DNA of 64,000 nt, from positions 143,154-207,153 of the forward strand of contig CP181398.1 in assembly GCA_047946875.1 (NCBI GenBank). Direction: 5' to 3'. Positions 1-64,000 of the stretch are shown here, in pieces (position 1 is the stretch's first letter; each line of letters starts with the position of its first letter). A program made the position numbers and the translations under genes. The notes beneath the pieces were generated by a model that had not been told where the DNA came from, did no database searches, and was given only the letters and a program-made list of their open reading frames with translations. The stretch comes from Candidatus Kerfeldbacteria bacterium (GTDB taxonomy: Bacteria > Patescibacteriota > Patescibacteriia > UBA10025 > JAHIVO01).

Positions 1-98
1 GGGAAGGGGATGAGCTGAGAGAAAAAGTTAATAGGGCACTATTAACTATTCGGGAAAGAGGGGAATATGATAGTTTGTATAAAAAATGGTTTGGATAA
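1..98 (+). CDS. 3' end of a periplasmic/extracellular solute-binding protein (SBP family 3-like), partial
   Basis: Frame 2 translates to ...[31 protein letters not shown]. This is the typical C-terminal motif (xYDxxYxKWFG) of amino-acid binding SBPs. Truncated by the window edge. Confidence 0.45.
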
Positions 99-123
99 AA
101 AAGATAAATAATTATTTATAAAC

Positions 124-1236
124 ATGATGAATGAAACACAACCCCAACAACCAACACCTGATCAGCAGAAACAGGTAAAAAAAGCTAAGCGGATTCTATG
201 GTTTGGTCTTATTTCGATTGTGGTGGTGGGCTTGGCTATTGCAGTTTATTTTGTATTCATTAATCCGATTGAGAGAGATATTATTAGTACGAATACAAAT
301 ATCGTAAGCACTAATGAAATGGTAAAATTTCCAGATACTGAAGTGGGCATTTCTTGTGTAGAGAATGAGGATTGTATCATCGTAGATGTAACTGAATCTG
401 TGGGGGATTGCTGCTCGATGCCGGATTGTAGAATTTGGTATACTTCAGATAATTATGTAGCAGTGAATTCGAAAGAGTATTATGATTATGCCCTAGAATA
501 TAAAGATAATAACTGTGGTGAAGTATTGTGTCCAATTTATGAACGGATGTACTGTCCTACGGGAGAACCATATGCTGATGCTGATTGCCAGAATAATGTT
601 TGTGTAAAAGTTTTATATGAAAATGATATATTACGACCTTATTCAAATGAAGCGAATGGATATTCATTAATGATACCAGTCGGATATGGAAAGAATACAG
701 AGTTATCAGGATATATCGCCCTTGATGTAGTAACTACACCATCTGCAAAATTAACATTCAATCGTATAATCGTGATGGTTGAAAATACTGATATGCATAC
801 ATATAGACTTAGTATTTTGGCTAATCCAGAAGCTGATGTAGAAAATATTAAGGAAGAGGAAGTGATAGTGGCTGGTTTGACAGCAAATAAGATTACATTA
901 AAAAATGCATTAGGAGAAACAATTATACATTATCTTGTATCATATTTAGGAAAAGTATATGACATCGAAACAACTGACTCAGTTAACCAAGAAACTATTG
1001 ATATATTTATTGCCAATTTTGAAATTACCCAACTCGATGAGGATATTAATATTGCAGATACATCTGTGTTTGAAAATAAAACATGCGTTTCAAATAATGA
1101 ATGTGGAGCTTATCCGTGTGATCAAGGCACTTGTTTGGTAAAGGAGTGTAATAGTGATGATGAATGCTCAGTCGGGACATGTGGGCAGTATGTTACTCCG
1201 GTGCCTGGATATTGCACGATGATAGATAGTTTATAA
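124..1236 (+). CDS. Membrane-anchored (N-terminal TM) Cys-rich extracellular protein, paralog 1 of a tandem family
   Basis: Has an N-terminal hydrophobic anchor. Carries a 10-Cys domain FPDTEVGISC..EDC.IVD..ESVGDCC..PDCR.WY...YVAVNS...NC...CP...CP.GEP.A.ADC..NVCVKV.YE that is shared with the next two ORFs. A second CxxC-rich C-terminal module is present. Confidence 0.7.
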   Translation: MMNETQPQQPTPDQQKQVKKAKRILWFGLISIVVVGLAIAVYFVFINPIERDIISTNTNIVSTNEMVKFPDTEVGISCVENEDCIIVDVTESVGDCCSMPDCRIWYTSDNYVAVNSKEYYDYALEYKDNNCGEVLCPIYERMYCPTGEPYADADCQNNVCVKVLYENDILRPYSNEANGYSLMIPVGYGKNTELSGYIALDVVTTPSAKLTFNRIIVMVENTDMHTYRLSILANPEADVENIKEEEVIVAGLTANKITLKNALGETIIHYLVSYLGKVYDIETTDSVNQETIDIFIANFEITQLDEDINIADTSVFENKTCVSNNECGAYPCDQGTCLVKECNSDDECSVGTCGQYVTPVPGYCTMIDSL

Positions 1237-1243
1237 TAACTAT

Positions 1244-1903
1244 ATGAAACAACAATTCCCCGAAACAATTAAAAACCCATCAACCAAAATTTGGATTATT
1301 TTTTTTGTAATTATAATAGCTCTGGTAGTTGGTGTTTATTTTTATTTTGTGCAAACTCAGGAAGAGTGGAATATAAGTATAATAAACATTAATACAACAA
1401 CGATAAAAAAGTGTAGTGATATAACTGATGAAAATGAGTGTTCCGCACGCAAGGATTGCCGACGACATGATTTGTGCCCATGTAATAATCTAAATCTAAA
1501 ATGTGGTGTAGCGCCTGAATTTCCGCCTGAAGTTACATGTGACTGTTTTATGGATGGTTTCGAATATTGCGAGGATTTGATGTGTGACGGGGTAAATGCT
1601 ACATGGATTTTTAATGGACCAGTTTCACGGTCTTGTGAGGGGGATAGCGACTGCAAGTTTGTTGATAACACGATAAATTATAGCGGGTGCTGTAGAAATA
1701 ACTCTTTTTGTCCTGATTATTCAGATCAGAAATATGTAGCAGTGAATAAGGTTACATTTAATGAGTTTAGGAGTCAATTGATGGTTGAGAATGATTGTGA
1801 TACAGCACTATGTCCAGTCGTTGATATATTACCGTGTCCTGAAGTTGAGCCGTTTTATGAAGTGAAATGTCTAAGTAATTTATGTGTAAAACAAAAAATA
1901 TGA
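1244..1903 (+). CDS. Membrane-anchored Cys-rich extracellular protein, paralog 2
   Basis: N-terminal TM. C-terminal domain CEGDSDCKFVD..SGCC...CPDY.DQKYVAVNK...NDCDTALCP...CPEVEPFYEVKCLSNLCVK is homologous to the domain of ORF 124..1236. Confidence 0.7.
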   Translation: MKQQFPETIKNPSTKIWIIFFVIIIALVVGVYFYFVQTQEEWNISIININTTTIKKCSDITDENECSARKDCRRHDLCPCNNLNLKCGVAPEFPPEVTCDCFMDGFEYCEDLMCDGVNATWIFNGPVSRSCEGDSDCKFVDNTINYSGCCRNNSFCPDYSDQKYVAVNKVTFNEFRSQLMVENDCDTALCPVVDILPCPEVEPFYEVKCLSNLCVKQKI

Positions 1904-2643
1904 AAAAAAAATCAAAATTAGTCTATCTGGTTGTTATTACTATAATTGTGATTGTGGCTATTGTTATTTTAGCATTAGCTTCTTTTGATTATTGTCCATC
2001 GGAATCGGAGAAGGTTTATGGTTTTTTTTGTAAGTCACTAGATTGGGAGGAAGTTGTCCCATCTTGTGGTGATGGTATATGTACTAGTGGAGAAGAATGT
2101 GAGAAAGGTGGTTTGTGTATATACAGTTGCCCTGAAGATTGTAAAAATATAGATATTAATACTAATACTGCAATTACTCCAATAGAAGATTGTACTTATT
2201 ATTTTGATGGATGTAATATTTGTGCTAAGGATCCAGATGGAGTTGTGGGTTGTACAGCGACATATTGTGAGCCTGGAGAGTACGAACCTTATAAATGTTT
2301 TGATGATGATACAAACAATGTTACCATTGAAACTAAGATTCAATTTCCAGACACTGAAATCGGCGTATCCTGTACGGACATTGAGGATTGTAGAATTGTT
2401 GATACAAAAGAATCTGTGGGGGATTGCTGTCCAACACCGGATTGTCGTAATTGGTATGTTAATGATGAATATGTGGCAGTTAATTCGGAATTATATAACC
2501 AACAGAGATTGGAATTGATGCAAGAAAATAATTGTGCTGTTACTGAATGTCCGCAATATTCTTCAGCCTATTGTCCATCGGGAGAGCCATTTGCTTATGC
2601 AGACTGTGTTGATAATGTTTGTGTAAAAGTTAAATATGAATAA
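1882..2643 (+). CDS. Membrane-anchored Cys-rich extracellular protein, paralog 3
   Basis: N-terminal TM. C-terminal FPDTEIGVSCTDIEDCRIVDTKESVGDCCPTPDCRNWYVNDEYVAVNS...CVDNVCVKVKYE is almost the same domain as in 124..1236. Its start overlaps the end of the upstream gene, suggesting an operon. Confidence 0.7.
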   Translation: MCKTKNMKKKSKLVYLVVITIIVIVAIVILALASFDYCPSESEKVYGFFCKSLDWEEVVPSCGDGICTSGEECEKGGLCIYSCPEDCKNIDINTNTAITPIEDCTYYFDGCNICAKDPDGVVGCTATYCEPGEYEPYKCFDDDTNNVTIETKIQFPDTEIGVSCTDIEDCRIVDTKESVGDCCPTPDCRNWYVNDEYVAVNSELYNQQRLELMQENNCAVTECPQYSSAYCPSGEPFAYADCVDNVCVKVKYE

Positions 2644-4117
2644 TAGTAAGAAACAAATTATTTGGGTAGCAGCTACAGTAATAATTTTATTTTTATTATT
2701 AATACTAGCTTTTGCAGTATATAATTATTTTATGCAGGAGGATGTATCTTTATCAAATAATAGTAATGTAGCTACAAACATTAATAATTCTAATACGAAT
2801 AGCTTAAATATAAACTCCAATGTAGATCTAAAATTATCTGATGGTTTTTTATTTTTTGATAAATCCGTTCATGATCCTTCGGATTATAGAATATCTACCT
2901 CCCAACTTAATCACATAAGTGCTGTTGGAAAAATAACAAATATTACAAAGTTGGAATTACAAAATTCAATTAATTCCGCTGGTTATAACGATGGTAAAAT
3001 ATATTATATTACTAAGGGTAATTCAAGTGATATTAATAATGCTATCGGAATATATAATATTATTGATGGTAAAAAAGAAATACTAATATCTAATGATACC
3101 GAGGAATGGATTATGAAAATATTCATCTATGATCAAAAATATATTTTTTATTTACAGGGGCCTTGTATAAGCGGTGGGCAGGAAGAGTGGGACAAATCAA
3201 AATGTAATTTATATAGGTATAATTTAGAAGAAGGTGACAATGAGTTATTTATAGAAGATATTTATAGTCAAATAGATGGTATATATTTAGCTTCTTTAAG
3301 TTTTAAATCTTATAATTCTAATGATGGAATTTTAGAAATGGGATTTAATGGAGGTGATGCCGGGGTAGGGGCAATGGCTATTTATCAGTTAGATTTAGAA
3401 TCTAAAGAAATAAATAAAATTGTAAGTGAACGTTATTATTCTTGTGAATTTGAATGTGATGAAATAGATTTAGAAAATAATAAATATTATAAATTGCGTG
3501 ATGAATTTCATAAATTACAACCTTGTGGAGAATACACATTTGGAAGTTTTGGATATTATACAATTTATAAAGATGGGATAGAAGTTGAAGGCGTAGAGCC
3601 ATGGCAAATAGTAAAATGTTTTGAACCCGCTGAAATTGAAGCTGATACATCAGATTGGCTAACGTATGAAAATAAGGATAATGTATTTTCTTTAAAATAT
3701 CCTAATACTTTCAGTTTGATCCAAGAAAGTGAAAATCATCTTGGAGAAAAAAATATAACAATGAGCACAATCAATACGAACAGTATTTATGAAAATACTT
3801 TAGGGGAAAGGAGTGATGCTATATTTATCTATCCATCAGTGGCAGCAGATTTTTTAGATAGATTGGGACATATAGGAGGAGTCCTTAGTAAAGAATATTT
3901 TGATAGTAAAGAAGCAAAAGAAAATGTAATAACAAAATTTCAGAAAATTGTTGAGATTGATGGGCGGGATGGATATCAAATGATAAATTATGAATTGGGT
4001 GAAACTATGTACACAATTATTGCAAATAATGATGAAACTTTTTTTGTAGTAGTATGGCATATTGGATTTGAGGAGGAATATTATAATGACATATTAAAGA
4101 GTATTACTTTTAATTAA
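2636..4117 (+). CDS. Membrane-anchored hypothetical extracellular protein (Asn/Ser-rich)
   Basis: 493-aa ORF with an N-terminal TM. Its start overlaps the stop of the upstream gene. No recognisable catalytic motif. Confidence 0.6.
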   Translation: MNNSKKQIIWVAATVIILFLLLILAFAVYNYFMQEDVSLSNNSNVATNINNSNTNSLNINSNVDLKLSDGFLFFDKSVHDPSDYRISTSQLNHISAVGKITNITKLELQNSINSAGYNDGKIYYITKGNSSDINNAIGIYNIIDGKKEILISNDTEEWIMKIFIYDQKYIFYLQGPCISGGQEEWDKSKCNLYRYNLEEGDNELFIEDIYSQIDGIYLASLSFKSYNSNDGILEMGFNGGDAGVGAMAIYQLDLESKEINKIVSERYYSCEFECDEIDLENNKYYKLRDEFHKLQPCGEYTFGSFGYYTIYKDGIEVEGVEPWQIVKCFEPAEIEADTSDWLTYENKDNVFSLKYPNTFSLIQESENHLGEKNITMSTINTNSIYENTLGERSDAIFIYPSVAADFLDRLGHIGGVLSKEYFDSKEAKENVITKFQKIVEIDGRDGYQMINYELGETMYTIIANNDETFFVVVWHIGFEEEYYNDILKSITFN

Positions 4118-4237
4118 ACTGATACTGATGATATGTAATCATGCTTAGCTGTTGAAAATAATTATATTTTGCAATACATATCAGGTTTGTGTGTAAAAGT
4201 ATTTAGGCAATATTAATTATTCTATAATATTATATAA

Positions 4238-4264
4238 TTAGCACTCTTGACTTGAGAGTGCTAA
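4238..4264 (+). promoter_or_regulatory. CIRCE operator (HrcA binding site), with a TATAAT at 4223-4228 just upstream
   Basis: TTAGCACTC-ttgacttga-GAGTGCTAA is a perfect match to the CIRCE consensus TTAGCACTC-N9-GAGTGCTAA. It lies 27 bp upstream of the hrcA start. Confidence 0.95.
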
Positions 4265-4290
4265 TTGGATTATAATACTTATACAACTAT

Positions 4291-4998
4291 ATGAATGAAA
4301 GAAAAAGTGCCATTTTTGGGGCTATTATCAAAGAACATGTAACTAAAGGCAATACTGTTGCCTCAAAAGTGCTTGTGGATAAGTATGACTTTCAGCTCTC
4401 TTCAGCAACTATGCGTAATGAGATGGTAGAGCTTGAAAAAGATGGTTATATATTTCAGCCTCATACATCAGCAGGACGTATCCCTACAGAAAAAGGTTGG
4501 AAGTATTATATAGAAAATTTTATTCAGAATAAGCAGATAAGTAAGAAACACAAAGAATTAATGGATGTAATATTCGATGAAGGGGGAATGAATTTTGACA
4601 TTACTGTGAAGAAAGTTTCCAAAGGCTTGGCAGAGATTTCTAAGGATGCAGTATTTGTGGGATTTTCACACGATGATTTTTATTACACCGGCTTATCACA
4701 TTTATTCAAAAATCCTGAGTTTCAAAAACTAGATTTAGTACAGCATGTTTCAGAAGTAGTGGATCATCTTGGTGAAGTTATTACTGATATGTTTGATGAA
4801 GTAAGTGAATCAGAAACAGAGATTGTGCTAATTGGAAAAGAAAATCCATTTGGTGCAGAATGCAGTACGATTGTAACAAGTTATTCGAATGGTAAAGACA
4901 ATAAAGGTGTATTTGGAATCTTGGGGCCGATGAGGATGAATTATGAAGATAACATGGCTTTGATAAAATATGCAAAAGAATTATTTAATAATGTATAA
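4291..4998 (+). CDS. hrcA: Heat-inducible transcription repressor HrcA (short form)
   Basis: N-terminal wHTH with VSxATMRNEMxxLEKDGYIFQPHTSAGRIPTEKG, the HrcA signature. Sits directly downstream of CIRCE and upstream of grpE. Confidence 0.85.
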   Translation: MNERKSAIFGAIIKEHVTKGNTVASKVLVDKYDFQLSSATMRNEMVELEKDGYIFQPHTSAGRIPTEKGWKYYIENFIQNKQISKKHKELMDVIFDEGGMNFDITVKKVSKGLAEISKDAVFVGFSHDDFYYTGLSHLFKNPEFQKLDLVQHVSEVVDHLGEVITDMFDEVSESETEIVLIGKENPFGAECSTIVTSYSNGKDNKGVFGILGPMRMNYEDNMALIKYAKELFNNV

Positions 4999-5015
4999 CA
5001 AATAATATAATAACT

Positions 5016-5516
5016 ATGTCAGACGAAAAAAAAGACTTAGAAAAAAAAGATGTTAAACTAAAACTAACTGAACTAGAAAAAACTAAAGAAAAAATGGAAG
5101 AATATTTGAATGGGTGGAAAAGGGCAAAAGCAGATTACAGTAATCAAAAAAAAGAATTTGAAAGAAAAGAACAAGAGATTATACAGTTTGCCAATGCTAC
5201 GCTCATATTAGAAATTATGCCTATCTATGACAATTTCAAACTAGCTTGGAAGCATATACCTGAAGAGCATAAAAATGAAGATGAATGGCTAAAAGGAATC
5301 GAACATATTAAGAAACAGTTTGCTGATATGTTAAAAAGATTAGGGCTAGAAGAAATCCCTACAGTAGGGGAGAAGTTTGATCCAGAGCTACATGAAGCAG
5401 TCGGTACAGAAAAAGTTGAAGGTAAGAAGAGTGGAGAAATAGTTGAAGAAATTAAATCAGGTTATAAACTTTATAACAAAGTGCTTGAACCAGCTAAAGT
5501 AAAAACCGCAGAGTAA
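5016..5516 (+). CDS. grpE: Nucleotide exchange factor GrpE
   Basis: Has a coiled-coil N-terminus and the ...RKEQEIIQFANATLILEIMPIYDNFKLAW...GYKLYNKVLEPAKV GrpE fold motifs. Located in the hrcA-grpE-dnaK context. Confidence 0.9.
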   Translation: MSDEKKDLEKKDVKLKLTELEKTKEKMEEYLNGWKRAKADYSNQKKEFERKEQEIIQFANATLILEIMPIYDNFKLAWKHIPEEHKNEDEWLKGIEHIKKQFADMLKRLGLEEIPTVGEKFDPELHEAVGTEKVEGKKSGEIVEEIKSGYKLYNKVLEPAKVKTAE

Positions 5517-5523
5517 ATACACA

Positions 5524-5598
5524 CTTGTCATCCTGAACTTGATTCAGGATCTCTAGAAAAGATTAGGGTGAGATTCCGGATCAAGCCCGGAATGACAG
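5524..5598. repeat. GC-rich nested-hairpin intergenic repeat, TTGTCAT-box family, copy A
   Basis: cTTGTCATcctgaacttgattcaggatc...attccggatcaagcccggaATGACAg. The outer stem TGTCAT/ATGACA encloses two hairpins, cctgaa/ttcagg and attccgg/ccggaat. Immediately 3' of grpE. Confidence 0.6.
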
Positions 5599-5633
5599 AA
5601 AATAATATATAATAATTTTAAAAGAATAATAAT

Positions 5634-6083
5634 ATGGCAATAATGAGATGGCGACCTTCAATGGATCCAATAGATTTAGAAAGATTTTTTGAAGAAATGC
5701 CAAGGATGCAAGCAAAAAATAATTCATATACACCAGCTGTAGATATCTACCAAGATAAGGATAATGTCGTTGTAGAGACACCATTGGCTGGGGTAGATCC
5801 TGAGAAAGTAAATGTATCAGTGGAAGATGATGTATTAAAAATAGAAGGTAAATCAGAACATAGATCAGAAGTAGATGAAGATAACTATTATAGAAAAGAA
5901 GTACGACATGGTAGCTTTTATAGGGCAATAGCTCTACCTACCAGTGTAATAGCTGATAAAGCAGAGGCTAACTTCGAAAATGGAATGCTTAAAGTAATAA
6001 TCCCAAAAGCTGGTGAAGTTAAACCAAAAACAATCAAAGTAAATATAATTAAAAAAGATAAATCTAAAAAAATTCAGGCATAG
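5634..6083 (+). CDS. Small heat shock protein, Hsp20/alpha-crystallin family
   Basis: Alpha-crystallin domain AVDIYQDKDNVVVETPLAGVDPEKVNVSVEDDVLKIEGK...GSFYRAIALP. Confidence 0.9.
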   Translation: MAIMRWRPSMDPIDLERFFEEMPRMQAKNNSYTPAVDIYQDKDNVVVETPLAGVDPEKVNVSVEDDVLKIEGKSEHRSEVDEDNYYRKEVRHGSFYRAIALPTSVIADKAEANFENGMLKVIIPKAGEVKPKTIKVNIIKKDKSKKIQA

Positions 6084-6119
6084 CCTGATCCGGCTTTGCC
6101 GGAAATTAACAATATATAT

Positions 6120-6509
6120 ATGAAAATAATTGGAGGAAATAATATTCCACCACCAGGAGGTTCGCAAGGACCGCCAGGATCAGGGGGGAGATCAGGAAAA
6201 CCAGAACAGATAAAGATAGATGCCAAATGTACTATCTGTGGTAGTCTATATGACTTCGGTAAATTGGAAGTAATACAGGAAGAAGAAGGCGCAACATTGA
6301 TGTATATCAAATGTTCTGTCTGCCAAAGCGCCGCTCTATCGATAGTGGCTATTGGATCATTCGGGATCAAAGTATCGAGTGTAATCACAGATCTGGAAAA
6401 AGATGAAGTTATGCATTTTCAAGAAGAGAGATCAGTACAGAGTGAAGATGTTTTAGCTCTACATGAGGAGTTAGAAATTACAGATAATTTTTTAGAAGAG
6501 ATTAATTAA
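6120..6509 (+). CDS. Zinc-ribbon protein with a Gly/Pro-rich N-terminus, inserted in the heat-shock operon
   Basis: The ATG at 6120 follows GGAGG-poor AT-rich spacing. The track ORF starts at a TTG at 6096. Contains CTICGS...CSVCQS (CxxC-x23-CxxC) and an acidic C-terminus. Lies between hsp20 and dnaK. Confidence 0.6.
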   Translation: MKIIGGNNIPPPGGSQGPPGSGGRSGKPEQIKIDAKCTICGSLYDFGKLEVIQEEEGATLMYIKCSVCQSAALSIVAIGSFGIKVSSVITDLEKDEVMHFQEERSVQSEDVLALHEELEITDNFLEEIN

Positions 6510-6556
6510 AATATAATATAAATAAAATAATTTTATAAAAGAAAGGAATAAACAAA

Positions 6557-8533
6557 ATGAGTAAAATACTCGGAATTGACTTAGGTACTACTAACTCAGC
6601 TATGGCAATAATTGAGGGCGGAGAACCAAAAGTATTAGAAAATAAGGAGGGCAACAGAACTACACCGTCAGTGGTAGCTATTACCAAGACAGGAGAGCGT
6701 GTTGTTGGGCAGATTGCCAAAAGACAAGCAGTAACTAATCCAGAGAATACAATCTATTCTGTGAAAAGGTTGATTGGTCGTCATTGGAATGATGATGAAG
6801 TACAGCATGATGTAAAAACAATGCCTTACAAAATCGTTCAAGCAGGAGAAGGTCTTAAAGTGGCTATGAACGGTAAAGATCAAACTCCTCAGGAAGTTTC
6901 AGCAATGATTCTACAGAAGCTTAAGGCTGATGCAGAAGCTAAGTTGGGCGAGAAGATAGAAGAGGCAGTTATTACTGTGCCAGCTTATTTTGATGATGCA
7001 CAGCGCCAAGCTACCAAAGATGCTGGTGAGATTGCAGGTCTGAAAGTAAAACGTATTATCAATGAGCCAACCGCAGCTGCTCTAGCTTATGGTTTTGATA
7101 AGAAAAAAGATCAGCAAATTGCTGTTTATGATCTTGGTGGTGGTACTTTTGATATCTCTATCTTAGACGTAACCGCCGATACTGTTGAGGTTAAATCTAC
7201 CAATGGTGACACTCATCTTGGTGGTGATGATTTTGATAAGAAAATTATTGACTGGATGATAGATGAATTCAAGAAAGATCAAGGAATTGATTTATCCAAC
7301 GACAATATGGCTTTACAGAGGTTGAAAGAAGCAGCTGAGAAAGCCAAAGTAGAACTATCAACTGCTACAGACACAGAAATCAACTTACCATTCGTCACAA
7401 CTGACGATACTGGCCCTAAGCATATGGTTATGAAGATGACTCGTGCACAATTAGAAGAACTAGTTAGTGAACTTATCGAGCAAACTATGGAGCCAGTTAA
7501 GAAAGCATTGGAAGATGCTAAATTAAAAGCTTCAGACATCGAAGAAGTTATCATGGTCGGTGGTATGACTCGTATGCCAAAAGTATTGGAGACTGTAGAG
7601 AAATTCTTCGGCAAGAAACCTCACATCGGTGTTAATCCTGATGAGGTTGTAGCCTTGGGTGCAGCTGTACAAGCTGGTGTTATGCAAGGTGAAGTTAAAG
7701 ACGTCTTGTTATTAGACATTACTCCATTGACTCTAGGTATCGAGACATTAGGTAGTGTTTCTACTCCATTGATCGAGAAGAATACAACTATCCCTACTTC
7801 CAAATCTCAAATTTTCTCAACTGCTGCAGATAATCAAACATCCGTAGAAATCCACGTATTACAAGGTGAGAGATCTATGGCTGGTGATAACAAAACATTA
7901 GGTAGATTTATCTTAGCTGGTATTCCACCATCTCCTAGAGGTGTGCCACAAGTAGAGGTATCTTTCGATATCGATGCTAATGGTATCTTGAATGTGAAAG
8001 CCGTGGACAAAGCTTCTGGTAAAGAACAATCCATCACTATCACTGCTTCATCTGGTCTATCTAAAGATGAAGTAGAGAAGATGAAACAAGATGCCAAAGC
8101 TCATGAAGCAGAGGATGCTAAAAAGAAAGAAGGAGTTGAGACAAAAAACCAAGCAGAATCATTAGTCTTCACCGCAGAGAAGTCATTGAAAGATGCAGGT
8201 GATAAGGTTAAAGATGAAGTGAAAAAAGAAGTAAATGAAAAGATCGAAGCCCTTAAGAAGTTGAAAGATAGCGATGATTTATCAGCTATTAAGAAAGCTA
8301 CTGAGGAATTATCCGTAGCTATGCAACAGATTGGTGCTGCCATGAATGAGGCTCAGCAAAAGGCTGACGCTGCAAAGCCTAAGGAAGGTGATAAAAAAGA
8401 TCCTGAAACAAGTTCAGGAGGTAATGGTAAAGATAAAGGACCAGTAGATGCAGAGTTTGAAGATGTGAAGAAAGATGGAGAAAAGAAAGAGGATGATAAA
8501 AAGGAAGAAGAGAAAAAAGATGATAAAAAGTAA
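6557..8533 (+). CDS. dnaK: Chaperone DnaK (Hsp70)
   Basis: [17 protein letters not shown] and VGGMTRMP signatures. Lys/Glu-rich C-terminal tail. RBS AAAGGAA upstream. Confidence 0.97.
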
Positions 8534-8545
8534 TTAGTTTAAATA

Positions 8546-8577
8546 GCGCGGGGCATTTGCCCCGCGTGATTTGTATA
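8546..8577 (+). terminator. Intrinsic terminator after dnaK
   Basis: GCGCGGGGC-attt-GCCCCGCG hairpin followed by a T-rich tract. Confidence 0.7.
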
Positions 8578-8613
8578 TACGTTGAGTTTAAAAAAATATT
8601 ATGGAATTAATGT

Positions 8614-9516
8614 ATGGAAAAAAATGAAAATTTAATATCAAAAAATATTGTAGTTATTATTGTATTTGTATTTGGGATTTTTATGCTTGGCGCGCTGGTA
8701 TACGATGCCTTTACTTCAAAAACATTAAGCGCAAGAGAAAGTACACTTATTTCAATTTTTAGTTCTTTTTTAATTGCACAAGGTTTTTACATTTTTGGTA
8801 AAACATCATCACGTATAGAAGCAATGGAAGGTTTTAAAGGGGAAACACAGAAAGCTTATCGTCGTTCAGAAATTATTAAAAAGAGTTCTGAAACCATACA
8901 GGCAATGTTGAGTTCACGAATGGGTGTATATAAAGCAAAAAAAGAATTGAATAATTCTGATCGAGACGCAATTCTAGAGATTTTTAGAAGTGGAATATTA
9001 CAAATGGACAGCTTAATTGATCATTTAAATGCTTCAATGAAGGATTGGGCAGACATTATTCCTGAATTTGTGGACAAAAGAAAAGAAGTAAATAAAAAAA
9101 TTGCAGATATAAGAGATGAATTAAATAAACAAAGAATCACTTTTTTAGAGGAAGTTGATAAAGTTAAAAAAGCAACTGAAAAGAGTGATGGGGAAAAGAA
9201 AAATGAGATTGATATATTAAAAACAAAAATAGGTGCACTTGAATCTGAAAAGTATTCAGAAATTAAACAGATAGATCCTCTGGATTCATTAGTATCCTCA
9301 CCAAGCGGAATGGGAGTTGTCTATAGTAATGCAGATAATGTTAGAATATTAAATTCAAATGAAGGTATTTTACCGAGAAGTTTTGTAGATGATTCTTTAA
9401 TTTCATCAGAAAATATGTTTCAATCTCGTGTCCCAGATTTAACAAAAGTTGAACCAAATGTAATTACTGGCATTCAAGTAAAAAAAGTTAAAAGCAAAGA
9501 AGAAACAAAGAAATAA
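8614..9516 (+). CDS. Hypothetical membrane protein with a coiled-coil region
   Basis: 300-aa ORF with one N-terminal TM and a long Lys/Glu-rich helical region. Confidence 0.6.
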   Translation: MEKNENLISKNIVVIIVFVFGIFMLGALVYDAFTSKTLSARESTLISIFSSFLIAQGFYIFGKTSSRIEAMEGFKGETQKAYRRSEIIKKSSETIQAMLSSRMGVYKAKKELNNSDRDAILEIFRSGILQMDSLIDHLNASMKDWADIIPEFVDKRKEVNKKIADIRDELNKQRITFLEEVDKVKKATEKSDGEKKNEIDILKTKIGALESEKYSEIKQIDPLDSLVSSPSGMGVVYSNADNVRILNSNEGILPRSFVDDSLISSENMFQSRVPDLTKVEPNVITGIQVKKVKSKEETKK

Positions 9517-9575
9517 TAATGAATTATCAAAGAATTAACCAAACCCTAGGAGCAGGCCTCTGTGCCTGCGACGCC

Positions 9576-9612
9576 ATAAAAAAACTGAGCGCACCCAGGG
9601 ACGGATGCGCTC
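9576..9612 (-). terminator. Rho-independent terminator on the minus strand (repeat copy 1 of 2)
   Basis: Minus-strand RNA GAGCGCA-uccgucccuggg-UGCGCUC followed by U7. The 29-nt core gcgcacccagggacggatgcgctcggagg recurs identically at 11161-11189. Confidence 0.6.
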
Positions 9613-9631
9613 GGAGGTTAATTACATACTT

Positions 9632-9771
9632 TTGTCACTTCGAACCTGCCTGCTCGCCTCGCTAAAGCTCGGACGAAGCGGGCCGGTAGGCAGGCGAAGA
9701 GAGAAGTCCTTATAACGATATTAGCATTTACTAACCTGATAAAGATCTCTCCGCTTCGGTCGAGATGACAA
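9632..9771. repeat. Long GC-rich structured intergenic element (extended member of the TTGTCA-box family / candidate sRNA)
   Basis: TTGTCAc at 9632 and ATGACAA at 9765 bracket a long imperfect hairpin: cttcg/cgaag, cctgcct/aggcagg, cgcttcg/cgaggcg. GC content is far above that of the flanks. The 73-aa minus-strand ORF track entry here is probably not coding. Confidence 0.45.
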
Positions 9772-9839
9772 ACGTTAGTTAAATTAAAATCTATAAGAAG
9801 TGTGGCTAAATTAAATTTTAATAATAGGAGAACGATCAA

Positions 9840-10241
9840 ATGGCAAATAAAAAAATTAACCCAGTTTCCTTAAGGATACCAACAAAAGCCTATAGTCAAG
9901 GAGTTCTTGTTCCTTGCGGACAAAGTAATTTACTTTTTATTACTGGGCAGTTACCTCAAGATATTGATGGTAAAATTATCCACCAAGATGATGTAGGGGA
10001 GCAAGTTAGGCTTGTTTTTTCAAGGATTTCTGATATTTTGAAAGAAGCAGAGATGTCTTTCGATGATGTTGTGAAGCTCCAGATTTATGTGAGTGATATA
10101 GGTTCTGCAAAGACTGTATCCTCTATTAGAGATGAACTCTTTGGAGTTAGTAAACCCGCAAGCACACTTGTAGAAGTGTCAGGCTTTGTAAAAGAAGGTT
10201 GCAACGTTGAAATTGATGCCGTTGCAGCGAAGCTTGTTTAA
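9840..10241 (+). CDS. ridA: RidA/YjgF family reactive-intermediate deaminase
   Basis: GQLPQD...VRLVFSRISDILKEAEMSFDDVVKLQIYVSD...VEVSGFVKEGCNVEIDAVA matches the RidA/L-PSP fold. Confidence 0.85.
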   Translation: MANKKINPVSLRIPTKAYSQGVLVPCGQSNLLFITGQLPQDIDGKIIHQDDVGEQVRLVFSRISDILKEAEMSFDDVVKLQIYVSDIGSAKTVSSIRDELFGVSKPASTLVEVSGFVKEGCNVEIDAVAAKLV

Positions 10242-10274
10242 CTAACTTCTTTAGATTCGTTAGGAGGCTTACTC

Positions 10275-10342
10275 TTGTCATTGCGAGCAAAGCGAAGCAA
10301 TCTCATGAGATCACTTCGTCATTTTATTCCTCGTGATGACAA
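10275..10342. repeat. GC-rich nested-hairpin intergenic repeat, TTGTCAT-box family, copy B
   Basis: TTGTCATtgcgagcaaagcgaagcaatc...cgtgATGACAA immediately 3' of ridA. Same outer stem as copies A, C and D. Confidence 0.55.
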
Positions 10343-10359
10343 ATTAGAAAATAATATCT

Positions 10360-10815
10360 ATGAATTACCAAAGAATAATACAACAAATAGTTGAGCAGGC
10401 GAGAGAGTTGAAAGATATTAGCACAACAGAGAATAAAGCACGTGTGAACTATGCTTGTATTTTTTCGCAATCTAAGAAGGAATATAAGGAGTTAGAAACA
10501 GACGTGGCGCAATACGGTAAGCTAATAAAAGAAACAAAGATGGGGAATGTGTATTTAGTAGAGCCGATACAGACATGGTCTGGATTAGTAAAGATAGTAA
10601 AAATAAGAAAACCAGATCCTGAGCGACCTGAGCGGGGAGACGCTGATTTCACAGTAAGGGATTATAAGGTGTTTAAAAAAGAATATTTAGATAAGCCTGG
10701 GTTTAGTTTGATAGAACGTCCTGATATGGAAATGATAGAATTAGCTGATCCAAATTTTAATGTCTTGGCTTATTTCTCTAACCCAACACTTGGAGAGGTA
10801 TTGGGTATTAATTAA
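10360..10815 (+). CDS. Hypothetical protein
   Basis: 151-aa ORF with no recognisable motif. Confidence 0.55.
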   Translation: MNYQRIIQQIVEQARELKDISTTENKARVNYACIFSQSKKEYKELETDVAQYGKLIKETKMGNVYLVEPIQTWSGLVKIVKIRKPDPERPERGDADFTVRDYKVFKKEYLDKPGFSLIERPDMEMIELADPNFNVLAYFSNPTLGEVLGIN

Positions 10816-10852
10816 AAAAGGACCCAATAGTTGAATCCTTTACGTTAAATAT

Positions 10853-11071
10853 TTAGGCATAGTAGCACACAGTTGCCATCAGACTTATTCCGCAACAAAT
10901 TAGAGTGGCATTTCGATAGTACTTGCGAGTTCCTAGATCAATTGCCCAACGATGAAATTCATCGCAGATGCACAAGAAATAACAAATTGAGCTTACAAAA
11001 AGTACGGCAAGTCCTCCAAAAATGATAAGCGCCCATGCGGCTTCCCAAGCAGAATTGTATTCCACTATCAT
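10853..11071 (-). CDS. Small hypothetical membrane protein (72 aa, two predicted TM, Cys-rich)
   Basis: Sequence MIVEYNSAWEAAWALIIFGGLAVLFVSSICYFLCICDEF...LICCGISLMATVCYYA. Preceded on its own strand by a structured GC-rich leader plus terminator hairpin. Confidence 0.5.
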   Translation of the reverse strand: MIVEYNSAWEAAWALIIFGGLAVLFVSSICYFLCICDEFHRWAIDLGTRKYYRNATLICCGISLMATVCYYA

Positions 11072-11149
11072 AATATACCCCTTTATTAAATAGCAATTTT
11101 ATTATATTAAGTTTAGCTAGATAGGGTTGTTTTGTCAAAAAAAACCTGT

Positions 11150-11183
11150 AAAAAAAGTAGCGCACCCAGGGACGGATGCGCTC
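11150..11183 (-). terminator. Rho-independent terminator on the minus strand (repeat copy 2), in the 5' leader of the 10853..11071 gene
   Basis: Minus-strand GAGCGCA-uccgucccuggg-UGCGCU followed by U7, with the core identical to 9584-9612. Its position between a structured element and the downstream ORF suggests an attenuator. Confidence 0.55.
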
Positions 11184-11194
11184 GGAGGATTTCA

Positions 11195-11280
11195 TAACCA
11201 TAGAGAGCACACTTTCCGCCCATCTTCGCCTTTGACGAAACTAATGGCGGGCAGGTCTAGTGTGCGAACGAAATAGTATT
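11195..11280. repeat. GC-rich nested-hairpin structured element (outer stem GCACACT/AGTGTGC)
   Basis: gaGCACACTttccgcccatcttcgcctttgacgaaactaatggcgggcaggtctAGTGTGCg. Nested CCGCC/GGCGG and ttcg/cgaa stems. Contains the GGCGGGCAGG box. Confidence 0.5.
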
Positions 11281-11284
11281 TATA

Positions 11285-11359
11285 TTGACATGGATGTCTA
11301 TTCATGATATTTTGGTATATAAATAAAAACATAAATTGAACTTAAAAAAAGGATAAAAA
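11285..11359 (+). promoter_or_regulatory. Promoter/5'UTR module P1 (75-bp repeat copy 1)
   Basis: TTGACA, then a 17-bp spacer, then TG-n-TATTTT, then a conserved AT-rich leader ending in an RBS GGA. About 90% identical to 11609..11686. Confidence 0.6.
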
Positions 11360-11515
11360 ATGGCAGTAGATGATAAAAATACCGAATGTCCTCATTGTAA
11401 TGGACGTACAACCTGTACTTGCTCAAGTTGCGGAGCTTATGTCACTGGCAGGGGTGGAAAGGAATGGAAAAAGGGTATTTGCAAGGTTTGTGGTGGCTCT
11501 GGTAAAGCCAGATAA
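11360..11515 (+). CDS. Unannotated 51-aa Cys-rich miniprotein with DnaJ-type zinc-finger motifs
   Basis: Too short for the ORF track (under 60 aa). Sequence MAVDDKNTECPHCNGRTTCTCSSCGAYVTGRGGKEWKKGICKVCGGSGKAR, i.e. CxxCxG...CxxCxG...CxxCGGSG. Driven by promoter module P1 and followed by a terminator. Confidence 0.6.
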   Translation: MAVDDKNTECPHCNGRTTCTCSSCGAYVTGRGGKEWKKGICKVCGGSGKAR

Positions 11516-11551
11516 TCCTGGTAAGTAGTTTCAAAAGCTATGATAGTAACT

Positions 11552-11584
11552 CCGTTGATTAATTTTAACGGGGTTTCATTTTTT
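11552..11584 (+). terminator. Intrinsic terminator after the miniprotein gene
   Basis: CCGTT-gattaatttt-AACGG hairpin followed by gTTTCATTTTTT. Confidence 0.5.
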
Positions 11585-11608
11585 GTAAAACAAAAAATTA
11601 CAAAAGGA

Positions 11609-11686
11609 TTGACATAGACGTTTATCTATGATATTTTGGTATATAAATAAAAACATAAATTGTACGTAAAAAAAAGGAGAAAAACG
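11609..11686 (+). promoter_or_regulatory. Promoter/5'UTR module P2 (75-bp repeat copy 2)
   Basis: TTGACAtagacgtttatctatgatattttggtatataaataaaaacataaattgtacgtaaaaaaaaGGAGaaaaacgATG, a near-duplicate of P1. Confidence 0.6.
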
Positions 11687-12034
11687 ATGTCAGATATGTC
11701 TTGTATGGTACCACGTGAAAAGGTTGCATTAAGAATTACAACAGGTAATGATAATGATCAAACCGTTTATGTATTCGGTCCCCCAGACAAAAATGAATTT
11801 AGAAAGGTTCAACGAAATGACGAAAAACCTTTCACAGCTAAGATAATGGGACCAGTTGTAGATGAGATTTTGGTTGATGATGTGGTAGTGGGCATATACA
11901 CACAATTAGCTAATAAGCAGGTCCTAGCGCATAAAAAAATGCTTGAAGTGGGCACTCCAATGGGACTTTGGACTGAACCTGATGCCAAAGAAACTCGAAT
12001 TTCAAGACCTATTATCAAGATAGAGATTATTTAA
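11687..12034 (+). CDS. Hypothetical protein (116 aa)
   Basis: Start ATG at 11687, 7 nt after a GGAG RBS. The track ORF extends to 11660. Sequence MSDMSCMVPREKVALRITTGNDNDQTVYVFGPP... Confidence 0.6.
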   Translation: MSDMSCMVPREKVALRITTGNDNDQTVYVFGPPDKNEFRKVQRNDEKPFTAKIMGPVVDEILVDDVVVGIYTQLANKQVLAHKKMLEVGTPMGLWTEPDAKETRISRPIIKIEII

Positions 12035-12049
12035 ATCTTTTATCTAAAA

Positions 12050-12077
12050 CCTCCAATTTTTACTGGAGGTTTTTTTA
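12050..12077 (+). terminator. Intrinsic terminator
   Basis: CCTCCA-atttttac-TGGAGG hairpin followed by T7. Confidence 0.75.
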
Positions 12078-12102
12078 TATTTGAAAATAAGTATGTATAA
12101 AT
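12054..12102. repeat. Direct repeat DR-a (about 48 bp) flanking the metallopeptidase gene
   Basis: caatttttactggaggtttttttatatttgaaaataagtatgtataaa matches 14142..14190 (caaatttttactggaggtttttttatatgttataataagtatatatgaa). Confidence 0.6.
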
Positions 12103-12167
12103 TCTCTTGGTAATAAAAAAACACTTTAGAAAAACTAAAGTGTTTTTTATTGAAAAGTTTTTATAAT

Positions 12168-14015
12168 TTACTCCGCTATTTGAAGTAGGTCAGCGGTGGT
12201 AAATTTCTGCGATCCGCCGGTGTCTTTGTTAGTGATGGTGAGCGTGACATCTTCTTTTGTTCCGTCTGATGTTATCAGCTGCATGGTGTCAGTATCTAAG
12301 GAGTTATCACCGAGTGGGATTTTGACATGAATTTTATCTAAAGTAACTACCTTTGATGTGCCAAATGAAACGGTTGCCTCAGAGTCAATGTCAATATCGC
12401 CACCTACTAATGTTGAATCTTCTCTGGTATCTTTAAATAGAATTGTCGTGGTGGCAAACTCTGTCGTCGATGAGTATTCTTTACCGCTGATAGATATTGT
12501 GTATGTAGTATCAACTAATGATGTGTCAGTTGGTATTGTTCCTATTTGCTGTTTAATGCTTTCTATACTATAAGCTTCAGCTTTATTTTCTACTATAATA
12601 TCGATATATGAAGTTTGTTCACCGCGTGCACTGGAATACGGAGCAAGGCGATTTGTAATTTGTCGCTCATTCACAAGACCATAGCGGAAGTCTAGATTAT
12701 AGCCGCCACACATGACTGACGAATATGTCCCTTTGATATTATTTGATACATACGAACATCCATTAAAGTACCCAACATCTAACGCTTCTTTTACTTGGCC
12801 TTCAAGATCACCCCACCATAATTCCGCTACAACTACAGAACTTGCGCAGTTTGGAAAACCTGGACTATTGGATCCACTAGAGTCAATTCTTTCATCTCTG
12901 AGTAGGAAAGCTTGGTGGCCAAATTCATGATGGAAAACATGGCGAATACCGCGCACGGCCCCTTGTTCCATCTCAAGAAAATCAGTAGTCGCTATATATG
13001 AATCTCGATTGTAATGCGCATAACCGACAACCCCGTCGGGGAAGGTAGTGTTACATAGGAAAACAGGATAAACGATGCCATTACTGATACCACTCTTTTC
13101 AATCGCCCAATTGTAATGGTCAGCTCCAAATTCGCAACTTGTTAGGAGTTGCTCATTGAGGTACCAAAAATTATATTTATCTAAATTATCTTTAAGTACT
13201 TCCATTTCAGCGAATGGCTTTACCTCAGTTAGCCAGTTATATTCCGGATGGCCCGCTCCATAATATGTTAAGTTAAATGGTTCAACATTATACTGATCAT
13301 TTAAGTCGATTAACACTTTACTTTTGATTATTACCTCATTTATCGATGGCTGATCTGATCCGATAAATACGACATTTACACGATTTGCATTCTTATCATT
13401 ATGATTACTATACAACTCTTTTAATATAGGTATGCATGTACAACCATTACACTGCTCATCAAGTCCGCATCCACCATTATAATCGCATTCTTCCCCTAGT
13501 TCTGGTTGAATTTGCCCATCTCCACATGAATATTTACACGCACCATCATCACAGTACCAATAATTTCCATACCGCACCGAACAATCCGCTTCTGTAGAGC
13601 TAAATTCAGGCCCTAAAAGGGCTTCGGTTTCTTCATTAGCCTCTGTATCAATACTAGCACCACGGATGACAGGGGTATTGATTTCTGGGCTATTTGGGCA
13701 ATAATAATCAACTACATGATCGCTAGTTTCGCAGTTATCAGTGTATTTATTAATCTTTCCATAGCCATTATCAATTGTCACCCATCCATGCCTTTTAAAG
13801 GCATCTTTTCCGTCTGAATCACGGCATATTGGTGTACCACTTAAAATAGGATCAGTTTCTGAGTCCGGTCCAATTATTAATCCATACACAAGTCCACCTC
13901 CGGCGATAACGGCCGCGAGTATCATCGTAGTGAGCGCAATCATGACTGGTGTCTGGATTTTTGTTGAAGTGATTTGTTGGATTTGTTTGTTCATAGGTTT
14001 TTTCTTAGGAGGCAT
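12168..14015 (-). CDS. Membrane-anchored secreted zinc metallopeptidase (HExxH), Cys-rich
   Basis: N-terminal TM (IALTTMILAAVIAGGGLVYGLII). HEFGH motif (VFHHEFGHQAFLLRDE) with downstream Glu candidates, i.e. gluzincin-like. Many Cys pairs (CGDGQ...CDYNGGCG...CNGCTC). Confidence 0.75.
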   Translation of the reverse strand: MPPKKKPMNKQIQQITSTKIQTPVMIALTTMILAAVIAGGGLVYGLIIGPDSETDPILSGTPICRDSDGKDAFKRHGWVTIDNGYGKINKYTDNCETSDHVVDYYCPNSPEINTPVIRGASIDTEANEETEALLGPEFSSTEADCSVRYGNYWYCDDGACKYSCGDGQIQPELGEECDYNGGCGLDEQCNGCTCIPILKELYSNHNDKNANRVNVVFIGSDQPSINEVIIKSKVLIDLNDQYNVEPFNLTYYGAGHPEYNWLTEVKPFAEMEVLKDNLDKYNFWYLNEQLLTSCEFGADHYNWAIEKSGISNGIVYPVFLCNTTFPDGVVGYAHYNRDSYIATTDFLEMEQGAVRGIRHVFHHEFGHQAFLLRDERIDSSGSNSPGFPNCASSVVVAELWWGDLEGQVKEALDVGYFNGCSYVSNNIKGTYSSVMCGGYNLDFRYGLVNERQITNRLAPYSSARGEQTSYIDIIVENKAEAYSIESIKQQIGTIPTDTSLVDTTYTISISGKEYSSTTEFATTTILFKDTREDSTLVGGDIDIDSEATVSFGTSKVVTLDKIHVKIPLGDNSLDTDTMQLITSDGTKEDVTLTITNKDTGGSQKFTTADLLQIAE

Positions 14016-14141
14016 ATTGCTATAATTTAATATAATATTTTATCACTTCATTATTATACGCTAATATTACGTTAAAATCAAAAAACCCAAATTTAAAGGC
14101 TTATCAAAAAGATATAGATTATTTAGAGAATTATTAAATCT

Positions 14142-14190
14142 CAAATTTTTACTGGAGGTTTTTTTATATGTTATAATAAGTATATATGAA
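14142..14190. repeat. Direct repeat DR-b (partner of 12054..12102)
   Basis: See DR-a. Copy b lacks the left arm of the terminator hairpin and includes the ATG of the downstream HD gene. Confidence 0.6.
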
Positions 14191-14734
14191 CTACGAAAGA
14201 ATAAACCAAGCTATTGAATACGCGTCTGAAATGCATCATGATTTACGTTATAAATATAACGATAATAAGTTTCAGGTTGCTCACATTTTTTTTGTTGGTG
14301 CTATTTTGATGAAACATGGTTTTGACGATGATGTTATTATCGCTGGTTTCTTGCATGATGCGATAGAGGATACAGATGTTACCAAAGAAGATATTGAGAA
14401 AAGGTTTGGTAAAAGAGTAGCAGACTTTGTAGAGGCAGAGACAGTGGATCAGACTATTGAATGGAAGAAGAGACAGTATCTTATGCAGGATAATGTACGT
14501 AATGCTTCTCTTGAAGTTAAAGCTATCAAAACCGCTGATCAATTACATCAATTAAACTTGTTTACTGACGATAGCCATCTTGCCAGTCAGAACAACTATA
14601 TCAACCAAAAAGGTGCTAAGAAAGCTTATTGGAAATATGAGCAGTTATTAGAGGCTATTGGGACTGGTTGGTCACATCCAATCCTTGATGATGCATATGT
14701 ATTACTCAAGAAGATGAAGAAAAAATATCTTTAA
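14186..14734 (+). CDS. HD-domain (p)ppGpp hydrolase-like protein (SpoT/Mesh1-type small alarmone hydrolase)
   Basis: H..H-x22-GFLHDAIEDTDVTKEDIEKRFG ... IKTADQLHQLN, the RelA/SpoT HD hydrolase signature. No synthetase domain. 182 aa. Confidence 0.7.
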   Translation: MNYERINQAIEYASEMHHDLRYKYNDNKFQVAHIFFVGAILMKHGFDDDVIIAGFLHDAIEDTDVTKEDIEKRFGKRVADFVEAETVDQTIEWKKRQYLMQDNVRNASLEVKAIKTADQLHQLNLFTDDSHLASQNNYINQKGAKKAYWKYEQLLEAIGTGWSHPILDDAYVLLKKMKKKYL

Positions 14735-15348
14735 TAATTTGTACTTTCTATAACCTGCCAAAGGTGGATAGGTGTTAAGTAACAAAGAGTTCTAAGAGTC
14801 TTCAAGACACTTTTTTTAATACCATAATTAGTATGGGATGGTTTAATAAATATCCTTGGACCTACATAATACTAAAAACTATATTTTGATAAATATTTTA
14901 GATAATAAATGATGTAAAAAAAATAACTGACTTCGTTTTTATACGAAGTCAGCTTATTACCCCACAATGGTTATATCGACAACAACCGTCTGTAATTGTC
15001 GATATCAAAAAAAATAATTCAAAGAACGTTTTTCCTTATACCAGGACAGGTAAAGGTTATCCGATTAGTTGGATGGGGTGGGTACGAATAATAATATTAT
15101 AACAAATAATTCATTAGGTCAAGGTTGGATTGTTTTCAAAAAAAAATGAGGCGCTCGTGAACATATTGCATATGTTCAGTCATGGCAGCCTCATTAAGTA
15201 AATGTTACTCTTTCAAGTTTTAGTTATAGAAAGTACAACTCTTTTCTGATCGTCTAATCATCCTTTTATTTTTATGGTGTTTATATTATATCAATCATTT
15301 GGGTAGCTAGTCAATGAATTAATATCTAAAATATGCTAAAATATATGC

Positions 15349-16029
15349 ATGGAAAATGAACCAAAAAATATAGATATTAAAATGTTAGCGATAATATTTA
15401 CATTAGTATCAGTACTGATTATCAGCGGTATTTCTTTTTATTTGATATCAGAAAGCAAAGGCACGAAAATAACAATACCTGTTGTAAATTCAACGACAAA
15501 TACAAATACTAATACTAACATTATAAATGTGAATCAAGATTTAAATACTAATTATTTTCCGTATATTGCGCCAAGTACTGCAATGTATGATCTTTATCTT
15601 TGTCCTGGAGTGACTATTTCGAACCCTTCAGCTACAGATTGCTTTTATACTACAAACTTGATAAGTGATGATAGTACGATAAATATTCATGGAAGCTATA
15701 TAAATAACGTAGGAGTAGATTGGCAAAGTTTATTTGTAGTAGTGAAAGATTGTCCCACTTGCGATGTTCCTAGATATTTAGATTTTGATACTGCTACACG
15801 GAGTATGACTGCATGTTCGATATCTGGGCAAATTGATCCAAATAATTTTGGTGTTTTTAATCAATTTATTTATCCTTCCACAGATGATTGGTCAGAAGAA
15901 ATATTAAGCGCTAAGGATCATGTTAGAATAGAAATTGATAAATATTTTAAAGAGGGGAATGATATTTATATGATACAAGCATCACCAGCCGGCTGTGATC
16001 TGCTAGTAACAAATTTCCAGGTATTATAA
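15349..16029 (+). CDS. Membrane-anchored hypothetical extracellular protein
   Basis: N-terminal TM followed by a Thr/Asn-rich linker (TNTNTNTN) and a Cys-containing domain. Confidence 0.6.
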   Translation: MENEPKNIDIKMLAIIFTLVSVLIISGISFYLISESKGTKITIPVVNSTTNTNTNTNIINVNQDLNTNYFPYIAPSTAMYDLYLCPGVTISNPSATDCFYTTNLISDDSTINIHGSYINNVGVDWQSLFVVVKDCPTCDVPRYLDFDTATRSMTACSISGQIDPNNFGVFNQFIYPSTDDWSEEILSAKDHVRIEIDKYFKEGNDIYMIQASPAGCDLLVTNFQVL

Positions 16030-16039
16030 ATTTAAGGTA

Positions 16040-16066
16040 ATATAAAAACCCGCCAGATGGCGGGTC
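16040..16066 (-). terminator. Terminator for cspA (minus strand); the hairpin is also usable on the plus strand
   Basis: ACCCGCCA-ga-TGGCGGGT hairpin followed by a U-run on the minus strand. Confidence 0.7.
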
Positions 16067-16090
16067 TTTACGCTATAAATTTAAAAAAAT

Positions 16091-16288
16091 TTACGCTTTG
16101 CTGACTTTTGTAGCTGCAGGACCTTTTGGAGTATCTGAGATCTCGAAAGTAACAGCGTCACCTTCTTGAAGTTCATTATACTCGACTCCTTCCAACTCAT
16201 TTGAGTGGAAAAATAAGTCTTTGTCTTGGTCTTCAGCTGTAATAAAGCCAAAGCCTTTGTCAGTCAATTTTTTTATTGTTCCTTGCAT
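16091..16288 (-). CDS. cspA: Cold shock protein (CspA family)
   Basis: MQGTIKKLTDKGFGFITAEDQDKDLFFHSNEL..., with RNP1 (KGFGFI) and RNP2 motifs. Long 5'UTR upstream, as is typical of csp genes. Confidence 0.93.
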   Translation of the reverse strand: MQGTIKKLTDKGFGFITAEDQDKDLFFHSNELEGVEYNELQEGDAVTFEISDTPKGPAATKVSKA

Positions 16289-16573
16289 GTTTGTGTAGAA
16301 ATAAAAATTGAATTAAATAGTTATAGTAGCTTTTGAAATTCGACTTATATTTCTATACTAACTATACTCTAAACGCACTTTTCAATAGATCTAAAATCAA
16401 ACTATCGATTAGATTGTTCACCATTATACTAGCAAATAAAGGAATATTTGTCAATGGTAGTGATTAGTCCAATAAAAAAAGACCTAATTATTACTAGGTC
16501 TTAGGTATTAGATAGTATCAATAAATAGCGAAATATGCTAAAATACTGACATAATTAATTAAAAGTTAACAAT

Positions 16574-16885
16574 ATGAATGGACAACCAGCCGGCCAACAG
16601 GGTCAACAAATTAATATAAAAATAGATGATGCTACTCTAAAAGGAGTGCATGCTAATGCAATGGGAATTTCTCATGCTAAAGAAGAGTTTGTATTAGATT
16701 TCATGAATATCTATCCTTGGCAAAAAGTAGGTGTTGTGACCGCAAGAGTTATCACGGGACCAGGTCATATGAAAAGAATTTATAAAGCGTTGGAAGAAAA
16801 TATAAAAAAATATGAGGAAAAGTTTGGCAAGATAGAAGAAGCACAGTCTCCACAAGATGGGGAGATAGGTTTTAAAACTGCATAA
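16574..16885 (+). CDS. Small hypothetical protein (DUF3467-like)
   Basis: 103-aa ORF. The family assignment is by recollection only. Confidence 0.5.
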   Translation: MNGQPAGQQGQQINIKIDDATLKGVHANAMGISHAKEEFVLDFMNIYPWQKVGVVTARVITGPGHMKRIYKALEENIKKYEEKFGKIEEAQSPQDGEIGFKTA

Positions 16886-16937
16886 AAAAAGCCCGCACAT
16901 TAAATCGTGAGGGCTATTAAACTTTTTGGTGGTTTGT

Positions 16938-17330
16938 TTACTCGGGTACGATTTCGAAAAACTTTTTCAAATAATTCATTGAATGAGTAAAGAAGTTGGC
17001 AACATTACATTCGTAGATAATAAAGTCACCTTCTTTGTCTGCGATGCTAACGTAGTAAGTTGACCCTTTTCGGAATACCGTTTCATCACCTTGTTCAATG
17101 TTCTCTTTGCATTTGACAAGGATAACTTTAATGAAGAAGTTTTTGGATTCATCTTCTGAGAATGATACGATACCGCCACCACCCTTGTAGATATAAACAA
17201 AAGTGTCACTATTCTCAGTATCCAACTGTCGGATAAAGTAAATTTTTCCAGAGACGAATTCATAACCATCTTTGACCACCGTTTTGGTGCATTTCAGTTT
17301 TAAAGAGCTTTGGATTTTCTGCACATCCAT
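16938..17330 (-). CDS. Hypothetical protein
   Basis: 130-aa ORF on the minus strand, convergent with the 16574 gene. A GGGG loop is present. Confidence 0.55.
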   Translation of the reverse strand: MDVQKIQSSLKLKCTKTVVKDGYEFVSGKIYFIRQLDTENSDTFVYIYKGGGGIVSFSEDESKNFFIKVILVKCKENIEQGDETVFRKGSTYYVSIADKEGDFIIYECNVANFFTHSMNYLKKFFEIVPE

Positions 17331-17463
17331 CTTTCACCTCACTATTGTTATATTTTTTAATATTAACCGTATTAAACTTATCAATCGAAAAAACGATTGT
17401 CAATGATAATAAAAGAATTATAATTGCTTAATTAATATGGTAATTTAGCAGAATTATTGTATA

Positions 17464-18564
17464 ATGTCAAGTACTAGTAACCAACTTAATTATATGAGAG
17501 TAGAGAATAAAGAAGAAGAAAAAAAGATAGATAAATTTATACCCCCACAACCAATTGGTAAAGTTGCTACTTTGATTGGTCTAGTGGTAGCTAGTACAGC
17601 TCTTTTTTGGTTAGCATGGCATAACGCTATTACATCTGGTTTAAGTTTTGCCTTTAGTTGGGAAAATATATTATTGGTTCTTTCTACATTATTGGCAATG
17701 TGTTTAATGTTTACGATATTGGCAATGGCTGAAGTATTAGTAACGAAGAGAATACCTTTATTATTAATGGCAATTTTTTCTTCTGCTACTATGTTTCTTT
17801 TTTTCAAACCGTCTTTTTGGAGTATGGTAGGATTTTTATTAATGCTATTAGCATTCTTGGCATGGAGAAGAGAGATTAGACAAGATGAAAAAACTAGGGT
17901 AAAATTTGTACCACAAAAAATAATCGATAGTGGATTAAAGATGGCGGTCAGTTTGATATTATTAGCAGCTTGTTTCAATTTTTTTAGCTTCATGACAACA
18001 AGACCTAATGCAGAAATTGAAACTATGAATAGTTTGGTAAGTAATAGCACGGAGACTGTAGAAAGTGGCTTATTATTATATTATGGTGATAGGTATGACC
18101 CAGATATGGAGCTAGATACATTTATCAATAATATTAGTTCTTCAGTTGGTGATGCGATAATAGATGATAAGGTTAAGGTTGATACAGGCAATGAAGAGTT
18201 GGACAATGCTTTAGGTGATGCAATTACAGATAGTCTTGGAGTTGTACAACAGGAAGTAGTCGAAGAACTTAGGAATAGTTTTTTAGCAACGTTTAATATA
18301 GAAGCAACAGGTGATGAGAGTATGAATAGTATTATTGAAAAAATTGTACATGCAAATATTACAGAATTTGTTGATCCATATCTTGAGTTTGTACCGGCAT
18401 TATTAGCAGTCGGTTTGTTCTTTCTTCTTAATATATTTAATTTTATTTATAGAGAGTTAATTAAATGGTTTAGTTATCTATTGTTTCATATCTTTATTTG
18501 GATTAAGTTTATCCATATAAAGAAGATACAAATAGAAGCAGAAAAAATAGCATTATCTGAATAG
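17464..18564 (+). CDS. Hypothetical polytopic membrane protein
   Basis: 366 aa with several predicted TM helices flanking an acidic central domain. Confidence 0.6.
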
Positions 18565-18572
18565 TATACATT

Positions 18573-19703
18573 ATGGCAAATAAAGATTTATATGAAATTC
18601 TTGGAGTGGCTAAAGAAGCTAGTCAAGATGAAATAAAAAAAGCTTATAGAAAACTTGCTCATCAACATCATCCAGATAAATCTGGAGGTGATGAAGCTAA
18701 ATTTAAAGAGATTAATTCAGCTTATCAAGTGCTTAGTAATGAGCAGAAGCGCCAACAATATGATCAGTTTGGTCAGAATTTTAATCAAGCTGGTGGTGGG
18801 CAAGGAGGCCAAGGTGGTTTTGGTGGTGGGATGAATTGGGATGATTTCGCTCGTGCGTCTGGTGGTCAGCAGGGACCGTTTGGTCAAGGTGGTCAGGGAG
18901 CTGAGTATGATATGGGAGATATATTCGGAGATATTTTTGGTTTTGGTAAACGTGGTGGAGCAAGCTCTGGTGCCTCAGCACAAGGTGGTGATATACAGGC
19001 TGAAATGCAAATTGAATTCAAAGAAGCTGCTTTCGGAGCAGAAAAGGTAATAGATTTATATAAGCATGCCACTTGTTCACATTGTAAGGGGAATGGAGCA
19101 GAGCCAGGTTCAAAAATTGATACTTGTAAAAATTGCAATGGGCAGGGTAAGGTAGAGAGAGTGCAGCAAACTGTTTTAGGTGCATTTCGTACGGCAACTG
19201 TGTGTCCTGAATGTCGTGGTGAAGGTAAAAAATATGACAAGAAATGTAAAGAGTGTAGCGGTGACGGAAGAGTAAAAGAATCTGAAAAAATCAAAGTAAA
19301 AATTCCAGCTGGGATAGCAGAAGGTGAGACGATACGATTATCTGGAAAAGGGGAAGTAGGTCTAAAAGGAGCACCAGCGGGTGATCTTTATGTTACGATG
19401 AGAGTAGTTAATGATCCAAACTTTAATAGAGAGGGTGATGACATTTTGTCAGAAGTTAATATCAGTATTTCCCAAGCTACTTTAGGAGATAAAATAAATA
19501 TAATGACTTTGGATGGCGAAGTGACTTTAAAAGTTCCATCTGGTACTCAATCAGGTAAAGTGTTTAGTCTTAAAGGAAAAGGGACTCATCATCTACGTAT
19601 ACGTGGACGTGGCGATCATTTAGTAACAGTGAATATTCAAATACCTACAAAATTAAGTAGAGACCAAAAGAAGTTATTTGAACAATTATCCAAGTTAGAT
19701 TAA
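18573..19703 (+). CDS. dnaJ: Chaperone DnaJ
   Basis: J-domain with HPD ([12 protein letters not shown]), a G/F-rich region, four CxxCxGxG zinc-finger repeats and the C-terminal substrate-binding domains. Confidence 0.95.
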
Positions 19704-20347
19704 TGTCTATTAAATGTATAATTTTTGACTACGATGGTGTGATCGTGGATTCTTTTGATGAAATGCATGCGGTTTATCAGATACTATGCAAAGAGTTAGG
19801 GTATAAATGTCCAACCGACAGGGAAGTTTTTAGAAAAATGTATGGTAATGACTACAGTGATTTGTTAGTCTCTTTAGGTGTGCCTAAAAAACTTTGGGAA
19901 AAGGGATCTGAAATTTATTACCGAGAGATAGTAAAAAGAAATTCGTTACCATTTTCACAGATTAAAGAGCAGTTAGATATACTTTCAAAGAAATATGTAC
20001 TTTATGTAGTTTCTGCTACGAGTCAAGAGGAGGTTAAGTCAAAATTAATCAAAAATAATTTAGATAAGTATTTTAAGAAAATTTTTGCTAGGGGTCATTA
20101 TTCAGAAATGTTCAAAAAAGCTGAAGCTATAAAGTCTATTATTAAAGAGGAAAAAGTTGGTCTTGATGAAGTGATCTATGTTGGAGATATGAATAGAGAT
20201 TATGAACGTTCAAAAGAGGCAGGATTAAAAAATATTATTATTTTAGATTATGGATGGGGGAATACAATAACAACCGATCAAGCTGTTAAAGTTAAAAAAC
20301 AAGAAGACTTATTGGATGTAATAGAACAATGTGATTTAAAGTATTGA
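19703..20347 (+). CDS. HAD-superfamily hydrolase (phosphatase-like)
   Basis: Motif I IKCIIFDYDGVIVDS. Motif IV YVGDMNRDYERSKEAG. Confidence 0.75.
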   Translation: MSIKCIIFDYDGVIVDSFDEMHAVYQILCKELGYKCPTDREVFRKMYGNDYSDLLVSLGVPKKLWEKGSEIYYREIVKRNSLPFSQIKEQLDILSKKYVLYVVSATSQEEVKSKLIKNNLDKYFKKIFARGHYSEMFKKAEAIKSIIKEEKVGLDEVIYVGDMNRDYERSKEAGLKNIIILDYGWGNTITTDQAVKVKKQEDLLDVIEQCDLKY

Positions 20348-20359
20348 TTTTTATCAATA

Positions 20360-20372
20360 ATTGTGATATAAT
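20360..20372 (+). promoter_or_regulatory. Extended -10 promoter upstream of the 20408 gene
   Basis: TGaTATAAT (TGnTATAAT). A GGAGGT RBS sits 6 nt before the ATG. Confidence 0.5.
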
Positions 20373-20407
20373 ATATTTGTTAATTAATTAACAGGAGGTA
20401 TAGTCAT

Positions 20408-21022
20408 ATGATACCAGTTGCTTGGGCAGCAGAAACCGCAGAGGTTGCTGTCGAATCTGCAAATATAATGCAGAACATCGATTGGACCAGACCGACATGG
20501 GATTTATTCATAATCTTATTTTTTATCGTAGCTGCATTTTTATATGGATTGTCATTAGGTCGTGATAGAATAATTGTTATTTTGGTTAGTATTTACATGT
20601 CTCTAGCTATTATCGAGCACGCTCCATTTCTCAATTCAGAGTGGTTGCATGATTGGATTAACGGTGTTGTAAATCAATTTTTTGTATTTCAAATATCAGC
20701 ATTCTTAATACTGTTTATTGTTTTATTTTTGGTGATTACGCGTTCCGCTCTGATGAAGACGATAGCCTCTTCAGATACTGCTGGTCCATGGTGGCAGGTT
20801 TTATTATATAGTACTTTGCATGTTGGGTTGCTTGTTAGTATAGTATTATCATATCTACCAGCTGATACTGTGGAGCAGGTATTAGCGCCATTAACAAAAC
20901 AAGTCTTTACAACGGAGGTGGCTCAATCAGTCTGGATATTATCACCAGTGGTAGCAATGATAGCGTTCAAAGGTACTGGCTCTAGAAAACGTAAGAAAAG
21001 AGAAATAGCAGACGAAGAATAA
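20408..21022 (+). CDS. Hypothetical membrane protein
   Basis: 204 aa with 4-5 predicted TM helices. Confidence 0.6.
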   Translation: MIPVAWAAETAEVAVESANIMQNIDWTRPTWDLFIILFFIVAAFLYGLSLGRDRIIVILVSIYMSLAIIEHAPFLNSEWLHDWINGVVNQFFVFQISAFLILFIVLFLVITRSALMKTIASSDTAGPWWQVLLYSTLHVGLLVSIVLSYLPADTVEQVLAPLTKQVFTTEVAQSVWILSPVVAMIAFKGTGSRKRKKREIADEE

Positions 21023-21084
21023 AAAAATAGGCTATGAAATAAGCCTAGATAATTTTGCTGGACGTAATAATATTACGTTTTTTT
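21021..21084. terminator. Bidirectional terminator pair between convergent genes
   Basis: AGGCT-atgaaata-AGCCT is preceded by A7, making a minus-strand terminator. ACGTAATA-ATATTACGT is followed by T7, making a plus-strand terminator. Confidence 0.65.
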
Positions 21085-21085
21085 A

Positions 21086-21958
21086 TTAATTTAGTAGTAA
21101 TATAAATGCAATCCCGCCAAGCATGATAGCAGCTCCGAATATTCTATATTTAATATTAGTTTCTTTAAAATAATAAGCACCTAGGACAATGCTACCAATA
21201 ATTAAGCCACCTCTTTTAATAGCGATGGCATAGGAGACGAATGTAGTTTCTAAACCTATTAAAAATAATATATTAGCTACAGCTGTGATGATAGCGGCAG
21301 AGATAAGAAGAGGGAGGTGACCAGTAATCATTTTCTTATAATGGTGACGATGTCTCATACCCATCCAGATGCTCATAAAGATTGCTTCTATCAGAACGGT
21401 TGCGAATAAATAAAATTCTATTGAACTTTTTTGCATGGCCATTTTAGCGAAGTTAGCATTGAAACTCCATATTAAAGCAATTATAATAATATAAAGGCTA
21501 GCCTTATGTGAAAAAATATTTTTTATTCTTGCCATTAATCCATTCCTAAGCTCCTCACCTTTTAATAATATAGCACCAGCAACAACTAATAGAATACCGA
21601 TGATACCATATGTATTTGGTAGTTCTCCAAGAAAGAAATATGAAGTAGCAATCAAGAATACTGGAGTGAATGAAAGCAGGGGAAGGGTTGCGGATATTGG
21701 AGCAAGTTTTTCACTTTTTATTAGTAATATATTTGTTATGATAAGCAAAGGAACATCGATAGCAATAATCAACCAGAAAGTTGGATCAATTTCAGGTAAT
21801 CCATTTTTCCATAAAAAAATTGCATAAATTGGTACAGAAAAAGTAGCAACCGCCCAAAAAATAATATTGACAGTGTAACTTTTTGTTGCTTTTTTCTTCA
21901 GCACATCTACGGATGGGTATAGTAGTGAAGCGATAATTATTAATATAAATCCACTCAT
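21086..21958 (-). CDS. EamA/DMT-superfamily transporter (10 TM)
   Basis: 290 aa with about 10 TM helices in two repeated halves, typical of EamA. Confidence 0.6.
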   Translation of the reverse strand: MSGFILIIIASLLYPSVDVLKKKATKSYTVNIIFWAVATFSVPIYAIFLWKNGLPEIDPTFWLIIAIDVPLLIITNILLIKSEKLAPISATLPLLSFTPVFLIATSYFFLGELPNTYGIIGILLVVAGAILLKGEELRNGLMARIKNIFSHKASLYIIIIALIWSFNANFAKMAMQKSSIEFYLFATVLIEAIFMSIWMGMRHRHHYKKMITGHLPLLISAAIITAVANILFLIGLETTFVSYAIAIKRGGLIIGSIVLGAYYFKETNIKYRIFGAAIMLGGIAFILLLN

Positions 21959-22017
21959 TTTTTGAATTATTAAAAAGGTTAGTAACTAAGATTAGTCGCT
22001 ATTTTTTTATTTGTTAA

Positions 22018-22971
22018 TTAGTTCGTTTTGTTGATATTTATTCCAACTTCTTTCCATTCGGACATTACTTCATCAATATCAGATGAATTAACGGTAGTAT
22101 GTTCAGCATCTTTATTGCTTATGTTTGCTAGTTTTACTTTTGCGGCGGCTTCATCCATTAGATCAATAGCTTTATCGGGAAAAACCCTGTCATGCATGAA
22201 TTCTCCAGAAAGTTTCACACACCGAGCTAGTGCATCATCACTAATTTTTACTTGGTGATGATTTTCATATTTTGATCTTATGCCTGCTAATATTTTGATA
22301 GTATTTTCAGCACTTGGTTCGTTGACCATGACTGGTTGGAATCTTCTTTCTAAAGTTGAATCATGTTCAACATATTTTTTGTATTCTTCTATTGTAGTTG
22401 CTCCTACCATTTGGAGTTCACCACGTGCTAAGGCAGGTTTGAGAATATCGGCAGCGTCAATTGCGCCGGTTGCTTCACCAGCTTCAGCAAGTGAATGCAT
22501 TTCATCAATAAATAATATAATTGTTCTTTTGGCCGCGATTATTTCGTCTACTAATGATTTCAATCTCTTTTCAAATTCCCCTCGATATTTAGTACCAGCA
22601 ACCATTCCACTTAAATCCAAAGATAAAACTTTTTTGTTTGCTAGATGGGGGGTAACATCACCGGTAGCTATTTTGTTCGCTAATCCTTCAACTATTGATG
22701 TTTTGCCTACGCCAGACTTTCCGATGATTACAGGATTATTTTTAGTTCGACGAGAGAGTATTTGGATTAATCTCTCAATTTCATGTTCACGACCAATCAC
22801 TGGATCAAGTTTGTTATTGATAGCTAGGTTAGTAAGATCTTTTGAATACATTTGTAGTACATTCATGCCGGATGTATTTTTTTTACTTTCTTTGTATAAC
22901 CAAAAAATAATTACACCCAGTACTATGAGTATAAGTAACAATGATGAAGATGTTGCGCTTAGGTTGAACAT
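22018..22971 (-). CDS. Membrane-anchored Clp/Hsp100-type AAA+ ATPase, D1 domain only
   Basis: N-terminal TM (LLLILIVLGVIIFWLY), then LDPVIGREHEIERLIQILSRRTKNNPVIIGKSGVGKTSIVEGLANKI (ClpB/ClpC NBD1 Walker A), Walker B ILFIDEMH, and a sensor/arginine region. There is no N-domain, M-domain or D2. Confidence 0.8.
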   Translation of the reverse strand: MFNLSATSSSLLLILIVLGVIIFWLYKESKKNTSGMNVLQMYSKDLTNLAINNKLDPVIGREHEIERLIQILSRRTKNNPVIIGKSGVGKTSIVEGLANKIATGDVTPHLANKKVLSLDLSGMVAGTKYRGEFEKRLKSLVDEIIAAKRTIILFIDEMHSLAEAGEATGAIDAADILKPALARGELQMVGATTIEEYKKYVEHDSTLERRFQPVMVNEPSAENTIKILAGIRSKYENHHQVKISDDALARCVKLSGEFMHDRVFPDKAIDLMDEAAAKVKLANISNKDAEHTTVNSSDIDEVMSEWKEVGININKTN

Positions 22972-22983
22972 AATGATTTTATT

Positions 22984-23925
22984 TTATAACCACTTTCTTC
23001 TTTTAAAAAAACTAAATACTAATATTGCTACAAAAATCTCAAGAACTAGTAAGGCTACAAAACCAAACTCCCATTCTATAATAGGAGTGCCTGGAGCACC
23101 AATACCTAAGAGGGTTGCGACAAGAGTTAGAACAAATATTACTACAGAAATAACTGTAAAAGTTTTCATGATATGGTTTAGGCGGAATGAAATTAATGAT
23201 TCATTTGTATCATTAACTGCTTCGATAGATTCTTTGAAACTATCTAATGTATCCCAAATTTCTTTAACTTTATCAATTAAACTATTGAAGTATATATTTG
23301 ATTTACTAACATCAAAAAATTGTAATTGTTTATTTGCTGCTTCTAATTTCTTAATAATATTTTTATGTGCTTGCATTGATCTACGGAAATTAACAACATT
23401 TCTACGGGAGGCTAATATTTTACCTACCATGTCTTTTTCTTTGCCACGAAATATTAATTTTTCAGTTTTATGAATATCAACACTAATATGATCAAGCATT
23501 GGGAAACAATGACCAACTAATTTATTTAGCATTTCGTATAGCACTATTATTACATTGTTGGAAAGAAATTCATTTTTTTCATTATGATGAACGGATTTTT
23601 TTAGATGGTTAAAATGACTTACTATAGTATCTAACTTTTTATCATGAATGGTTATTATATAATGTTTACTGATAAAAAAATCTATTTCTACTGCAGTAAT
23701 TTCACCAGTCTTTCTATTATATAGGGGATAAAGCATAACTAAAAATATATGATCTTTGTAAACATCAATTTTAGGTCTTTGCCCATTAGTAATACAATCC
23801 TCAAGATTAATGGGATGAAAGTTGAAATTCTTTTTTAGAAATTTAATTTCTGGGCCATCACTTTTTCTGACGTCCGTTACATCAATCCATCGAATATTTT
23901 TTGCCCTAATTTCATTTATTGGCAT
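22984..23925 (-). CDS. CorA-family divalent cation channel-like protein lacking the GMN motif
   Basis: N-terminal cytoplasmic domain of about 250 aa plus two C-terminal TM helices. RLNHIMKTFTVISVVIFVLTLVATLLGIGAPG aligns to the CorA LNxxMKxLTxxSxIFxPLTxIxGxYGMN region, but GMN is replaced. 12 bp upstream of the AAA+ gene on the same strand. Confidence 0.65.
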   Translation of the reverse strand: MPINEIRAKNIRWIDVTDVRKSDGPEIKFLKKNFNFHPINLEDCITNGQRPKIDVYKDHIFLVMLYPLYNRKTGEITAVEIDFFISKHYIITIHDKKLDTIVSHFNHLKKSVHHNEKNEFLSNNVIIVLYEMLNKLVGHCFPMLDHISVDIHKTEKLIFRGKEKDMVGKILASRRNVVNFRRSMQAHKNIIKKLEAANKQLQFFDVSKSNIYFNSLIDKVKEIWDTLDSFKESIEAVNDTNESLISFRLNHIMKTFTVISVVIFVLTLVATLLGIGAPGTPIIEWEFGFVALLVLEIFVAILVFSFFKRRKWL

Positions 23926-24058
23926 GATTTTTATTTTTTGTTTTAGTATTTATATTGTAGCATACTTTAGCGATTTTTGCAAGTTATATGCTTTAAATAA
24001 AAAAGAGACGAATATGTATTCATATACGTCTCTTCTACTCAATTTTATTATGCTATCT

Positions 24059-24568
24059 CTATCTTCTACTGTGGTACACTGGCATTGTTGCCAGTACCGG
24101 ACCATATACATCGTCAGTTAAGTCAATAACTCGACCTGTATTATAGTCGAAACTTTGGTTGATCCTTCTGAACCAACCTCGCACGAAGATTGTCCTCTCT
24201 CGTTGATCTTTTTTGTTTTTGATGAAAGCGTGTCCCCAGCTTCTTTTGGCTCCGAATTTCTTGGCACCAAAAGGTAAATTTACCCAGTTGAGCCCATCCA
24301 ATGAATACTCAGCGCTAGAAAGCTCCCAATCTCTGGGTGCTTTATAAACTATGTATAGTTTCATTCCTCTACCTTGTATAGGGTAGGCACTGAGTAGATG
24401 GAGCCTAGTATTCCATTGATTAGATGGATATACCTTGAAAGCATCTTTAGAAGGGGGTTTGTTTTCAGGTCTTTCTAATACCTGAATATTTACAAAACGT
24501 CCACAGCTTTGGCAAATCAGCATAATAAAAATAACAAAGAGCATTAGTAGCGTATTATGGAGTTTCAT
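24059..24568 (-). CDS. Hypothetical secreted protein (signal peptide)
   Basis: MKLHNTLLMLFVIFIMLICQSCG, i.e. a signal peptide. 169 aa. Confidence 0.55.
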   Translation of the reverse strand: MKLHNTLLMLFVIFIMLICQSCGRFVNIQVLERPENKPPSKDAFKVYPSNQWNTRLHLLSAYPIQGRGMKLYIVYKAPRDWELSSAEYSLDGLNWVNLPFGAKKFGAKRSWGHAFIKNKKDQRERTIFVRGWFRRINQSFDYNTGRVIDLTDDVYGPVLATMPVYHSRR

Positions 24569-24741
24569 GTCACTCCTCCTTCTATATGTATAACAATAGT
24601 TTCAGATTAAACAGACATTTAAATATATCATTGATATAAGGATTTGTCAATAGTAAGCATACTAACATTGATTAATAAAATTTTACCTTGATTTTTCATC
24701 AAAAATATGATATAATAATTATATAAATGAATTAATTACTA

Positions 24742-25314
24742 TTGTTTATGCCAAACCCAATAAATAAGCCTGATTTATCTAGTCCGGATACTAAAAGGGG
24801 TGCAACTTCTGAAATTGAGGATATTTTTGAGCATGAAGATGCTAACAAAGTAGAACAACAACCCGAGCCAGTTGAAGTAAAAGTGACTTTACCTGAAGTT
24901 AGTAAAGAAATTACTCCAGAAAAGAAAGTTGAAAAAGAACAACAAAAAGAAAATGAAATCAATCAGATGCAACAAGCCCCTCCTCCCGTACAACCGGACC
25001 CAGTAGTAGATAAGACAACTGTTTCTGAAGAAAGAAGCGTTGATTTGATGAAAATTGAAAATATATTATCTGATCATTTAGATGAACTTTTTTTACAGAT
25101 GACACCGCAGGAACAAATGGCATTTAAGAAAAAAGGAGAAGAGACGGCAGAAAAAGTTAATGAATTATTAAAAGAAACTAAAATTAAAGTAAAAGAAATT
25201 TTAGTATTAATTAAAGAATGGTTGAAAATAATACCTGGAGTAAATAAATTTTTTATTGAACAAGAGGCAAAAATTAAAACTGATAGATTACTAAATCTTA
25301 GAGAAAGAGAATAA
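24742..25314 (+). CDS. Hypothetical acidic/coiled-coil protein
   Basis: 190 aa, Glu/Lys/Gln/Pro-rich, located upstream of the large ATPase. Confidence 0.5.
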   Translation: MFMPNPINKPDLSSPDTKRGATSEIEDIFEHEDANKVEQQPEPVEVKVTLPEVSKEITPEKKVEKEQQKENEINQMQQAPPPVQPDPVVDKTTVSEERSVDLMKIENILSDHLDELFLQMTPQEQMAFKKKGEETAEKVNELLKETKIKVKEILVLIKEWLKIIPGVNKFFIEQEAKIKTDRLLNLRERE

Positions 25315-25364
25315 AATATTTAGTATTCATATATTTAAGTGGTATCAATTATAGTTAAAAAATT

Positions 25365-27869
25365 ATGAATGTATTTGCAAATTTGATGGAAAATTCTGCT
25401 TTTCCAATTATTTTAGTTGGAATTTCTGTTTTAATTGTTGCGATAAGTTCTTTTTTAATTATTCGTCGTAACATGAGAAGTCAAAAAAAATTACCTAATG
25501 CATTGCAAAAGGTAATGTTATTGATCACTCTACCAAAAGAGTCAGAGATAAAAGAAGGAGAAAATAAACAAGAGTCTGTTGAAGAAATGTTGGTTGAGGC
25601 AGAAGCATTTTTAAATGCATTAGGCGGTATGAAGGCTCAACGTGGCGCTGCTAGTATAGTTGGAGGAAGAACTGATAATTTTTCATTTGAGATTGTTGCA
25701 TATGGAGGATTAATTTCATTTTATGTTGTTATTCCTAGATACTTACGTGATTATATGGAACAACATATTAGTGCTCAATATCCAGATGCGCAAATTGAAG
25801 AAACGGAAGAATTCAATTTATTTAGTCCCCAAAGTAAAATTGCAGCTACTACTCTAACATTTAAAAAGCAGTACATATTTCCCATAAGAACATATCGTGA
25901 GTTAGATGTTGATCCATTAAGTTCTCTTACTAATGTTTTATCAAAAATCGCTCCAGACGAAGGTGCGGTTATTCAGTATGTTGCCAGATCAGCAAAAGCA
26001 GAATGGAGAAATTGGGGAGCTCGTGTTGCAAAAGATATTCACAATGGTAGGGCGGTAAAAGAAGCTGTCGGAAGGAATGGTTTTTTGGGATTTCTTTTTG
26101 GATTATATAGAACTTTTGTACCTGAGAAAAAAAATGAATTAGACAAACAACATCAGTTATCAGCACGTGATGAGGAAATTGTAAAAAGTTTGGAAAACAA
26201 GGTTAGTAAGGCAGGGTTAGATGTAAATATTAGAATTATCGTTTCAACAAAGTCGCAAGAAAGATCACAAAAATATTTAAAAGATATTGTTGATTCTTTT
26301 AGTCAGTATTCTTCTTTTGAATATGGTAATGGTTTCGTGAGAAATGATCCGTATTTCAAAAAAGACCAATTAATATTGGACTATATTTATCGTACATTTA
26401 ATAAGAAAAAATTGTTGGTACTTAATACAGAAGAGATGGCGAGTTTATTTCACTTTCCTTTAGTTACCACAGAAACTCCTAATATTCGTTGGTTAGTAGC
26501 ACGTAAAGCACCAGCCCCAACCAATCTACCTAAAGAAGGATTGGTATTAGGTAAGAATCTTTATCGTGGCGAAGAGCATGTCGTTCGTATTAAACCTAAG
26601 GATCGACAGAGGCATGTATATGTAATAGGTAAATCTGGTGTTGGTAAATCTGTATTATTATCGAATATGATAATCCAAGATATTATTAATGGTGAGGGAG
26701 TCGGTGTTATTGATCCACATGGAGATTTGATTAATGATATATTAGCTCATATTCCTAAAGAGCGAGCTGAAGATGTTATACATTTCAATCCATCAGATCT
26801 TGATAGACCTATGGGTTTGAATATGTTAGAGGTATCTAGTCCAGATCAAAAAGATTTTGCGGTACAAGAAATGATTTCTATTTTTTATAAATTATTTCCA
26901 CCGGAGATGATTGGGCCGATGTTTGAACATAACATGAGGAATGTTATGTTAACTTTAATGGAAGATGAAGAAAATCCTGGTACTATTACAGATATTCCAA
27001 GGATGTTTACAGATCCTGCTTTTCAAAAATATAAATTATCCAAAGTAAAAGATCATGTTGTTAGAGCTTTTTGGGAACAGGAGATGGCTAAGACTTCTGA
27101 TTTTCATAAATCAGAGATGCTAGGATATTTGATCTCAAAAGTTGGTCGTTTTGTAGAGAATAGTATGATGAGAAATATTATTGGTCAGCCAAAGTCTGGA
27201 TTCAATTTTGAAGAGGTGATGAATAACAAAAAGATATTATTGGTTAATTTATCAAAAGGTACAACTGGCGAAGTAAATAGTAGTTTGTTAGGTTTAATAT
27301 TAGTATCTAAGCTTCAGATGGCTGCAATGAAAAGAGCATCGATGGCAGAAGAAGATAGAAAAGATTTTTACTTATATATTGATGAGTTTCAAAATTTTGT
27401 TACAGACAGTATCGCTACAATTTTATCTGAAGCTAGAAAATATCGTTTGGATTTAACTATTGCACATCAATATATTGGACAGCTACTTCAAGATAATGGG
27501 GATTCTAAGATTAAAGATGCTGTATTTGGTAATGTTGGTACTATGTTGGCTTTTCGTGTAGGCGTAGATGATGCTGAAGTATTAGCAAAAGAATTTGATC
27601 CAGTATTTAATGAATTTGATGCTATTAATGTAGAGATGTATACAGCTAATGTAAAATTATTAATTGATAATACTACTTCCAAGCCATTCAATATGATGAC
27701 TTATCCGCCACAACCTGGTAATCCAGAAATAGCTAAAAAAATAATCGAATTATCTAGATTGAAGTATGGTACTGATCGTAAAGTCATCGAAGCCGCAATG
27801 GCGGAAGTATCTAAGTTGGGGAATACTAAACCAGCACAAGGTCAGGCGACTGGTGAGAAAAGTATGTAA
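25365..27869 (+). CDS. FtsK/HerA/TraD-superfamily P-loop ATPase with N-terminal TM (T4SS coupling-protein / DUF87-like)
   Basis: Walker A VYVIGKSGVGKSVLLSNM...IDPHGDL. Walker B FYLYIDEFQNF. The 400-aa N-terminal region is of unknown function. Confidence 0.65.
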   Translation: MNVFANLMENSAFPIILVGISVLIVAISSFLIIRRNMRSQKKLPNALQKVMLLITLPKESEIKEGENKQESVEEMLVEAEAFLNALGGMKAQRGAASIVGGRTDNFSFEIVAYGGLISFYVVIPRYLRDYMEQHISAQYPDAQIEETEEFNLFSPQSKIAATTLTFKKQYIFPIRTYRELDVDPLSSLTNVLSKIAPDEGAVIQYVARSAKAEWRNWGARVAKDIHNGRAVKEAVGRNGFLGFLFGLYRTFVPEKKNELDKQHQLSARDEEIVKSLENKVSKAGLDVNIRIIVSTKSQERSQKYLKDIVDSFSQYSSFEYGNGFVRNDPYFKKDQLILDYIYRTFNKKKLLVLNTEEMASLFHFPLVTTETPNIRWLVARKAPAPTNLPKEGLVLGKNLYRGEEHVVRIKPKDRQRHVYVIGKSGVGKSVLLSNMIIQDIINGEGVGVIDPHGDLINDILAHIPKERAEDVIHFNPSDLDRPMGLNMLEVSSPDQKDFAVQEMISIFYKLFPPEMIGPMFEHNMRNVMLTLMEDEENPGTITDIPRMFTDPAFQKYKLSKVKDHVVRAFWEQEMAKTSDFHKSEMLGYLISKVGRFVENSMMRNIIGQPKSGFNFEEVMNNKKILLVNLSKGTTGEVNSSLLGLILVSKLQMAAMKRASMAEEDRKDFYLYIDEFQNFVTDSIATILSEARKYRLDLTIAHQYIGQLLQDNGDSKIKDAVFGNVGTMLAFRVGVDDAEVLAKEFDPVFNEFDAINVEMYTANVKLLIDNTTSKPFNMMTYPPQPGNPEIAKKIIELSRLKYGTDRKVIEAAMAEVSKLGNTKPAQGQATGEKSM

Positions 27870-27966
27870 ATAATTCATGAGTAATTATAATAAATATATA
27901 GCAATATTTATTATTGCAAGATTATTACTAATAATTCCGATTTTTTTTCTGTGAAGGCCATAACAG

Positions 27967-28271
27967 ATGTTAGTATTTGTGGTGTACTTAATTAAGATGA
28001 TGAAACTTATACTTTTACACAAGATATTTCTGTTACTGATCCCTGTATAGCTATAGCATGGGATAATATATCTTTAAATCTAAATAGTTATACTATTACA
28101 ATTAGTAAGAATGGATATCAAATTGCAACTTATACAATTACGCTAGGAAGTTCTCAAATTTTAAATTTTATATTGATCACAAATTATAGTAGTCAGTTAC
28201 TAGTTGTAGAAGAAGAATATGTTGCTCCAATTATTCCTCAGGTTAGAATAAATGAAGTGGATAACATATAG
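27967..28271 (+). pseudogene. Frameshifted small secreted-protein gene (-1 frameshift)
   Basis: The frame starting at ATG 27967 encodes a 27-aa signal-peptide-like segment (MLVFVVYLIKMMKLILLHKIFLLLIPV*). The frame shifted by -1 then stays open for 92 codons (27996..28271: DETYTFTQDISVTDPCIAIAWDNISLN...) with no start codon of its own. Confidence 0.3.
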
Positions 28272-28303
28272 ACATATAGTAAAAAAATAGTTATGATATT
28301 GGT

Positions 28304-28840
28304 ATGATAAATTTATTAATACTATTTCTTTTATTAATTGGGATTTTAATAATATTTGGTACAGCAATGTATGCAAGTTTTAGTGCTGCTCCTTGGTTAC
28401 CAGTTTTTAAAAAGGATATAAAAAGAATAATCCGATTGGCAAATTTAAAGCCAGGAGAGGTAATTTATGATCTTGGCTCAGGTGATGGTAGAGTTCTTAT
28501 TGGTTTAGCGAATAATTCAGAAGCAAGTAGAGTTATTGGGTATGAAATTTCTTTTCTTTTTTATGTTATTTCATATTTAAGAATTCTTTTTTTAGGCTTA
28601 TCAAATAAAGCTGAAATTATATTCGGAGATTTTTTACGTAGAGATTTAAGCAATGCTGATGTAATTTTTTTCTTTCTTACACCGATGGCAATGAAAAAAT
28701 TAAAACCAAAATTTGAAAAAGAATTAAAAAAGGGAACTCGAATAATATCTTACAGTTTTTCAATACCGGGTTGGGAAAAATTAAAGGTTGATCGTCCTAA
28801 TGAATCAGATATGCCTATACATATATATGTAGTTGACTAG
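28304..28840 (+). CDS. Membrane-anchored class I SAM-dependent methyltransferase
   Basis: N-terminal TM, then motif I VIYDLGSGDGRVLIGLA and post-I acidic residue. Confidence 0.65.
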   Translation: MINLLILFLLLIGILIIFGTAMYASFSAAPWLPVFKKDIKRIIRLANLKPGEVIYDLGSGDGRVLIGLANNSEASRVIGYEISFLFYVISYLRILFLGLSNKAEIIFGDFLRRDLSNADVIFFFLTPMAMKKLKPKFEKELKKGTRIISYSFSIPGWEKLKVDRPNESDMPIHIYVVD

Positions 28841-28948
28841 ATTGGTTATTTTAGATAGAATTGGTATGTAAAAAAAATACAAAAAGTCAACAAAAATACC
28901 AATAAAAACAAATAAAATATAAAATAAAAGAAAAAAGGAGACAAAATA

Positions 28949-29587
28949 ATGATAAAACAAAACAAATTAAACCAAATACAAAAAATGCTTGATACAGCGT
29001 ATGTCTCTATAGAGAATGCACGCCATCTTATGAATCAAATGGTTGGAAAAGAGAACCTAGAAAAAATTGATGTTTCAGATCAGGCAAAAGAAGTTGGTAA
29101 GGTAGAATTTAATGAAGGTGAAAAAATTGTAGAAGGTGTATTCGATGGTCAAAACATGATTGGACCTGATGGTAAACAATATAGTATCCCAGCAAATTAT
29201 GCATCAAAATCAAAATTAGTAGCTGGTGATACTCTTAAACTTACTATATTACCTGATGGAACTTTTTTATATAAACAAATTGGTCCAATAGATCGAAATC
29301 GTCTGGTCGGAATATTGACTAAAGATGATACAACAGATGAGTATAAGGTAATAGTCGGAGAAAAAATCTATAATGTATTATTAGCAAGTATTACATATTT
29401 TAAGGGTGAGGCTGGTGATGAGGTGGTAATATTAACTCCTAAAGATAGAGAATGTGAATGGGCTGCTGTAGAAAATATTATTAAAATTAAGGATAAAGAA
29501 GTAAAGGAAGAAGCAAATGTTACAGCAAAAGAAGTAAAAACTGAATCCGTTTTGGATAATGTTGAGGAGATTGAAGATTTAGACTAG
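28949..29587 (+). CDS. Hypothetical protein
   Basis: 212-aa ORF with a good AGGAGA RBS. No known motif. Confidence 0.6.
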   Translation: MIKQNKLNQIQKMLDTAYVSIENARHLMNQMVGKENLEKIDVSDQAKEVGKVEFNEGEKIVEGVFDGQNMIGPDGKQYSIPANYASKSKLVAGDTLKLTILPDGTFLYKQIGPIDRNRLVGILTKDDTTDEYKVIVGEKIYNVLLASITYFKGEAGDEVVILTPKDRECEWAAVENIIKIKDKEVKEEANVTAKEVKTESVLDNVEEIEDLD

Positions 29588-29672
29588 AAAATATAAATAT
29601 ATACCTAAATTTAGTTGATTTATTGTAGCTATTATTATAGAATATAAAAGCTAACAATAAGTTTATTAATTT

Positions 29673-31292
29673 ATGTCTCAAGCTATATATAGAAAATATC
29701 GTCCAGCGCTTTTTGAAGATTTGGTAGGCCAAAATCACATAAAAGTAACATTACAAAATGAGATTGAGAATAATAGAATAGCTCATGCTTATTTGTTTTC
29801 TGGTCCTCGTGGAGTTGGTAAAACGACTACTGCAAGATTATTAGCTAAAGCAATAAATTGTGAAGACAAGAAAACAACTGAAGCATGTGATAAATGTAGT
29901 TTTTGTAAAGAGATAAATGCAAAACGATCAATGGATGTTATAGAAATTGACGCTGCATCTCATACTGGAGTAGATAATGTTAGAGAAAATATTATTGAGA
30001 ATTCTAGATTTACGCCCCAGCATTTGAAATATAAAGTGTTTATAATTGATGAGGTGCATATGCTATCTTTATCAGCTTTTAATGCATTGCTAAAAACACT
30101 TGAAGAGCCACCTGAACATGTAATTTTTATTCTTGCCACAACAGAGATTCATCGTGTACCAGAGACAATAATTTCTAGATGTCAGCGTTTTGATTTTAAG
30201 CGTGTTAATATTAGCGATTTGATAAGTCGATTGAAATATATAGCTGGTAAAGAAAAGGTAAAAATAGAACAAGCATTATTAGAAAATATTGCCCAACGCG
30301 CAGAAGGGTCAGTAAGAGATGCAGAAGTATTACTTTCCCAAGTTCTTACTTTAGGAGAAAAAGAATTAACTATAGAAAATTCATCTATGGTGATACCTCG
30401 TTCTAATATCAATATGGTTGTTGAGTTATTTTTTTATTTATTAAAGAATGATGGCGCGAGTGCAATATCATTAGTAAATAAACTTATTGATGAAGGTGTT
30501 AACATTCAAGATTTTAATAAAGATTTAGTAGATTTTATGAGACGGGTATTACTATCTAAAGTTAGTAATTCCTCTAATGAATTATCTGGAATTTCTTTAG
30601 ATGAAAAAATTATTAAAGATATTCAAAAACAGGTTATAAATATATCAGTAGGACGTTTGGTAAAAATGATAGAAATTGTTATATCAAAAAATAATGAATT
30701 TAAATATTCGAATATTATACAATTACCGTTAGAGTTAGCTATCTTAGAAATTGTTGATACGGAAGATGATTCTGAAAATGATAATTTACTCAGCCCGCCA
30801 AGTGGGGGACAGAAAAGTGACAAGACTAATATTGCTAAACCTAAAATATTAAAACCTAAATTAGCACCTGATAAAAAAGTAATTAAAAGTGAGACATTAA
30901 CTAACAAAAGTAAATCAGTGCCTCGACCGGCACTTTTTGAAAAAATCAAAGAGTCATGGCTAGAGTATATTACCGGTTTAAGAGAGCATAATCATTCAAT
31001 AAGTATGATCATGAAGGTTGGTGTCCCAGTATCTTTTAAAGATGAAACTTTAACAATAGGTTTTCGTTATAAATTTCACTCTGAAAAAATTGAGGAAGTG
31101 GAGGTTAAGAATATTATTGAAAAATATCTTGAAGAGCAGTTAGGTCAGCATATTAAAATAGCGGTAACTTTGTTATCGGAAAATGAATTTAATAAATATA
31201 TTGATGAGCCTGATTTTTCCAGTAATACATCTAATGTATTAAATCAGGCCGTTGAGGCATTTGGCGGGGAAGTTTCAGAAGAAGAATTATAA
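29673..31292 (+). CDS. dnaX: DNA polymerase III subunit gamma/tau
   Basis: GPRGVGKTT Walker A, zinc module CDKCSFC, DEVHMLS Walker B, and the SRC sensor. Confidence 0.93.
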   Translation: MSQAIYRKYRPALFEDLVGQNHIKVTLQNEIENNRIAHAYLFSGPRGVGKTTTARLLAKAINCEDKKTTEACDKCSFCKEINAKRSMDVIEIDAASHTGVDNVRENIIENSRFTPQHLKYKVFIIDEVHMLSLSAFNALLKTLEEPPEHVIFILATTEIHRVPETIISRCQRFDFKRVNISDLISRLKYIAGKEKVKIEQALLENIAQRAEGSVRDAEVLLSQVLTLGEKELTIENSSMVIPRSNINMVVELFFYLLKNDGASAISLVNKLIDEGVNIQDFNKDLVDFMRRVLLSKVSNSSNELSGISLDEKIIKDIQKQVINISVGRLVKMIEIVISKNNEFKYSNIIQLPLELAILEIVDTEDDSENDNLLSPPSGGQKSDKTNIAKPKILKPKLAPDKKVIKSETLTNKSKSVPRPALFEKIKESWLEYITGLREHNHSISMIMKVGVPVSFKDETLTIGFRYKFHSEKIEEVEVKNIIEKYLEEQLGQHIKIAVTLLSENEFNKYIDEPDFSSNTSNVLNQAVEAFGGEVSEEEL

Positions 31293-31394
31293 AATAATGC
31301 GGGATCGACTACCTTCGCATATATGCTACGGCAGGCAGGTCTAATGGTAGGGTTATAGTTGTTAAATTTATTCTAAACTATAGTTCTAAATATT

Positions 31395-31465
31395 ATTAAT
31401 TCAATGCGGGATCGTCTAATGGTAGGACAGCGGCCTCTGAAGCCGCTAATCCTGGTTCGAGTCCA
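31395..31465 (+). tRNA. tRNA-Gln (anticodon CUG)
   Basis: Acceptor stem TGCGGGA/TCCCGCA, D-arm TCTAATGGTAGGA, anticodon stem-loop GCGGC-CUCUGAA-GCCGC with anticodon CUG, T-arm CCTGGTTCGAGTCCAGG, and discriminator G. CCA is not encoded. Confidence 0.85.
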
Positions 31466-31738
31466 GGTCCCGCAGAATTTAAACAGTTAAAATATCATAA
31501 AATAAAAATATAATTAGGGCACTTGCCCTACTAATAATTGGGAGGTCCAGGCTTGCCTGCCGATAGGCAGGTCCCGCAATTTAATCAATAAAAAAAGTCC
31601 TTTAGTATTAAAGAACTTGGATTTTTTTATTTGATTGTTATACTTTTGGATAGCACTATTAGCTATTTTAAAAGCATTATGATAGGGTGTATTTGTAAAG
31701 AGTAATATAGTTACTCTTGTTTTTTTACTATAAATGTT

Positions 31739-33010
31739 ATGAAAAATGAAAATACATCTAATTTTTATGGGCTCGGATTAGCTCCGAAACTTCTTGATAT
31801 ATTAGATAATAATAAGTTTACAACTCCGACGCCAATCCAAGAAAAAACTATCCCTTTGTTAATTGAAGGAAAAGATCTTATTGGTATTGCTCAAACAGGG
31901 ACTGGCAAAACGTTGGCTTTTGGTATTCCGATGATGCAAAATATTGCACGTTTAAAAACACGTGGACTTATCTTAGTGCCTACAAGAGAGTTAGCAGCAC
32001 AAGTTAATGAAGTATTATTACAGCTTGGTAAATCATTGGGTCTGAAAACTGTCGTTATAGTTGGTGGCGCTCCTTCACATCCACAGAAAAAAGCACTTCG
32101 AACTAAACCACATATTATTGTTGCTACACCTGGACGATTGATTGACCATCTTTCACAAAATAAATCATTACTAGAGGATATCGGTATTTTAGTACTTGAT
32201 GAAGCGGATCGTATGTTAGATATGGGGTTTGCTCCGCAGATAGAAAAAATACTTATTAAAACATCAAAAAAAAGACAGACCATGTTATTTTCTGCTACTA
32301 TGCCACAATCGATTGTTGCTATAGCTAATAAACATATGAGTTTGCCTTTGCGTGTAGAGATAGATCAGCCTGGTACTACTGTTAAAGAGATTGATCAAGA
32401 AGTAATTTTCCTCTCTGTTAGTGATAAGATAAAAATGTTAGAGATAATGCTCAATCGTTATCGTGGATCAATATTAGTTTTTTCTAGGACGAAACATGGC
32501 GCCAAAAAATTAACTACAAAGATTCGTGCTATGCATTATACTGTTGCTGAAATTCATTCAAACAGAAGTTTGGCTCAGCGGAAATTTGCTATTGAAGGAT
32601 TCAAAAAAGGTTCACATCGAATATTGGTAGCGACAGATATTGCTGCTCGAGGGATTGATGTGAATAACATTGAGTTAGTAATAAATTATGATTTGCCAAG
32701 TACACCTGATGATTATGTTCATCGTATAGGGCGAACAGCCAGAGCTGGTAAAAAGGGTAAAGCAGTTTCATTTGCTACTATGGATCAGCAAAGAGATGTT
32801 CAAGATATTGAAAGGTTGATAAAAATGCAACTTGCTGTTGGTGCAGAAAGTTTAACACCAAAACCTGTACAACGAGGAGGACGTCAACAACGAGGTGGTA
32901 ATTCTAATAACCGTTCAAACTCATACAAAAGAAGAAATAACTCAGGTAATTCTGGTAGATCACACAATAAAAGAAGATATCCAAAGTCTAAGGGGTTTAA
33001 GCGTTTTTAA
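31739..33010 (+). CDS. DEAD-box ATP-dependent RNA helicase with basic RGG/KRR C-terminal tail
   Basis: Q-motif TPIQ, AQTGTGKT, DEAD (VLDEADRMLDMGF), SAT, and HRIGRTARAG. Confidence 0.93.
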   Translation: MKNENTSNFYGLGLAPKLLDILDNNKFTTPTPIQEKTIPLLIEGKDLIGIAQTGTGKTLAFGIPMMQNIARLKTRGLILVPTRELAAQVNEVLLQLGKSLGLKTVVIVGGAPSHPQKKALRTKPHIIVATPGRLIDHLSQNKSLLEDIGILVLDEADRMLDMGFAPQIEKILIKTSKKRQTMLFSATMPQSIVAIANKHMSLPLRVEIDQPGTTVKEIDQEVIFLSVSDKIKMLEIMLNRYRGSILVFSRTKHGAKKLTTKIRAMHYTVAEIHSNRSLAQRKFAIEGFKKGSHRILVATDIAARGIDVNNIELVINYDLPSTPDDYVHRIGRTARAGKKGKAVSFATMDQQRDVQDIERLIKMQLAVGAESLTPKPVQRGGRQQRGGNSNNRSNSYKRRNNSGNSGRSHNKRRYPKSKGFKRF

Positions 33011-33087
33011 AAAAACCAGCCAAAAAGAAGAAATAGTTAATGATTTTAAAAACACGTATTGAAATAAGTAGGTGTTTTTAGTTTAAA

Positions 33088-33121
33088 ATAAAAAACCCGG
33101 TGCTTGTAAAAACATCGGGTT
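33088..33121 (-). terminator. Terminator for the 33131..34612 gene (minus strand)
   Basis: ACCCG-atgtttttacaagcac-CGGGT hairpin followed by a U-run on the minus strand. Confidence 0.55.
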
Positions 33122-33130
33122 AACTTTTGA

Positions 33131-34612
33131 TTATATCGAACATCTACTTAATAGATAGTTAAATACATCATCAACAGTATAATCATCATCTTCGTTATGC
33201 ATAAGGTGCTGAAGAAAATCTAAATTCTGACCTTGTGTTACTATTGGTGGTTCGAGTAATCCTTGTAGTAGACGTTGACCTAAATCAACGGTTGAAAATA
33301 GACCATTACAGAGACATCCGCGTCCGATCGTATCTTCGATTCGACCTTCTTTGAAGACGTAGGCCTTTTCTGGTTCTGCGGGACATCGGTATCCTACCGT
33401 ACCATTATCTCGAAGATAAGGTTGGATAAGTCCACCAATATCACATATTCGTCTACGTAATGTGTAGATTGTAGAATCTCCAATAGTGCCTGGTATCCGA
33501 GCAACTTTGAACGTAAAACCGGTCGGGGAAATACGTGGATCATTGAAGATAATTAGTCTTCGGTTATATGCTTCCTTCCGTATGTAATTACAGATAATCG
33601 TATTAATACCAGATATATCGCAGAGACTAAAGATGGTTCCTACTTGGATACCTATGGCTCCTAGTGATTGGGCTTGTGCTAGTGCTTCTGGGCTGGCACA
33701 AGCTCCTGCACGGTAAAAAGGGAGTCCAATATCTCTGAGTAGTTGGTAATCAAATTCATCACGTTTACCGTAAATTGGTTGACCGTCATCAGTTAGGATA
33801 ACTTTACCGCGTGGGTTCATACTATGCCCACCAGCATCAGAGGCTTCTTCCACCCAGCCATCGATTTTTTGATCGTTGGATCTTGTCATCGCCTGTGCAA
33901 TCACGGCTGATGAAATGATTGGGAAAAAGTAAGGTCTCTTAAGTTTTGGTAACGGACAATGCATAAATTCCCGAGGGTTGAATTTCATCAGAAATTTTTT
34001 CGTATTTTTTGCACCAATAACGTGGATCTCATAAGTTGCGGGATTATGTTTTAGCAATTGATCCAGAATGCCTGATATCTGTGTTGCGATACCAGCTCCG
34101 ATAAAAAGGTAATTTCCATGCGCCAATAGCATACCGTATAGAGCGAAAATAAGTGGCATTTGTAGCTTTTCAAGGTAGTTAACACCTACCTTGCCTTTAT
34201 GACCTTCTTTTGCTAACCAAATCTGACAAAAGTTAGAAATTATCACTAGCTCAATTAAATCCCGTGAAGGAGTTAAGGTAAAGTGTTCAATATATTTGAA
34301 CGGTGTGGTTGGAGATATTCCGCCATCTACGTAATATCGTTCTAAAATTCTTGTGGCCATTTCTTGGTCAGGGAAAGCGGCCAAAGCTCTTCGGTAGTGA
34401 CCACCAGGATCGCCGTTTTGAAGAATACGTGGCACTACAATGTGTATGCCTGTGCCTGAGACGACACCAAGTCCTTCTTCATGTTGGGAAACTTCACGGA
34501 CAATTTTCTCTTGAGAGACATAGATGCCCATGCCACCACATATAATAGTTGGATGTCGGCGCATCCAAGTACGTATTTTTAGCCAAATGCGATGTATTAG
34601 TTTTGTTAGCAC
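33131..34612 (-). CDS. TIM-barrel flavin-dependent oxidoreductase, nitronate monooxygenase / PfaD-like enoyl reductase family (GC-rich, possibly acquired)
   Basis: 493 aa with Gly-rich nucleotide/FMN loops (ICGGMGIYVS, IGAGIATQ). Codon GC is clearly above that of neighbours. The family assignment is by motif resemblance only. Confidence 0.5.
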   Translation of the reverse strand: MLTKLIHRIWLKIRTWMRRHPTIICGGMGIYVSQEKIVREVSQHEEGLGVVSGTGIHIVVPRILQNGDPGGHYRRALAAFPDQEMATRILERYYVDGGISPTTPFKYIEHFTLTPSRDLIELVIISNFCQIWLAKEGHKGKVGVNYLEKLQMPLIFALYGMLLAHGNYLFIGAGIATQISGILDQLLKHNPATYEIHVIGAKNTKKFLMKFNPREFMHCPLPKLKRPYFFPIISSAVIAQAMTRSNDQKIDGWVEEASDAGGHSMNPRGKVILTDDGQPIYGKRDEFDYQLLRDIGLPFYRAGACASPEALAQAQSLGAIGIQVGTIFSLCDISGINTIICNYIRKEAYNRRLIIFNDPRISPTGFTFKVARIPGTIGDSTIYTLRRRICDIGGLIQPYLRDNGTVGYRCPAEPEKAYVFKEGRIEDTIGRGCLCNGLFSTVDLGQRLLQGLLEPPIVTQGQNLDFLQHLMHNEDDDYTVDDVFNYLLSRCSI

Positions 34613-34883
34613 CAGGTGCGCTCCTTTCCTTTTATGTATATGTTAAAAAGCTATTTTTTTTAATAATATCTGTCATTTAACTATAATATCTATAGTATAG
34701 TTTTATGCAGTATTTAAGCCTAACATAGTCAAAATATGTTAACAAGTTTATTTTAAAGGCATTAATCATTAATTACTTGAAATAATATCGATATAAGTGT
34801 AAGCTAGTATAATTATTTAAATAGCTACTATATTTTAATGGGGGGATTTATATTTCGTTTCCTTTGTTATTGTTAAAAATATT

Positions 34884-35699
34884 ATGAATAGAGAAATATT
34901 AAAATTAAAAAATGTAAATAAAACCTTTTTTGAAGAAGAAAATTTTGAAGTACTAAATGATGTAAGTTTAACTGCAAAAGATGGAGAGTTTGTTTGTATT
35001 TTAGGTCCAAGTGGTTGTGGTAAGACAATTTTATTGTATTTGATTGCTGGATTTTTAACCCCTACTTCAGGAGAAATAACTTTAAACGATAAAATAATTA
35101 CAAAGCCTGGTACTGACAGAATGATGGTCTTTCAAGATTATATATTATTTCCATGGAAAACTGTATACGAAAATATTTTATTTGGACTTTATCACAGTAA
35201 TATTGATGAAGATCAAAAAAAAGAAATAGTGATGAATCATTTGGAGCTTGTTGGATTAACCAAATTTAAAGATTGGTATATTCATAAATTGTCTGGAGGA
35301 ATGCAACAAAAAGTCTCTATCGCTAGGGCTTTAGTCGTCAATCCTGAAATTTTACTTATGGACGAGCCTTTTTCTGCTATTGATTCCCAATATAGAAAAT
35401 TTTTGAGACAGAGTTTAGAGAAAATTTGGCAGCAAAAGAAAAAAACAATTATTTTTGTAACTCATAGTATTACTGAAGCATTAAAATTAGCAGACAAAAT
35501 TTACGTAATGAGTGCTAGACCAGCTGTCGTAAAGGAAATTGTGGATATTAACTTGCCAAGACCTAGAGATAGGTCGAGTAGAGAATTTATAAATTTAGCA
35601 GCAGAATTAAATAATCTAGTTTTAAAAGAGTTCGAATTAATGATGTCCAGTCAATCTACTGAGAAATCATTAGGAGAGCTATTGAAAGGAAATTTTTAG
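34884..35699 (+). CDS. ABC transporter ATP-binding protein (NitT/TauT family)
   Basis: Walker A LGPSGCGKT, signature LSGGMQQKVSIARAL, Walker B ILLMDEPFSAID. Confidence 0.9.
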   Translation: MNREILKLKNVNKTFFEEENFEVLNDVSLTAKDGEFVCILGPSGCGKTILLYLIAGFLTPTSGEITLNDKIITKPGTDRMMVFQDYILFPWKTVYENILFGLYHSNIDEDQKKEIVMNHLELVGLTKFKDWYIHKLSGGMQQKVSIARALVVNPEILLMDEPFSAIDSQYRKFLRQSLEKIWQQKKKTIIFVTHSITEALKLADKIYVMSARPAVVKEIVDINLPRPRDRSSREFINLAAELNNLVLKEFELMMSSQSTEKSLGELLKGNF

Positions 35700-35700
35700 T

Positions 35701-36729
35701 ATGTTTAAAAAAATGTCAAAAGTAGAGCAAGTTTTAATAATTGTAGCTATAATAGTGATTTGTTTTTTATTATTTAGTTCTAATACTACAGAAACCAGAC
35801 CAACTATAAAAATTGGGTATAATAGTCAAAGTGTAAACTATGGTCCAATGATGATTGGTATAGAAAAAGGATATTTTGAGAATGATGACTACAATATTGA
35901 AGTAGTAGCATTAAAGTCAGGAAAAGATATCAGACAAGGCGCGGCTACTGGTCAGTTGGACTTAGGATTATCTAGTGCGTCAAATTTTTTCACTATTATT
36001 GCGGCCGATGCGCCAGTAAAAATTATTGCTCCTGTTGCAGTTTCTAATACATTGTTATTCGTAAGGCCTGACGATGGTATTGAAACTTTTGAAGATTTAA
36101 AAGGTAAAGTAATACAAGGAGGGAAGTCTGGCCAATCTGAATTTGTTTTTGTTAGGGCATTAAAAATTGAAGGTATTGATATTTCGGAGATAGAATTTCT
36201 AGATATTGATAAAGGATTTAGACCATTAGCTTTGATGGAGCAAAAAGTATTAGATGCTATACCTGGCAGTAGTTATAACAAAGGTAATTTTGATGATTTT
36301 GGAATAGCGGTTCATAAAGAATGGGTAGAAAAAGGTTATGGAGATACATCTTGGCCAAATACGGTCATTGCCACTAATACCGAATTTCTTGAAAATAATA
36401 ATGAGGTTATTGAATTTATTCTTGGTGCATTGATTAAATCGCATGAATATTTTGAGAATAATACAGAAGATTCCGCCCAGTTAATAGCAGACCATATAAA
36501 TCGAGAAAGCTTGGAAACAGCAGAATATACAAAAGAAGAGGTACTAATCTCATTGAATAGTGGTCTTAATTTTTCGTTATGGTATGACCCATCACAATTA
36601 GTGGATATGGCGCAAACGTCTTTCGAAAGTGGTGCACTGGAAAAGAATTTGACTCAGGATGATTTATTAGATTTGCGATATGAGGAATTATTAAAGAAAG
36701 CGCAAGATGAAATATACGATCAAGATTAA
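35701..36729 (+). CDS. ABC transporter substrate-binding protein (NMT1/SsuA-like)
   Basis: N-terminal TM/signal anchor. Periplasmic-binding-protein-like fold sits between the ATPase and permease genes. Confidence 0.65.
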   Translation: MFKKMSKVEQVLIIVAIIVICFLLFSSNTTETRPTIKIGYNSQSVNYGPMMIGIEKGYFENDDYNIEVVALKSGKDIRQGAATGQLDLGLSSASNFFTIIAADAPVKIIAPVAVSNTLLFVRPDDGIETFEDLKGKVIQGGKSGQSEFVFVRALKIEGIDISEIEFLDIDKGFRPLALMEQKVLDAIPGSSYNKGNFDDFGIAVHKEWVEKGYGDTSWPNTVIATNTEFLENNNEVIEFILGALIKSHEYFENNTEDSAQLIADHINRESLETAEYTKEEVLISLNSGLNFSLWYDPSQLVDMAQTSFESGALEKNLTQDDLLDLRYEELLKKAQDEIYDQD

Positions 36730-37495
36730 AGACAAATTATTAGCAGCAATTCCATTCGTATTGGTATTAGTCATTTGGTATGTATTTTATTATTTCAAAA
36801 TAACGCCACAGTGGTTAATACCATCTCCGCAAGAAACTTTCGTTACTTTTGTTGAATTGATCAAGGATGGAACAATATTTGAATTAGTGTTGGTCAGCGC
36901 CTCTAATGCTATTCCTGCTTTTTTATTGTCATTAGTAGCTGCAGTATTATTTGGTACTTTGATCGGGATTAATGATACGATTAGAAAAATATGTTTTCCT
37001 TTTTTATCTGCATTTTACCCAGTTCCATCTTTGGCTTGGTTGCCATTGATAATATTGTTTATAGGATTTACTAAAGAAGCAATCTGGTTGGTAATATTTA
37101 TTTCTAGTTTTAGGAAAATAATTTACAATGTTATAGCTGGCGTTAGGAATGTGAAGGGGAGTTGGATTTTGGCCGGTAAGAATTTGGGATTAAGTAAATT
37201 CGAAATTGTGATGAAGATCATTTTGCCCGGAGCTTTCCCCCAGATAATGACAGGAATAAGAATGGGGTTTGGTTCTTCGTGGAGATCATTAATAAGCGCA
37301 GAGATGCTTATTGCTACTGCAGGTGGACTTGGTAAATTTATATGGATGGCACAATGGTTTCTAAGTTTTGAAAAAGTAATTATCGGTATAGCTATCATTG
37401 CATTGATTGGGCTGGGTATTGAGGAATTAGTATTCAAAAAATTGGAGAAAAAAACACTAGAAAAATGGGGTTTTATTAAAGAACAAAGTAGTTAG
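36707..37495 (+). CDS. ABC transporter permease (SsuC/TauC-like)
   Basis: 6 TM helices and the EAA-like loop of binding-protein-dependent permeases. Overlaps the stop of the SBP gene. Confidence 0.85.
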   Translation: MKYTIKIKDKLLAAIPFVLVLVIWYVFYYFKITPQWLIPSPQETFVTFVELIKDGTIFELVLVSASNAIPAFLLSLVAAVLFGTLIGINDTIRKICFPFLSAFYPVPSLAWLPLIILFIGFTKEAIWLVIFISSFRKIIYNVIAGVRNVKGSWILAGKNLGLSKFEIVMKIILPGAFPQIMTGIRMGFGSSWRSLISAEMLIATAGGLGKFIWMAQWFLSFEKVIIGIAIIALIGLGIEELVFKKLEKKTLEKWGFIKEQSS

Positions 37496-37549
37496 TCTAT
37501 ATATTTGCTATTTTTTAGCAAATGGGGCACAATATGGGTAGAATAACAT

Positions 37550-37741
37550 ATGGACGGAACTATTAGGGAAAATATAAACATAGGCCAAGACGTGGCCGTG
37601 GTAAAAAAAGAAGACCAAAGAACCGGACAACTAACCCAAGGTGTTGTTCTGGATATTTTAACTAATTCAGCAAATCATCCTCATGGTATCAAAGTGAGAT
37701 TAGAGTCGGGAATTGTCGGAAGAGTTAAAGAAATTTTATAA
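37550..37741 (+). CDS. Small protein, YwbE/DUF2196-like
   Basis: 63 aa, MDGTIRENINIGQDVAVVKKEDQRTGQLTQGVVLDILTNSANHPHGIKVRLESGIVGRVKEI. The family assignment is recalled and moderately confident. Confidence 0.5.
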   Translation: MDGTIRENINIGQDVAVVKKEDQRTGQLTQGVVLDILTNSANHPHGIKVRLESGIVGRVKEIL

Positions 37742-37799
37742 ATAATTAATTCCCGTAAAGTCAGATTAGGCTTTACTGGAAACTAAATAGAAAAAATAT

Positions 37800-38444
37800 A
37801 TGTACGATAGAAAAGAAATGTTTAGGACTACTTGCAGTGACTGTGGAGATAGCTGTGAAGTACCTTTTAAACCAACTGGTAGTAAGCCAGTATTATGTAG
37901 CTCTTGCTTTGGGCAACAAGGCGGAGGAAGATCAAATGGTCGTGACAATAGATCAGGTGGCGGACGTGGTGGTAGATTCGGTGGTCGTGACAATAGATCT
38001 GGTGGGAGAGATAGAGGTGACCGTGAAATGCATTCAGTAATTTGTGATGACTGTGGTGATAATTGCCAAGTACCATTTCGACCAACTGCTGGTAAACCAA
38101 TTTATTGTGATAAATGTTTTGGTAAGCACAATGATCGTGGTGGAAGAGGTGGAGACAGAAAAGGTGGTGATAGTTTCAGAGAAAAGCGTGGTGGTGGAAA
38201 CAATGATAAAATGGCAAATGAACTTAGTTCTATGAATAGTAAGTTAGATAGACTAATAACTTTGCTTGACCCTTCAGCTAAATCTGAAAAGAAAACTACA
38301 CCAAAAAAAGTTAAAGATGAAACTGTAGCTCCATTAGATCTAGACCTTGATGTTAAGCCAAAAGCAAAGACTGCAAAGAAAACCGTAAAGAAGAAAGCTG
38401 TTGCAAAAAAACCAGCTAAGAAGACCGTTAAGAAAAAAAAGTAA
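37800..38444 (+). CDS. Tandem zinc-ribbon protein with RGG repeats and a Lys-rich histone H1-like tail (putative nucleic-acid binding)
   Basis: Two repeats of CxDCGDxCxVPFxPTxxKPxxCxxCF separated by RGG/RDNRSGG tracts. C-terminus KTAKKTVKKKAVAKKPAKKTVKKKK. Confidence 0.7.
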   Translation: MYDRKEMFRTTCSDCGDSCEVPFKPTGSKPVLCSSCFGQQGGGRSNGRDNRSGGGRGGRFGGRDNRSGGRDRGDREMHSVICDDCGDNCQVPFRPTAGKPIYCDKCFGKHNDRGGRGGDRKGGDSFREKRGGGNNDKMANELSSMNSKLDRLITLLDPSAKSEKKTTPKKVKDETVAPLDLDLDVKPKAKTAKKTVKKKAVAKKPAKKTVKKKK

Positions 38445-38716
38445 ATTAGATAGATTAGAAAAAACTCCGTCCATTAAGTTGGGCGGGGTTTTTGGGTTGA
38501 TTGTTTTATTTGTACTTTCTGACACCAGAAAGTACCAAAGAGTGCTGGGGGTTTCAATGCGCGAGCAGATAAATATAAATTATATATAAAAATGGCTTAG
38601 AGAAACCCCCAGACCCCAACTCATTAACTATTATCTTTATGTATAATTTGATTTTAATAGTAATAAAAAAGTGGGTCTGGAAATTTCCAAACCCACAGTA
38701 TATTCTTTTGACGAGA

Positions 38717-39232
38717 TTATGCCTCGCCGCGCATTTGGGTATTCATATCTACCCATCCTGCTATGAATGTCCGACAGTAGCGCATGAACCGTACTAACCA
38801 CCATCTCTTGAAAGAGGTGATCTTGTAGTATGGTTCGTCAGCCTGATGACCGCGTAGAATTTTTTGATAGAGGGCTTTGACATTCTTGAAAGTGTCACCA
38901 ACTATCATAATTTCAACTACATTTTTCCTACCGATCCTACTTGTTTCTGTAATCAGACGTACAAGGGCGGAAGTGTGTCTAAAATCGTAATGTTCACCAC
39001 AATCAATTATTTCATGATGGTTAACATCAGTGATTCTGATGAAAAATGTTACACGAGAAATTGGCAATGAACAGGGAACTTCGTTTTCTTTGATTTCGAT
39101 GTAGTAATCGAAATTTTCATCTCGTATGAGGGTACTAGTCCCATTTGGGCTGACCAATTTATTATGTCCAAGACCTTCTTGGATGGTCCAGCCATTAGGA
39201 AGCTGATTTGTGTCAATGTACAAACGAAACAT
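38717..39232 (-). CDS. Hypothetical protein (GC-richer than surroundings)
   Basis: 171-aa ORF with no recognised motif. Local GC is elevated. Confidence 0.5.
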   Translation of the reverse strand: MFRLYIDTNQLPNGWTIQEGLGHNKLVSPNGTSTLIRDENFDYYIEIKENEVPCSLPISRVTFFIRITDVNHHEIIDCGEHYDFRHTSALVRLITETSRIGRKNVVEIMIVGDTFKNVKALYQKILRGHQADEPYYKITSFKRWWLVRFMRYCRTFIAGWVDMNTQMRGEA

Positions 39233-39415
39233 TTGATACTCCTTACCTCTTTTGATTGGTTCTGGGTGTTACCCATCATCCATCGCTAGTAGGTAATAAA
39301 AGTGTTGTAAATCATATCTCACGTTGTGTGAAATATAACTATGTATGATAGTACTGTTTAGGCATTTTGTCAAGGGTAGTTTGATTTATATCTTAAAATA
39401 AGAGAAGATAGGACT

Positions 39416-39943
39416 ATGAATAATAACTTACCAACATCAGAAGACTTCCAACATATCAAAGAAAAATTGATTGACTATTTATCTAGGCAGGGTTTCTCAG
39501 AAGCTAAGTTGATCCAGAAAGTTACTGATCTTAAACGTCGTTACCCAAAAACAAAAAGGTATTTTTTTTATACTAAAGAAAATATTATAAAAGTAACAAA
39601 TGAATTGAAAGATTTGGGCTTAATTAACGATCGAAAATATGCTGAGAGTGTATTGCGACAATTGAAAGATAGAAAAGATGGTATTCAGCGAATTCGCCAA
39701 AAAATGTATACTCGACTTATTCCTACAAGTATTATTAATGAAGTATTAGGGGAATGGCAGGATCAGGGCACTAAGCAGGATGATAGTATAATTATTAGAG
39801 ATGCAAAAAGGAAATATGAAAGACTATGTGAAAAGCATCAGGCAAAAAAAGAAAAATATACTATTCAAACAAAGTTATATGCTTTTATTGCTCAGAAAGG
39901 ATATACACCGGATCAGATTAAAGAAATAATTGGAAAGATTTAA
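39416..39943 (+). CDS. recX: RecX-like regulatory protein
   Basis: 175 aa, three-helix repeat pattern with conserved basic/aromatic positions (LSRQGFSE...LKDLGLINDRKYAESV...). Moderate confidence. Confidence 0.5.
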   Translation: MNNNLPTSEDFQHIKEKLIDYLSRQGFSEAKLIQKVTDLKRRYPKTKRYFFYTKENIIKVTNELKDLGLINDRKYAESVLRQLKDRKDGIQRIRQKMYTRLIPTSIINEVLGEWQDQGTKQDDSIIIRDAKRKYERLCEKHQAKKEKYTIQTKLYAFIAQKGYTPDQIKEIIGKI

Positions 39944-40078
39944 TTATATTATTTTTTGTACTTTCTGAGAAAATCTCAGCCTGCCCGCCTCTGGCGGGAC
40001 CCCAAAAGCATAAACTATCTAATAGGGTAATAATTATTAGAATAAAAACGATATGTTGATTTATGATATAATGTATAT

Positions 40079-40255
40079 ATGGGAAAAAATTTTGTAATAT
40101 ATTTTTTTATTTTTGTAGTAGGAATTATTGGTAGTTATATACCATTACTTTGGGGTGATAGTCTTTTTTCTGTTTGGTCAGTCATTTTATCTGGGGTTGG
40201 TGGGTTTGTTGGAATATATGTAGGATTTAAATTAAATAAGATAATGGGTAATTAG
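40079..40255 (+). CDS. Unannotated small membrane protein (58 aa, 2 TM)
   Basis: MGKNFVIYFFIFVVGIIGSYIPLLWGDSLFSVWSVILSGVGGFVGIYVGFKLNKIMGN. Below the ORF-track size cutoff. Confidence 0.4.
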   Translation: MGKNFVIYFFIFVVGIIGSYIPLLWGDSLFSVWSVILSGVGGFVGIYVGFKLNKIMGN

Positions 40256-40268
40256 ATATATTTAACTG

Positions 40269-40790
40269 ATGATATTTAGTAATAACTGTATGAGACTACC
40301 AATAAGAAAACAAGGAAAATATTCTGATAAAAAATCAGATTTATATATAACGGAAGAAAAAGCGCAAAAGTATAAAGAGGAGCTAGATAAGCTCAAAAAA
40401 TTTTTTCAGCCACATACGATTATAGAAGTTAAGAGGCTTGCGGAGATGGGAGATTTTTCTGAGAACGCTGCCTATCAAATGGCTAAGGGGAAATTGCGAG
40501 GTATTAATTCACGAATATTAAAATTAGAGACAGCTATTAATAAAGCTATAGTTATTAAAGTAAGTAGCCAAACTAATATAATTAACATTGGTCATAGGGT
40601 TGTTGTAGAGATGGATGGAGTTAAAAAAGAATTTAAAATACTTGGTTCAGCAGAATCAGATCCAAGTAAAGGAATTATTTCGCACACTTCTCCTCTTGGT
40701 ACAGTTTTGATTGGGAAAAAAGTAAATGATATATTCAATATAGAGATCGCTAATAAAGAAGTTAAGTGTAAAATATTAAAGATTAAATAA
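40269..40790 (+). CDS. greA: Transcription elongation factor GreA
   Basis: N-terminal coiled coil with GDFSENAAYQMAKGK (the GreA GDLSENAEY motif) and a C-terminal FKBP-like domain. The true start may be the ATG at 40290. Confidence 0.85.
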   Translation: MIFSNNCMRLPIRKQGKYSDKKSDLYITEEKAQKYKEELDKLKKFFQPHTIIEVKRLAEMGDFSENAAYQMAKGKLRGINSRILKLETAINKAIVIKVSSQTNIINIGHRVVVEMDGVKKEFKILGSAESDPSKGIISHTSPLGTVLIGKKVNDIFNIEIANKEVKCKILKIK

Positions 40791-40888
40791 ACAAGCTTGT
40801 GAGTTTAGCCACAGGCTTATGTTGATTTTTGGTTGAAATATAGATAAGATAGGGGTATATTTATAAACTAATTAATTGATTCAAAGAT

Positions 40889-43609
40889 ATGAAGAAAAAA
40901 TCTGTATTAAGTATTATAATCATCCTATTGATACTAGGAATATTTGTTCCAATTTTAGTTGGTTTGTCAGCTGATTGGCTTTGGTTTTCAGCTCAGGGGT
41001 TTGCTACCATCTTCAGTACAATATTATTAACCAAGATCATCTTAGGGGTAATAATAGGTTTAGTTACTTTTGGTATTATTTATCTTAATTTTAATATTGC
41101 TCATCGCCGTACCAAAGATCAGCCTGTTATTCTCAGTAATCTACGTCCTGGTTTAGATATATCCAGAATTATATACAGATTATTATTGCCAATATCATTA
41201 GTGATAGGAATATTGACTGGTATAGTTGGATCTGGTTATTGGGAAGTAGTACAACAATTTATTCATAGTGTAAGTTTTGATGCTGTTGATCCTTTGTTTG
41301 GACGTGATATTTCATTTTATTTTTTCACTTTGCCAGCTATAAAGATGTTGATAGGATTTTTGTTTTGGATAACAATTGTCTCAATATTAGGAGCGTCTAT
41401 TCAATATTTGGTTAAAGGATTAATGACTATCAGAGGCAAGAGGATCGAAACAGCTCGCATAGCCAAAAATCATCTTTCTGTTTTGATGTCAATATTTTTC
41501 TTAATTATGGCTGGACATGTATATTTTAATAGCATGACTAATTTATTATATTCTAATACGGGTCCTTTTGTTGGTGCAAATTATTCTGATGTTTATGCTA
41601 CTTTACCTATACAATGGGGACTACTTGGAATTGCTTTGTTTATCGCAATTATTTTTCTTGTTACCCTCCTCAAGCCAATCAAGCGGTTAGTACCTTCTAT
41701 GATAATAATTTATATTTTGGTTTCTATTTTAGGTGGAGTATATGCATCAATAATTCAGAAGACAGTAGTATTACCTAATGAATTAGTAAAAGAGACTCCA
41801 TATATAGAAAGGAATATTTTTGCAACTAGAGCTTCATTTGGATTGGATCAGGTAGTTAAGCGTGAACTAGGTAATGAGGAAACAACATTGACCAGTGAAG
41901 ACATAAAAAATAATGAATTAACTATTAAAAATATTAGGTTGTGGGATAGGAAGCCTCTGTTAGATACTTTTGGTCAGATTCAAGAAATTCGAACTTATTA
42001 TGATTTTGTTTCTATTGATAATGATCGCTATACAATAGATGATGAATATCGTCAGATTATGGTTTCGCCTCGTGAGTTAAATACTGCTAGTTTACCATCT
42101 CGTACTTTTATTAATGAGCGATTGGTCTTCACACACGGTTATGGTTTAGCCTTAGGTCCAGTCAACGAGGTAACCAAAGAAGGTTTACCGTTATTATTTG
42201 TAAAAGATCTACCACCAGTCTCAAGTACTGAATCTATTAGTGTGGATAAGCCAGAGATATATTTCGGGGAGCTTTCTTCGGATTATGTTTTTGTAAATAC
42301 AGGAGCCGATGAATTCAACTATCCATCTGGTGATGAAAACGTATTCACTAATTATGAAGGGGAAGGTGGAGTTGCTCTAGATTCCTTCTTAAAGAAAGCG
42401 CTATTCGCTGTGAATTTAAATTCATTCAAGATATTTCTATCCAATGATATTAATAATGATAGTCGTGTCTTGTTACATAGGAATATTACTGATCGAGTAG
42501 AAAAAGTAATGCCATTCCTAGAATACGATGGTGATCCTTATCTTGTTATTACTGATGATGGGGGATTGAAGTGGATTTATGATGCTTATACTATTAGCAA
42601 CGATTATCCTTATGCTAATTCCGTTACAGCGATTACTACCAATAGTGAAGTTACTTCAGCACTCTATACAACCAAGATTAATTATATTCGTAATTCAGTA
42701 AAAGTTGTGATTGATGCTTATAGTGGTGAGATGAAGTTCTATATAGCTAATGAGCAGGATCCAATTATTCAAACTTACGCAAATATTTTTCCTGATACTT
42801 TCGAATCTTTGGATACTATGTCTGATGATCTTAGATCGCATATTCGCTATCCAGAAGATATTTTCAAATATCAGACAGAGATTTATTCTACTTATCATAT
42901 GGAACAACCTCAGATTTTTTATAACAAGGAAGATAAATGGGAAGTGCCACGTATTAGTGAGGATCGAGCCGATCCAATGATGCGTCATATGATTATGAAG
43001 TTGCCGGCTGAGGAACAAGAAGAGTTTATCTTGATGCTACCTTATACTCCTCGTAGCAAAGACAATTTGGCAGCTTGGATGGTAGCTAGGTCTGATGGAA
43101 ATAACTATGGCGAGTTGGTTGCTTATAGCTTCCCCAAGCAGAAATTGATTTTTGGTCCGAAACAGATAGTTAATAGGATTAATCAAGATGCTGATATTTC
43201 TAGGCAGATATCTCTTTGGGATCAACGTGGGTCAGAAGTTAACCACGGTAATCTATTGGTTATTCCTATCGAAGAATCATTGATTTATGTACAGCCATTA
43301 TACTTGAGAGCAGAAGGTGGTAAGATCCCAGAATTGAAACGAGTAATAGTAGCTTATGAAAATCAGATAGCTATGGCTGAGACTCTTGGTGGAGCGCTGG
43401 ATATTATTTTTAGTGGCGTCGTCGCAGCACCGACTACTGATGATACTATTGATACTTCAGTGGATACGGAAGTAGTTACATCAGCTGATCTTATTATCCA
43501 AGCCAATACTCATTACCAAGCAGCTATAAATGCGCAACAGCGTGGTGACTGGGCGACTTATGGTCGTGAGATAGAAGCTTTGGGAAATGTGTTGGATAAA
43601 TTGAAATAA
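40889..43609 (+). CDS. UPF0182-family large membrane protein
   Basis: 906 aa. N-terminal region of about 7 TM helices followed by a large extracytoplasmic domain. The size and topology match UPF0182. Confidence 0.6.
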   Translation: MKKKSVLSIIIILLILGIFVPILVGLSADWLWFSAQGFATIFSTILLTKIILGVIIGLVTFGIIYLNFNIAHRRTKDQPVILSNLRPGLDISRIIYRLLLPISLVIGILTGIVGSGYWEVVQQFIHSVSFDAVDPLFGRDISFYFFTLPAIKMLIGFLFWITIVSILGASIQYLVKGLMTIRGKRIETARIAKNHLSVLMSIFFLIMAGHVYFNSMTNLLYSNTGPFVGANYSDVYATLPIQWGLLGIALFIAIIFLVTLLKPIKRLVPSMIIIYILVSILGGVYASIIQKTVVLPNELVKETPYIERNIFATRASFGLDQVVKRELGNEETTLTSEDIKNNELTIKNIRLWDRKPLLDTFGQIQEIRTYYDFVSIDNDRYTIDDEYRQIMVSPRELNTASLPSRTFINERLVFTHGYGLALGPVNEVTKEGLPLLFVKDLPPVSSTESISVDKPEIYFGELSSDYVFVNTGADEFNYPSGDENVFTNYEGEGGVALDSFLKKALFAVNLNSFKIFLSNDINNDSRVLLHRNITDRVEKVMPFLEYDGDPYLVITDDGGLKWIYDAYTISNDYPYANSVTAITTNSEVTSALYTTKINYIRNSVKVVIDAYSGEMKFYIANEQDPIIQTYANIFPDTFESLDTMSDDLRSHIRYPEDIFKYQTEIYSTYHMEQPQIFYNKEDKWEVPRISEDRADPMMRHMIMKLPAEEQEEFILMLPYTPRSKDNLAAWMVARSDGNNYGELVAYSFPKQKLIFGPKQIVNRINQDADISRQISLWDQRGSEVNHGNLLVIPIEESLIYVQPLYLRAEGGKIPELKRVIVAYENQIAMAETLGGALDIIFSGVVAAPTTDDTIDTSVDTEVVTSADLIIQANTHYQAAINAQQRGDWATYGREIEALGNVLDKLK

Positions 43610-43665
43610 TAGAATAGTTTTAGATAAAAAAGCTTGTGAGTTTAGTCACAAGCTTAGGTCGATAT

Positions 43666-44115
43666 TTATATAGCACGAATGGTCGAACTGGCTAGGGGAG
43701 TGATAATACGGTTATTGTAAACCGTAAATTTTTCCCCAATTCTTCGGTGTTTCAAATCATCAGTGATTCGTAGTGCGACTACATACATAAAATCTTTGTC
43801 ACCAGGTTGGTGATGAATGACATTTGTATATCCACCGGAAAGTTGTTGGTGGACAGTATAGTGTCCATCCATCAGATCAGCTATGATAGTCGACTGGACG
43901 AAAAGGGGATACCCTTCATGCGTCAGTGATGTAGCGCCGTCTGCACCAGGGACAACTGAGTTGGAAAGTATGAAAATACCGCCAAAGACGTAGATAAAAC
44001 ATAATGCGATTAGGCATTTGTCGAATTTCGTGAACATTGCTATTGCCTCGCTTTCTTTTGTTTTTTGTTTGGAATGTGCAATATACAAATATACCCCATA
44101 CATGGGTATTGTCAA
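43666..44115 (-). CDS. Hypothetical membrane-anchored protein
   Basis: 149 aa with one TM (LIALCFIYVFGGIFILS). Confidence 0.5.
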   Translation of the reverse strand: MTIPMYGVYLYIAHSKQKTKESEAIAMFTKFDKCLIALCFIYVFGGIFILSNSVVPGADGATSLTHEGYPLFVQSTIIADLMDGHYTVHQQLSGGYTNVIHHQPGDKDFMYVVALRITDDLKHRRIGEKFTVYNNRIITPLASSTIRAI

Positions 44116-44165
44116 TCCTGTTTTGAAGGGTAAAAACTAATTACCTCATTTGTTATAATCAATCC

Positions 44166-44190
44166 ATATGAATGGAATTTTTAGGTAATT
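44166..44190. repeat. Partial copy of the truB 5' end (t0)
   Basis: atATGAATGGAATTTTTaggtaat. 16 nt match the truB start ATGAATGGAATTTTTGGTAT. Confidence 0.4.
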
Positions 44191-44210
44191 AGATATGGTA
44201 TACTTTAATC

Positions 44211-45242
44211 ATGAATCCACAAGAATATTTAGAAAATAGAATAAAAGACTGTACGAAATACAAACTTAGTGAAGCAGATGAGAAGTTTATAAAAGATAAT
44301 TCTTTGAGAGAGTTTCTTTTTAAACAGATGACACGAAAAAAATTTAGACGATACAAGCTTACAGATCTGACGAAAGAAAAGATTAATGAAGCGCTTGATT
44401 ATTGTATGTCTGACAACAAACCAATTATTTTTCGTTTATGGTTTGGTGGTTATAAATTATGGCGTTATCCGACTACCCCAGAAGTTGAATGGGCTGAATT
44501 TTTTGTGTTAGCACATTATTGTGAGTTTTTGGCTCCATTGATAGCTACTTATAAACCCGGAATAAAATTGTTATTTACTTCTGATGATGTTTTTGTAGAA
44601 AGATTGAATAATATTCCCAAGTCAGATACGGATGCTTATTATAATTCCTTTCAAAAATTATTAGATGAATTTAGAAAGTATTTCCCTAAAAATTTTGAGG
44701 CAGATATGATTAGACATAGCGCATTATATGATTCAGAAAAAGAATTTGAAGTAGATTTTACTGAACAGGTTACTATAGCTAAGAAAACTTGGAAGAGTAG
44801 TCGAACGCTTGAACAGATAGCTTCTAAATTTCAAATATCAAAGATGAATATCAAGTGGGATGGTGTGGAAGATCTAACTAAATTATCGGAAGAAGATAAG
44901 CAAAAAAAGATTGAACAAAGTATTATCTATCATGATGCGTTGGTCCAAATGCCGAAGATACGAGCTTGGGGTTTTACACCAGATAAAATAGCTATTTCTA
45001 ATAATCCTTTTCCTGGAGGAATTGCCATTGGTGCAACCAAAAATTCTATTGTACGTTTTTGGGTAGGGACTGGTGTTTTGGAAACAAAAGATGATACTTA
45101 TGCAGATCGTATTTTTTCTATCCAACAATATGAAGATAGTAAAGATATATCTTGTCAGGAAATAAAAGTTGATTTTATTCCATTGAAAAATTTTTCTAGT
45201 GTTAAACTATATAATCAAAAATTTGAATTTGCTAATAAATAA
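44211..45242 (+). CDS. Hypothetical protein
   Basis: 343-aa ORF bracketed by truB-start copies t0 and t1. Confidence 0.6.
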   Translation: MNPQEYLENRIKDCTKYKLSEADEKFIKDNSLREFLFKQMTRKKFRRYKLTDLTKEKINEALDYCMSDNKPIIFRLWFGGYKLWRYPTTPEVEWAEFFVLAHYCEFLAPLIATYKPGIKLLFTSDDVFVERLNNIPKSDTDAYYNSFQKLLDEFRKYFPKNFEADMIRHSALYDSEKEFEVDFTEQVTIAKKTWKSSRTLEQIASKFQISKMNIKWDGVEDLTKLSEEDKQKKIEQSIIYHDALVQMPKIRAWGFTPDKIAISNNPFPGGIAIGATKNSIVRFWVGTGVLETKDDTYADRIFSIQQYEDSKDISCQEIKVDFIPLKNFSSVKLYNQKFEFANK

Positions 45243-45256
45243 TTACATTTAGAATT

Positions 45257-45331
45257 ATGAATGGAATTTTTGGTATCAACAAATAGGTGGGGCCTACTTC
45301 GCATGATATTATAGATCAGTTGCGTTGAAAG
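45257..45331. repeat. 75-nt duplicate of the truB 5' end (t1), carrying an in-frame stop
   Basis: tATGAATGGAATTTTTGGTATCAACAAAtAGGTGGGGCCTACTTCGCATGATATTATAGATCAgTTGCGTtGAAAG versus the genuine truB start at 46476..46551. There are 3 mismatches, one of which makes AAA-TAG. Confidence 0.8.
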
Positions 45332-45401
45332 GAATGGGTGATTTTTCTAACTAGGGGATGGTTGACAATTGGTTGACAATAGTATATACTGTAGTTGACA
45401 A

Positions 45402-46475
45402 TTGGTTTACAATGAAAATATGATAACTAAGGAAAAAATATTAAAAATTGCTAAAGAAAAGGGAAAAGTTGTTTCATCTGATTTATCAGTGCAGTTTTCT
45501 GTTTCGCGCCAGTATTTAAATCGTTTAATAAAAGATCTTGTTGATACTAATAAACTCATAAAATTAGGCGTAACGCGAAAAGCTTTTTATGTACTTCCAG
45601 AATATGTAGAGGCACATCAAGAAATGTTGCCAGTTCGGTATGTAAAGTTATTTAAGAATAAAGGACTTGAAGAGCATAAGGTGCTTAATCAAATTGAACA
45701 AATGTTTCCGATATTAAAACAACTTCCAGAGAATATACAAAGTATTTTTACATATGCTTTTTCGGAAATGCTTAATAATGCAATTGAGCATTCTAGGTCT
45801 ATTGCAATTGGCGTGGAGGTATCGGTGCTTAAAAATGAACTTTCATTTATTATCCAAGATTCAGGTATTGGGATTTGGCGTAATGTTATGAAGCAACGTG
45901 GCCTTAAATCGGAGATGGAAGCAATTCAGGATATTCTTAAAGGTAAAACAACTACTATGCCAAAATCACATTCCGGTGAAGGAATATTTTTTACTTCTAA
46001 AGTGGGAGATATATTTACTCTCGATAGTTTTGGATACCAGCTTATTATTAATAATGAGACACCTGATATATTTGTAAAAAAAGTTAAGAAAATAAAGAGA
46101 GGAACTCATGTATCATTTAAGATGTCTACAAAGTCAACCAGACATTTGAATGAAGTTTTTAAGAAATATACTAACCTGTCTGATAAAAGTGATTATGGAT
46201 TTGATAAAACAGAAGTAATAATAAAGCTTTATGCTATTGGTGGTGTGCATATTTCTCGTTCACAAGCGCGCAGAGTATTAACAGGTTTGGAGAAATTTAA
46301 AGTTATTGTTTTTGACTTTGATAAAGTGTCTACAGTAGGTCAGGCATTTACTGATGAAGTTTTTCGGGTATTTCACCATAAGTATCCAAAAATTAAACTT
46401 GAGGTTGAAAATATGTCTGAGGGAGTTAAGTTTATGGTTGAACGAGCACAAAATGAAGCAAAGTCATTAAGATAA
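45402..46475 (+). CDS. wHTH + HATPase_c-like + DUF4325/STAS-like regulatory protein
   Basis: N-terminal HTH (VSRQYLNRLIKDLVD), an ATP-binding region resembling anti-sigma-factor kinases (AFSEMLNNAIEHS...DSGIGI), and a C-terminal STAS-like domain. Confidence 0.6.
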   Translation: MVYNENMITKEKILKIAKEKGKVVSSDLSVQFSVSRQYLNRLIKDLVDTNKLIKLGVTRKAFYVLPEYVEAHQEMLPVRYVKLFKNKGLEEHKVLNQIEQMFPILKQLPENIQSIFTYAFSEMLNNAIEHSRSIAIGVEVSVLKNELSFIIQDSGIGIWRNVMKQRGLKSEMEAIQDILKGKTTTMPKSHSGEGIFFTSKVGDIFTLDSFGYQLIINNETPDIFVKKVKKIKRGTHVSFKMSTKSTRHLNEVFKKYTNLSDKSDYGFDKTEVIIKLYAIGGVHISRSQARRVLTGLEKFKVIVFDFDKVSTVGQAFTDEVFRVFHHKYPKIKLEVENMSEGVKFMVERAQNEAKSLR

Positions 46476-46476
46476 T

Positions 46477-47118
46477 ATGAATGGAATTTTTGGTATCAAC
46501 AAAAAGGTGGGGCCTACTTCGCATGATATTATAGATCAATTGCGTCGAAAGACAGGCATTAAAAAGATTGGACATGCTGGAACATTGGATCCTTTGGCTA
46601 GTGGTGTTTTGGTCGTGGCGATTGGAAAAGAATTTACTAGGCAGATTGATACTATCGTTAAGACTGAGAAAGAATATATAGCTAAGGTAAAATTTGGTTT
46701 TAATAGTACGACGGATGATGAAGAGGGCGAGAAAGAAGAGATAAAAATAAGCAATGAACCGACTAAAGAAGATATAGAGAAAGTATTACCAAAATTTATT
46801 GGTGAGATTAAACAAATGCCACCGGTATATAGCTCGGTGAAAGTTAGTGGTAAACCTGCTCATCGTCGAGTCAGAAAAGGAGAGGATGTGAAGTTGGGAA
46901 CTCGGGATGTATTTATTAAAAATATTGAGATACTAGATTATCAATGGCCGTATTTAGAAATCAAGATTGTGACTGGACCGGGAGTTTATATTCGTTCTCT
47001 GGCTAGAGATATTGGGAGTGAATTAAAAGTTGGTGGATATTTGAGCGGTTTGATTAGAACAAGAGTTGGGGATTATAATATAGATGATGCGGTGACGGTA
47101 GAGAAGTTTAATGGTTAA
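46477..47118 (+). CDS. truB: tRNA pseudouridine(55) synthase TruB
   Basis: GINKKVGPTSHD...GHAGTLDPLASGVL catalytic Asp motif. Confidence 0.92.
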   Translation: MNGIFGINKKVGPTSHDIIDQLRRKTGIKKIGHAGTLDPLASGVLVVAIGKEFTRQIDTIVKTEKEYIAKVKFGFNSTTDDEEGEKEEIKISNEPTKEDIEKVLPKFIGEIKQMPPVYSSVKVSGKPAHRRVRKGEDVKLGTRDVFIKNIEILDYQWPYLEIKIVTGPGVYIRSLARDIGSELKVGGYLSGLIRTRVGDYNIDDAVTVEKFNG

Positions 47119-47121
47119 TTA

Positions 47122-47184
47122 CTTGTCATGCTGAACTTGTTTCAGTATCTTTATAGACCCTGAAATAAATTCAGGGTGACAAGA
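47122..47184. repeat. GC-rich nested-hairpin intergenic repeat, TTGTCAT-box family, copy C
   Basis: CTTGTCAtgctgaacttgtttcagtatc...accctgaaataaattcagggTGACAAG. Immediately 3' of truB. Confidence 0.6.
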
Positions 47185-47319
47185 GAGAGTATATTTGATT
47201 CTTGGATTCCAGCCTTTAGGCTGTTACATATAAAACCCTAAAGCCTGCCTGCCGGCAGGGGTTAATTCTTTGTTATTATAATAGATGACAGAGGGGGGTG
47301 AATAATATATAATGTAGCT

Positions 47320-48204
47320 ATGTTTTATAGTTATTACTTTATCGTAAATCCAGTGGCTGGTATGGGAAAAAAGTTATCTTTTGTAAGTGAGATAACTTCT
47401 TTTTGTCAAAGGAATTATTTGAACTATAAATTGGTAATGACTCATCGACCAAAAGAAGCTATAGAACTAGCTAGAGAGGCGAGTAAAAAATATGAAGTTA
47501 TTGTAGCGGTTGGAGGAGATGGTACAGTCAATGAAGTGGTTAACGGTATAGCTGATACAGATGCAAAATTGGGGATTATACCTATTGGGTCTGGTAATGA
47601 CTTTGCTAAACAAATGGGTTTGACATATAACTTGAGTAAAGATTTAAGAATATTGATGGATGGTAAACTTAAAACAGTAGATCTAGGCAAAGTGAATGAT
47701 AGACATTACTTTATCAATGGTGTTGGTGTTGGGTTTGATGGAGAAGTAGCTTATCATGTTAGAGATTTTCTGAAATATGCAAAAGGTTTCTCTGGTTATT
47801 TACTTTCAGTATTTAGGACATTAGCTACATATAAATTTCATAAGGTTAAATTTTTTATTGATGGAGAGAAGGTAAAAGAAGAAAAAATATTATTGATAGC
47901 TACATGTAATGGGACTACCTATGGCGGAGGATTCAAAGTAGCTCCTTCAGCCAAAGTTGACGATGGTTTGTTTACCGTATGTTTTGTTAGTAAGATGGGT
48001 AAATTTTATGCGATGAGAAACATTCCGAAGATATTACAGGGGACTCATGTGTCATTACCAGAGGTTAGCATGTATACAGGTAAAAGTGTTAAAATTAAGT
48101 CAGAGAAGGAATTATTCTCACAACTTGATGGAGAGATACTACCGCCGATGAAAGAATTTAGTATGGAGATGGTTCCATCTAAAATTAAAGTAATAAGAAA
48201 ATAA
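47320..48204 (+). CDS. Diacylglycerol kinase catalytic-domain lipid kinase (YegS/DagK family)
   Basis: VAVGGDGTVNEVVNGI and the GSGNDF motif. Confidence 0.85.
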   Translation: MFYSYYFIVNPVAGMGKKLSFVSEITSFCQRNYLNYKLVMTHRPKEAIELAREASKKYEVIVAVGGDGTVNEVVNGIADTDAKLGIIPIGSGNDFAKQMGLTYNLSKDLRILMDGKLKTVDLGKVNDRHYFINGVGVGFDGEVAYHVRDFLKYAKGFSGYLLSVFRTLATYKFHKVKFFIDGEKVKEEKILLIATCNGTTYGGGFKVAPSAKVDDGLFTVCFVSKMGKFYAMRNIPKILQGTHVSLPEVSMYTGKSVKIKSEKELFSQLDGEILPPMKEFSMEMVPSKIKVIRK

Positions 48205-49199
48205 TGACTAAATTTAATATTGAAAATTTTTTTAAAAAGTCCGGCAAAGCCGGATCCGGCTCCGCTGGAAAAAAAACCTGGGGGCAATTAGTTCGCTTTA
48301 TCACTAAGCTCCAGAATATCATGAAAGCGGAAAATAAAGATAGTAAAGGTAAGCTACAAAATAAAATCAATGAAATTAAGTCTGACGAGCCATTTTTCGA
48401 ATATCCTATTGTATATATACCACCAGTTGGAGAGTTGATTTTGGTTGGTGATACGCATGGCGATTCGGAATCTATTAGAGCTATATTGAAACAAGAGAAT
48501 TTTATAGCCAAAGCAGAGGCAGGTAAAAAAGTTTATTTAGTTGTAACTGGTGATTATGCTGATCGCGGAAAAGAGGATGTACAGAATATTGAATTGCTTT
48601 TTATGTTAAAAGAAAAATATCCAAAGTTAGTTTATTTGTTACGCGGAAATCATGAAGAGGCCTCAATGGGTCAGCACTATGGATTGTTTGGGTCTTGTAT
48701 AGAAAAATTCGGTTATGAGAAAGGGCAATTAGTCTTCCAAAGGCTAAATGATTTATTTGAAAAATTACCTGTTGTGGCGGTGACTGGGAATGGGGTGGTA
48801 GCTGTTCATGGTGGCGTACCTATCAGTACTATTAACTCGTTAAAAGAATTAAATGACGAAGATAATCTTACAGATATAAGATGGAATGATCCCACAGAAG
48901 AGATTGATCATTTTGTCTATAACTATAGACGAGGAAGTAATTATCTATATGGTAAAAAAACATTTGATAGTTTTATGAAGGGAATAGGAGCTAACGTTTT
49001 ATTTCGATCACATGAATATGTTGCAAATGGTCATAAAAAATTATTCAATAATAAACTGGTTTCTATTTTTTCTAATGGAGGCGATAGTAAAGAAAGTGGA
49101 TTTGCGGATTTTATATTGCACCCAAAGTATGTAAAAGTAGATCTGAGTAAGCCAATCAAAAAATGGTCAGACAATAATATTATAGAAATTAAGTATTAG
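48204..49199 (+). CDS. PPP-family metallophosphoesterase (Ser/Thr phosphatase / ApaH-like)
   Basis: GDTHGD, GDYADRG and LRGNHE motifs. Has a Gly/Ser-rich N-terminal extension. Confidence 0.85.
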   Translation: MTKFNIENFFKKSGKAGSGSAGKKTWGQLVRFITKLQNIMKAENKDSKGKLQNKINEIKSDEPFFEYPIVYIPPVGELILVGDTHGDSESIRAILKQENFIAKAEAGKKVYLVVTGDYADRGKEDVQNIELLFMLKEKYPKLVYLLRGNHEEASMGQHYGLFGSCIEKFGYEKGQLVFQRLNDLFEKLPVVAVTGNGVVAVHGGVPISTINSLKELNDEDNLTDIRWNDPTEEIDHFVYNYRRGSNYLYGKKTFDSFMKGIGANVLFRSHEYVANGHKKLFNNKLVSIFSNGGDSKESGFADFILHPKYVKVDLSKPIKKWSDNNIIEIKY

Positions 49200-49279
49200 T
49201 AAATTGAACGTTTTATAAAGGGGTTGGCTAGATTCTGTTGTTGTGCTATAATTTCGACTATTAAAAAGTAACCTTAAAA

Positions 49280-50344
49280 ATGATGAAAATCGCTGATTTT
49301 CCAGTAGGACTTACGTTCGATGACGTTCTATTAGAACCACGCTTTTCTGATGTTGTGAGAAGTGAGGTAGATCTGAGTGCCCAGGTTACAAAAAAAATAA
49401 AGATTAAAATTCCCATTATAGCTGCCGCTATGGATACGGTCAGTGAATCAGCCATGGGGATTGTTTTAGGTAAATTGGGAGGTCTAGCAGTATTGCACAG
49501 AAACAACACGATCGATGAAGCAGTAACTATGGCCAAGAAAGTTAAAAGTAAAAGTTTAATTACTTCTGTTTCAGTTGGTCCGCATGATTTAGAAAGGGCA
49601 GTAGCATTGGATAAGGCTGGTGTAGATATTATTGTTGTAGATTGTGCTCATGCACATAACAAAAAAATCATTGCTAGTGCCAAGAAAATAAAGAAAAGTA
49701 TTAAAGCTCAATTGATGGTAGGTAATCTAGCAACAGCTGAAGCGGCAGAGCAATTCGTCGGTTTCGTTGATGCTATCAAAGTAGGTATCGGACCAGGCTC
49801 TATTTGTACAACTAGAGTTGTAGCTGGGATTGGCGTACCACAGTTATCAGCAATACTTGATGTAGTACGAGTAGCTAAGAAAAAGAATGTGCCAGTAGTA
49901 GCCGATGGAGGATTAAAATATTCTGGAGATGTAGTAAAAGCTTTAGCAGCAGGGGCATCTACGGTTATGCTTGGATCAATGTTGGCAGGTACTAAAGAAT
50001 CACCAGGAAAAGTTATTAAAATAAACGGTCAAACTGTAAAAGTATATAGAGGGATGGGAAGTCTAGGAGCAATGAAAAAAGGTCAGTCTACTGATAGGTA
50101 TTTTCAAAAAGGTAATAAAAAGTATGTCCCTGAGGGAGTAGAGGGAGTAATAAAATATAAAGGTACAGTAGAAGAAGTAATATGGAATCTTGTAGGTGGA
50201 TTAAAAAGTGGGATGGGGTATATCGGAGCGAAGAATATTGAGCAGATGAATAAAAAAGCTAAATTTATACGTATTACCAATGCAAGCCTAAAAGAATCAC
50301 ATCCACATACAATTACTATAAATAAAAAAGCACCAAATTATTAA
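49280..50344 (+). CDS. IMP dehydrogenase / GMP reductase family protein lacking CBS domains
   Basis: LTFDDVLLEP N-terminus and the catalytic loop GIGPGSICTTR. 354 aa is the GuaC-like length. Confidence 0.8.
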   Translation: MMKIADFPVGLTFDDVLLEPRFSDVVRSEVDLSAQVTKKIKIKIPIIAAAMDTVSESAMGIVLGKLGGLAVLHRNNTIDEAVTMAKKVKSKSLITSVSVGPHDLERAVALDKAGVDIIVVDCAHAHNKKIIASAKKIKKSIKAQLMVGNLATAEAAEQFVGFVDAIKVGIGPGSICTTRVVAGIGVPQLSAILDVVRVAKKKNVPVVADGGLKYSGDVVKALAAGASTVMLGSMLAGTKESPGKVIKINGQTVKVYRGMGSLGAMKKGQSTDRYFQKGNKKYVPEGVEGVIKYKGTVEEVIWNLVGGLKSGMGYIGAKNIEQMNKKAKFIRITNASLKESHPHTITINKKAPNY

Positions 50345-50352
50345 ATAAATAT

Positions 50353-51342
50353 ATGCCAAGAGAACATAATACACATAGAGCAGAATTACACGCCCATTTA
50401 GGGTCGTCTGTAGCACCATCTATTCTTTGGTCTATTGCACACCAACATGGTATCAAACTACCTAGTAAGGATTATTGGCATTTTGAAGATATGATTACGA
50501 TGACTGGTAACGAGAGAAATAAATCTCTGGATGATATGCATAATAATTTGTTTTACTGGACTGAGTTGATACAGTCGTCGCCTAATGCAATTGAAGATTC
50601 GGTACGTAGTGTTATCGGTGGAGGATATAGGAAATGTAATTTAACTATTCAAGAACTTAGGTTTAATCCAATGTTTAGAAATAGAGGTGGTGAGAAAGAT
50701 CTTGATCATATTATAGTATCTTCTTTGTGGGGATTAGACAGAGCAATGTTAGAATTCCCACAAGTACGAGCTGGAATTATACTAATGATGGATAGAACAC
50801 TTACTTATGAACAAAACTCTATAATTGTAAAAAAAGCTGTTAGATATAAAGATAGTGGAATTATTGGGATTGATTTGGCTGGTCCTCAGAGAAAATCTTT
50901 TTCAATAAAAAAACACGCTCAATTATTTAGGCAAGCTAAAGCTGCGGGTATGGGAACTACTATTCATACAGGTGAACAGGGAAGTTTGTCAGAGATGAGG
51001 TATGTGGTTAACGAAATCAAGCCTGACAGAATAGGTCATGGCCTACTTTGTGTTAAGGATAAAAAAATAATGGATAGTATTGTAAAACAAGATATAGTTT
51101 TGGAGTCATGTCCTACCTCAAATATTAAAAATAGTGTTGTTAAGAATGCGGCTGAATTAAAAAAGATTTTTCATGCTTATCTAAAAAATAAAGTTAAGTT
51201 TACAATCAATACTGATGGACCAGAGATGTATGATTCAAATATTTGTCAGGAGCAGGATTTCCTAGTGAAGAAAAAAATACTTACACCTGCTGACGTAAGA
51301 CAATGTAATAAGTGGGCTTTCGAAAGTACTTTTATCCAATAA
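50353..51342 (+). CDS. add: Adenosine/adenine deaminase family protein
   Basis: ELHAHLGSS metal-binding motif and the C-terminal INTDGPE (xNTDDP-like). Confidence 0.75.
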   Translation: MPREHNTHRAELHAHLGSSVAPSILWSIAHQHGIKLPSKDYWHFEDMITMTGNERNKSLDDMHNNLFYWTELIQSSPNAIEDSVRSVIGGGYRKCNLTIQELRFNPMFRNRGGEKDLDHIIVSSLWGLDRAMLEFPQVRAGIILMMDRTLTYEQNSIIVKKAVRYKDSGIIGIDLAGPQRKSFSIKKHAQLFRQAKAAGMGTTIHTGEQGSLSEMRYVVNEIKPDRIGHGLLCVKDKKIMDSIVKQDIVLESCPTSNIKNSVVKNAAELKKIFHAYLKNKVKFTINTDGPEMYDSNICQEQDFLVKKKILTPADVRQCNKWAFESTFIQ

Positions 51343-51354
51343 CAATATATTAAT

Positions 51355-52884
51355 ATGAGGGATGTAATTTTTGTTCTTGATTTTGGTTCTCAATATTCAC
51401 ATTTGATAGTTAGACGAATTCGTGAGATGGGTATTTTTGCTGAATTAATGCCCTATAATACGAAGCTTGAAGTTCTAAAAAAAGCAAAAGGAATAGTATT
51501 GTCTGGTGGTCCTCAAAATATTTCTGGTAATTCAGCATTAAAAGTAGATAGAGGCATCTTTAATTTGAATGTTCCAATTTTGGGTATTTGTTTTGGATTG
51601 CAATTGATATCACATCAGCTTGGAGGCAAGATAGAAAGATCTAGTAAGAAAGAATATGGACCTACGGTAATAAATATTACAACATCAGGGAAATTATTTG
51701 CTGGTATATCAAAAAAACAAATGACTTGGATGTCTCATGGCGATAAGGTTAGTAAATTACCGGCTGGGTTTAGGGCTTTAGCCAGTTCAGATAATTGTAA
51801 ATATGTAGCTATCTCAAATGAAAAGAAAAACATATTTGGTTTGCAGTTTCATCCAGAGGTTTCTCATACTAAAAATGGTAAAAAAATACTAGGTAATTTT
51901 ATAAAATTAACTAAGGCAAAAAAAACTTGGTCAATGAAAGATTTTATTGATAATAAAATAACAGAGATTAAAGACCAGATTGGAAAAGATAAGGTTGTTT
52001 GCGCCTTGTCAGGCGGAGTTGATTCATCAGTGGCATCTACTTTAGTAAATAAAGCGATCGGTAAACAGTTGTATTGTATATATGTAGATACAGGTATGAT
52101 GAGACAAAGGGAGACAGAACAAATTATAAAGACGTTTAGATCTTACCAAAAAATTAATCTTAAAGTGATCAAGGCTGAGAAGTTATTCCTAAGTAAGTTA
52201 AAAGGTATAATTGACCCAGAAAAGAAAAGAAAAATTATTGGAGAAATATTTATTCGTATTTTTGAAAAAGAAGCTAAAAAGATAGGTAAAGTAAAATGGT
52301 TGGTGCAAGGGACTTTATATACAGATGCTATTACTTCTGGAGTTAGTGTAGGTAAAAAAGCGGCCGTGATTAAATCTCATCATAATGTCGGAGGATTGCC
52401 GAAGAAATTTGGATTTACTTTGATAGAACCTTTTCGTTGGTTATATAAAGACGAGGTAAGAGAAGTTGGTAAATTATTGGGTTTACCTGATTCTGTAGTT
52501 CATAGACAACCATTCCCTGGTCCAGGTTTAGCTGTCAGAATAATAGGAGATATTACCAAAGAGAAATTGGAAATTTTAAGAAAAGCAGATTGGATAGCAA
52601 GGGAGGAAATAGAGGCAAGTGGCTGGCACAAGAGGTCACAACAGTATTTTGCAGTATTACCAACTATTAAGTCGGTTGGAGTTCAGGGTGATGCCAGGAC
52701 TTATGGTTATCCCATTATAATTCGCGCTGTTTCAACTATAGATTTTATGACAGTAGATTGGACACCATTCCCACATTCATTATTAAAAAAAATATCAGTC
52801 AGGATTACAAACGAAGTTAAAGAAGTAAATAGAGTGTTGTATGATATCACTTCTAAACCCCCAGGTACTGTTGAATGGGAATAG
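51355..52884 (+). CDS. guaA: GMP synthase (glutamine-hydrolysing)
   Basis: GATase (GICFGLQ), PP-loop SGGVDSSV, and the C-terminal dimerisation domain ending in PPGTVEWE. Confidence 0.95.
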   Translation: MRDVIFVLDFGSQYSHLIVRRIREMGIFAELMPYNTKLEVLKKAKGIVLSGGPQNISGNSALKVDRGIFNLNVPILGICFGLQLISHQLGGKIERSSKKEYGPTVINITTSGKLFAGISKKQMTWMSHGDKVSKLPAGFRALASSDNCKYVAISNEKKNIFGLQFHPEVSHTKNGKKILGNFIKLTKAKKTWSMKDFIDNKITEIKDQIGKDKVVCALSGGVDSSVASTLVNKAIGKQLYCIYVDTGMMRQRETEQIIKTFRSYQKINLKVIKAEKLFLSKLKGIIDPEKKRKIIGEIFIRIFEKEAKKIGKVKWLVQGTLYTDAITSGVSVGKKAAVIKSHHNVGGLPKKFGFTLIEPFRWLYKDEVREVGKLLGLPDSVVHRQPFPGPGLAVRIIGDITKEKLEILRKADWIAREEIEASGWHKRSQQYFAVLPTIKSVGVQGDARTYGYPIIIRAVSTIDFMTVDWTPFPHSLLKKISVRITNEVKEVNRVLYDITSKPPGTVEWE

Positions 52885-52952
52885 CATATTAGTTGACTTT
52901 GCATTATTGATAATGTTAGGCTATATTAAGATAATAATTAATATATAAAAAT

Positions 52953-53306
52953 ATGCCAGGTGAATTAAGAGAAATAAGAGAAAGTGTAGAAAAGGCTGAA
53001 AAGCCTAAGAAAGAAATTGAAATGATGGCAGATTCCGCAAAAAATGATTTGTGGGTAGAAGTAAGCCAAGGAGAAGTAAGTTCTGCTTCGATATTGGATG
53101 GGAAGGATGGATTCACTGATGAGAGCAGAGAAGTAATGAATGCACAGATTATGCAAATCAGAGAATTGTTTAACCAAGCTGTAGAAAAACTCGGTGATGG
53201 TGAAGGAGAATCGGAAGATGTTGGTGACGGTCTATTAAAAGGATTAGAAAGAGGTTATGTAGAAATGCTAGAAAAAAAGATATCTGATTTAGAATTAGTA
53301 CTATAA
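52953..53306 (+). CDS. Hypothetical acidic protein
   Basis: 117-aa Glu-rich ORF. Confidence 0.5.
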   Translation: MPGELREIRESVEKAEKPKKEIEMMADSAKNDLWVEVSQGEVSSASILDGKDGFTDESREVMNAQIMQIRELFNQAVEKLGDGEGESEDVGDGLLKGLERGYVEMLEKKISDLELVL

Positions 53307-53324
53307 ATACATGTTAATAAAAAA

Positions 53325-53348
53325 GGCGGTTATATTACCGTCTTTTTT
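53325..53348 (+). terminator. Intrinsic terminator
   Basis: GGCGGT-tatatt-ACCGTC hairpin followed by T6. Confidence 0.6.
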
Positions 53349-53518
53349 GATTGACTTAAAATATAATATTTGGTAAAGTTTGTTTGGACAATAATCTAAT
53401 AAACATAAAAAGAGCAAATTAAAAATTATGTAAACCTTGACTTAGGAGGCAAGGATTTTTTTGCATGAAAATATATTTGTTGAAAATAAGAAATTTAAAC
53501 TCTAAATAGAGGTACTAA

Positions 53519-54826
53519 GTGGTGGAAAATAGAAACAATGCTGTATTAGGTTGCCAATGGGGCGATGAAGGTAAAGGCAAAGTTGTTGATCTTCTTTGTG
53601 ATGACGCTGATATAGTTGCTCGATTCCAAGGCGGTAACAATGCAGGACATACCATCGTGTTTGAAGGGAAAAAATATGTTCTTCATCTTGTCCCATCCGG
53701 GATATTCCGTCCAAATACTATTTGCGTAATAGGAAATGGTCCGGTGCTCGATCCATTCGCGTTTGTAGAAGAACTTGATAATTTGAAAAAATGGGAAGTA
53801 GATTATGAAGGCCGGATATTCATATCTGGAGCTACGAATCTAATCTTACCATATCATAAGATTATTGATGGTCTTCGTGAAAAGAGTCGTGGCGCTGGTT
53901 CTATCGGTACCACTAAACGAGGTATCGGTCCAGCATATGGCGATAAGACATTCCGTAGTCCAGTTATAAGTATAGCTGATCTAGTTGATTCACGAGATGG
54001 TTACAGCCGTCTTAAGGATTTGTTGGAAGTTAACCGCCTAGCTAAGGCACATTTACTTGATGGCCTTCCTGAAGAAGATCAGATTGACTGGGATGAGTTA
54101 TTCAAATCCTTAGTGGCTATGGCAGATATATTCCGTCCAATGATGGCGGATATTTCATTGCTTATAACCGAAGCTTACAAAGCTGGCAAGAAGATTGTCT
54201 TCGAAGGTGCTCAAGGAGCAATGTTGGATGTAGATCTTGGTACAAGGCCTTATGTAACTTCATCGCATGTTATTACAGGCGGTATTTGTACTGGATTGGG
54301 TATTGGTCCCAGGTTGATCGGTGCAGTAACTGGAATAATTAAAGCATACACTACTCGTGTAGGTGCAGGACCTTTCCCAACAGAACTTTTCGATGAGACA
54401 GGTGCCTATCTTTATAAAAAAGGTGAAGAAATTGGAGCTTCTACTGGACGAGACAGACGTTGTGGTTGGTTGGATTTAGTTTTATTGAAGCATACTTGTC
54501 GGATCAACGGTGTTGATGATTTTGCTCTTACCAAGATAGATGTGCTGGACGGCCTTGAAGAAATTAAGGTCTGTGTGGCTTATATGCTTGATGGTATAAA
54601 AATCACTGAAATGCCAGTTGATATGGGTAGACTTGGTGACTGTATACCAGTCTATGAGACTATCCCTGGTTGGGAAGGTGAGACAAGAGGAGTTACTTCT
54701 TATGAAGATCTTCCTGAAGGAGCAAAAAGTTATATCAAATACATTATTGATGCGCTTGGTATAAATCCGTCTCTCATTTCCACAGGTCCTGATCGGGAAG
54801 AAACTATTATTCTCGAAAATCACTAA
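53519..54826 (+). CDS. purA: Adenylosuccinate synthetase
   Basis: GCQWGDEGKGKVVD P-loop, GGNNAGHT, TTKRGIGPAY. A GTG start is inferred. Confidence 0.95.
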   Translation: MVENRNNAVLGCQWGDEGKGKVVDLLCDDADIVARFQGGNNAGHTIVFEGKKYVLHLVPSGIFRPNTICVIGNGPVLDPFAFVEELDNLKKWEVDYEGRIFISGATNLILPYHKIIDGLREKSRGAGSIGTTKRGIGPAYGDKTFRSPVISIADLVDSRDGYSRLKDLLEVNRLAKAHLLDGLPEEDQIDWDELFKSLVAMADIFRPMMADISLLITEAYKAGKKIVFEGAQGAMLDVDLGTRPYVTSSHVITGGICTGLGIGPRLIGAVTGIIKAYTTRVGAGPFPTELFDETGAYLYKKGEEIGASTGRDRRCGWLDLVLLKHTCRINGVDDFALTKIDVLDGLEEIKVCVAYMLDGIKITEMPVDMGRLGDCIPVYETIPGWEGETRGVTSYEDLPEGAKSYIKYIIDALGINPSLISTGPDREETIILENH

Positions 54827-54843
54827 GTAATATTTATTACAAA

Positions 54844-54871
54844 CCTCGGTTGTTACAATCGGGGTTTTTTA
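54844..54871 (+). terminator. Intrinsic terminator after purA
   Basis: CGGTTGT/ACAATCG stem followed by GGGG and T6. Confidence 0.6.
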
Positions 54872-54946
54872 TTATTTTAATTTTGTTTTGATCACTTCTC
54901 GTTACTCGCCTTGCCTGTCGGTAGGAAGGAATGATAGCAAAAAAAT

Positions 54947-55026
54947 ATTGTCATCCTGAACAAAGTGAAGGATCTAATTATAACAAATCAAGGTTAAAGA
55001 TTCTTCGCTACACTCAGAATGACAAG
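54947..55026. repeat. GC-rich nested-hairpin intergenic repeat, TTGTCAT-box family, copy D
   Basis: TTGTCATcctgaacaaagtgaaggatc...ctcagaATGACAAg, located between the convergent purA and GIY-YIG genes. Confidence 0.55.
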
Positions 55027-55028
55027 TT

Positions 55029-55322
55029 TTACCACCATTGAGCTAAATCAGTCCAGTCTGAATTAATACTATCAATTAATCTAATTTTCTTTATTCTTAA
55101 CCACCCTTTCAACTGCTTTTCCCTCATAATAGCGTCTTCTATATATTGATGCTCTTCATAATAAACTAATTTATTAAGATTATATTTAAATGTAAACCCT
55201 TTTTGTAGCTTATTCTTATGCTCAAATACTCTCCACTGTAAATTAGAAGTAACTCCAATATACAGAATTTTATTAGACCAATTTGTCATTATATATACAT
55301 AATATTGTCTATTCATACACAA
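55029..55322 (-). CDS. GIY-YIG nuclease-domain protein
   Basis: YYVYIMTN...ILYIGVTSNLQWRVFEHK...GW matches the GIY-YIG motif. Confidence 0.85.
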   Translation of the reverse strand: MCMNRQYYVYIMTNWSNKILYIGVTSNLQWRVFEHKNKLQKGFTFKYNLNKLVYYEEHQYIEDAIMREKQLKGWLRIKKIRLIDSINSDWTDLAQWW

Positions 55323-55472
55323 AATCCCTAATAGTTATTAGGGAAGTTATTTTTATTTTATCTAATTTAAATGAGTTTGTATAGAGGGTTGACAAATTGT
55401 ATTAATGTGATATAGTGAATCGTTAAATAAAAAATAAACAAAGTAAATCACATTAAAAAGGAGGTAACGAAA

Positions 55473-55832
55473 ATGTCGTTACCATTACCATTAACCGTCG
55501 TAGTTGTATTGTCGGATAGACATAGCCAACCCTATCCTGATAACTTTCAACGTAAGTTTGCAACTATGGTAGCTGCAAAATTTTCGGAAATCTTCGATAG
55601 AAATATTGGGGATGTATTGATAACTTTCACTCCGGAATTGACACCTACAGTGACTGTGGAGAGTGGAATATTTGTCTATTTTCCGGGTGGCAATGAGTCA
55701 ATTTATCGTTCAGTGGAGCGTGTAATTGGAGAGGCTCGTGATAAGCACTTATTACCGGTTGTGAAGATGTATTTGATCCCACTTGATCCGGATAAGACCT
55801 GGGTCGGTGGACAGCTCGTAAGTACTGAGTAG
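55473..55832 (+). CDS. Hypothetical protein (GC-richer)
   Basis: 119 aa. TTGACA -35-like box and AAGGAGG RBS upstream. A hairpin plus T-run follows the stop. Confidence 0.55.
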   Translation: MSLPLPLTVVVVLSDRHSQPYPDNFQRKFATMVAAKFSEIFDRNIGDVLITFTPELTPTVTVESGIFVYFPGGNESIYRSVERVIGEARDKHLLPVVKMYLIPLDPDKTWVGGQLVSTE

Positions 55833-55953
55833 TCATTTTGTACAAATATCGCCCTGTCTTGTTATGAGATGGGGTTTTTTTATTGACTAATATAATAAAA
55901 AAGCCTCAGGGATAAACCAAAGGCTTCTAAAAGATCAACAGGTGGAATCTAAA

Positions 55954-56232
55954 CTATTTCAATTTCTTTCCACAACCAGTACAAAAGGTTCCTACCTGAT
56001 TTTCCTCGCCGCAATCCGGGCAAGGATTACCAGTTTTCTTGGGTTGTAAGGCCCCAACGATAGATGTATCACTACATTGTGTGCCACAATCTGGACAATA
56101 TTTTCCATTCATTGCTGGTAGAGGCATCCGACGACCACAAGAAGTACACTTATGGTTAGGATTCACCATATGATTACCATCAGCAGAAAGTCCAATAGCC
56201 ATCTTAGTTTTGTTATTTCTTCCCATAGTCAT
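55954..56232 (-). CDS. Double zinc-ribbon protein (about 92 aa)
   Basis: Start MTMGRNNK at 56232, with GGAGG 8 nt upstream on the minus strand. CTSCG...CPDCG...CPDCG...CTGCG, i.e. four CxxC pairs. Confidence 0.6.
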   Translation of the reverse strand: MTMGRNNKTKMAIGLSADGNHMVNPNHKCTSCGRRMPLPAMNGKYCPDCGTQCSDTSIVGALQPKKTGNPCPDCGEENQVGTFCTGCGKKLK

Positions 56233-56445
56233 TTTAATTCCTCCGAGTAGGTAGATGTGAAGTCTTACTGATTTAATAATAATTGACAATAAAATCTATC
56301 ATATGTATTAACATTTGTCAATACATAATAAAAACCCTGATTATTTAGTAGTTAGGGTATTTTTATTGACCAATATAATGCAAAATGATAAGGTAATTTA
56401 ATCACAAAAAATAGAACTTTAATAACAGAAAAAAAGGAGAGAGTA

Positions 56446-57789
56446 GTGATTATACGCTATACACCAGAACTCATTGGTTCAATATTCACAGATCAAGCTA
56501 AATTTCAAAGCTGGCTTGATGTAGAATTAGCCTTTGTCAAAATACGATGTGAACGAGGAGATTATCCTGAAGATATTTACCCAAGGATGGTAGTCCAGGC
56601 TAAGTTTGATGTTAACGAGATTATTGAGCTTGATAAAAAAATCGAGCATGATATGTTAGCATTTATTGAAAACGTACGCTCATATATGGATGAAGACCTT
56701 CGTAAATATTTCCACAAAGGACTAACTTCTTATGATATAGAAGTACCAGCTCAGTCAATAGTTCTTCAGCGTGCTGAAGAAATTATATTAACTGATCTTA
56801 ATTCTCTGGTCATGGCCGTTAGGATGCAGGCTTCAAGGCATATGTGGACTTACCGGATGGGTATGTCTCATGGGAAAGATGGAAAACCAAGTACATTTGG
56901 TTGGTTGTTAAACTCAACCGCTTTAACTGGTTTTGAACTTGGTCAAAAAAATCTTCAAGAATGTTTTAAACAAACAAGGTTGGCAAAATGTTCAGGAGCA
57001 ATGGGTAACTATATGACTATTACTCCGGAGCTTGAAGAGGCTGTTCTTTCAGAACTAGGTCTTATTCCTAGAGCCTCTACGCAGATTAATATGCGTGACG
57101 TCTTGGCAAATCTTCTCTCTCAAATCGCTACTATCGGTGGTGTGATGGAGAAGTTAGCAATCGATCTAAGATTGATGGCCACTAGTCGTTTTGAAGAAGT
57201 TTGTGAACCTCGTCGTAAAGAACAAAAAGGTTCTTCGGCTATGCCACATAAGAAGAATCCAATTATTCTTGAGCGGGTGACCGGAATGTCTTCTCTACTT
57301 CGTTGCTACGATCAAGCAATGAAAGAAAATATCAAAACTTGGTTAGAGCGAGATATTGCTCAGTCCAGTGTTGAACGCATTGCGATGGTTGACTCATTAG
57401 TATTGTTTGATTACATGCTTCAGAAAATGACTTGGATTATGAATAATCTGGTCGTGGATCGTGAAAACATGATCAGAAATATTGATGCATCATATGGTAT
57501 CTGGGCTTCGGAAGATGTTAAACTAATGCTTTGCGATATGGATTTTGATACGGATGAAGTATATATATTCGTTCAGCAATGTGCTTTTACTGCCCTTGAA
57601 GATCGCGTGTCTTTTAAAACTGTTTTGCAGACTACAGTATTTCCGCCGGCAAACAAACAGTTCATTGACGTTGTTGATCTCAAAAAGCTTGATGAATGTT
57701 TTGATTATGTATCAAAGCTTGTAAATCTGAAAAAGATGTATGAAAGATCCAATTTAGATTTTGAAATTGCTCTTGAACCAAACTGTTAA
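56446..57789 (+). CDS. purB: Adenylosuccinate lyase
   Basis: Fumarate-lyase signature GSSAMPHKKNP. 447 aa. Confidence 0.93.
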   Translation: MIIRYTPELIGSIFTDQAKFQSWLDVELAFVKIRCERGDYPEDIYPRMVVQAKFDVNEIIELDKKIEHDMLAFIENVRSYMDEDLRKYFHKGLTSYDIEVPAQSIVLQRAEEIILTDLNSLVMAVRMQASRHMWTYRMGMSHGKDGKPSTFGWLLNSTALTGFELGQKNLQECFKQTRLAKCSGAMGNYMTITPELEEAVLSELGLIPRASTQINMRDVLANLLSQIATIGGVMEKLAIDLRLMATSRFEEVCEPRRKEQKGSSAMPHKKNPIILERVTGMSSLLRCYDQAMKENIKTWLERDIAQSSVERIAMVDSLVLFDYMLQKMTWIMNNLVVDRENMIRNIDASYGIWASEDVKLMLCDMDFDTDEVYIFVQQCAFTALEDRVSFKTVLQTTVFPPANKQFIDVVDLKKLDECFDYVSKLVNLKKMYERSNLDFEIALEPNC

Positions 57790-57850
57790 ATACAAAAAAA
57801 TAACCGCCAGAGTTTAAACTTCGGCGGTTTTATTTTGCGTAAGAAAGAAA

Positions 57851-58129
57851 TTATCTTACTTTCTCTGCTGGATCGTCGAATGATATGTAGACTTTATCAT
57901 CTTTGCCACCATTTTCGACTGGATCAATCGGCTTAATGATGATGGTTCGGCTATTTTTTTCGAATCCGACAATATGTCCAGTGACTTCGCCATCATTCGT
58001 AAAAACCCTGATTTTTTTTGCGTGTCTTGGCATGGCGAGTTTTACGCCTCCGCCATCTTTTGGAAGTTGGGAAAGCAAATTTTTTGCAGTAGTGTGGATT
58101 TGCCTATTATCGGCTGTAGTGAAGCACAT
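57851..58129 (-). CDS. Hypothetical small protein (GC-richer)
   Basis: 92-aa ORF with a Gly-rich loop. Confidence 0.45.
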   Translation of the reverse strand: MCFTTADNRQIHTTAKNLLSQLPKDGGGVKLAMPRHAKKIRVFTNDGEVTGHIVGFEKNSRTIIIKPIDPVENGGKDDKVYISFDDPAEKVR

Positions 58130-58402
58130 ATAATCCCTCCAATGGAATAGTTATACTATTATCAATATCATTTGTTTTTTCTGATGATACATTTAATAGA
58201 ACTATCCATCGGGGTTTGTGAGGAGAGTACTCGATTTTTTCATTAAATTCCTCTAATAAAAAGGTTTGCGATTAAAAGCTTATTTATGCTTTATTATTTT
58301 TTAGGAGCATCTTTGTAGTCAATTTGACACCTTACTATATATTATTATAGGTGTCAATGGGGTTTTCAGCAAGGTCTAAAAATGATAAAATTATTATAAT
58401 AT

Positions 58403-59146
58403 ATGAGAATAAAAACAATAAAAACAAGGTTAGTATGTCCACCAAAGGACGACATATTTGAAGTTATCTCAAGGTCAATCAAAAGGATTTCAGAAGGATC
58501 TATTTTGGTAATTGCATCAAAGATTGTAAGTATTCACCAAGGTAGATGTATCCCAATAGATAAGGTATCTGATAAAGACGAATTAATTAAAAAAGAAGCT
58601 GATAAATATTTATCAAGGAAAGCTGTCCCAAAAGGATATGCTATCTTAACTTATAAAAATAAGCTATTAATTCCATCTGCTGGTATTGATGAATCTAACG
58701 TTGGTGATTATTATTTACTCTGGCCGAATAACTTAAATAAATTTACAAAGGAAATTTATAATTATTTACGTAAGAAATATAAGGTAAAAGATTTTGGCGT
58801 TATTATCTCAGATAGTCATACCGTACCATTACGTAGAGGGGTTATGGGGATTGCGTTATCATATTTTGGTTTTCGACCGCTTAATGATTATAGAGGAAAG
58901 AAAGATTTATTTGGTCGTAAGTTCGAAGTTGCCACTACTAATGTAGTTGACAGTTTGGCAGTAAGTGCAGTATTGGAGATGGGAGAGGGTACAGAACAAA
59001 CACCATTAGCCATGATCACAGAGTTACCATTTGTGAAGTTTAGCGCTAGACCATATAAACCAAAAGATAAAAATAAAAAATTAGAAATTTCATGGAAAGA
59101 AGATTTGTACGGACCATTGTTGAATGCTATTAAATGGAAAAAATAA
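58403..59146 (+). CDS. F420-0:gamma-glutamyl ligase (CofE)-like fold protein
   Basis: 247 aa. LIPSAGIDESN...GVIISDSH...GVMGIALSYFG resembles the CofE/F420-ligase family. The assignment is tentative. Confidence 0.45.
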   Translation: MRIKTIKTRLVCPPKDDIFEVISRSIKRISEGSILVIASKIVSIHQGRCIPIDKVSDKDELIKKEADKYLSRKAVPKGYAILTYKNKLLIPSAGIDESNVGDYYLLWPNNLNKFTKEIYNYLRKKYKVKDFGVIISDSHTVPLRRGVMGIALSYFGFRPLNDYRGKKDLFGRKFEVATTNVVDSLAVSAVLEMGEGTEQTPLAMITELPFVKFSARPYKPKDKNKKLEISWKEDLYGPLLNAIKWKK

Positions 59147-59147
59147 T

Positions 59148-60005
59148 ATGAGTAATAATAAACCCATAATTCAGTCATCGCAATATAAAGAATCTTTTTT
59201 TGAAAATATTATTAATCATCCTCGAAAATACTTTATAATAATATCAATAATTCTATTAGCAATAATATTTGGGGGCATCTTTTTTGATGCAAATGAATTT
59301 ACTTTTTTTATATTTAAGTATTTATTAAATCCGCTATTATATCTAACCTGTTTTATTACCCTTATTTACATAATTTATAAAAGGATTGGTATAGGGAATA
59401 TTTTGAAACATTGGGCACATTATTATAAATTTGATTTTGCACATGAAAATGTAAAAGAGAAAATTCAACAACGGTTTAATGAGAATTTAAGGAAAGGTTT
59501 TTTTAAAGCCAGATCAAATATTGAAGTATTTTTTTCACAGAAATTTTATATAAATGGTAAATATAAAGATCGTGATATAAAAGTATTTAGTATTATTGGG
59601 AATCCTAGTTTTTTGTCATATAATATTCCAACAATGGGTAATAAAAGAAAGTTTCATGGATATTGTTTTGAGATTTCAATAAGTAAAATTCCAACCCATG
59701 CGTTTATTACAAAAAATTTTTTAGGTGAAAAAGACAAGTTAGATATTGAAAGCAATGAGTTTGAAAAATTATATAACATTGACGTTTCTCGTAAAGGATT
59801 AGTATTACAATTATTAGATCCTGTTATACTAGAATTAATTCTTGATTCAGGTGTTACGGCGATTGAGTTTTCTGAATCAAGTATAATAATATATTCATTT
59901 AAAATATACGATTTAAAATATGAAACACTTGATCATATGTTAGAAAAAGGAATTAAAATTGCTGAACAGGTAGATAGAAATTTTCCATTAAGTAAGTATA
60001 ATTAA
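59148..60005 (+). CDS. Paralog A of an unknown-function family (2 TM plus a conserved C-terminal domain ending QVDRNFP)
   Basis: C-terminal domain YCFEISISKIP...LQLLDPVILELI...AIEFSESSIIIYS...IKIAEQVDRNFPLSKY is shared with 61082..61915 and 61908..62546. The track ORF starts at 59124. Confidence 0.65.
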   Translation: MSNNKPIIQSSQYKESFFENIINHPRKYFIIISIILLAIIFGGIFFDANEFTFFIFKYLLNPLLYLTCFITLIYIIYKRIGIGNILKHWAHYYKFDFAHENVKEKIQQRFNENLRKGFFKARSNIEVFFSQKFYINGKYKDRDIKVFSIIGNPSFLSYNIPTMGNKRKFHGYCFEISISKIPTHAFITKNFLGEKDKLDIESNEFEKLYNIDVSRKGLVLQLLDPVILELILDSGVTAIEFSESSIIIYSFKIYDLKYETLDHMLEKGIKIAEQVDRNFPLSKYN

Positions 60006-60006
60006 T

Positions 60007-60528
60007 ATGCTAATAATAACAAAAAAATTTACGTTAAGACCATTCAAAAAAACTGATGCAAAAGATATTGCTAAGTTTATCAATGACAAAACTATTTATA
60101 TGAATACTCTACATATTCCATATCCATATAGATTAAAAGATGCCAAAGAATGGCTGGCTAAAATTATTCCGCAATACCGGAAAGAAAAATCAAGAAGCTT
60201 TCATCTAGCCATAGAAATTAATAAAGAAGTGGTTGGGTGTGTTGGTTTGATGGAGATACAGGGTGGACATAAAGCAGAGCTAGGTTATTGGCTGGCGCGA
60301 AAACATTGGAAAAAAGGTATAATGAGTGAAGCGGTAAAAGAAATGATTTTGTATGGTTTTAAAAGATTTGTTTTAGTAAGAATTTATGCTCATGTTTTTA
60401 AACATAACAAGTCATCACAAAAGATATTAATTAAAAATGGTTTTAAAAAAGAAGGAATTGCAAAAAAAGGCATTATTAAGGACAGTAAATTTTTAGATGA
60501 AATTTTATTCGCTAAAATTATAAAATAA
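60007..60528 (+). CDS. GNAT-family N-acetyltransferase (RimJ/RimL-like)
   Basis: LRPFKKTDAKDIAKFIND...HLAIEI...VGCVGL... and a Q/RxxGxG/A-like acetyl-CoA loop. Confidence 0.75.
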   Translation: MLIITKKFTLRPFKKTDAKDIAKFINDKTIYMNTLHIPYPYRLKDAKEWLAKIIPQYRKEKSRSFHLAIEINKEVVGCVGLMEIQGGHKAELGYWLARKHWKKGIMSEAVKEMILYGFKRFVLVRIYAHVFKHNKSSQKILIKNGFKKEGIAKKGIIKDSKFLDEILFAKIIK

Positions 60529-61073
60529 TGGAAATAGAAATAAAAGCACAAGTAAAAAACTTTACTGAGGTAAAAAAGAATCTAAAAAAAATAGGTGCTA
60601 AGTATATTGGTAAAAAAAATCAGATTGATTATTATTATTCACTTTATAAACGCTCAATTGGCAAAAAAAGAGGTAGTGTAATGCGCGTTAGGCATGACAG
60701 AATTATTGGGGAGACTAGGCTAGAGTTTCATAAGCCTAAGAATATTTATGCAGCTGAAGAAATTGAATTAGAGGTACATAGTTTACCAATAGTAAAAAGA
60801 ATACTTAAGGAAATGAAAGCTAAACAAGAATTTGTAATTGATAAAGAGAGGTTGGTATACAGGAAAGGTAAAATAGAAATTGTTTTAGATACTATTAAAG
60901 CCCTTGGCACTTTTGTAGAGGTTGAGATAGAGGGTAGGGATACCAAAAAAAATAGAAAATTGTTATATAAGATGCTTGATCAACTAGGAATAGAAAAAAG
61001 TCAGATATTATTACATGAAAGATATCATGGAATGATATTAAAAAAGAGGGGGATAATGCATGCATATTTTTAA
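60528..61073 (+). CDS. CYTH-domain protein (class IV adenylyl cyclase / triphosphate tunnel metalloenzyme-like)
   Basis: N-terminal EIEIK (ExExK) motif, MRVRHD, and a second acidic strand EVEIE. Confidence 0.65.
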   Translation: MEIEIKAQVKNFTEVKKNLKKIGAKYIGKKNQIDYYYSLYKRSIGKKRGSVMRVRHDRIIGETRLEFHKPKNIYAAEEIELEVHSLPIVKRILKEMKAKQEFVIDKERLVYRKGKIEIVLDTIKALGTFVEVEIEGRDTKKNRKLLYKMLDQLGIEKSQILLHERYHGMILKKRGIMHAYF

Positions 61074-61081
61074 ATAGTTAT

Positions 61082-61915
61082 ATGGAAAAGATAAAAAAAC
61101 AAATCGTTTGGGTTGGTCCGTTAATTATTGTTTTATTGGCAGGATTTTTTGGAATGAGCCAATCGGGTTATGAAAGCGATATATTAGGAGTGGTACAATT
61201 AATTTTTGCATTGTTCATTTTATTATTGTTTGCAATAATGATTTTTTCTTTTAGTTCATTTTATTCTTGGAAGACCACAGTCAAAAAATGGGTGAGTGAT
61301 AACAATTTTAATTTAATTGAAGAGGGGAAAAAACTTCAATTGGAGCGCATAAATAGTAATCCAAATAAATCTTATTTTAATACCAGGAATATTAAATTTA
61401 ATATTAATAATAAGTATTTTGTTTTTGGTAATGTAAAAGGTAGGAAAATTTGGTTTTACCCATTTATCGGATACCCTCCACAGGGATCATATTTGCAAAC
61501 TTCAAAAAATCCATTCCATATGATTACAGATACAATATTACCAGTAGATAATTCAGTAGGTCATATTCAAGGTTGGTGTATGGAAATAGAAACAATTAAA
61601 TTACCATTAACTATGGATGTATACAGAACGTATGTAAGGCCAAAGGATGAAATAGATACTGAGAGTAATTCATTTGAAAGACTCTATCATATCGATGTTA
61701 AAAATGGACAAGGAACTTTACAATTACTTGATCCAGTCATGATAGAGATAATTACAAGTTCCAAAATTGTAGCTTATGAATTTTCCGATCGTAGCGTAGC
61801 ATTGTTCTATACTATGCATTCAATAAGTAGAGATAAAATTGATCAGATGTTAAATGTTGGTATTAAAGTAGCGGAGCAAGTAGATCGTAATTTTCCTTTA
61901 GGTAAATATGAATAG
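61082..61915 (+). CDS. Paralog B of the unknown-function family (2 TM plus conserved domain)
   Basis: WCMEIETIKLP...LQLLDPVMIEII...AYEFSDRSVALFY...IKVAEQVDRNFPLGKYE. Confidence 0.65.
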   Translation: MEKIKKQIVWVGPLIIVLLAGFFGMSQSGYESDILGVVQLIFALFILLLFAIMIFSFSSFYSWKTTVKKWVSDNNFNLIEEGKKLQLERINSNPNKSYFNTRNIKFNINNKYFVFGNVKGRKIWFYPFIGYPPQGSYLQTSKNPFHMITDTILPVDNSVGHIQGWCMEIETIKLPLTMDVYRTYVRPKDEIDTESNSFERLYHIDVKNGQGTLQLLDPVMIEIITSSKIVAYEFSDRSVALFYTMHSISRDKIDQMLNVGIKVAEQVDRNFPLGKYE

Positions 61916-62546
61916 TAATAAAAAAAATTTAGAAAAATGGGCAAAAGACAAAGGGTTAGATTTTTTTGCTATTAATGCAAGGAAACAGATTAAAAATCGT
62001 TTAAAAATGAATCCTAATAAAAATTTTTTTGCCGCGAATGAAATTAGACAAATATTTAATAGGTCTAATGCTGTGATGATACCTGAAAAATATATTGACG
62101 GTCCTTATATTGAGGGATATATCAGAAAAAGGATGATATATATCTACCCAATTAAAGGAGCAATGTTTTTGTCTCATTTTGGTAGTAATTTTATTGGAGT
62201 ATGTTTAGAAATAGGAACAAGTAAAATTCCTGTAAATGCTTTAGTAACGCGAAAATATTTATATGATTTTGATAAGTTAGATACTGAAAGTAGATATTTT
62301 GAAAAGTTATATGATTGCAACATCCAACGGGAAGGAAAAATTTTACAATTATTAGACCCAGTAATGATTGAATTAATAGAATATTCAAGTATCTCTGCAA
62401 TAGAGTTTTCCGATTCAAGTATAGTTTTATATAGTATTATTTTCCCCCCGAAGATAGAAAAAATAAATTATTTAACATATTGGGGAATAAAAATCGCTGA
62501 TCAAGTAGATCGTAATTTTCCTATGAGTAAATATGAAAAAAAATAA
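61908..62546 (+). CDS. Paralog C of the unknown-function family (soluble, no TM)
   Basis: VCLEIGTSKIP...LQLLDPVMIELIE...AIEFSDSSIVLYS...IKIADQVDRNFPMSKYE. Overlaps the stop of paralog B. Confidence 0.65.
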   Translation: MNSNKKNLEKWAKDKGLDFFAINARKQIKNRLKMNPNKNFFAANEIRQIFNRSNAVMIPEKYIDGPYIEGYIRKRMIYIYPIKGAMFLSHFGSNFIGVCLEIGTSKIPVNALVTRKYLYDFDKLDTESRYFEKLYDCNIQREGKILQLLDPVMIELIEYSSISAIEFSDSSIVLYSIIFPPKIEKINYLTYWGIKIADQVDRNFPMSKYEKK

Positions 62547-63039
62547 CCAAAAAATTATAATAGTAGATGAACAAGATAGTATTATAGATTTTAAATATCG
62601 AGAAGTTGTTAGTAAGCAAGATATTTATAGAGTTTCTGCATTATGGATAACAAATTCCAAAAGCGAAATATTGTTAGCACAAAGAGCGTTTAGTAAAAAA
62701 CGTAATCCGGGTCAATGGGGACCAGCCGTTGCTGGAACAAATGATAAGGGAGAGACTTATGAATCTAATATCATTAAAGAAGCGGAAGAAGAAATTGGTT
62801 TAAAAAACTTTGAATACAAAAAAGTTATGAAAGATAGAAGAACGGGTAGACTGGAAGGTTATAATTTTTTTTGTCAGTGGTTTAAGTCTATTATCGATAA
62901 AGATATTAATGAATTTGTTTTACAAGAAGATGAGGTAGAGAAGATAAAATGGTTTACTAAGGATGAAATTAATAATAAAATAGAAAATGACCCAAAAAGT
63001 GTGACTAGTTATATTGATTATTGTATTAATAATTTATGA
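62533..63039 (+). CDS. NUDIX hydrolase
   Basis: Nudix box GTNDKGETYESNIIKEAEEEIGL (GX5EX7REUXEEXGU). Confidence 0.8.
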   Translation: MKKNNQKIIIVDEQDSIIDFKYREVVSKQDIYRVSALWITNSKSEILLAQRAFSKKRNPGQWGPAVAGTNDKGETYESNIIKEAEEEIGLKNFEYKKVMKDRRTGRLEGYNFFCQWFKSIIDKDINEFVLQEDEVEKIKWFTKDEINNKIENDPKSVTSYIDYCINNL

Positions 63040-64000
63040 ATAAAAATAATCAAAAAAAAGATTTGTTTGATGATAAGTTGGCTAAAGATATAAAAGCTAA
63101 TGCGCCTTTAGCTGATCGTATTCGCCCAAATAGTCTTGAAGATTTTGTAGGTCAAGAGGATATTATTGGTAAAGGAAAAATACTTCGTAGAGTGATAGAG
63201 AATGATGAAATATTTTCTATAATTTTTTGGGGACCACCAGGATCAGGAAAAACAACTCTTGCTAATATAATTGCTGAGATGACTAAATCTTATTTTGTAA
63301 GTATTAGTGCCGTAACTTCTGGAATTAAAGATTTGAGAGAGGCGGCTAAAGAAGCACAAGATAGGAGAAAGCTTCATAATGAAAGAACTATTCTTTTTGT
63401 AGATGAAATTCATCGATGGAACAAAGCACAGCAGGATGCTTTTTTACCGTACGTAGAGAATGGCACAATTACTTTAATTGGAGCAACAACAGAGAATCCT
63501 TCGTTTGAAATCATCTCTCCATTACTCTCTAGATCAAGGGTTTTTGTGATGAAAAAGCATGGAGTTAAGGAGCTTAGTAAAATCATAAAAAGAGCGATTT
63601 TAGACGATAAATTAGGCCTAGGCATCCATAAGGTGCAGATTGCTCCAAAAGCCCTAGATACGCTAATACAGGCCTCAAACGGGGATGCTAGAACTGCATT
63701 AAACGCCTTAGAAATAGCTGTAAAAGTTACAAAAGCTGATAATAAGGGCATAAAGCATTTGGACCTAAATACTATAGAAGATGCATTGCAACACAAGGCT
63801 TTGCAATATGATAAAAAAGGGGAAGAGCATTATAATGTCATCTCTGCTTTTATCAAATCTATGCGTGGCTCAAATCCTGATGGAGCGTTATATTGGTTGA
63901 ATAGGATGGTAGAAGCAGGGGAGTCGCCTGAGTTTATAGCACGTCGGATGGTTGTATTTGCATCTGAGGATGTTGGTATGGCTGATCCGAAAGCATTACA
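63036..64000 (+). CDS. rarA: Replication-associated recombination protein A (RarA/MgsA AAA+ ATPase), 3'-truncated by window end
   Basis: ATG at 63036 overlaps the TGA of the NUDIX gene. RPNSLEDFVGQ, GPPGSGKTT, DEIHRWNKAQQDAFLPYVE, and the sensor-2 region. Confidence 0.9.
   Translation, partial: MNKNNQKKDLFDDKLAKDIKANAPLADRIRPNSLEDFVGQEDIIGKGKILRRVIENDEIFSIIFWGPPGSGKTTLANIIAEMTKSYFVSISAVTSGIKDLREAAKEAQDRRKLHNERTILFVDEIHRWNKAQQDAFLPYVENGTITLIGATTENPSFEIISPLLSRSRVFVMKKHGVKELSKIIKRAILDDKLGLGIHKVQIAPKALDTLIQASNGDARTALNALEIAVKVTKADNKGIKHLDLNTIEDALQHKALQYDKKGEEHYNVISAFIKSMRGSNPDGALYWLNRMVEAGESPEFIARRMVVFASEDVGMADPKAL

Follow-up and report, generated by a model that had tools for sequence, protein, structure and literature searches.

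A rare ten-cysteine domain in a tandem array of membrane-anchored proteins encoded upstream of hrcA in a Candidatus Kerfeldbacteria genome

Among the cysteine-rich ectodomains of eukaryotes, the SRCR domain is an alpha/beta module of about 110 aa and the Frizzled CRD possesses 10 Cys. Both are presumably functional analogues of the domain described below, i.e., disulfide-rich binding modules of about 100-120 aa carried by membrane-anchored mosaic proteins. Other described modules include (i) Kunitz/BPTI (PF00014), a small disulfide-stabilised secreted module of about 55 aa with 6 Cys, and (ii) pacifastin (PF05375; PDB 1gl0 chain I), with a six-Cys pattern. In bacteria, Myxo_Cys_RPT (TIGR04201) also corresponds to secreted Cys-rich modules, and membrane-bound inhibitor lipoproteins exhibit a minimal architecture, where an anchor or a lipobox is followed by one small domain. 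CPR bacteria depend on other cells, and hardly any of their surface proteins can be assigned a known domain.

In a genome of Candidatus Kerfeldbacteria, the window, i.e., the whole stretch of 64 kb that was analysed, comprises three adjacent genes, O1, O2 and O3, encoding type II (N-in/C-out) membrane-anchored proteins with a common domain of about 100 aa and ten Cys, followed by a fourth ORF, O4 (Table 1). The presence of this domain in three adjacent ORFs, reported in the initial annotation, is confirmed by alignment, BLASTP and HMM scan, and a scan of the six frames of the window retrieves exactly three copies (next best E 0.5). O3 is identical to P0001, the "hypothetical protein ACNFW9_00730" of NCBI, which is listed there under Candidatus Kerfeldbacteria bacterium and thereby supports a CPR bacterium as the source. 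The stop and start codons had been described as overlapping throughout, which holds for O2/O3 (-4 nt, ATGA, with the NCBI start, or 22 nt if the upstream ATG at 1882 is used) and O3/O4 (-8 nt) but not for O1/O2, which are separated by a gap of 7 nt. Between O1 and O4, neither a terminator-like site nor a strong internal promoter is predicted. Together with the tight spacing, this fits the proposed co-transcribed array, and O1, O2 and O3 are thus probably co-transcribed. O4, viewed at first as the next member of the array, lacks the 10-Cys domain and is linked to the others only through its anchor, its overlap with O3 and a weak PsbP-like C-terminal module; its only database match is itself (P0071, ACNFW9_00735), and weak local similarity connects aa 337-364 and further residues to L3_425, L3_297 and P0027.

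Table 1. Features of the array (window coordinates; aa numbering of O3 from the NCBI start at 1900 unless stated)
Feature	Residues	Coordinates	Strand	Remarks
O1		124..1236	+	370 aa; NCBI start 127 (P0002); from the ORF list; in order: signal anchor, 10-Cys domain, PsbP_2-like domain, C-terminal 8-Cys knot
O1 signal anchor	24-46	193..261	+	Kyte-Doolittle 19-mer peak 2.78; five K/R before
O1 10-Cys domain	66-169	319..630	+	family HMM E 2.9e-25
O1 PsbP_2-like middle domain	168-318	625..1077	+	phmmer 2.5e-44 to P0011 aa 236-382
O1 C-terminal 8-Cys knot	319-370	1078..1233	+	79-81% identity between orthologues, best-conserved module
O2		1244..1903	+	219 aa; signal anchor, module B, 10-Cys domain
O2 signal anchor	16-36	1289..1351	+	Kyte-Doolittle peak 3.02
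O2 module B	50-122	1391..1609	+	10 Cys; recurs in other members
O2 10-Cys domain (diverged)	121-219	1604..1900	+	family HMM E 4.3e-28; ten Cys present
O3		1900..2643 (NCBI start) or 1882..2643 (upstream ATG)	+	247/253 aa; signal anchor (or cleavable signal), Cys-rich N-terminal region with pacifastin-like motif, 10-Cys domain
O3 hydrophobic anchor	7-29	1918..1986	+	Kyte-Doolittle peak 3.43
O3 pacifastin-like Cys motif	98-123	2191..2268	+	Pfam Pacifastin_I E 0.042
O3 10-Cys domain	146-247 (152-253 from 1882)	2335..2640	+	family HMM E 1.3e-26
O4		2636..4117	+	493 aa; anchored; without 10-Cys domain; weak PsbP-like C-terminal module aa 336-493

When the three domains are aligned, the ten Cys are in register, namely C13, C19, C31, C32, C37, C67, C72, C80, C91 and C96 in the numbering of the O3 domain, and 27 columns are invariant. 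The copies of O1 and O3 had been called almost verbatim, which is overstated, as BLASTP gives 58% identity over 111 aa (E 5e-44) and the domains alone 58-60%; the O2 copy is indeed diverged (33% identity to O1 over 90 aa, E 6e-15) and nonetheless keeps all ten Cys. Across the family (alignment A3), four Cys are invariant and four more at least 95% conserved. A YVAVN motif ([YFW]-V-A-V-N), present in all three proteins, forms a strand and then a helix in the AF2 model, and conservation of polar and strand positions reaches 97% for N50, 97% for V49, 93% for K98 and 90% for D18. D18, N50 and K98, which are polar and nearly invariant, point to a specific site.

An exhaustive profile search against 1.84e9 representative proteins yielded 66 matches at E <= 1e-3. 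One of these, P0058, a 2887-aa PKD/Ig protein from Chitinophagales, was rejected as a Cys-rich false positive, leaving about 65 members. A word-indexed homology search with O3, the family alignment or O4 returned the query itself or two members and is too insensitive here. Named members are few and all belong to the Patescibacteria, with one 8-Cys lipoprotein form on an archaeal contig; as such, the family occurs in Patescibacteria and at least one archaeon. The 10-Cys domain has no match in Pfam, in PDB sequences or, as a family, in NCBIfam, in agreement with the first impression that it was unrecognised; a marginal match to Myxo_Cys_RPT (E 0.006) concerns one member out of 65. Searches of PHROGs and PADLOC were likewise empty, and a phage or defence-system origin was rejected. 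In the literature, the full texts searched for Kerfeldbacteria and for cysteine-rich or disulfide proteins of CPR/Patescibacteria contain no description of such proteins. Judged from these comparisons, the 10-Cys domain constitutes a rare new family, absent from Pfam and NCBIfam and carried by proteins of a familiar kind.

Respective to the membrane, O1 to O4 each exhibit a single N-terminal hydrophobic stretch of 21-25 residues, with 3-5 K/R before and acidic residues after it. On the basis of hydropathy and charge, the type II orientation first assigned is borne out in all four, and a topology with the N-terminus in and the C-terminus out, which would place the 10-Cys domain outside the cytoplasm, is supported. 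In a full-length AF2 run of low confidence, the O1 anchor falls in a helix of aa 12-45. The "ALA|SF" of O3 could be a signal-peptidase site, and O3 may therefore be released rather than anchored. In the family, 57 of the 65 members possess an N-terminal hydrophobic segment (mean net charge +2.0 before and -0.5 after), a lipobox takes the place of the hydrophobic anchor in four members, and several of the eight members lacking an N-terminal segment look N-terminally truncated (e.g., P0007, P0023, P0061, P0064). The fusion partners above the Pfam or NCBIfam cutoffs, i.e., PstS/PBP_like_2, Kunitz_BPTI, PrcB_C and PsbP_2, are all of secreted types.

The structure prediction proposed in the initial annotation gave, for the O3 domain, a confident and compact alpha/beta AF2 model (pLDDT 92.8, pTM 0.80). 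Since many members consist of an anchor and the 10-Cys domain alone, the shared module is, in this model, an autonomous alpha/beta domain. Foldseek retrieved no neighbour of it in the PDB (best E 1.6, TM 0.19), which holds the SRCR and Frizzled CRD folds (TM <= 0.19), nor in BFVD (best E 2.9, TM <= 0.27); SRCR and Frizzled CRD have no sequence match to the domain either, and Kunitz/BPTI, with another Cys spacing, matches it neither in sequence nor in structure. Regarding Cys, 46 copies contain ten and 17 contain eight, with one copy each at 9, 11 and 13; C32 and C67 are lost together (phi 0.67), as are C37 and C80 (phi 0.81). From this co-loss, we infer the pairing C32-C67 and, more weakly, C37-C80. 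The even Cys counts, the pairwise loss, the positive-inside anchors or lipobox variants and the fusions to secreted domains together support extracytoplasmic disulfides, and the domain is probably held by five of them outside the cell. Against this, no enzyme of disulfide formation was recognised in the 64 kb window.

The remainder of these proteins is composed of other modules. The middle domain of O1 has no direct Pfam match, its link to PsbP_2 (PF18933) being transitive via P0011, whose aa 236-382 match this family at 28.3 bits against a cutoff of 27 bits; the C-terminal part of O4 is weakly homologous to the same region, again with no direct Pfam match, and PsbP_2 is distinct from the Cys-rich domain. 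A full-length AF2 model of O1 from a 5-sequence alignment (pLDDT 47.5, about 25-35 in the middle domain) is too poor to show a PsbP fold. The 8-Cys knot recurs in P0034, P0011, P0007, L008 and L009, and module B in P0026 (twice), P0018, P0011, P0015, P0034 and P0022. Module B has no match in PDB sequences and, with an hhalign probability of 0.9%, the idea that it is another, diverged 10-Cys domain was rejected. For O3, pacifastin is the sole family to which Pfam or the PDB points: the motif C-x6-C-N-x-C...C-T-xxx-C, shared with P0037 (phmmer 6e-12), resembles Pacifastin_I, but scores only 14 bits in O3 (14-19 bits with P0037) against a cutoff of 27.9 bits, with E 0.69 to PDB 1gl0_I. The fourth Cys of the pattern C-x9-12-C-N-x-C-x-C-x2-3-G-x3-6-C-T-x3-C is absent in both proteins, K/R standing in its place, and the module is separate from the 10-Cys domain.

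Full-length orthologues of O1 were found at L002:8802-9959 (62% identity) and in P0027 (46%), and O2 aligns with P0018 at 36% identity over 215 aa. O1 as the sole query gave no related locus and the alignment of its orthologues gave two. The syntenic loci L003, L004 and L008, lying directly upstream of hrcA-grpE-hsp20-dnaK, contain 1, 2 and 0 copies of the domain, respectively, and the O1-like orthologues of L008 and L009 do without it. At the sequence level, at least six modules make up these mosaic proteins, and they are reshuffled from one syntenic locus upstream of hrcA-grpE-dnaK to another. This locus would then act as a cassette region, in which shuffling and duplication of modules and the gain or loss of domains may provide related genomes with different sets of surface proteins. 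A functional tie to the heat-shock operon was rejected as mere synteny because hrcA is preceded by a promoter-like site and a CIRCE operator of its own, located downstream of O4. Outside the Kerfeldbacteria-like loci, there is no conserved neighbour that would indicate a pathway. Among the folded modules of O1, the 10-Cys domain evolves fastest, with 58% identity to the L002 orthologue against 66-79% for the other modules, and 35% to P0027 against 44-81%. The family had been called diversifying. With synonymous sites at saturation (pS 0.55-0.79) and all measurable dN/dS values below 1 (0.09-0.57), diversification by positive selection is neither shown nor excluded; module shuffling and domain gain or loss are seen instead.

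As for function, we consider it somewhat probable that O1, O2 and O3 are co-transcribed type II proteins encoded at a mosaic cassette locus and presenting, at the cell surface, binding modules that are stalked and stapled by disulfides. A linker rich in Asn/Thr/Ser would hold small Cys-rich modules outside the cell, the 10-Cys domain constituting a rigid binding head, displayed alone or with PsbP-like, C-terminal 8-Cys knot, module B, Kunitz-like or PstS modules. The head would bind an external ligand, e.g., a component of a host cell or of an envelope. More speculatively, and in our view doubtful, the domain may combine a new fold with target recognition on the surface of ultra-small host-dependent prokaryotes, i.e., Patescibacteria and some archaea, and the region preceding hrcA would be a hotspot that shuffles heads to track changing host surfaces or proteases. 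The domain is compact, confidently modelled and without known relatives, and it offers a tangible entry point to the surface of CPR cells. It is small enough to be expressed and solved, and is a candidate for inclusion in Pfam and perhaps a new fold. Its five predicted disulfides would show oxidative folding outside the cell in mostly anaerobic, reduced-genome organisms, including at least one archaeon. If the domain binds host envelopes or proteases, attachment or defence of an episymbiont becomes directly testable; if not, a well-delimited domain of unknown function remains.

Some fusions fit roles other than the adhesin or host-interaction factor first suggested. Those to Kunitz and PrcB_C suit a protease-related function at least as well as adhesion, and the anchor-PstS fusion suits a passive spacer. 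The proteins could thus be surface-anchored protease inhibitors or protease-binding proteins, the 10-Cys domain being another rigid disulfide-rich inhibitor head and the tandem genes providing multi-specific protection from proteases of a host or of the environment. In P0026, which comes from a syntenic locus, the domain is joined with Kunitz_BPTI (29.2 bits against a cutoff of 21 bits), related Kunitz-like modules occur in L003 proteins, P0052 fuses it to PrcB_C/dentilisin subunit PrcB (2.8e-13, 9e-09), and the pacifastin-like motif of O3 and P0037 and the architecture of an anchor or lipobox with a single small domain, like that of membrane-bound inhibitor lipoproteins, point the same way. 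Each association, though, is based on one to three proteins, the pacifastin matches are sub-threshold with the fourth Cys missing, O1 to O4 have no PrcB match and, at E <= 1 in Pfam, no Kunitz_BPTI match, and the fold model matches no known inhibitor, which leaves this explanation unlikely. A passive rigid pedestal or an envelope-binding (cell-wall or S-layer) spacer, with no external ligand, would set other extracytoplasmic domains at a fixed distance from the membrane. In P0017, the domain indeed separates the anchor from a PstS phosphate-binding domain, and in O1, P0027, P0011 and P0034 from a PsbP-like domain, and O1-like orthologues can dispense with it; in most members, however, it is the sole folded or the C-terminal domain, so that there is nothing to space, and the specific site suggested by D18, N50 and K98 also speaks against it, making the spacer role distinctly unlikely. 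Finally, a metal- or cluster-binding (Zn, Fe-S) or redox-active domain, for which ten Cys including a vicinal CC and the largely anaerobic host lineages, where extracellular disulfides are less expected, could speak, is highly improbable given an even Cys count maintained by pairwise loss, no conserved His or CxxC motif, an extracytoplasmic location and a fold that is modelled as confident and compact without cofactors.

Cys represents 4.9-9.9% of the residues of O1 to O3, against 0-3% in most other ORFs of the 64 kb window and at most 4.7% in the other long ones. The Cys-rich exceptions are two short ORFs of a crude mechanical list, of 111 aa (8.1%) and 99 aa (4.0%).

The feature at positions 124 to 4117 proved to be real and correctly delimited, i.e., four consecutive ORFs (O1 to O4), of which O1, O2 and O3 each hold one copy of a domain of about 100 residues with ten cysteines (module A; Table). 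A Candidatus Kerfeldbacteria MAG encodes, on a contig of 1,309,938 bp, proteins identical to O3 ("hypothetical protein ACNFW9_00730") and to O4 (ACNFW9_00735). Overlap of successive stops and starts, as proposed in the initial annotation, was confirmed at two of the three junctions, namely O2/O3 (4 nt, ATGA, when the NCBI start is used) and O3/O4 (8 nt), but not at O1/O2, where a gap of +7 nt is present. Over positions 1 to 4400, neither a terminator-like site nor a strong internal promoter was detected. Upstream, a gene for an SBP_bac_3 solute-binding protein ends only 25 nt ahead of O1, so that transcription of O1-O4 could begin beyond it, outside the window. Cysteine content amounts to 4.9-9.9% in O1 to O3 and to 0-3% in the majority of the other window ORFs; none of the other long ORFs exceeds 4.7% and, in a crude mechanical list, values above 4% were otherwise restricted to two short ORFs.

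Table. Features of the window with their coordinates.
Feature	Position	Strand	Description
SBP_bac_3	3-98		C-terminal end of solute-binding protein
O1	124-1236	+	370 aa; 10-Cys domain aa 66-169
PsbP_2-like domain			O1 aa 168-318
8-Cys knot	1078-1233		O1 aa 319-370
O2	1244-1903	+	219 aa; 10-Cys domain aa 121-219
Module B	1391-1609		O2 aa 50-122
O3	1882 or 1900-2643	+	253 or 247 aa (NCBI start 1900); 10-Cys domain aa 152-253 of the 253-aa form
O4	2636-4117	+	493 aa
CIRCE operator	4238-4264		TTAGCACTC-N9-GAGTGCTAA
Sigma-70-like site	4247-4276		TTGACT-18-TATAAT
hrcA	4291		first gene after the CIRCE operator
137-aa ORF	6096-6509		between hsp20 and dnaK
615-aa protein	12168-14015	-	N-terminally anchored, 17 Cys
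dnaJ	18573-19703		separate from the hrcA-dnaK operon
tRNA-Gln(CTG)	31405-31475		RNA gene

The three copies of the domain can be aligned over about 100 residues with the ten cysteines in register and 27 invariant columns. The O1 and O3 copies are indeed homologous (58% identity over 111 aa, E 5e-44), as are those of O1 and O2 (33%, E 6e-15), but an "almost verbatim" sharing between O1 and O3 overstates an identity of only 58-60%. A profile of the three copies, searched in all frames of the 64 kb, retrieved no further copy (next best E 0.5).

As suspected from the sequence, the domain is unrecognised by Pfam-A, NCBIfam, PHROGs, PADLOC and PDB sequences, none of which yielded a match, and literature searches retrieved no description of such proteins. 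While O1 to O3 share the familiar features of anchored, cysteine-rich, modular surface proteins, the domain family itself is new and undescribed. A profile search over all 1.84 billion representative proteins retrieved 66 proteins at E <= 1e-3, with only the three window proteins reaching E <= 1e-30; one match, a 2887-aa PKD/Ig protein, was a false positive. The remaining ones form a coherent family with the consensus NG.VS..C..D.DC.LVD...DY..CC....C..DY....YVAVN..S(helix)C....CP....P.CP......Y.A.C....C.K, where four cysteines are invariant and four others conserved at 95% or more, together with D18, V49, N50 and K98 (O3-domain numbering) at 90-97%. The few named members come from "Parcubacteria group" and "Patescibacteria group" bacteria. 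On an archaeal contig, one 8-Cys member with a lipobox (P0044, L006:4953-5345) is adjoined by genes that pass the NCBIfam cutoffs for deoxyhypusine synthase and for the archaeal 4-phosphopantoate--beta-alanine ligase; judged from this gene content, the family reaches Archaea and spans both prokaryotic domains.

From the 58-sequence family alignment, AlphaFold2 modelled the domain with a pLDDT of 92.8 and a pTM of 0.80 (all five models at least 89.8), as a four-stranded sheet (residues 19-23, 46-50, 87-92 and 95-100) packed on a helix (51-64). As Foldseek found no neighbour of this model in the PDB (best E 1.6, TM 0.19) or in BFVD (best E 2.9, TM <= 0.27), the predicted fold may be new with respect to these two collections.

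Around the 10-Cys domain, the proteins are mosaics. In O2, it follows module B, a second cysteine-rich module (8-10 Cys; consensus C..ITD.DEC.AR.DC...D.C.C......KCG.....C.C...GFDYCEDLVCD) shared with at least seven further proteins of the family and lacking any Pfam or PDB match; a relationship between the two was rejected (hhalign probability 0.9%). O1 comprises a PsbP_2-like domain, also weakly detected in the C-terminal part of O4, and, at its C-terminus, an 8-Cys knot whose last residues read GTCGQYVTPVPGYCTMxDxL. Kunitz-like modules are confined to relatives, and a pacifastin-like motif in O3 and P0037 scores below cutoff and misses its fourth cysteine. A short motif, C.(L/M)EAK.CPDGS.VGR, recurs ahead of the 10-Cys domain in P0017, P0030, P0033, P0052, P0054 and P0064, i.e., outside the window. 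Full-length O1 orthologues share 62% (L002) and 46% (P0027) identity with O1; the 8-Cys knot is the best-conserved portion (79-81% between orthologues) and, among the folded modules, the 10-Cys domain is conserved least. O1-like orthologues (L008:2700-3545 and L009:5716-6981) from two genomes listed in GTDB as "Patescibacteria group bacterium" keep the PsbP-like domain and the knot and lack the 10-Cys domain, which was thus gained or lost as a unit. Given that synonymous sites are saturated by the Nei-Gojobori method (pS 0.55-0.79) and that dN/dS, where measurable, is 0.09-0.57, the view of a diversifying family is upheld for module architecture, not for codon selection.

Respective to location, all four N-termini (O1 to O4) consist of a short Lys/Arg-rich stretch, 21-25 hydrophobic residues and then acidic residues. 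In the family, an N-terminal hydrophobic segment is present in 57 of 65 members, with a mean net charge of +2.0 before and -0.5 after it; in four members, a lipobox takes its place, and the 10-Cys domain is invariably C-terminal to the anchor. Fusion partners above curated cutoffs are all of secreted types, namely (i) PstS/PBP_like_2 (P0017), (ii) Kunitz_BPTI (P0026), (iii) PrcB_C (P0052), and (iv) PsbP_2 (P0011). The domain holds ten cysteines in 46 copies and eight in 17, an odd number in only two (9 and 11), plus one domain with 13, and cysteines are lost together as C32/C67 (phi 0.67) and C37/C80 (phi 0.81), both predicted disulfide pairs. As Cys-parity analyses have established for exported proteins, structural disulfides are classically recognised by an even number of cysteines and by their loss in pairs. 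O1 to O3 fit stalked, disulfide-stapled ectodomains at the cell surface, where the likeliest role of the 10-Cys domain, at about even odds, is that of a ligand-binding head. The adhesin role put forward in the initial annotation is hypothetical. A protease inhibitor or protease-binding domain, to which the Kunitz, PrcB and pacifastin-like associations point, is rather unlikely, and a passive spacer or envelope-binding module, in line with the anchor-domain-PstS architecture, slightly more so. Metal binding is most improbable; the cysteine pattern, read as a disulfide signature, argues against a metal cluster. The window further encodes a 615-aa protein without Pfam match that may be another surface protein.

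Downstream of O4 lies a perfect CIRCE operator (0 chance matches expected), whose spacer harbours the -35 element of the best sigma-70-like site; it is followed by hrcA, grpE, hsp20, a conserved 4-Cys ORF and dnaK. Genes of the O1-O4 type likewise sit directly upstream of hrcA-grpE-hsp20-dnaK at three related loci with differing module sets, the 10-Cys domain numbering three copies in the window, two in L004, one in L003 and none in L008; L002 has two copies on a contig stopping short of the hrcA position. The 137-aa ORF exhibits two CxxC pairs, has no Pfam match and recurs, strongly conserved, at the corresponding place of the operon in the three related loci (L003:12758-13114, L004:6489-6866, L008:7379-7738); it looks like a zinc-ribbon-like, uncharacterised member of the HrcA/CIRCE chaperone operon of this lineage. 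Apart from the tRNA-Gln(CTG) gene, no RNA gene was detected across the 64 kb.

Follow-up and report, generated by a model that had tools for sequence, protein, structure and literature searches.

Probable head-to-head dimers of TGTC-tagged REP-type repeats, with a candidate SsnA-type partner nuclease, in a Candidatus Kerfeldbacteria genome

What are the short palindromic islands that lie at gene 3' ends in a 64-kb window (the whole stretch of DNA analysed here) of a Candidatus Kerfeldbacteria (Patescibacteria) MAG with a mean window GC content of 33.5%? The initial annotation had reported five copies, and all of them were found again within 1-2 nt of the positions given. The window holds exactly these five palindromic elements and no others, i.e., about one per 13 kb. 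Very probably, each island is a pair of TGTC-tagged REP-type hairpin repeats arranged head to head, and their candidate partner, an SsnA-type nuclease, is encoded in the same window (Table 1). Although the repeats had been described as not assignable to a named family, that family already has a name: it is the CGTC-tagged REP superfamily (Di Nocera, De Gregorio & Rocco 2013; PMC3733652), which corresponds to the Ssn-related motifs, SRM, known as NTS/dRS3 in Neisseria (Chenal et al. 2025, Nat Commun 16:2388; PMC11893778). Hence, what is new is a further member of a described repeat/nuclease type, now in an uncultured candidate-phyla bacterium. Our observations concern the anatomy of the repeats, the covariation of their arm stems, their linkage to a gene, and the gain and loss of elements among relatives.

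The pattern TTGTCAY-N30-60-RTGACA gave 5 matches at 3 loci in the window, against 0.29 expected, and 5 or more matches occurred in 0 of 100 shuffles. With filters off, a single-arm covariance model recovered nine of the ten arms, at E values from 1e-9 to 0.2, and returned nothing beyond the five elements in the 64 kb. The tenth, the left arm of the 9632 dimer with a nested hairpin in its loop, was caught by a separate pattern search.

Table 1 Repeat elements, their arms and the linked gene in the window (positions in nt of the window; bits, arm scores of the covariance model)
Feature	Position	Strand	Details
Head-to-head dimer after grpE	5525..5598	.	16-nt spacer between arms
grpE dimer, arm 1	5526-5553	+	TGTC ATCCTGAA CTTGA TTCAGGAT CTC; 44.3 bits
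grpE dimer, arm 2	5570-5597	-	TGTC ATTCCGGG CTTGA TCCGGAAT CTC; 38.1 bits
Head-to-head dimer upstream of ridA	9632..9771	.	Longest copy
9632 dimer, left arm	9633-9710	+	Nested GC hairpin in loop
9632 dimer, right arm	9742-9770	-	TGTC ATCTC GACCGAAGCGGA GAGAT CTT; 19.7 bits
Head-to-head dimer after ridA	10275..10342	.	2-nt spacer
10275 dimer, arm 1	10276-10304	+	ATTGC GAGCAAAGCGAA GCAAT; 16.0 bits
10275 dimer, arm 2	10307-10341	-	13.9 bits
Head-to-head dimer after truB	47123..47182	.	4 nt after truB stop; 2-nt spacer
47123 dimer, arm 1	47124-47151	+	38.4 bits
47123 dimer, arm 2	47154-47181	-	38.8 bits
Head-to-head dimer beside ssn-like gene	54948..55025	.	3 nt from ssn-like stop, 121 nt past purA stop
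54948 dimer, arm 1	54949-54976	+	34.3 bits
54948 dimer, arm 2	54997-55024	-	TGTC ATTCTGAGTGTAGCGAAGAAT CTT; 36.0 bits
ssnA-like gene	55029..55316	-	95-aa single-domain GIY-YIG nuclease, candidate repeat partner

The conserved unit is an oriented module consisting of an unpaired TGTC tag, an 8-bp stem, a loop and a tail with C as its first base. The stem opens with A-T, followed by a Y-R pair, and the loop has 5 nt (often CTTGA) or is expanded. Each element combines two such arms on opposite strands, tags outward, and their stems are almost always unlike each other. We took a census of 108 arms from 84 loci. The tags were TGTC in 88 arms, CGTC in 7 and CCTC in 7, and a tag-agnostic hairpin search also returned TGTC (22) and CCTC (6) as the top tags. 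The first stem pair is A-T in 105/108 arms, while the second is T-A in 96 and C-G in 12. Loops of 4-5 nt occur in 59/108 arms (5 nt in 57), loops of 6-7 nt in 17, and loops of 9-55 nt in 32 because these contain nested hairpins. The tail begins with C in 105/108 (CTC 65, CCC 15, CCA only 4), and in half of the arms stem positions 6-7 are tandem G.A/A.G pairs. Head-to-head orientation was counted 33-36 times and tail-to-tail orientation 0 times; 34 of the 36 head-to-head dimers are heterodimers, and most apparent singletons have a degenerate partner.

Across 84 related loci, strong covariation is seen in the arm stems. In a test set chosen by sequence anchors only, 82% of the cells of the 8-bp arm stem were paired vs. 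67% in shuffles, and 70 cells were double changes vs. 23.7 ± 4.6; the observed values were reached in 0/500 shuffles. Slid controls gave 18-45% paired. The initial annotation had instead read TTGTCAT...ATGACAA as an outer stem. These ends are the oriented 5' tags and first stem pairs of the two inverted modules: 7 of the 36 head-to-head dimers have a variant tag, and in 6 of these 7 it is uncompensated (e.g., CCTC...GACA in L014). The two internal hairpins per element were correctly recognized, as was a dispersed REP-like family of structured palindromes.

Within the window, at least three types of stem can be told apart among the arms. The 9632 copy is so long because a separate CCTGCC...GGCAGG hairpin (approximately 9646-9695, CCTGCCTGC...GCAGGCAGG) occupies the loop of its left arm; in its homologue in L004 (13599-13705), the nested hairpin sits in the opposite arm. 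The 10275 dimer has tandem G.A pairs in its stems and GNA-type loops. Description as conspicuous GC-rich islands suits three copies (42-51% GC) and not the 47123 and 54948 copies (36% and 34%), which are near the window mean. Nor do the elements always lie immediately downstream of a stop codon, as had been stated, the distances being 8, 115, 33, 4 and 121 nt in coordinate order. The copy placed after purA is indeed there, but it lies past the intrinsic terminator of purA (54841-54867) and adjoins the stop of the convergent gene at 55029-55316. Elements come and go among relatives: L003 (GrpE 86% identical) has a grpE-hsp20 spacer of 21 nt and no element in it; L006 and L008 (GrpE 65% identical) have almost the same heterodimer there as the window.

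The anatomy matches that of the CGTC-tagged REPs, a superfamily that includes RPE-4 and RPE-6 of Rickettsia and in which dRS3 of Neisseria is equated with CGTC-1 (PMC3733652). These repeats have a 4-nt tag (CGTC/TGTC/CCTC), an 8-9-bp stem whose first two pairs are A/T, a 4-5-nt loop and a tail consensus CCA, and they are mostly head-to-head and rarely tail-to-tail (PMC3733652). The window family shares the unpaired tag, the A/T-starting 8-9-bp stem, the 3-nt tail, the mostly heterodimeric head-to-head dimers and the location downstream of ORFs, and its CTTGA loop also occurs in arms of S. meliloti. In contrast to the CGTC REPs, its tail consensus is CTC, about one third of the arms have loops far above 5 nt with nested GC hairpins, and about half contain purine-purine stem pairs. 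The host phylum is outside the five listed for CGTC REPs (PMC3733652).

The 95-aa protein encoded beside the 54948 dimer matches the GIY-YIG domain of Pfam PF01541 (E 1.8e-14) and is 49% identical to the 94-aa SsnA orthologue of N. gonorrhoeae (E 1e-27). SsnA is a small single-strand DNA nuclease that in Neisseria targets NTS/dRS3 and cuts beside it (PMC11893778). Residues Y6, Y17 and E64 are experimentally essential in SsnA (PMC11893778), and their equivalents are kept in the window protein. NCBIfam and PDB sequence searches with this protein gave no family-level match. The exact protein has one place on record, on three assemblies of the Kerfeldbacteria host. Its gene is the only ssn gene in the window, is convergent with purA and has no arm upstream; the downstream arm (54997-55024) is in sense relative to its coding strand. 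Among the related loci, an arm follows the stop within 25 nt in 6/6 SsnA-like genes vs. 29/1530 other genes (1.9%; Fisher p = 9e-11). Because the window has a single ssn gene but three or more types of stem, this enzyme may not act on every copy. This nuclease gene beside the last copy had been overlooked in the initial annotation.

SRM systems and the window family have in common the oriented hairpin repeat, its palindrome preceded by HGTC and followed by C, as well as a mainly extragenic location. Both include a single-domain GIY-YIG gene of about 94 aa, and in the window host and N. gonorrhoeae the motif begins 2-3 nt past the ssn stop, in sense on the coding strand. An arm-gene-arm arrangement occurs in some relatives; L013, S. 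meliloti and N. aromaticivorans show it. Mutagenesis in Neisseria identified the GTC that precedes the palindrome and the C that follows it as the critical positions (PMC11893778), and these are the conserved ones in the 108-arm set. The window family differs in its host (a Patescibacteria/Kerfeldbacteria MAG of 33% GC), in A/T-richer stems, in the tandem G.A pairs and GNA-type or expanded loops of half of its arms, in its tail (CTC vs. CYRG/CCA) and in its density (about 1 copy per 13 kb vs. hundreds in clusters). The published SRM pattern HGTCWYN(0-2)YYVSBRHN(0-5)WNVSBRGN(0-2)RNCYNB, which is an operational search pattern and not a family definition, had 7 matches in a 1.7-kb N. gonorrhoeae control locus and 0 matches in the window (0/10 arms). 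In 83 related loci it had 6 matches, only 3 of them at independently found arms. As it misses all 10 window arms, the specificity must differ from that of the tested enzymes.

Judged by its homology with the enzymes characterised from Neisseria and Wolbachia, Ssn most likely uses each arm as a hairpin of single-stranded DNA and not as an RNA module. Single strands would be exposed in replication, repair or DNA uptake, and there each arm would fold on its own sense strand; Ssn would bind the folded arm and place a nick a few nucleotides 5' of the tag, and it would be inactive on duplex DNA and on RNA. Tandem G.A/A.G pairs strengthen the hairpin on the tag-sense strand alone, in keeping with strand-specific recognition of single-stranded DNA. 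For Kerfeldbacteria we infer cleavage and its outcome from these enzymes only. The role could be selfish, IS/MITE-like spread or, as in Neisseria, host control of incoming or recombining single-stranded DNA. Siting at gene 3' ends is best read as a sign of where a genome with 86% coding content tolerates insertions.

Alternatively, the elements might function chiefly at the RNA level: they could stabilise the 3' ends of upstream genes, serve as processing sites or terminate transcription without a U-tract, and set, for example, differential expression within hrcA-grpE-hsp20-dnaK. Their RNA folding z-scores (-4.1 to -7.5) would suit this, as would the position of 54 of the 61 located intergenic elements between co-directional or convergent genes and an upstream stop at most 20 nt away for 27 of the 67 measured distances; enrichment over an intergenic-type background is, however, modest. 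RNA roles have been argued for REPs from similar data (PMC3733652). An element follows grpE in many lineages (at least 11, with differing subtypes). This recurrence could mean a locally selected function, possibly at the RNA level, rather than mere tolerance. Against the RNA reading, the close relative L003 entirely lacks the grpE copy, and the 54948 copy is located past the terminator that purA itself has. Because the arms are inverted, any transcript contains the sense version of one and the complement of the other, and the complement of a G.A-type arm is a weak hairpin. Stem mismatches of the G.T (15) and A.C (11) types, small counts made relative to arm sense, are balanced and thus show no wobble signature. 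SsnA binds the motif as single-stranded DNA only and not in its RNA form (PMC11893778). The RNA 3'-end module proposed in the initial annotation gained no positive support, and we regard a mainly RNA-level action as unlikely. Terminator scans returned 0 of the 5 elements, in line with the earlier statement that they are not standard Rho-independent terminators; the same scans located genuine ones nearby (8546-8567 and 54841-54867).

Tagged hairpins in inverted, mostly heterodimeric pairs with a single-copy associated nuclease gene are also the architecture of classical REPINs, which are mobilised by RAYT, a Y1 HUH tyrosine transposase of the IS200/IS605 type. GTAG REPs/REPINs likewise have single-strand tagged hairpins with the inverted doublet as the unit and a single-copy nuclease gene between its own repeats, and lineages keep them long-term. 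Here, however, the tags are TGTC/CGTC/CCTC and not GTAG, and the gene physically linked to the repeats encodes a GIY-YIG nuclease, which is unrelated to HUH/Y1 enzymes in fold and chemistry; Di Nocera et al. found no transposase linked to CGTC REPs (PMC3733652). A RAYT-driven origin is highly improbable. The elements could also be ordinary MITEs derived from an insertion sequence that has a DDE transposase and TG...CA terminal inverted repeats. Several DDE families have TG...CA termini, which the ends TGTCA...TGACA resemble, and presence among relatives is patchy. Yet none of the five copies is flanked by a direct target-site duplication, and the repeats are linked to the GIY-YIG gene and to no DDE transposase. 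Moreover, what is conserved is the single arm, whose hairpin covaries internally and which also occurs as a degenerate singleton. A DDE origin is thus barely credible. As a clean empty-versus-filled allele pair was not found either, mobility is suggested solely by the patchy presence. Integron attC sites are also imperfect palindromes (57-141 bp) at gene 3' ends that act as folded single strands. They form one long bottom-strand hairpin, unlike the self-folding arms here, and no integrase is present; the RYYYAAC/GTTRRRY cores are absent, the ends being YTTGTCA...TGACAAR without AAC/GTT.

Returning to Ssn as the partner of single-stranded arms, two extensions are tentative and, taken jointly, rather doubtful. 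In Patescibacteria, ssn and the arms may form an autonomous/non-autonomous transposon pair. The parent element would then be an arm-ssn-arm unit like that of L013, and the conserved heterodimers would be its MITEs, excised by Ssn nicks on opposite strands just outside the outward-facing tags. If so, the GIY-YIG Ssn would be the long-missing mobilising enzyme of CGTC-type REPs. Ssn is not known to catalyse strand transfer or transposition. Furthermore, the arms with G.A tandems and GNA loops may define a new, very widespread specificity class of single-strand nucleases. The published SRM pattern is blind to such arms, and they also adjoin ssn in Planktothrix and Spirosoma.

The window was assigned to a Candidatus Kerfeldbacteria (Patescibacteria) metagenome-assembled genome (GCA_008633325.1, contig SWBW01001817.1), and its GrpE is also recorded on a contig of 1.31 Mb. 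The five copies described in the initial annotation were borne out on reading the sequence. The pattern TTGTCAY-N30-60-RTGACA matched five times in the window (three loci, both strands) versus 0.29 matches expected, and none of 100 shuffles reached five. A single-arm covariance model without filters recovered nine of the ten window arms and gave no further element in the 64 kb; the tenth arm, whose loop holds a nested hairpin, was picked up by a pattern search and not by the model. At a window GC content of 33.5%, the description of the copies as GC-rich applies to three of them but not to those at 47124 (36% GC) and 54949 (34% GC). They had also been placed always immediately downstream of a stop codon. 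The distances are 8, 115, 33, 4, and 121 nt, so this is not true of every copy. The Rfam search proposed in the initial annotation yielded no family for the repeats, as the gathering-threshold scan of the whole window returned tRNA-Gln only and an E-value scan of 9400-11400 gave no relevant match. Full-text literature searches by sequence words of the elements returned unrelated primer matches only. The 73-aa ORF lying almost wholly over the long element is very likely spurious, and many of the short "hypothetical proteins" and spurious short ORFs in annotations are probably translations of such repeats.

Tagged repeats, the adjoining nuclease gene, and other features of the window
Feature	Position	Strand	Description
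Tagged elements	5525-5598, 9632-9771, 10275-10342, 47123-47182, 54948-55025		head-to-head pairs of arms
Example arm			TGTC-ATCCTGAA-CTTGA-TTCAGGAT-CTC
Example arm, second type			ATCCT-GA-GC-GAA-GC-GA-AGGAT
ssn-like gene	55029-55316	minus	abuts last element; 95 aa; stand-alone GIY-YIG nuclease, Pfam E 1.8e-14
CCTGCC(N)...GGCAGG hairpins	9646-9695, 11215-11250, 31330-31340, 31550-31572, 39978-40005, 47244-47259, 54903-54925
Untagged arm-like hairpin and tail	8401-8419	minus	in dnaK; T CCTGAAC TTG TTTCAGG A TCTT
Short ORF	9618-9839	minus	73 aa, over long element
Variable stretch	8534-14185		5.6 kb between dnaK and HD_4 gene
Promoter-plus-leader copies	~11285-11340, ~11609-11660		near-identical
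Terminator-like repeat	9585-9612, 11159-11182	minus	GAGCGCATCCGTCCCTGGGTGCGCTC, then T-tract
CIRCE-type inverted repeat	4243-4269		upstream of hrcA; TTAGCACTC-N9-GAGTGCTAA
tRNA-Gln-like 5' part	31299-31345		upstream of tRNA-Gln; TGCGGGATCG...GTCTAATGGTAGG
tRNA-Gln (CTG)	31405-31475		intact
tRNA-Gln-like 3' part	31534-31586		downstream of tRNA-Gln; GGTCCAGG...AGGTCCCGCA

Each element is built from two inverted copies of one module, the arm. Read along its own strand, an arm comprises an unpaired TGTC tag, an 8-bp stem whose first pair is A-T and whose second is T-A or C-G, a loop of about 5 nt (in many cases CTTGA), and a tail that begins with C and is usually CTC. Hence, the TTGTCAT of the initial annotation combines the tag with the two bases that open the stem. 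A second type, which makes up about half of all arms, has tandem G.A/A.G at stem positions 6-7, enclosing a short GC stem capped by a GNA loop. By nearest-neighbor rules, the complement of such a hairpin would have C.T/T.C mismatches, and the hairpin is therefore stable on the tag-sense strand only. Arm loops are often enlarged by an additional GC hairpin, which explains the length of copy 9632-9771; the homologue of this copy in the related locus L004 has the additional hairpin in the opposite arm. In silico, entire elements also fold as a single long imperfect hairpin. As 34 of the 36 dimers in the data set are heterodimers, i.e., carry two different stems, the conserved feature is the two local hairpins. 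Among 108 arms, the tag is TGTC in 88, CGTC in 7, and CCTC in 7, while the first stem pair is A-T in 105 and C directly follows the palindrome in 105. A tag-blind search for hairpins with 8-bp stems and 5-nt loops likewise gave TGTC and CCTC as the most frequent 5' neighbors.

Small GC-rich hairpins of a further family, CCTGCC(N)...GGCAGG, occur both free in spacers and nested in the loops of TGTC-tagged arms, the nested form also being present in the related loci L004, L015, L016, L027, L044, and L059. The untagged hairpin in dnaK falls in the sequence for the low-complexity C-terminal tail of DnaK (DPETSSGG) and may either be due to chance or represent what is left of an intragenic arm.

The comparison drew on 84 loci (1.37 Mb), namely 80 Patescibacteria loci found with a GrpE profile, the window, and three further loci located through an exact protein match. 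As short anchors made the spacing histograms too noisy, stronger ones were used instead: 45 arms were picked on sequence anchors alone (TGTCAY-N17-RTCY), for which control anchors give 2-12 matches. In these arms, the 8-bp helix is paired at 82% versus 67% in shuffles, the number of double-change cells is 70 versus 23.7 ± 4.6, and the covariation score is 0.484 versus 0.217; none of 500 shuffles reached these values, and slid registers are 18-45% paired. The covariance model found 104 arms in the 83 loci other than the window. The arm hairpin is under selection. The same cannot be said of the outer stem TTGTCAT...ATGACAA, for which the initial annotation had suggested a check for compensatory changes. 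Of the 36 head-to-head dimers, 29 are uninformative, as TGTC stands at both ends, and of the seven with a variant tag, six are uncompensated (CCTC/TGTC, CGTC/TGTC, AGTC/TGTC, and others), the remaining one being CCTC/CCTC. A selected outer helix is thus unsupported; complementarity of the element ends results simply from one tagged module occurring twice, inverted.

The repeats are a real and well-described feature of a known kind. CGTC-tagged REPs have 4-5-nt loops and a 3-nt tail, form mainly head-to-head dimers, often heterodimers, lie downstream of ORFs, and have no associated transposase; Neisseria dRS3 is CGTC-1, and Rickettsia RPE-4/RPE-6 are CGTC-4/-1 (Di Nocera, De Gregorio, Rocco 2013; PMC3733652). 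The window arms fit these features, although they differ in their tail consensus CTC and their frequent long loops. Searching plasmids with synthetic doublets gave matches in Calothrix, Aulosira, Planktothrix, Gloeothece, Methylosinus, Methylocystis, Novosphingobium, Halomonas, and Phocaeicola, and the four read directly (Calothrix, Methylosinus, Planktothrix, and Halomonas) have the same anatomy, the Methylosinus copy with a CGTC tag. Integron attC sites, hammerhead-like cores, K-turns, and DDE-type MITEs with target-site duplications were rejected on sequence grounds.

SsnA, a 94-aa protein with a GIY-YIG domain as its single domain, targets the NTS, CGTCATTCCCGCGMAVGCGGGAATCYRG, which is dRS3 in oriented form, as well as related sequences of other bacteria, termed Ssn-related motifs (SRM) (Chenal et al. 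2025; PMC11893778). According to the same study (PMC11893778), SsnA binds the hairpin as single-stranded DNA only, with neither the reverse strand nor RNA or duplex DNA being bound, and cuts a few nucleotides 5' of the motif. Binding depends most on the C after the palindrome and cutting on the three bases before it, while mutation of Y6, Y17, or E64 abolishes cleavage. SRM lie near 71% of the ssnA homologues, and on both sides of 42%. For N. meningitidis, the study shows that transforming single-stranded DNA is restricted by the system; as to origin, it discusses an IS-like or a domesticated one (PMC11893778). The flanking bases important for SsnA in vitro are exactly those conserved in our arms. 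The published SRM pattern found seven motifs in a 1.7-kb Neisseria control locus and none in the window, which places the copies here outside that paper's operational definition; in 83 candidate phyla radiation (CPR) loci, it gave six matches, three of them at independently found arms.

A gene for a homologue of SsnA abuts the last element. A local iterative search over all ORFs of the 84 loci gave 15 small GIY-YIG genes, six of which form a window-like subfamily; in every one of these, an arm follows the stop codon at 0-22 nt. In the related locus L013, the gene lies between a plus and a minus arm. With one arm definition for every gene, as covariance-model matches alone miss long-loop arms and gave 3/5, an arm after the stop was found for 6/6 window-like genes versus 29/1530 other genes (Fisher p = 9e-11), and for 6/15 when all small GIY-YIG genes are taken (p = 4e-7). 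In BLASTP, the window protein is 49% identical to the Neisseria SsnA orthologue over 88 residues (E 1e-27), and an alignment that includes five CPR homologues besides the proteins of the window, Neisseria, and Planktothrix shows no variation at Y6, Y17, and E64. With tblastn, the window protein matches N. gonorrhoeae; the 94-aa gene there is preceded, at about 120 nt, by an inverted NTS and followed by an NTS that starts 2 nt past the stop. Homologues in S. meliloti and N. aromaticivorans are arranged as arm(+)-gene-arm(-), with the CTTGA loop of the window arms, and in Spirosoma and Planktothrix, TGTC-tagged G.A-type arms lie next to the ssn homologue. The exact 95-aa protein is on record at a single place, in three assemblies of the window's organism, and NCBIfam and PDB sequence searches with it gave no family-level match.

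On a Planktothrix agardhii plasmid (NZ_LR882964.1, 13955-19816; L088/L091), an ssn homologue whose product shares 63% identity with the window protein lies with its TGTC-tagged repeats between an MmeI-type restriction-modification gene and DISARM drmA; one dimer and tandem partial arms are within the annotated MmeI ORF. Another small GIY-YIG subfamily, directly beside tRNA genes (L082, L085, L038, L074, and L030), and a YhbQ-like third one (L018, L021, and L032) are without tagged repeats. At 19090-19600 of L063, from a high-GC Kerfeldbacteria, a more distant Ssn-like gene has a different palindromic repeat, GTTCTCGACGC-GC hairpin-TTGCTCGAACA, on both sides, which may be another cognate motif.

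The arm anatomy, the strand-specific stability of G.A-type arms, and the linkage to an SsnA homologue are observations of this analysis. By homology with SsnA, an arm would fold once the DNA is single-stranded, and the Ssn protein would bind the folded arm and nick 5' of the tag; in a tags-outward dimer, two nicks would thus fall just outside the element, on opposite strands. Such nicking might serve copying of the element or, alternatively, benefit the host, with incoming or recombining single-stranded DNA being trimmed. The initial annotation had left the choice between a REP-like element and an RNA 3'-end module. The first part stood, as the anatomy is that of CGTC-tagged REPs, and the RNA role found no specific support. 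It may exist as a side effect, but element 54948 lies beyond purA's own terminator, and none of the five copies scores in terminator scans, in line with the earlier remark that they are not standard Rho-independent terminators. Stem mismatches are G.T in 15 cases versus A.C in 11, too few events to bear on RNA function.

The site-specific, single-strand DNA nuclease Ssn with its genomic hairpin targets, a system characterized only recently, is now extended to the CPR; this member is what is new here, the kind of repeat itself being known. No mention of Patescibacteria was found in the main texts of PMC3733652 and PMC11893778, and the literature library searched gave no follow-up work. The family extends beyond what the current search pattern detects, and since this pattern misses a large divergent part of it, the spread of Ssn/SRM pairs is probably underestimated. 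Many CPR organisms encode DNA-uptake machinery, and cutting of single-stranded DNA could therefore matter there. Natural enzyme-site pairs, such as TGTCATTCTGAGTGTAGCGAAGAATC of the window and the adjoining 95-aa enzyme, are candidates for new single-strand DNA cutting specificities.

Among 71 elements, 41 lie between co-directional, 13 between convergent, and 7 between divergent genes, with 6 inside crude ORF calls and another 4 at the edges of loci. Coding regions make up 86% of the sequence. The distance to the upstream stop is at most 20 nt in 27/67. Dimers are always tags-outward, with no tail-to-tail case. Elements are gained and lost among relatives, and their presence is patchy. At the grpE-hsp20 site, L003 (GrpE 86% identical) has a 21-nt spacer without an element and L004 (84%) one hairpin without a tag, L006 and L008 (65%) have nearly the heterodimer of the window, and other subtypes occupy the grpE site in at least seven further lineages. 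Certain arm pairings recur across genomes (ATCCTGAA with ATTCCGGR, ACCCTGAA with ATGCCGAA, and ATTCTGAG with ATCCTGAG), which suggests that the dimer rather than the arm is the persisting unit.

Between dnaK and the HD-domain gene, the variable stretch contains a 300-aa ORF, ridA flanked by two dimers, several ORFs without Pfam matches, the promoter-plus-leader copies, and both copies of the terminator-like repeat. It is missing in the close relatives L003 and L004, where the site has a tagged dimer (L004) or short ORFs. The CIRCE-type repeat is overlapped by a near-consensus promoter and is expected to be the HrcA operator of the hrcA-grpE-hsp20-dnaK cluster. Finally, the intact tRNA-Gln lies between the apparent halves of a second tRNA-Gln-like gene, both of which are broken by a short GC hairpin of the CCTGCC/GGCAGG type.

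Follow-up and report, generated by a model that had tools for sequence, protein, structure and literature searches.

Insertion of a predicted zinc-finger mini-protein gene as a probable source of a duplicated promoter and leader in Candidatus Kerfeldbacteria

Introduction

Why should one promoter and 5' leader occur twice within a few hundred nucleotides, each time in front of a different small gene? This arrangement was found in a 64-kb stretch of DNA (the window) from Candidatus Kerfeldbacteria (CPR/Patescibacteria, 1.31-Mb genome), where one copy precedes a 51-aa mini-protein gene and the other an orphan gene. A preliminary description had read the two units as a duplicated, possibly co-regulated small-protein locus, and had pointed to DnaJ-like CxxCxG spacing in the 51-aa product and to dnaK and dnaJ in the same window. 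Putative mobile promoters, and the reuse of promoters ahead of unrelated prokaryotic genes, have been documented (Nijveen, Matus-Garcia and van Passel 2012, PMC3575422). Here we argue, with a probability of roughly 0.6, that the extra promoter/leader copy arose when the mini-protein gene was inserted before the orphan gene.

Results

Two predicted promoter/leader modules before two small genes

The repeat comparison showed a direct repeat of 77 nt (11284-11360 versus 11608-11684) with an identity of 86% ungapped and 88.3% once one 1-nt gap was allowed. Both copies lie on the plus strand, and the features of the two units are as follows.

11284..11360, plus strand: module 1, promoter and 5' leader copy (repeat comparison, promoter scan)
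11285-11290, plus strand: module 1 -35 box, TTGACA (promoter scan)
11305-11306, plus strand: module 1 TG (promoter scan)
11308-11313, plus strand: module 1 -10 box, TATTTT (promoter scan)
11350-11353, plus strand: module 1 Shine-Dalgarno sequence AGGA, 6 nt upstream of the ATG at 11360 (sequence reading)
11360..11515, plus strand: 51-aa predicted zinc-finger mini-protein gene ACNFW9_00780 (ORF translation, NCBI record, family conservation)
11548..11585, plus strand: intrinsic terminator of the mini-protein gene, an 11-pair hairpin (11548-11575) followed by TCATTTTTTG
11608..11686, plus strand: module 2, resident promoter and 5' leader of the 115-aa gene (collinear with a module at 361-438 of L001, the relative described below)
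11609-11614, plus strand: module 2 -35 box (promoter scan)
11632-11637, plus strand: module 2 -10 box (promoter scan)
11675-11679, plus strand: module 2 Shine-Dalgarno sequence AGGAG, 7 nt upstream of the ATG at 11687 (sequence reading)
11687..12034, plus strand: 115-aa orphan protein gene ACNFW9_00785 (NCBI record, protein search)
12046..12080, plus strand: intrinsic terminator of the 115-aa gene (hairpin 12046-12073; kept in L001)

In both modules TTGACA is followed by a 17-nt spacer and TG-n-TATTTT (11285-11313 and 11609-11637), so that the repeat comparison and the promoter scan agree with the earlier reading of two near-identical modules with a TTGACA box, an extended -10 and a ribosome-binding site before an ATG. 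Both promoters scored 10/12. Six sites of this quality were found in the 4.9-kb scan, and among them both module promoters have a perfect -35 hexamer together with the TG. Promoter-like sites as a class were not enriched in the region (20 observed versus 17.7 expected), and the promoter call is therefore supported by how good and how well placed the two module sites are, together with signs that the organism uses sigma-70-type promoters. The hrcA promoter of the window (TTGACT-18-TATAAT) overlaps a perfect CIRCE operator at 4238-4264, and window-wide many strong sigma-70-type matches sit just upstream of long ORFs; the sigma-70-type consensus is thus plausibly used by the organism. Terminator-like sites numbered 10 against 3.0 expected, and both ORFs are followed by a hairpin and T-run, as had been described. 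Two near-identical sigma-70-like modules, each with a plausible promoter and a leader, thus lie before separate terminated small genes.

The A-rich leaders of about 40 nt are predicted to be unstructured (-0.4 and -2.8 kcal/mol, both with z above 0; module 1 has -0.4 kcal/mol and z = +0.34), which makes a riboswitch or thermosensor unlikely. No Rfam family was detected on the modules or on the GC-rich elements at gathering and E-value thresholds, and the sole signal, lysM-TM7, was below threshold (21.5 bits versus 61.5 required).

A perfect core of 34-35 nt is common to the two copies. Its 34-nt form, TGATATTTTGGTATATAAATAAAAACATAAATTG, was counted exactly twice over the 64 kb and never in 100 shuffles. 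No further module copy was found in the window with up to three mismatches or with blastn at word size 7. The module 23-mer was absent from a genome collection that does not include the source genome, and neither the degenerate module pattern nor the GC-rich hairpin matched anything in the metagenome collection.

The 115-aa gene and its only relative

The second protein had been described as 116 aa; the gene at 11687-12034 encodes 115 aa. Only one other cluster was found for it among 5.8 billion proteins (P0003, 76% identity), and the protein is thus lineage-restricted. Pfam, PHROGs, PADLOC and NCBIfam gave no significant match for it, and no above-threshold family in these libraries for the 72-aa, 151-aa, 615-aa and 300-aa proteins. 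P0003 is encoded on a 4.7-kb sequence, L001, which was the sole relative found. Its order is a gene whose product matches the last 46 residues of the 151-aa protein of the window, 55 bp, one module (361-438), the homologue of the 115-aa gene and the terminator. With blastn, window positions 10674-10815 and 11597-12078 aligned to L001, while the following segment was without counterpart.

10816..11596, no strand assigned: 781-bp block, in place of which L001 has 55 bp (blastn versus L001)

Within this block, the minus strand carries a 72-aa ORF and a GC-rich RNA-like element, and the plus strand carries module 1 and the mini-protein gene with its terminator. GC-rich element A had no blastn match to phages. 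The blastn collinearity makes module 2 the positional orthologue of the module in L001, and on this alignment module 1, the mini-protein gene and its terminator are lineage-specific DNA. Coding sequence identity between the window and L001 is 77.7% (about 22% diverged), and synteny downstream differs. The L001 module differs from the window core at about 9 of 34 positions, a divergence like that of the coding sequence.

Origin of the additional module

Module 1 stops at the ATG of the mini-protein gene, and this gene has no promoter of its own, which gives the locus a target-insert-target structure. The ancestral state would have been that of L001, with an upstream gene, one module and the 115-aa gene. 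A promoterless mini-protein ORF with its terminator would then have been joined, precisely at its start codon, to a duplicate of the resident promoter and leader. The insert would correspond to 11361-11607, and the new gene would be expressed from the borrowed promoter. The present state would be two adjacent single-gene units, each with an extended -10 promoter, a leader, one ORF and an intrinsic terminator, the first predicted to give a 51-aa cytoplasmic mini-protein and the second the 115-aa orphan protein.

At least five similar structures were found elsewhere in the window, where single-gene inserts are flanked by duplicates of 48-113 nt of a neighbour.

9511-9557: duplicate of about the first 14 codons of the 151-aa gene and about 8 nt 5' of its ATG, upstream of an inserted RidA gene
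14079..14190, plus strand: decayed second 3' end of the 115-aa gene with its terminator (original 11986-12101; gene fragment 14079-14125)
45256-45331: duplicate of the first 26 codons of truB, 96% identity, which has acquired a stop codon and precedes an inserted HATPase/DUF4325 gene
around the UPF0182 gene: duplicated greA terminator
around the reverse double-zinc-ribbon gene: duplicated terminator-promoter spacer

The two copies of the 3' end of the 115-aa gene flank an inserted minus-strand gene for the 615-aa protein (12168-14015). Several of the duplicated pieces (from truB, the 151-aa gene and the 115-aa gene) are dead gene fragments, and the copying process is therefore taken to be mechanical and not regulatory. 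By analogy with these structures we read the promoter duplication as a by-product of the same process, through which the incoming gene is predicted to be expressed. Recombinase genes, inverted repeats and tRNA targets were searched for and none was found. Candidate mechanisms are single-crossover integration of small circles that share the target, or the fill-in of long staggered breaks. Flanking duplications were not clearly denser in the window than in unrelated loci totalling about 120 kb, and we therefore make no claim specific to this genome.

The direction of the event, insertion here as opposed to loss in L001, is drawn from parsimony and from analogy with the other duplications, and from one relative. 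It is doubtful that both modules are ancestral and that L001 lost the mini-protein gene together with the upstream block. Direct repeats do favour deletion, and the comparison has a single relative that is about 22% diverged and differs in downstream synteny. However, recombination between the modules would remove only 11361-11607 and not a further 467 bp upstream. It would also be expected to leave a hybrid with the 5' part of module 1 and the 3' part of module 2, and L001 shows the opposite. The mini-protein family is moreover patchy across phyla and has no conserved neighbours, which fits sporadic gain.

We also considered that the repeat is regulatory in design, with the 35-nt core as an operator or RNA element and the two small genes as a two-gene regulon under one regulator. 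The core extends from the -10 box into the beginning of the transcribed region, none of the 10 differences between the copies falls inside it (P = 0.017 for random placement), and the architecture of the two units is alike. On the other hand, the core was without clear dyad symmetry on inspection, the leader lacks predicted RNA structure, and neither a CIRCE-like nor another known operator is present. The divergence of the core in L001 makes its identity in the window look recent, or the result of gene conversion, and the other duplications of the window include non-functional gene fragments. This reading is therefore unlikely. The duplication described earlier thus stands, and with identical promoter cores co-regulation of the two genes is possible, but L001 and the other duplications favour an insertion by-product, and the two genes are probably not a designed co-regulated pair.

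We consider it very improbable that the module belongs to a small mobile element of the non-autonomous kind (MITE-like or Correia-like) with an outward promoter: promoter-bearing mobile repeats exist (PMC3575422) and the region has other small GC-rich repeats, but there are no terminal inverted repeats at the module or at the 324-bp unit, the 64 kb hold two copies only under either relaxed search, the genome and metagenome collections gave no match, and module 2 is positionally orthologous to the L001 module.

Two observations count against the preferred reading of an insertion before the 115-aa gene. L001 additionally lacks the 467 bp that precede module 1, which the same single event does not explain. 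The L001 module resembles module 2 at its 5' flank and module 1 at its 3' flank, a mixed likeness that no simple model predicts. As another origin for the 51-aa region, a decayed copy of the 115-aa gene was considered and dropped, since the two have no similarity and the best local alignment was 15 nt.

The mini-protein and its family

The 51-aa ORF is present at 11360-11515 with the sequence that had been described. It had been taken as unannotated, but NCBI lists it as ACNFW9_00780, a hypothetical protein. A word-index protein search with the 51-aa query returned only the self-match. In an exhaustive phmmer search of 1.84 billion cluster representatives, 30 further proteins were found at E <= 1e-3, with the best at 6e-9 and family members ranging from 6e-9 to 9e-4. 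One of the 30, P0017, is a Cys-free repeat protein and looks spurious. The remaining members are mostly 47-100 aa long and have the motif CPHCxGxTxCxCxxCG-x(n)-GICKVCxGxG. Seven Cys and one His (C10, H12, C13, C19, C21, C24, C41 and C44) are invariant in the family alignment, P11, G15, T17, G25, G39, G46 and G48 are near-invariant, and the loop that links residues 25 and 39 is of variable length. Every invariant and near-invariant residue is carried by the window protein.

A degenerate DNA pattern for the first motif block matched 14 species genomes, with a locus GC of 0.31-0.65. The positive taxa were Acidobacteriota, Bacteroidota, Planctomycetota (Scalindua, Brocadia, Kuenenia and Pirellulales), Nitrospiraceae (Nitrospirota), Patescibacteria (two genomes), Alphaproteobacteria (three genomes) and Ca. 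Lithacetigena. Judged by these motif matches, the family is scattered over at least six phyla. Some members are tandem double domains, and others have an N- or C-terminal membrane anchor with the domain predicted to be cytoplasmic, as judged by flanking basic residues.

Non-synonymous divergence was lower than synonymous divergence (pN < pS) in every listed pair, these being pairs with unsaturated synonymous sites. Family dN/dS ranged from 0.10 to 0.78, the value of 0.10 coming from L016 versus L023, the sole listed pair that is close at the protein level. The GC3 of the 51-aa ORF (0.288, against 0.246 +/- 0.074 in 52-codon samples of window genes) is host-like, and its overall GC is high, at 0.44. 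The preliminary description had made its case depend on conservation of the 51-aa peptide in related genomes, and both the homologues recovered by phmmer and the pN < pS pattern speak for it. With family conservation, purifying selection and host-like composition, the ORF is by sequence criteria a genuine coding gene of a conserved, uncurated family. No above-threshold family was found for the mini-protein in Pfam, NCBIfam, PHROGs or PADLOC, and a literature search found no description of a CPHC-type family. Scattered sub-threshold library matches were to DnaJ_CXXCXGXG, Anti-TRAP, BSD2_CRD, zinc ribbons and Q-like antiterminators.

Very short and rich in Cys as it is, the product could in principle stem from a chance ORF or be the precursor of a RiPP, for example of the Zn-tetracysteine cysimiditides, rather than a stand-alone zinc-finger. 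Published Zn-tetracysteine RiPP precursors are discussed together with DnaJ and Anti-TRAP, and the closest strain-level copies, in other assemblies, are 100% identical and so give no within-species dN/dS. A chance ORF is nevertheless at odds with the family-wide invariant ligands and the purifying selection. Against a RiPP, no peptide-modifying enzyme was seen among the scanned window neighbours or in the Pfam annotations of four other family loci, the sole methyltransferase being a DNA N6/N4 methyltransferase near P0043, and the tandem double-domain or membrane-anchored members fit a folded domain and not a leader-core peptide. We regard both possibilities as highly improbable.

Predicted fold and zinc binding

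With the family alignment, AF2 modelled the mini-protein at pLDDT 83; the single-sequence model (pLDDT 49) was uninformative. The top PDB matches in Foldseek were 7ZHS and 6JZB, the DnaJ zinc domains of DnaJA2 and S. pneumoniae DnaJ, with probabilities of 0.97 and 0.69, TM scores of 0.61 and 0.50 and weak E-values of 0.15-0.55, which are to be expected for about 45 residues. In the viral library (BFVD) the best match was a 56-aa uncharacterised Caudovirales protein, again with a weak E-value (0.0055); the top ranks were small phage proteins, and several lower-ranked ones were labelled DnaJ cysteine-rich. In these comparisons the DnaJ cysteine-rich zinc domain came closest to the predicted fold.

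Similarity at the sequence level was lower. The hhalign comparison with the window's own DnaJ zinc domain covered 10 columns only, at the first CxxCxG, and a profile search of PDB sequences gave a best E of 0.5-0.8 and recovered no Anti-TRAP chain at E <= 1. The Pfam model PF00684 did not match the window protein at E <= 0.1 and matched 1 of 20 members (E = 0.011). Below threshold, Pfam Anti-TRAP (PF15777) matched 2 of the 20 (best E = 0.0033) and NCBIfam RtpA (NF058604) 3 of the 20 (best E = 0.045), in neither case including the window protein; phrog_127 (5/20, best E = 0.006) and phrog_6060 (3/20, best E = 0.00059) were also sub-threshold. One family member has been named 'DnaJ-class molecular chaperone' by JGI. 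The earlier DnaJ-like reading of the CxxCxG spacing thus gains a DnaJ-CRD-like predicted fold (Foldseek E = 0.15) but not a match to PF00684, and by profile matching the mini-protein is outside both PF00684 and the Anti-TRAP family.

Like the DnaJ cysteine-rich domain (PF00684; PDB 1EXK, 7ZHS, 6JZB), the family has CxxCxG(xG) motifs at either end of a predicted beta-hairpin, and its eight putative metal ligands would suffice for two zinc ions. The family proteins differ from DnaJ in being stand-alone, at 47-100 aa and without J-domain, G/F region or C-terminal domains. Whereas the DnaJ domain has four CxxCxGxG repeats with eight Cys, the family has CPHCxG, CxCxxCG and CKVCxGxG with one ligand His, that is, only two canonical CxxCxG motifs plus the CxCxxCG block. 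On the model, the eight invariant ligands most likely bind two zinc ions in a DnaJ-CRD-like hairpin; we infer that C10/C13/C41/C44 would form one site and H12/C19/C21/C24 the other.

Plant BSD2-type proteins are stand-alone DnaJ-type zinc modules, and Anti-TRAP has four Cys and one zinc. In Bacillus, Anti-TRAP (RtpA) is a 53-aa DnaJ-like zinc protein that inhibits TRAP (PMC2896485, PMC4027176). The mini-protein resembles it in size class and as a stand-alone DnaJ-type zinc-ribbon mini-protein, Anti-TRAP acting by protein-protein binding. It differs in that its family has eight ligands and no significant sequence match to Anti-TRAP, and in that its leader is predicted to lack a T-box or other structure. 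Small phage proteins, namely the DnaJ-cysteine-rich-like proteins and Q-antiterminator-like zinc fingers (BFVD, PHROGs 127 and 6060), are similar in size and predicted fold, but there is no significant sequence membership and no phage genes were seen at the window locus or the other loci examined. If Anti-TRAP and the BSD2-type proteins, both stand-alone DnaJ-type zinc modules, are a guide, the mini-protein is probably, with low confidence, a small cytoplasmic protein-binding or holdase-like module.

Chaperone context

The mini-protein gene lies between dnaK (6557-8533) and dnaJ (18573-19703), and the presence of both in the window had been called notable in view of its CxxCxG motifs. We searched with tblastn for DnaK, DnaJ, GrpE, HrcA and Hsp20 in the 20 other family-locus records (L004-L023, including two near-duplicate pairs), and found no match within about 4 kb. 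The neighbours of other members were a convergent lon, a ParE toxin-antitoxin pair, aspS and an AbiEii protein. The CIRCE operator at the hrcA promoter is the only one in the window, and the modules carry none. With no chaperone gene at the other family loci and with unrelated neighbours there, the proximity to dnaK and dnaJ seems incidental. Neighbours such as the AbiEii protein suggest defence functions.

Discussion

The locus brings together an ordinary event, promoter reuse through a probable insertion-associated duplication, and a mini-protein that represents a new, uncurated type within a known class, the zinc mini-proteins. Under the preferred reading it would be a clean example of how, in a reduced CPR genome, a small gene that has just been gained receives a copy of its neighbour's promoter and leader and hence immediate expression. 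The uncurated and widely scattered seven-Cys/one-His family joins the few stand-alone DnaJ-type zinc modules, such as Anti-TRAP and BSD2. Small genes of this kind are easily overlooked or left as 'hypothetical', and the defined motif allows their annotation and testing.

The modules resemble the mobile promoters of PMC3575422 in showing 88% identity over 77 nt before unrelated CDSs without a known mobile element. That study required the sequences before non-paralogous CDSs to be at least 80% identical along 50 nt or more, and the values here are 88.3% over 77 nt. Its interval of -150 to -50 from the start codon is another matter: the module spans -76 to -1, with about 27 nt inside. The present copies also differ in being adjacent, 324 nt apart and on either side of an inserted gene, and not dispersed, and in that their likely insertion-associated origin can be read from a relative.

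Long flanking duplications may bear on the build-up of orphan genes, here inside a canonical hrcA-grpE-dnaK...dnaJ operon, and we offer this as a lead only. A wider and tentative idea, which we hold to be rather unlikely, is that single-gene cassettes are gained recurrently without a recombinase, each time with 50-110 nt of the target duplicated to either side of the insert, and that the promoter duplication is one instance of this. If this were true, promoter modules would be reusable landing pads that give incoming promoterless genes a ready promoter, and the cassette system would be integron-like in outcome, without integrase or attC. In a Scalindua locus with a homologous mini-protein gene, copies of a single promoter/leader module precede at least six genes of heterogeneous kinds, one copy per gene, and this array looks as though one target was struck repeatedly.

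Probable gene insertions at the two-module locus and elsewhere in the window

Besides the two promoter/leader modules, five further single genes in the window were each found to lie between a pair of direct duplicates, which are 48-113 nt long and 76-96% identical. The duplicated pieces are neighbouring gene ends, terminators or promoters, and in three of the five cases they contain a dead fragment of an adjacent gene.

Direct duplicates flanking single genes
9511-9557 and 10349-10400: RidA gene inserted; fragment of the 151-aa gene upstream of the two-module locus
11986-12101 and 14079-14190: 615-aa orphan inserted; fragment of the 115-aa gene behind module 2
40783-40830 and 43620-43667: UPF0182 gene inserted
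45256-45331 and 46476-46551: HATPase/DUF4325 gene inserted; truB fragment
55852-55902 and 56335-56385: double zinc ribbon gene inserted

The five inserted genes are mutually unrelated, and none of them (0/5) encodes a recombinase.

L012 is the Candidatus Scalindua sp. locus (JAIQZR010000147.1) that carries a homologue of the 51-aa mini-protein gene. There the homologous gene follows a promoter/leader module some 180 nt long (TTATTGTTGACA...), which occurs at about 690-5870 in at least six copies within 8 kb, with a different gene after each copy. This locus is an array of heterogeneous cassettes with one common 5' module.

dnaK and dnaJ are usually neighbours in an hrcA-grpE-dnaK-dnaJ operon. 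Here they are separated by approximately 10 kb (8534-18572) containing mainly orphan genes and small repeats, with transcription on both strands, and the operon appears to have served as a sink for gene insertions. Comparison with L001, the contig of the only relative found, showed that its upstream gene (10-294) and the 151-aa gene (window 10360-10815) have only the C-terminal 46 residues in common (89% identity). Their N-terminal portions show no relationship to each other, a pattern that points to a recombination breakpoint within the gene and so to mosaic genes.

Promoters and candidate small transcripts

The window's single CIRCE operator is a perfect one and overlaps a TTGACT-18-TATAAT promoter 15 nt upstream of hrcA (4238-4276, TTAGCACTC-N9-GAGTGCTAA). 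At several strong sigma-70-like promoters, just 3-12 nt remain between the promoter end and the start codon (28269-28304, 47285-47320, 45362-45402 and 56321-56289), suggesting that leaderless or very-short-leader mRNAs are common in this genome. At 45362-45402, TTGACAAT is repeated three times. Modules 1 and 2 differ from these sites, having a promoter-to-start interval of 46-49 nt.

Minus-strand features near the modules
9558-9760, minus: GC-rich element A
10853-11071, minus: hydrophobic 72-aa ORF, two predicted membrane spans
11150-11270, minus: GC-rich element B

The 72-aa ORF is absent from the public annotation and a family search gave no match. It has a candidate TTGACA-17-TAAACT promoter of its own (11138-11110), a GGGG Shine-Dalgarno sequence and a terminator (10841-10817), and its GC3 of 0.37 is above that of typical genes here.

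Elements A and B (50-58% GC, compared to 33.5% for the window) share an identical 30-nt hairpin, which on the minus strand reads as an intrinsic terminator (GAGCGCATCCGTCCCTGGGTGCGCTC followed by a T-run) preceded by CCUCC. Predicted folding was strong for element A (-97 kcal/mol, z = -5.3) and weak for element B (z = -2.0); element B has a candidate minus-strand promoter (11300-11273) overlapping module 1. Neither element matched an Rfam family, phages or metagenomes, and they may be novel small RNAs. In the interval that separates the RidA and 151-aa genes, a GC-rich palindromic element (10275-10340, TGTCATTGCGAGCAAAGCGAAGCAATCTCATGAGATCACTTCG...GTGATGACA) is similar to short palindromic intergenic repeats.
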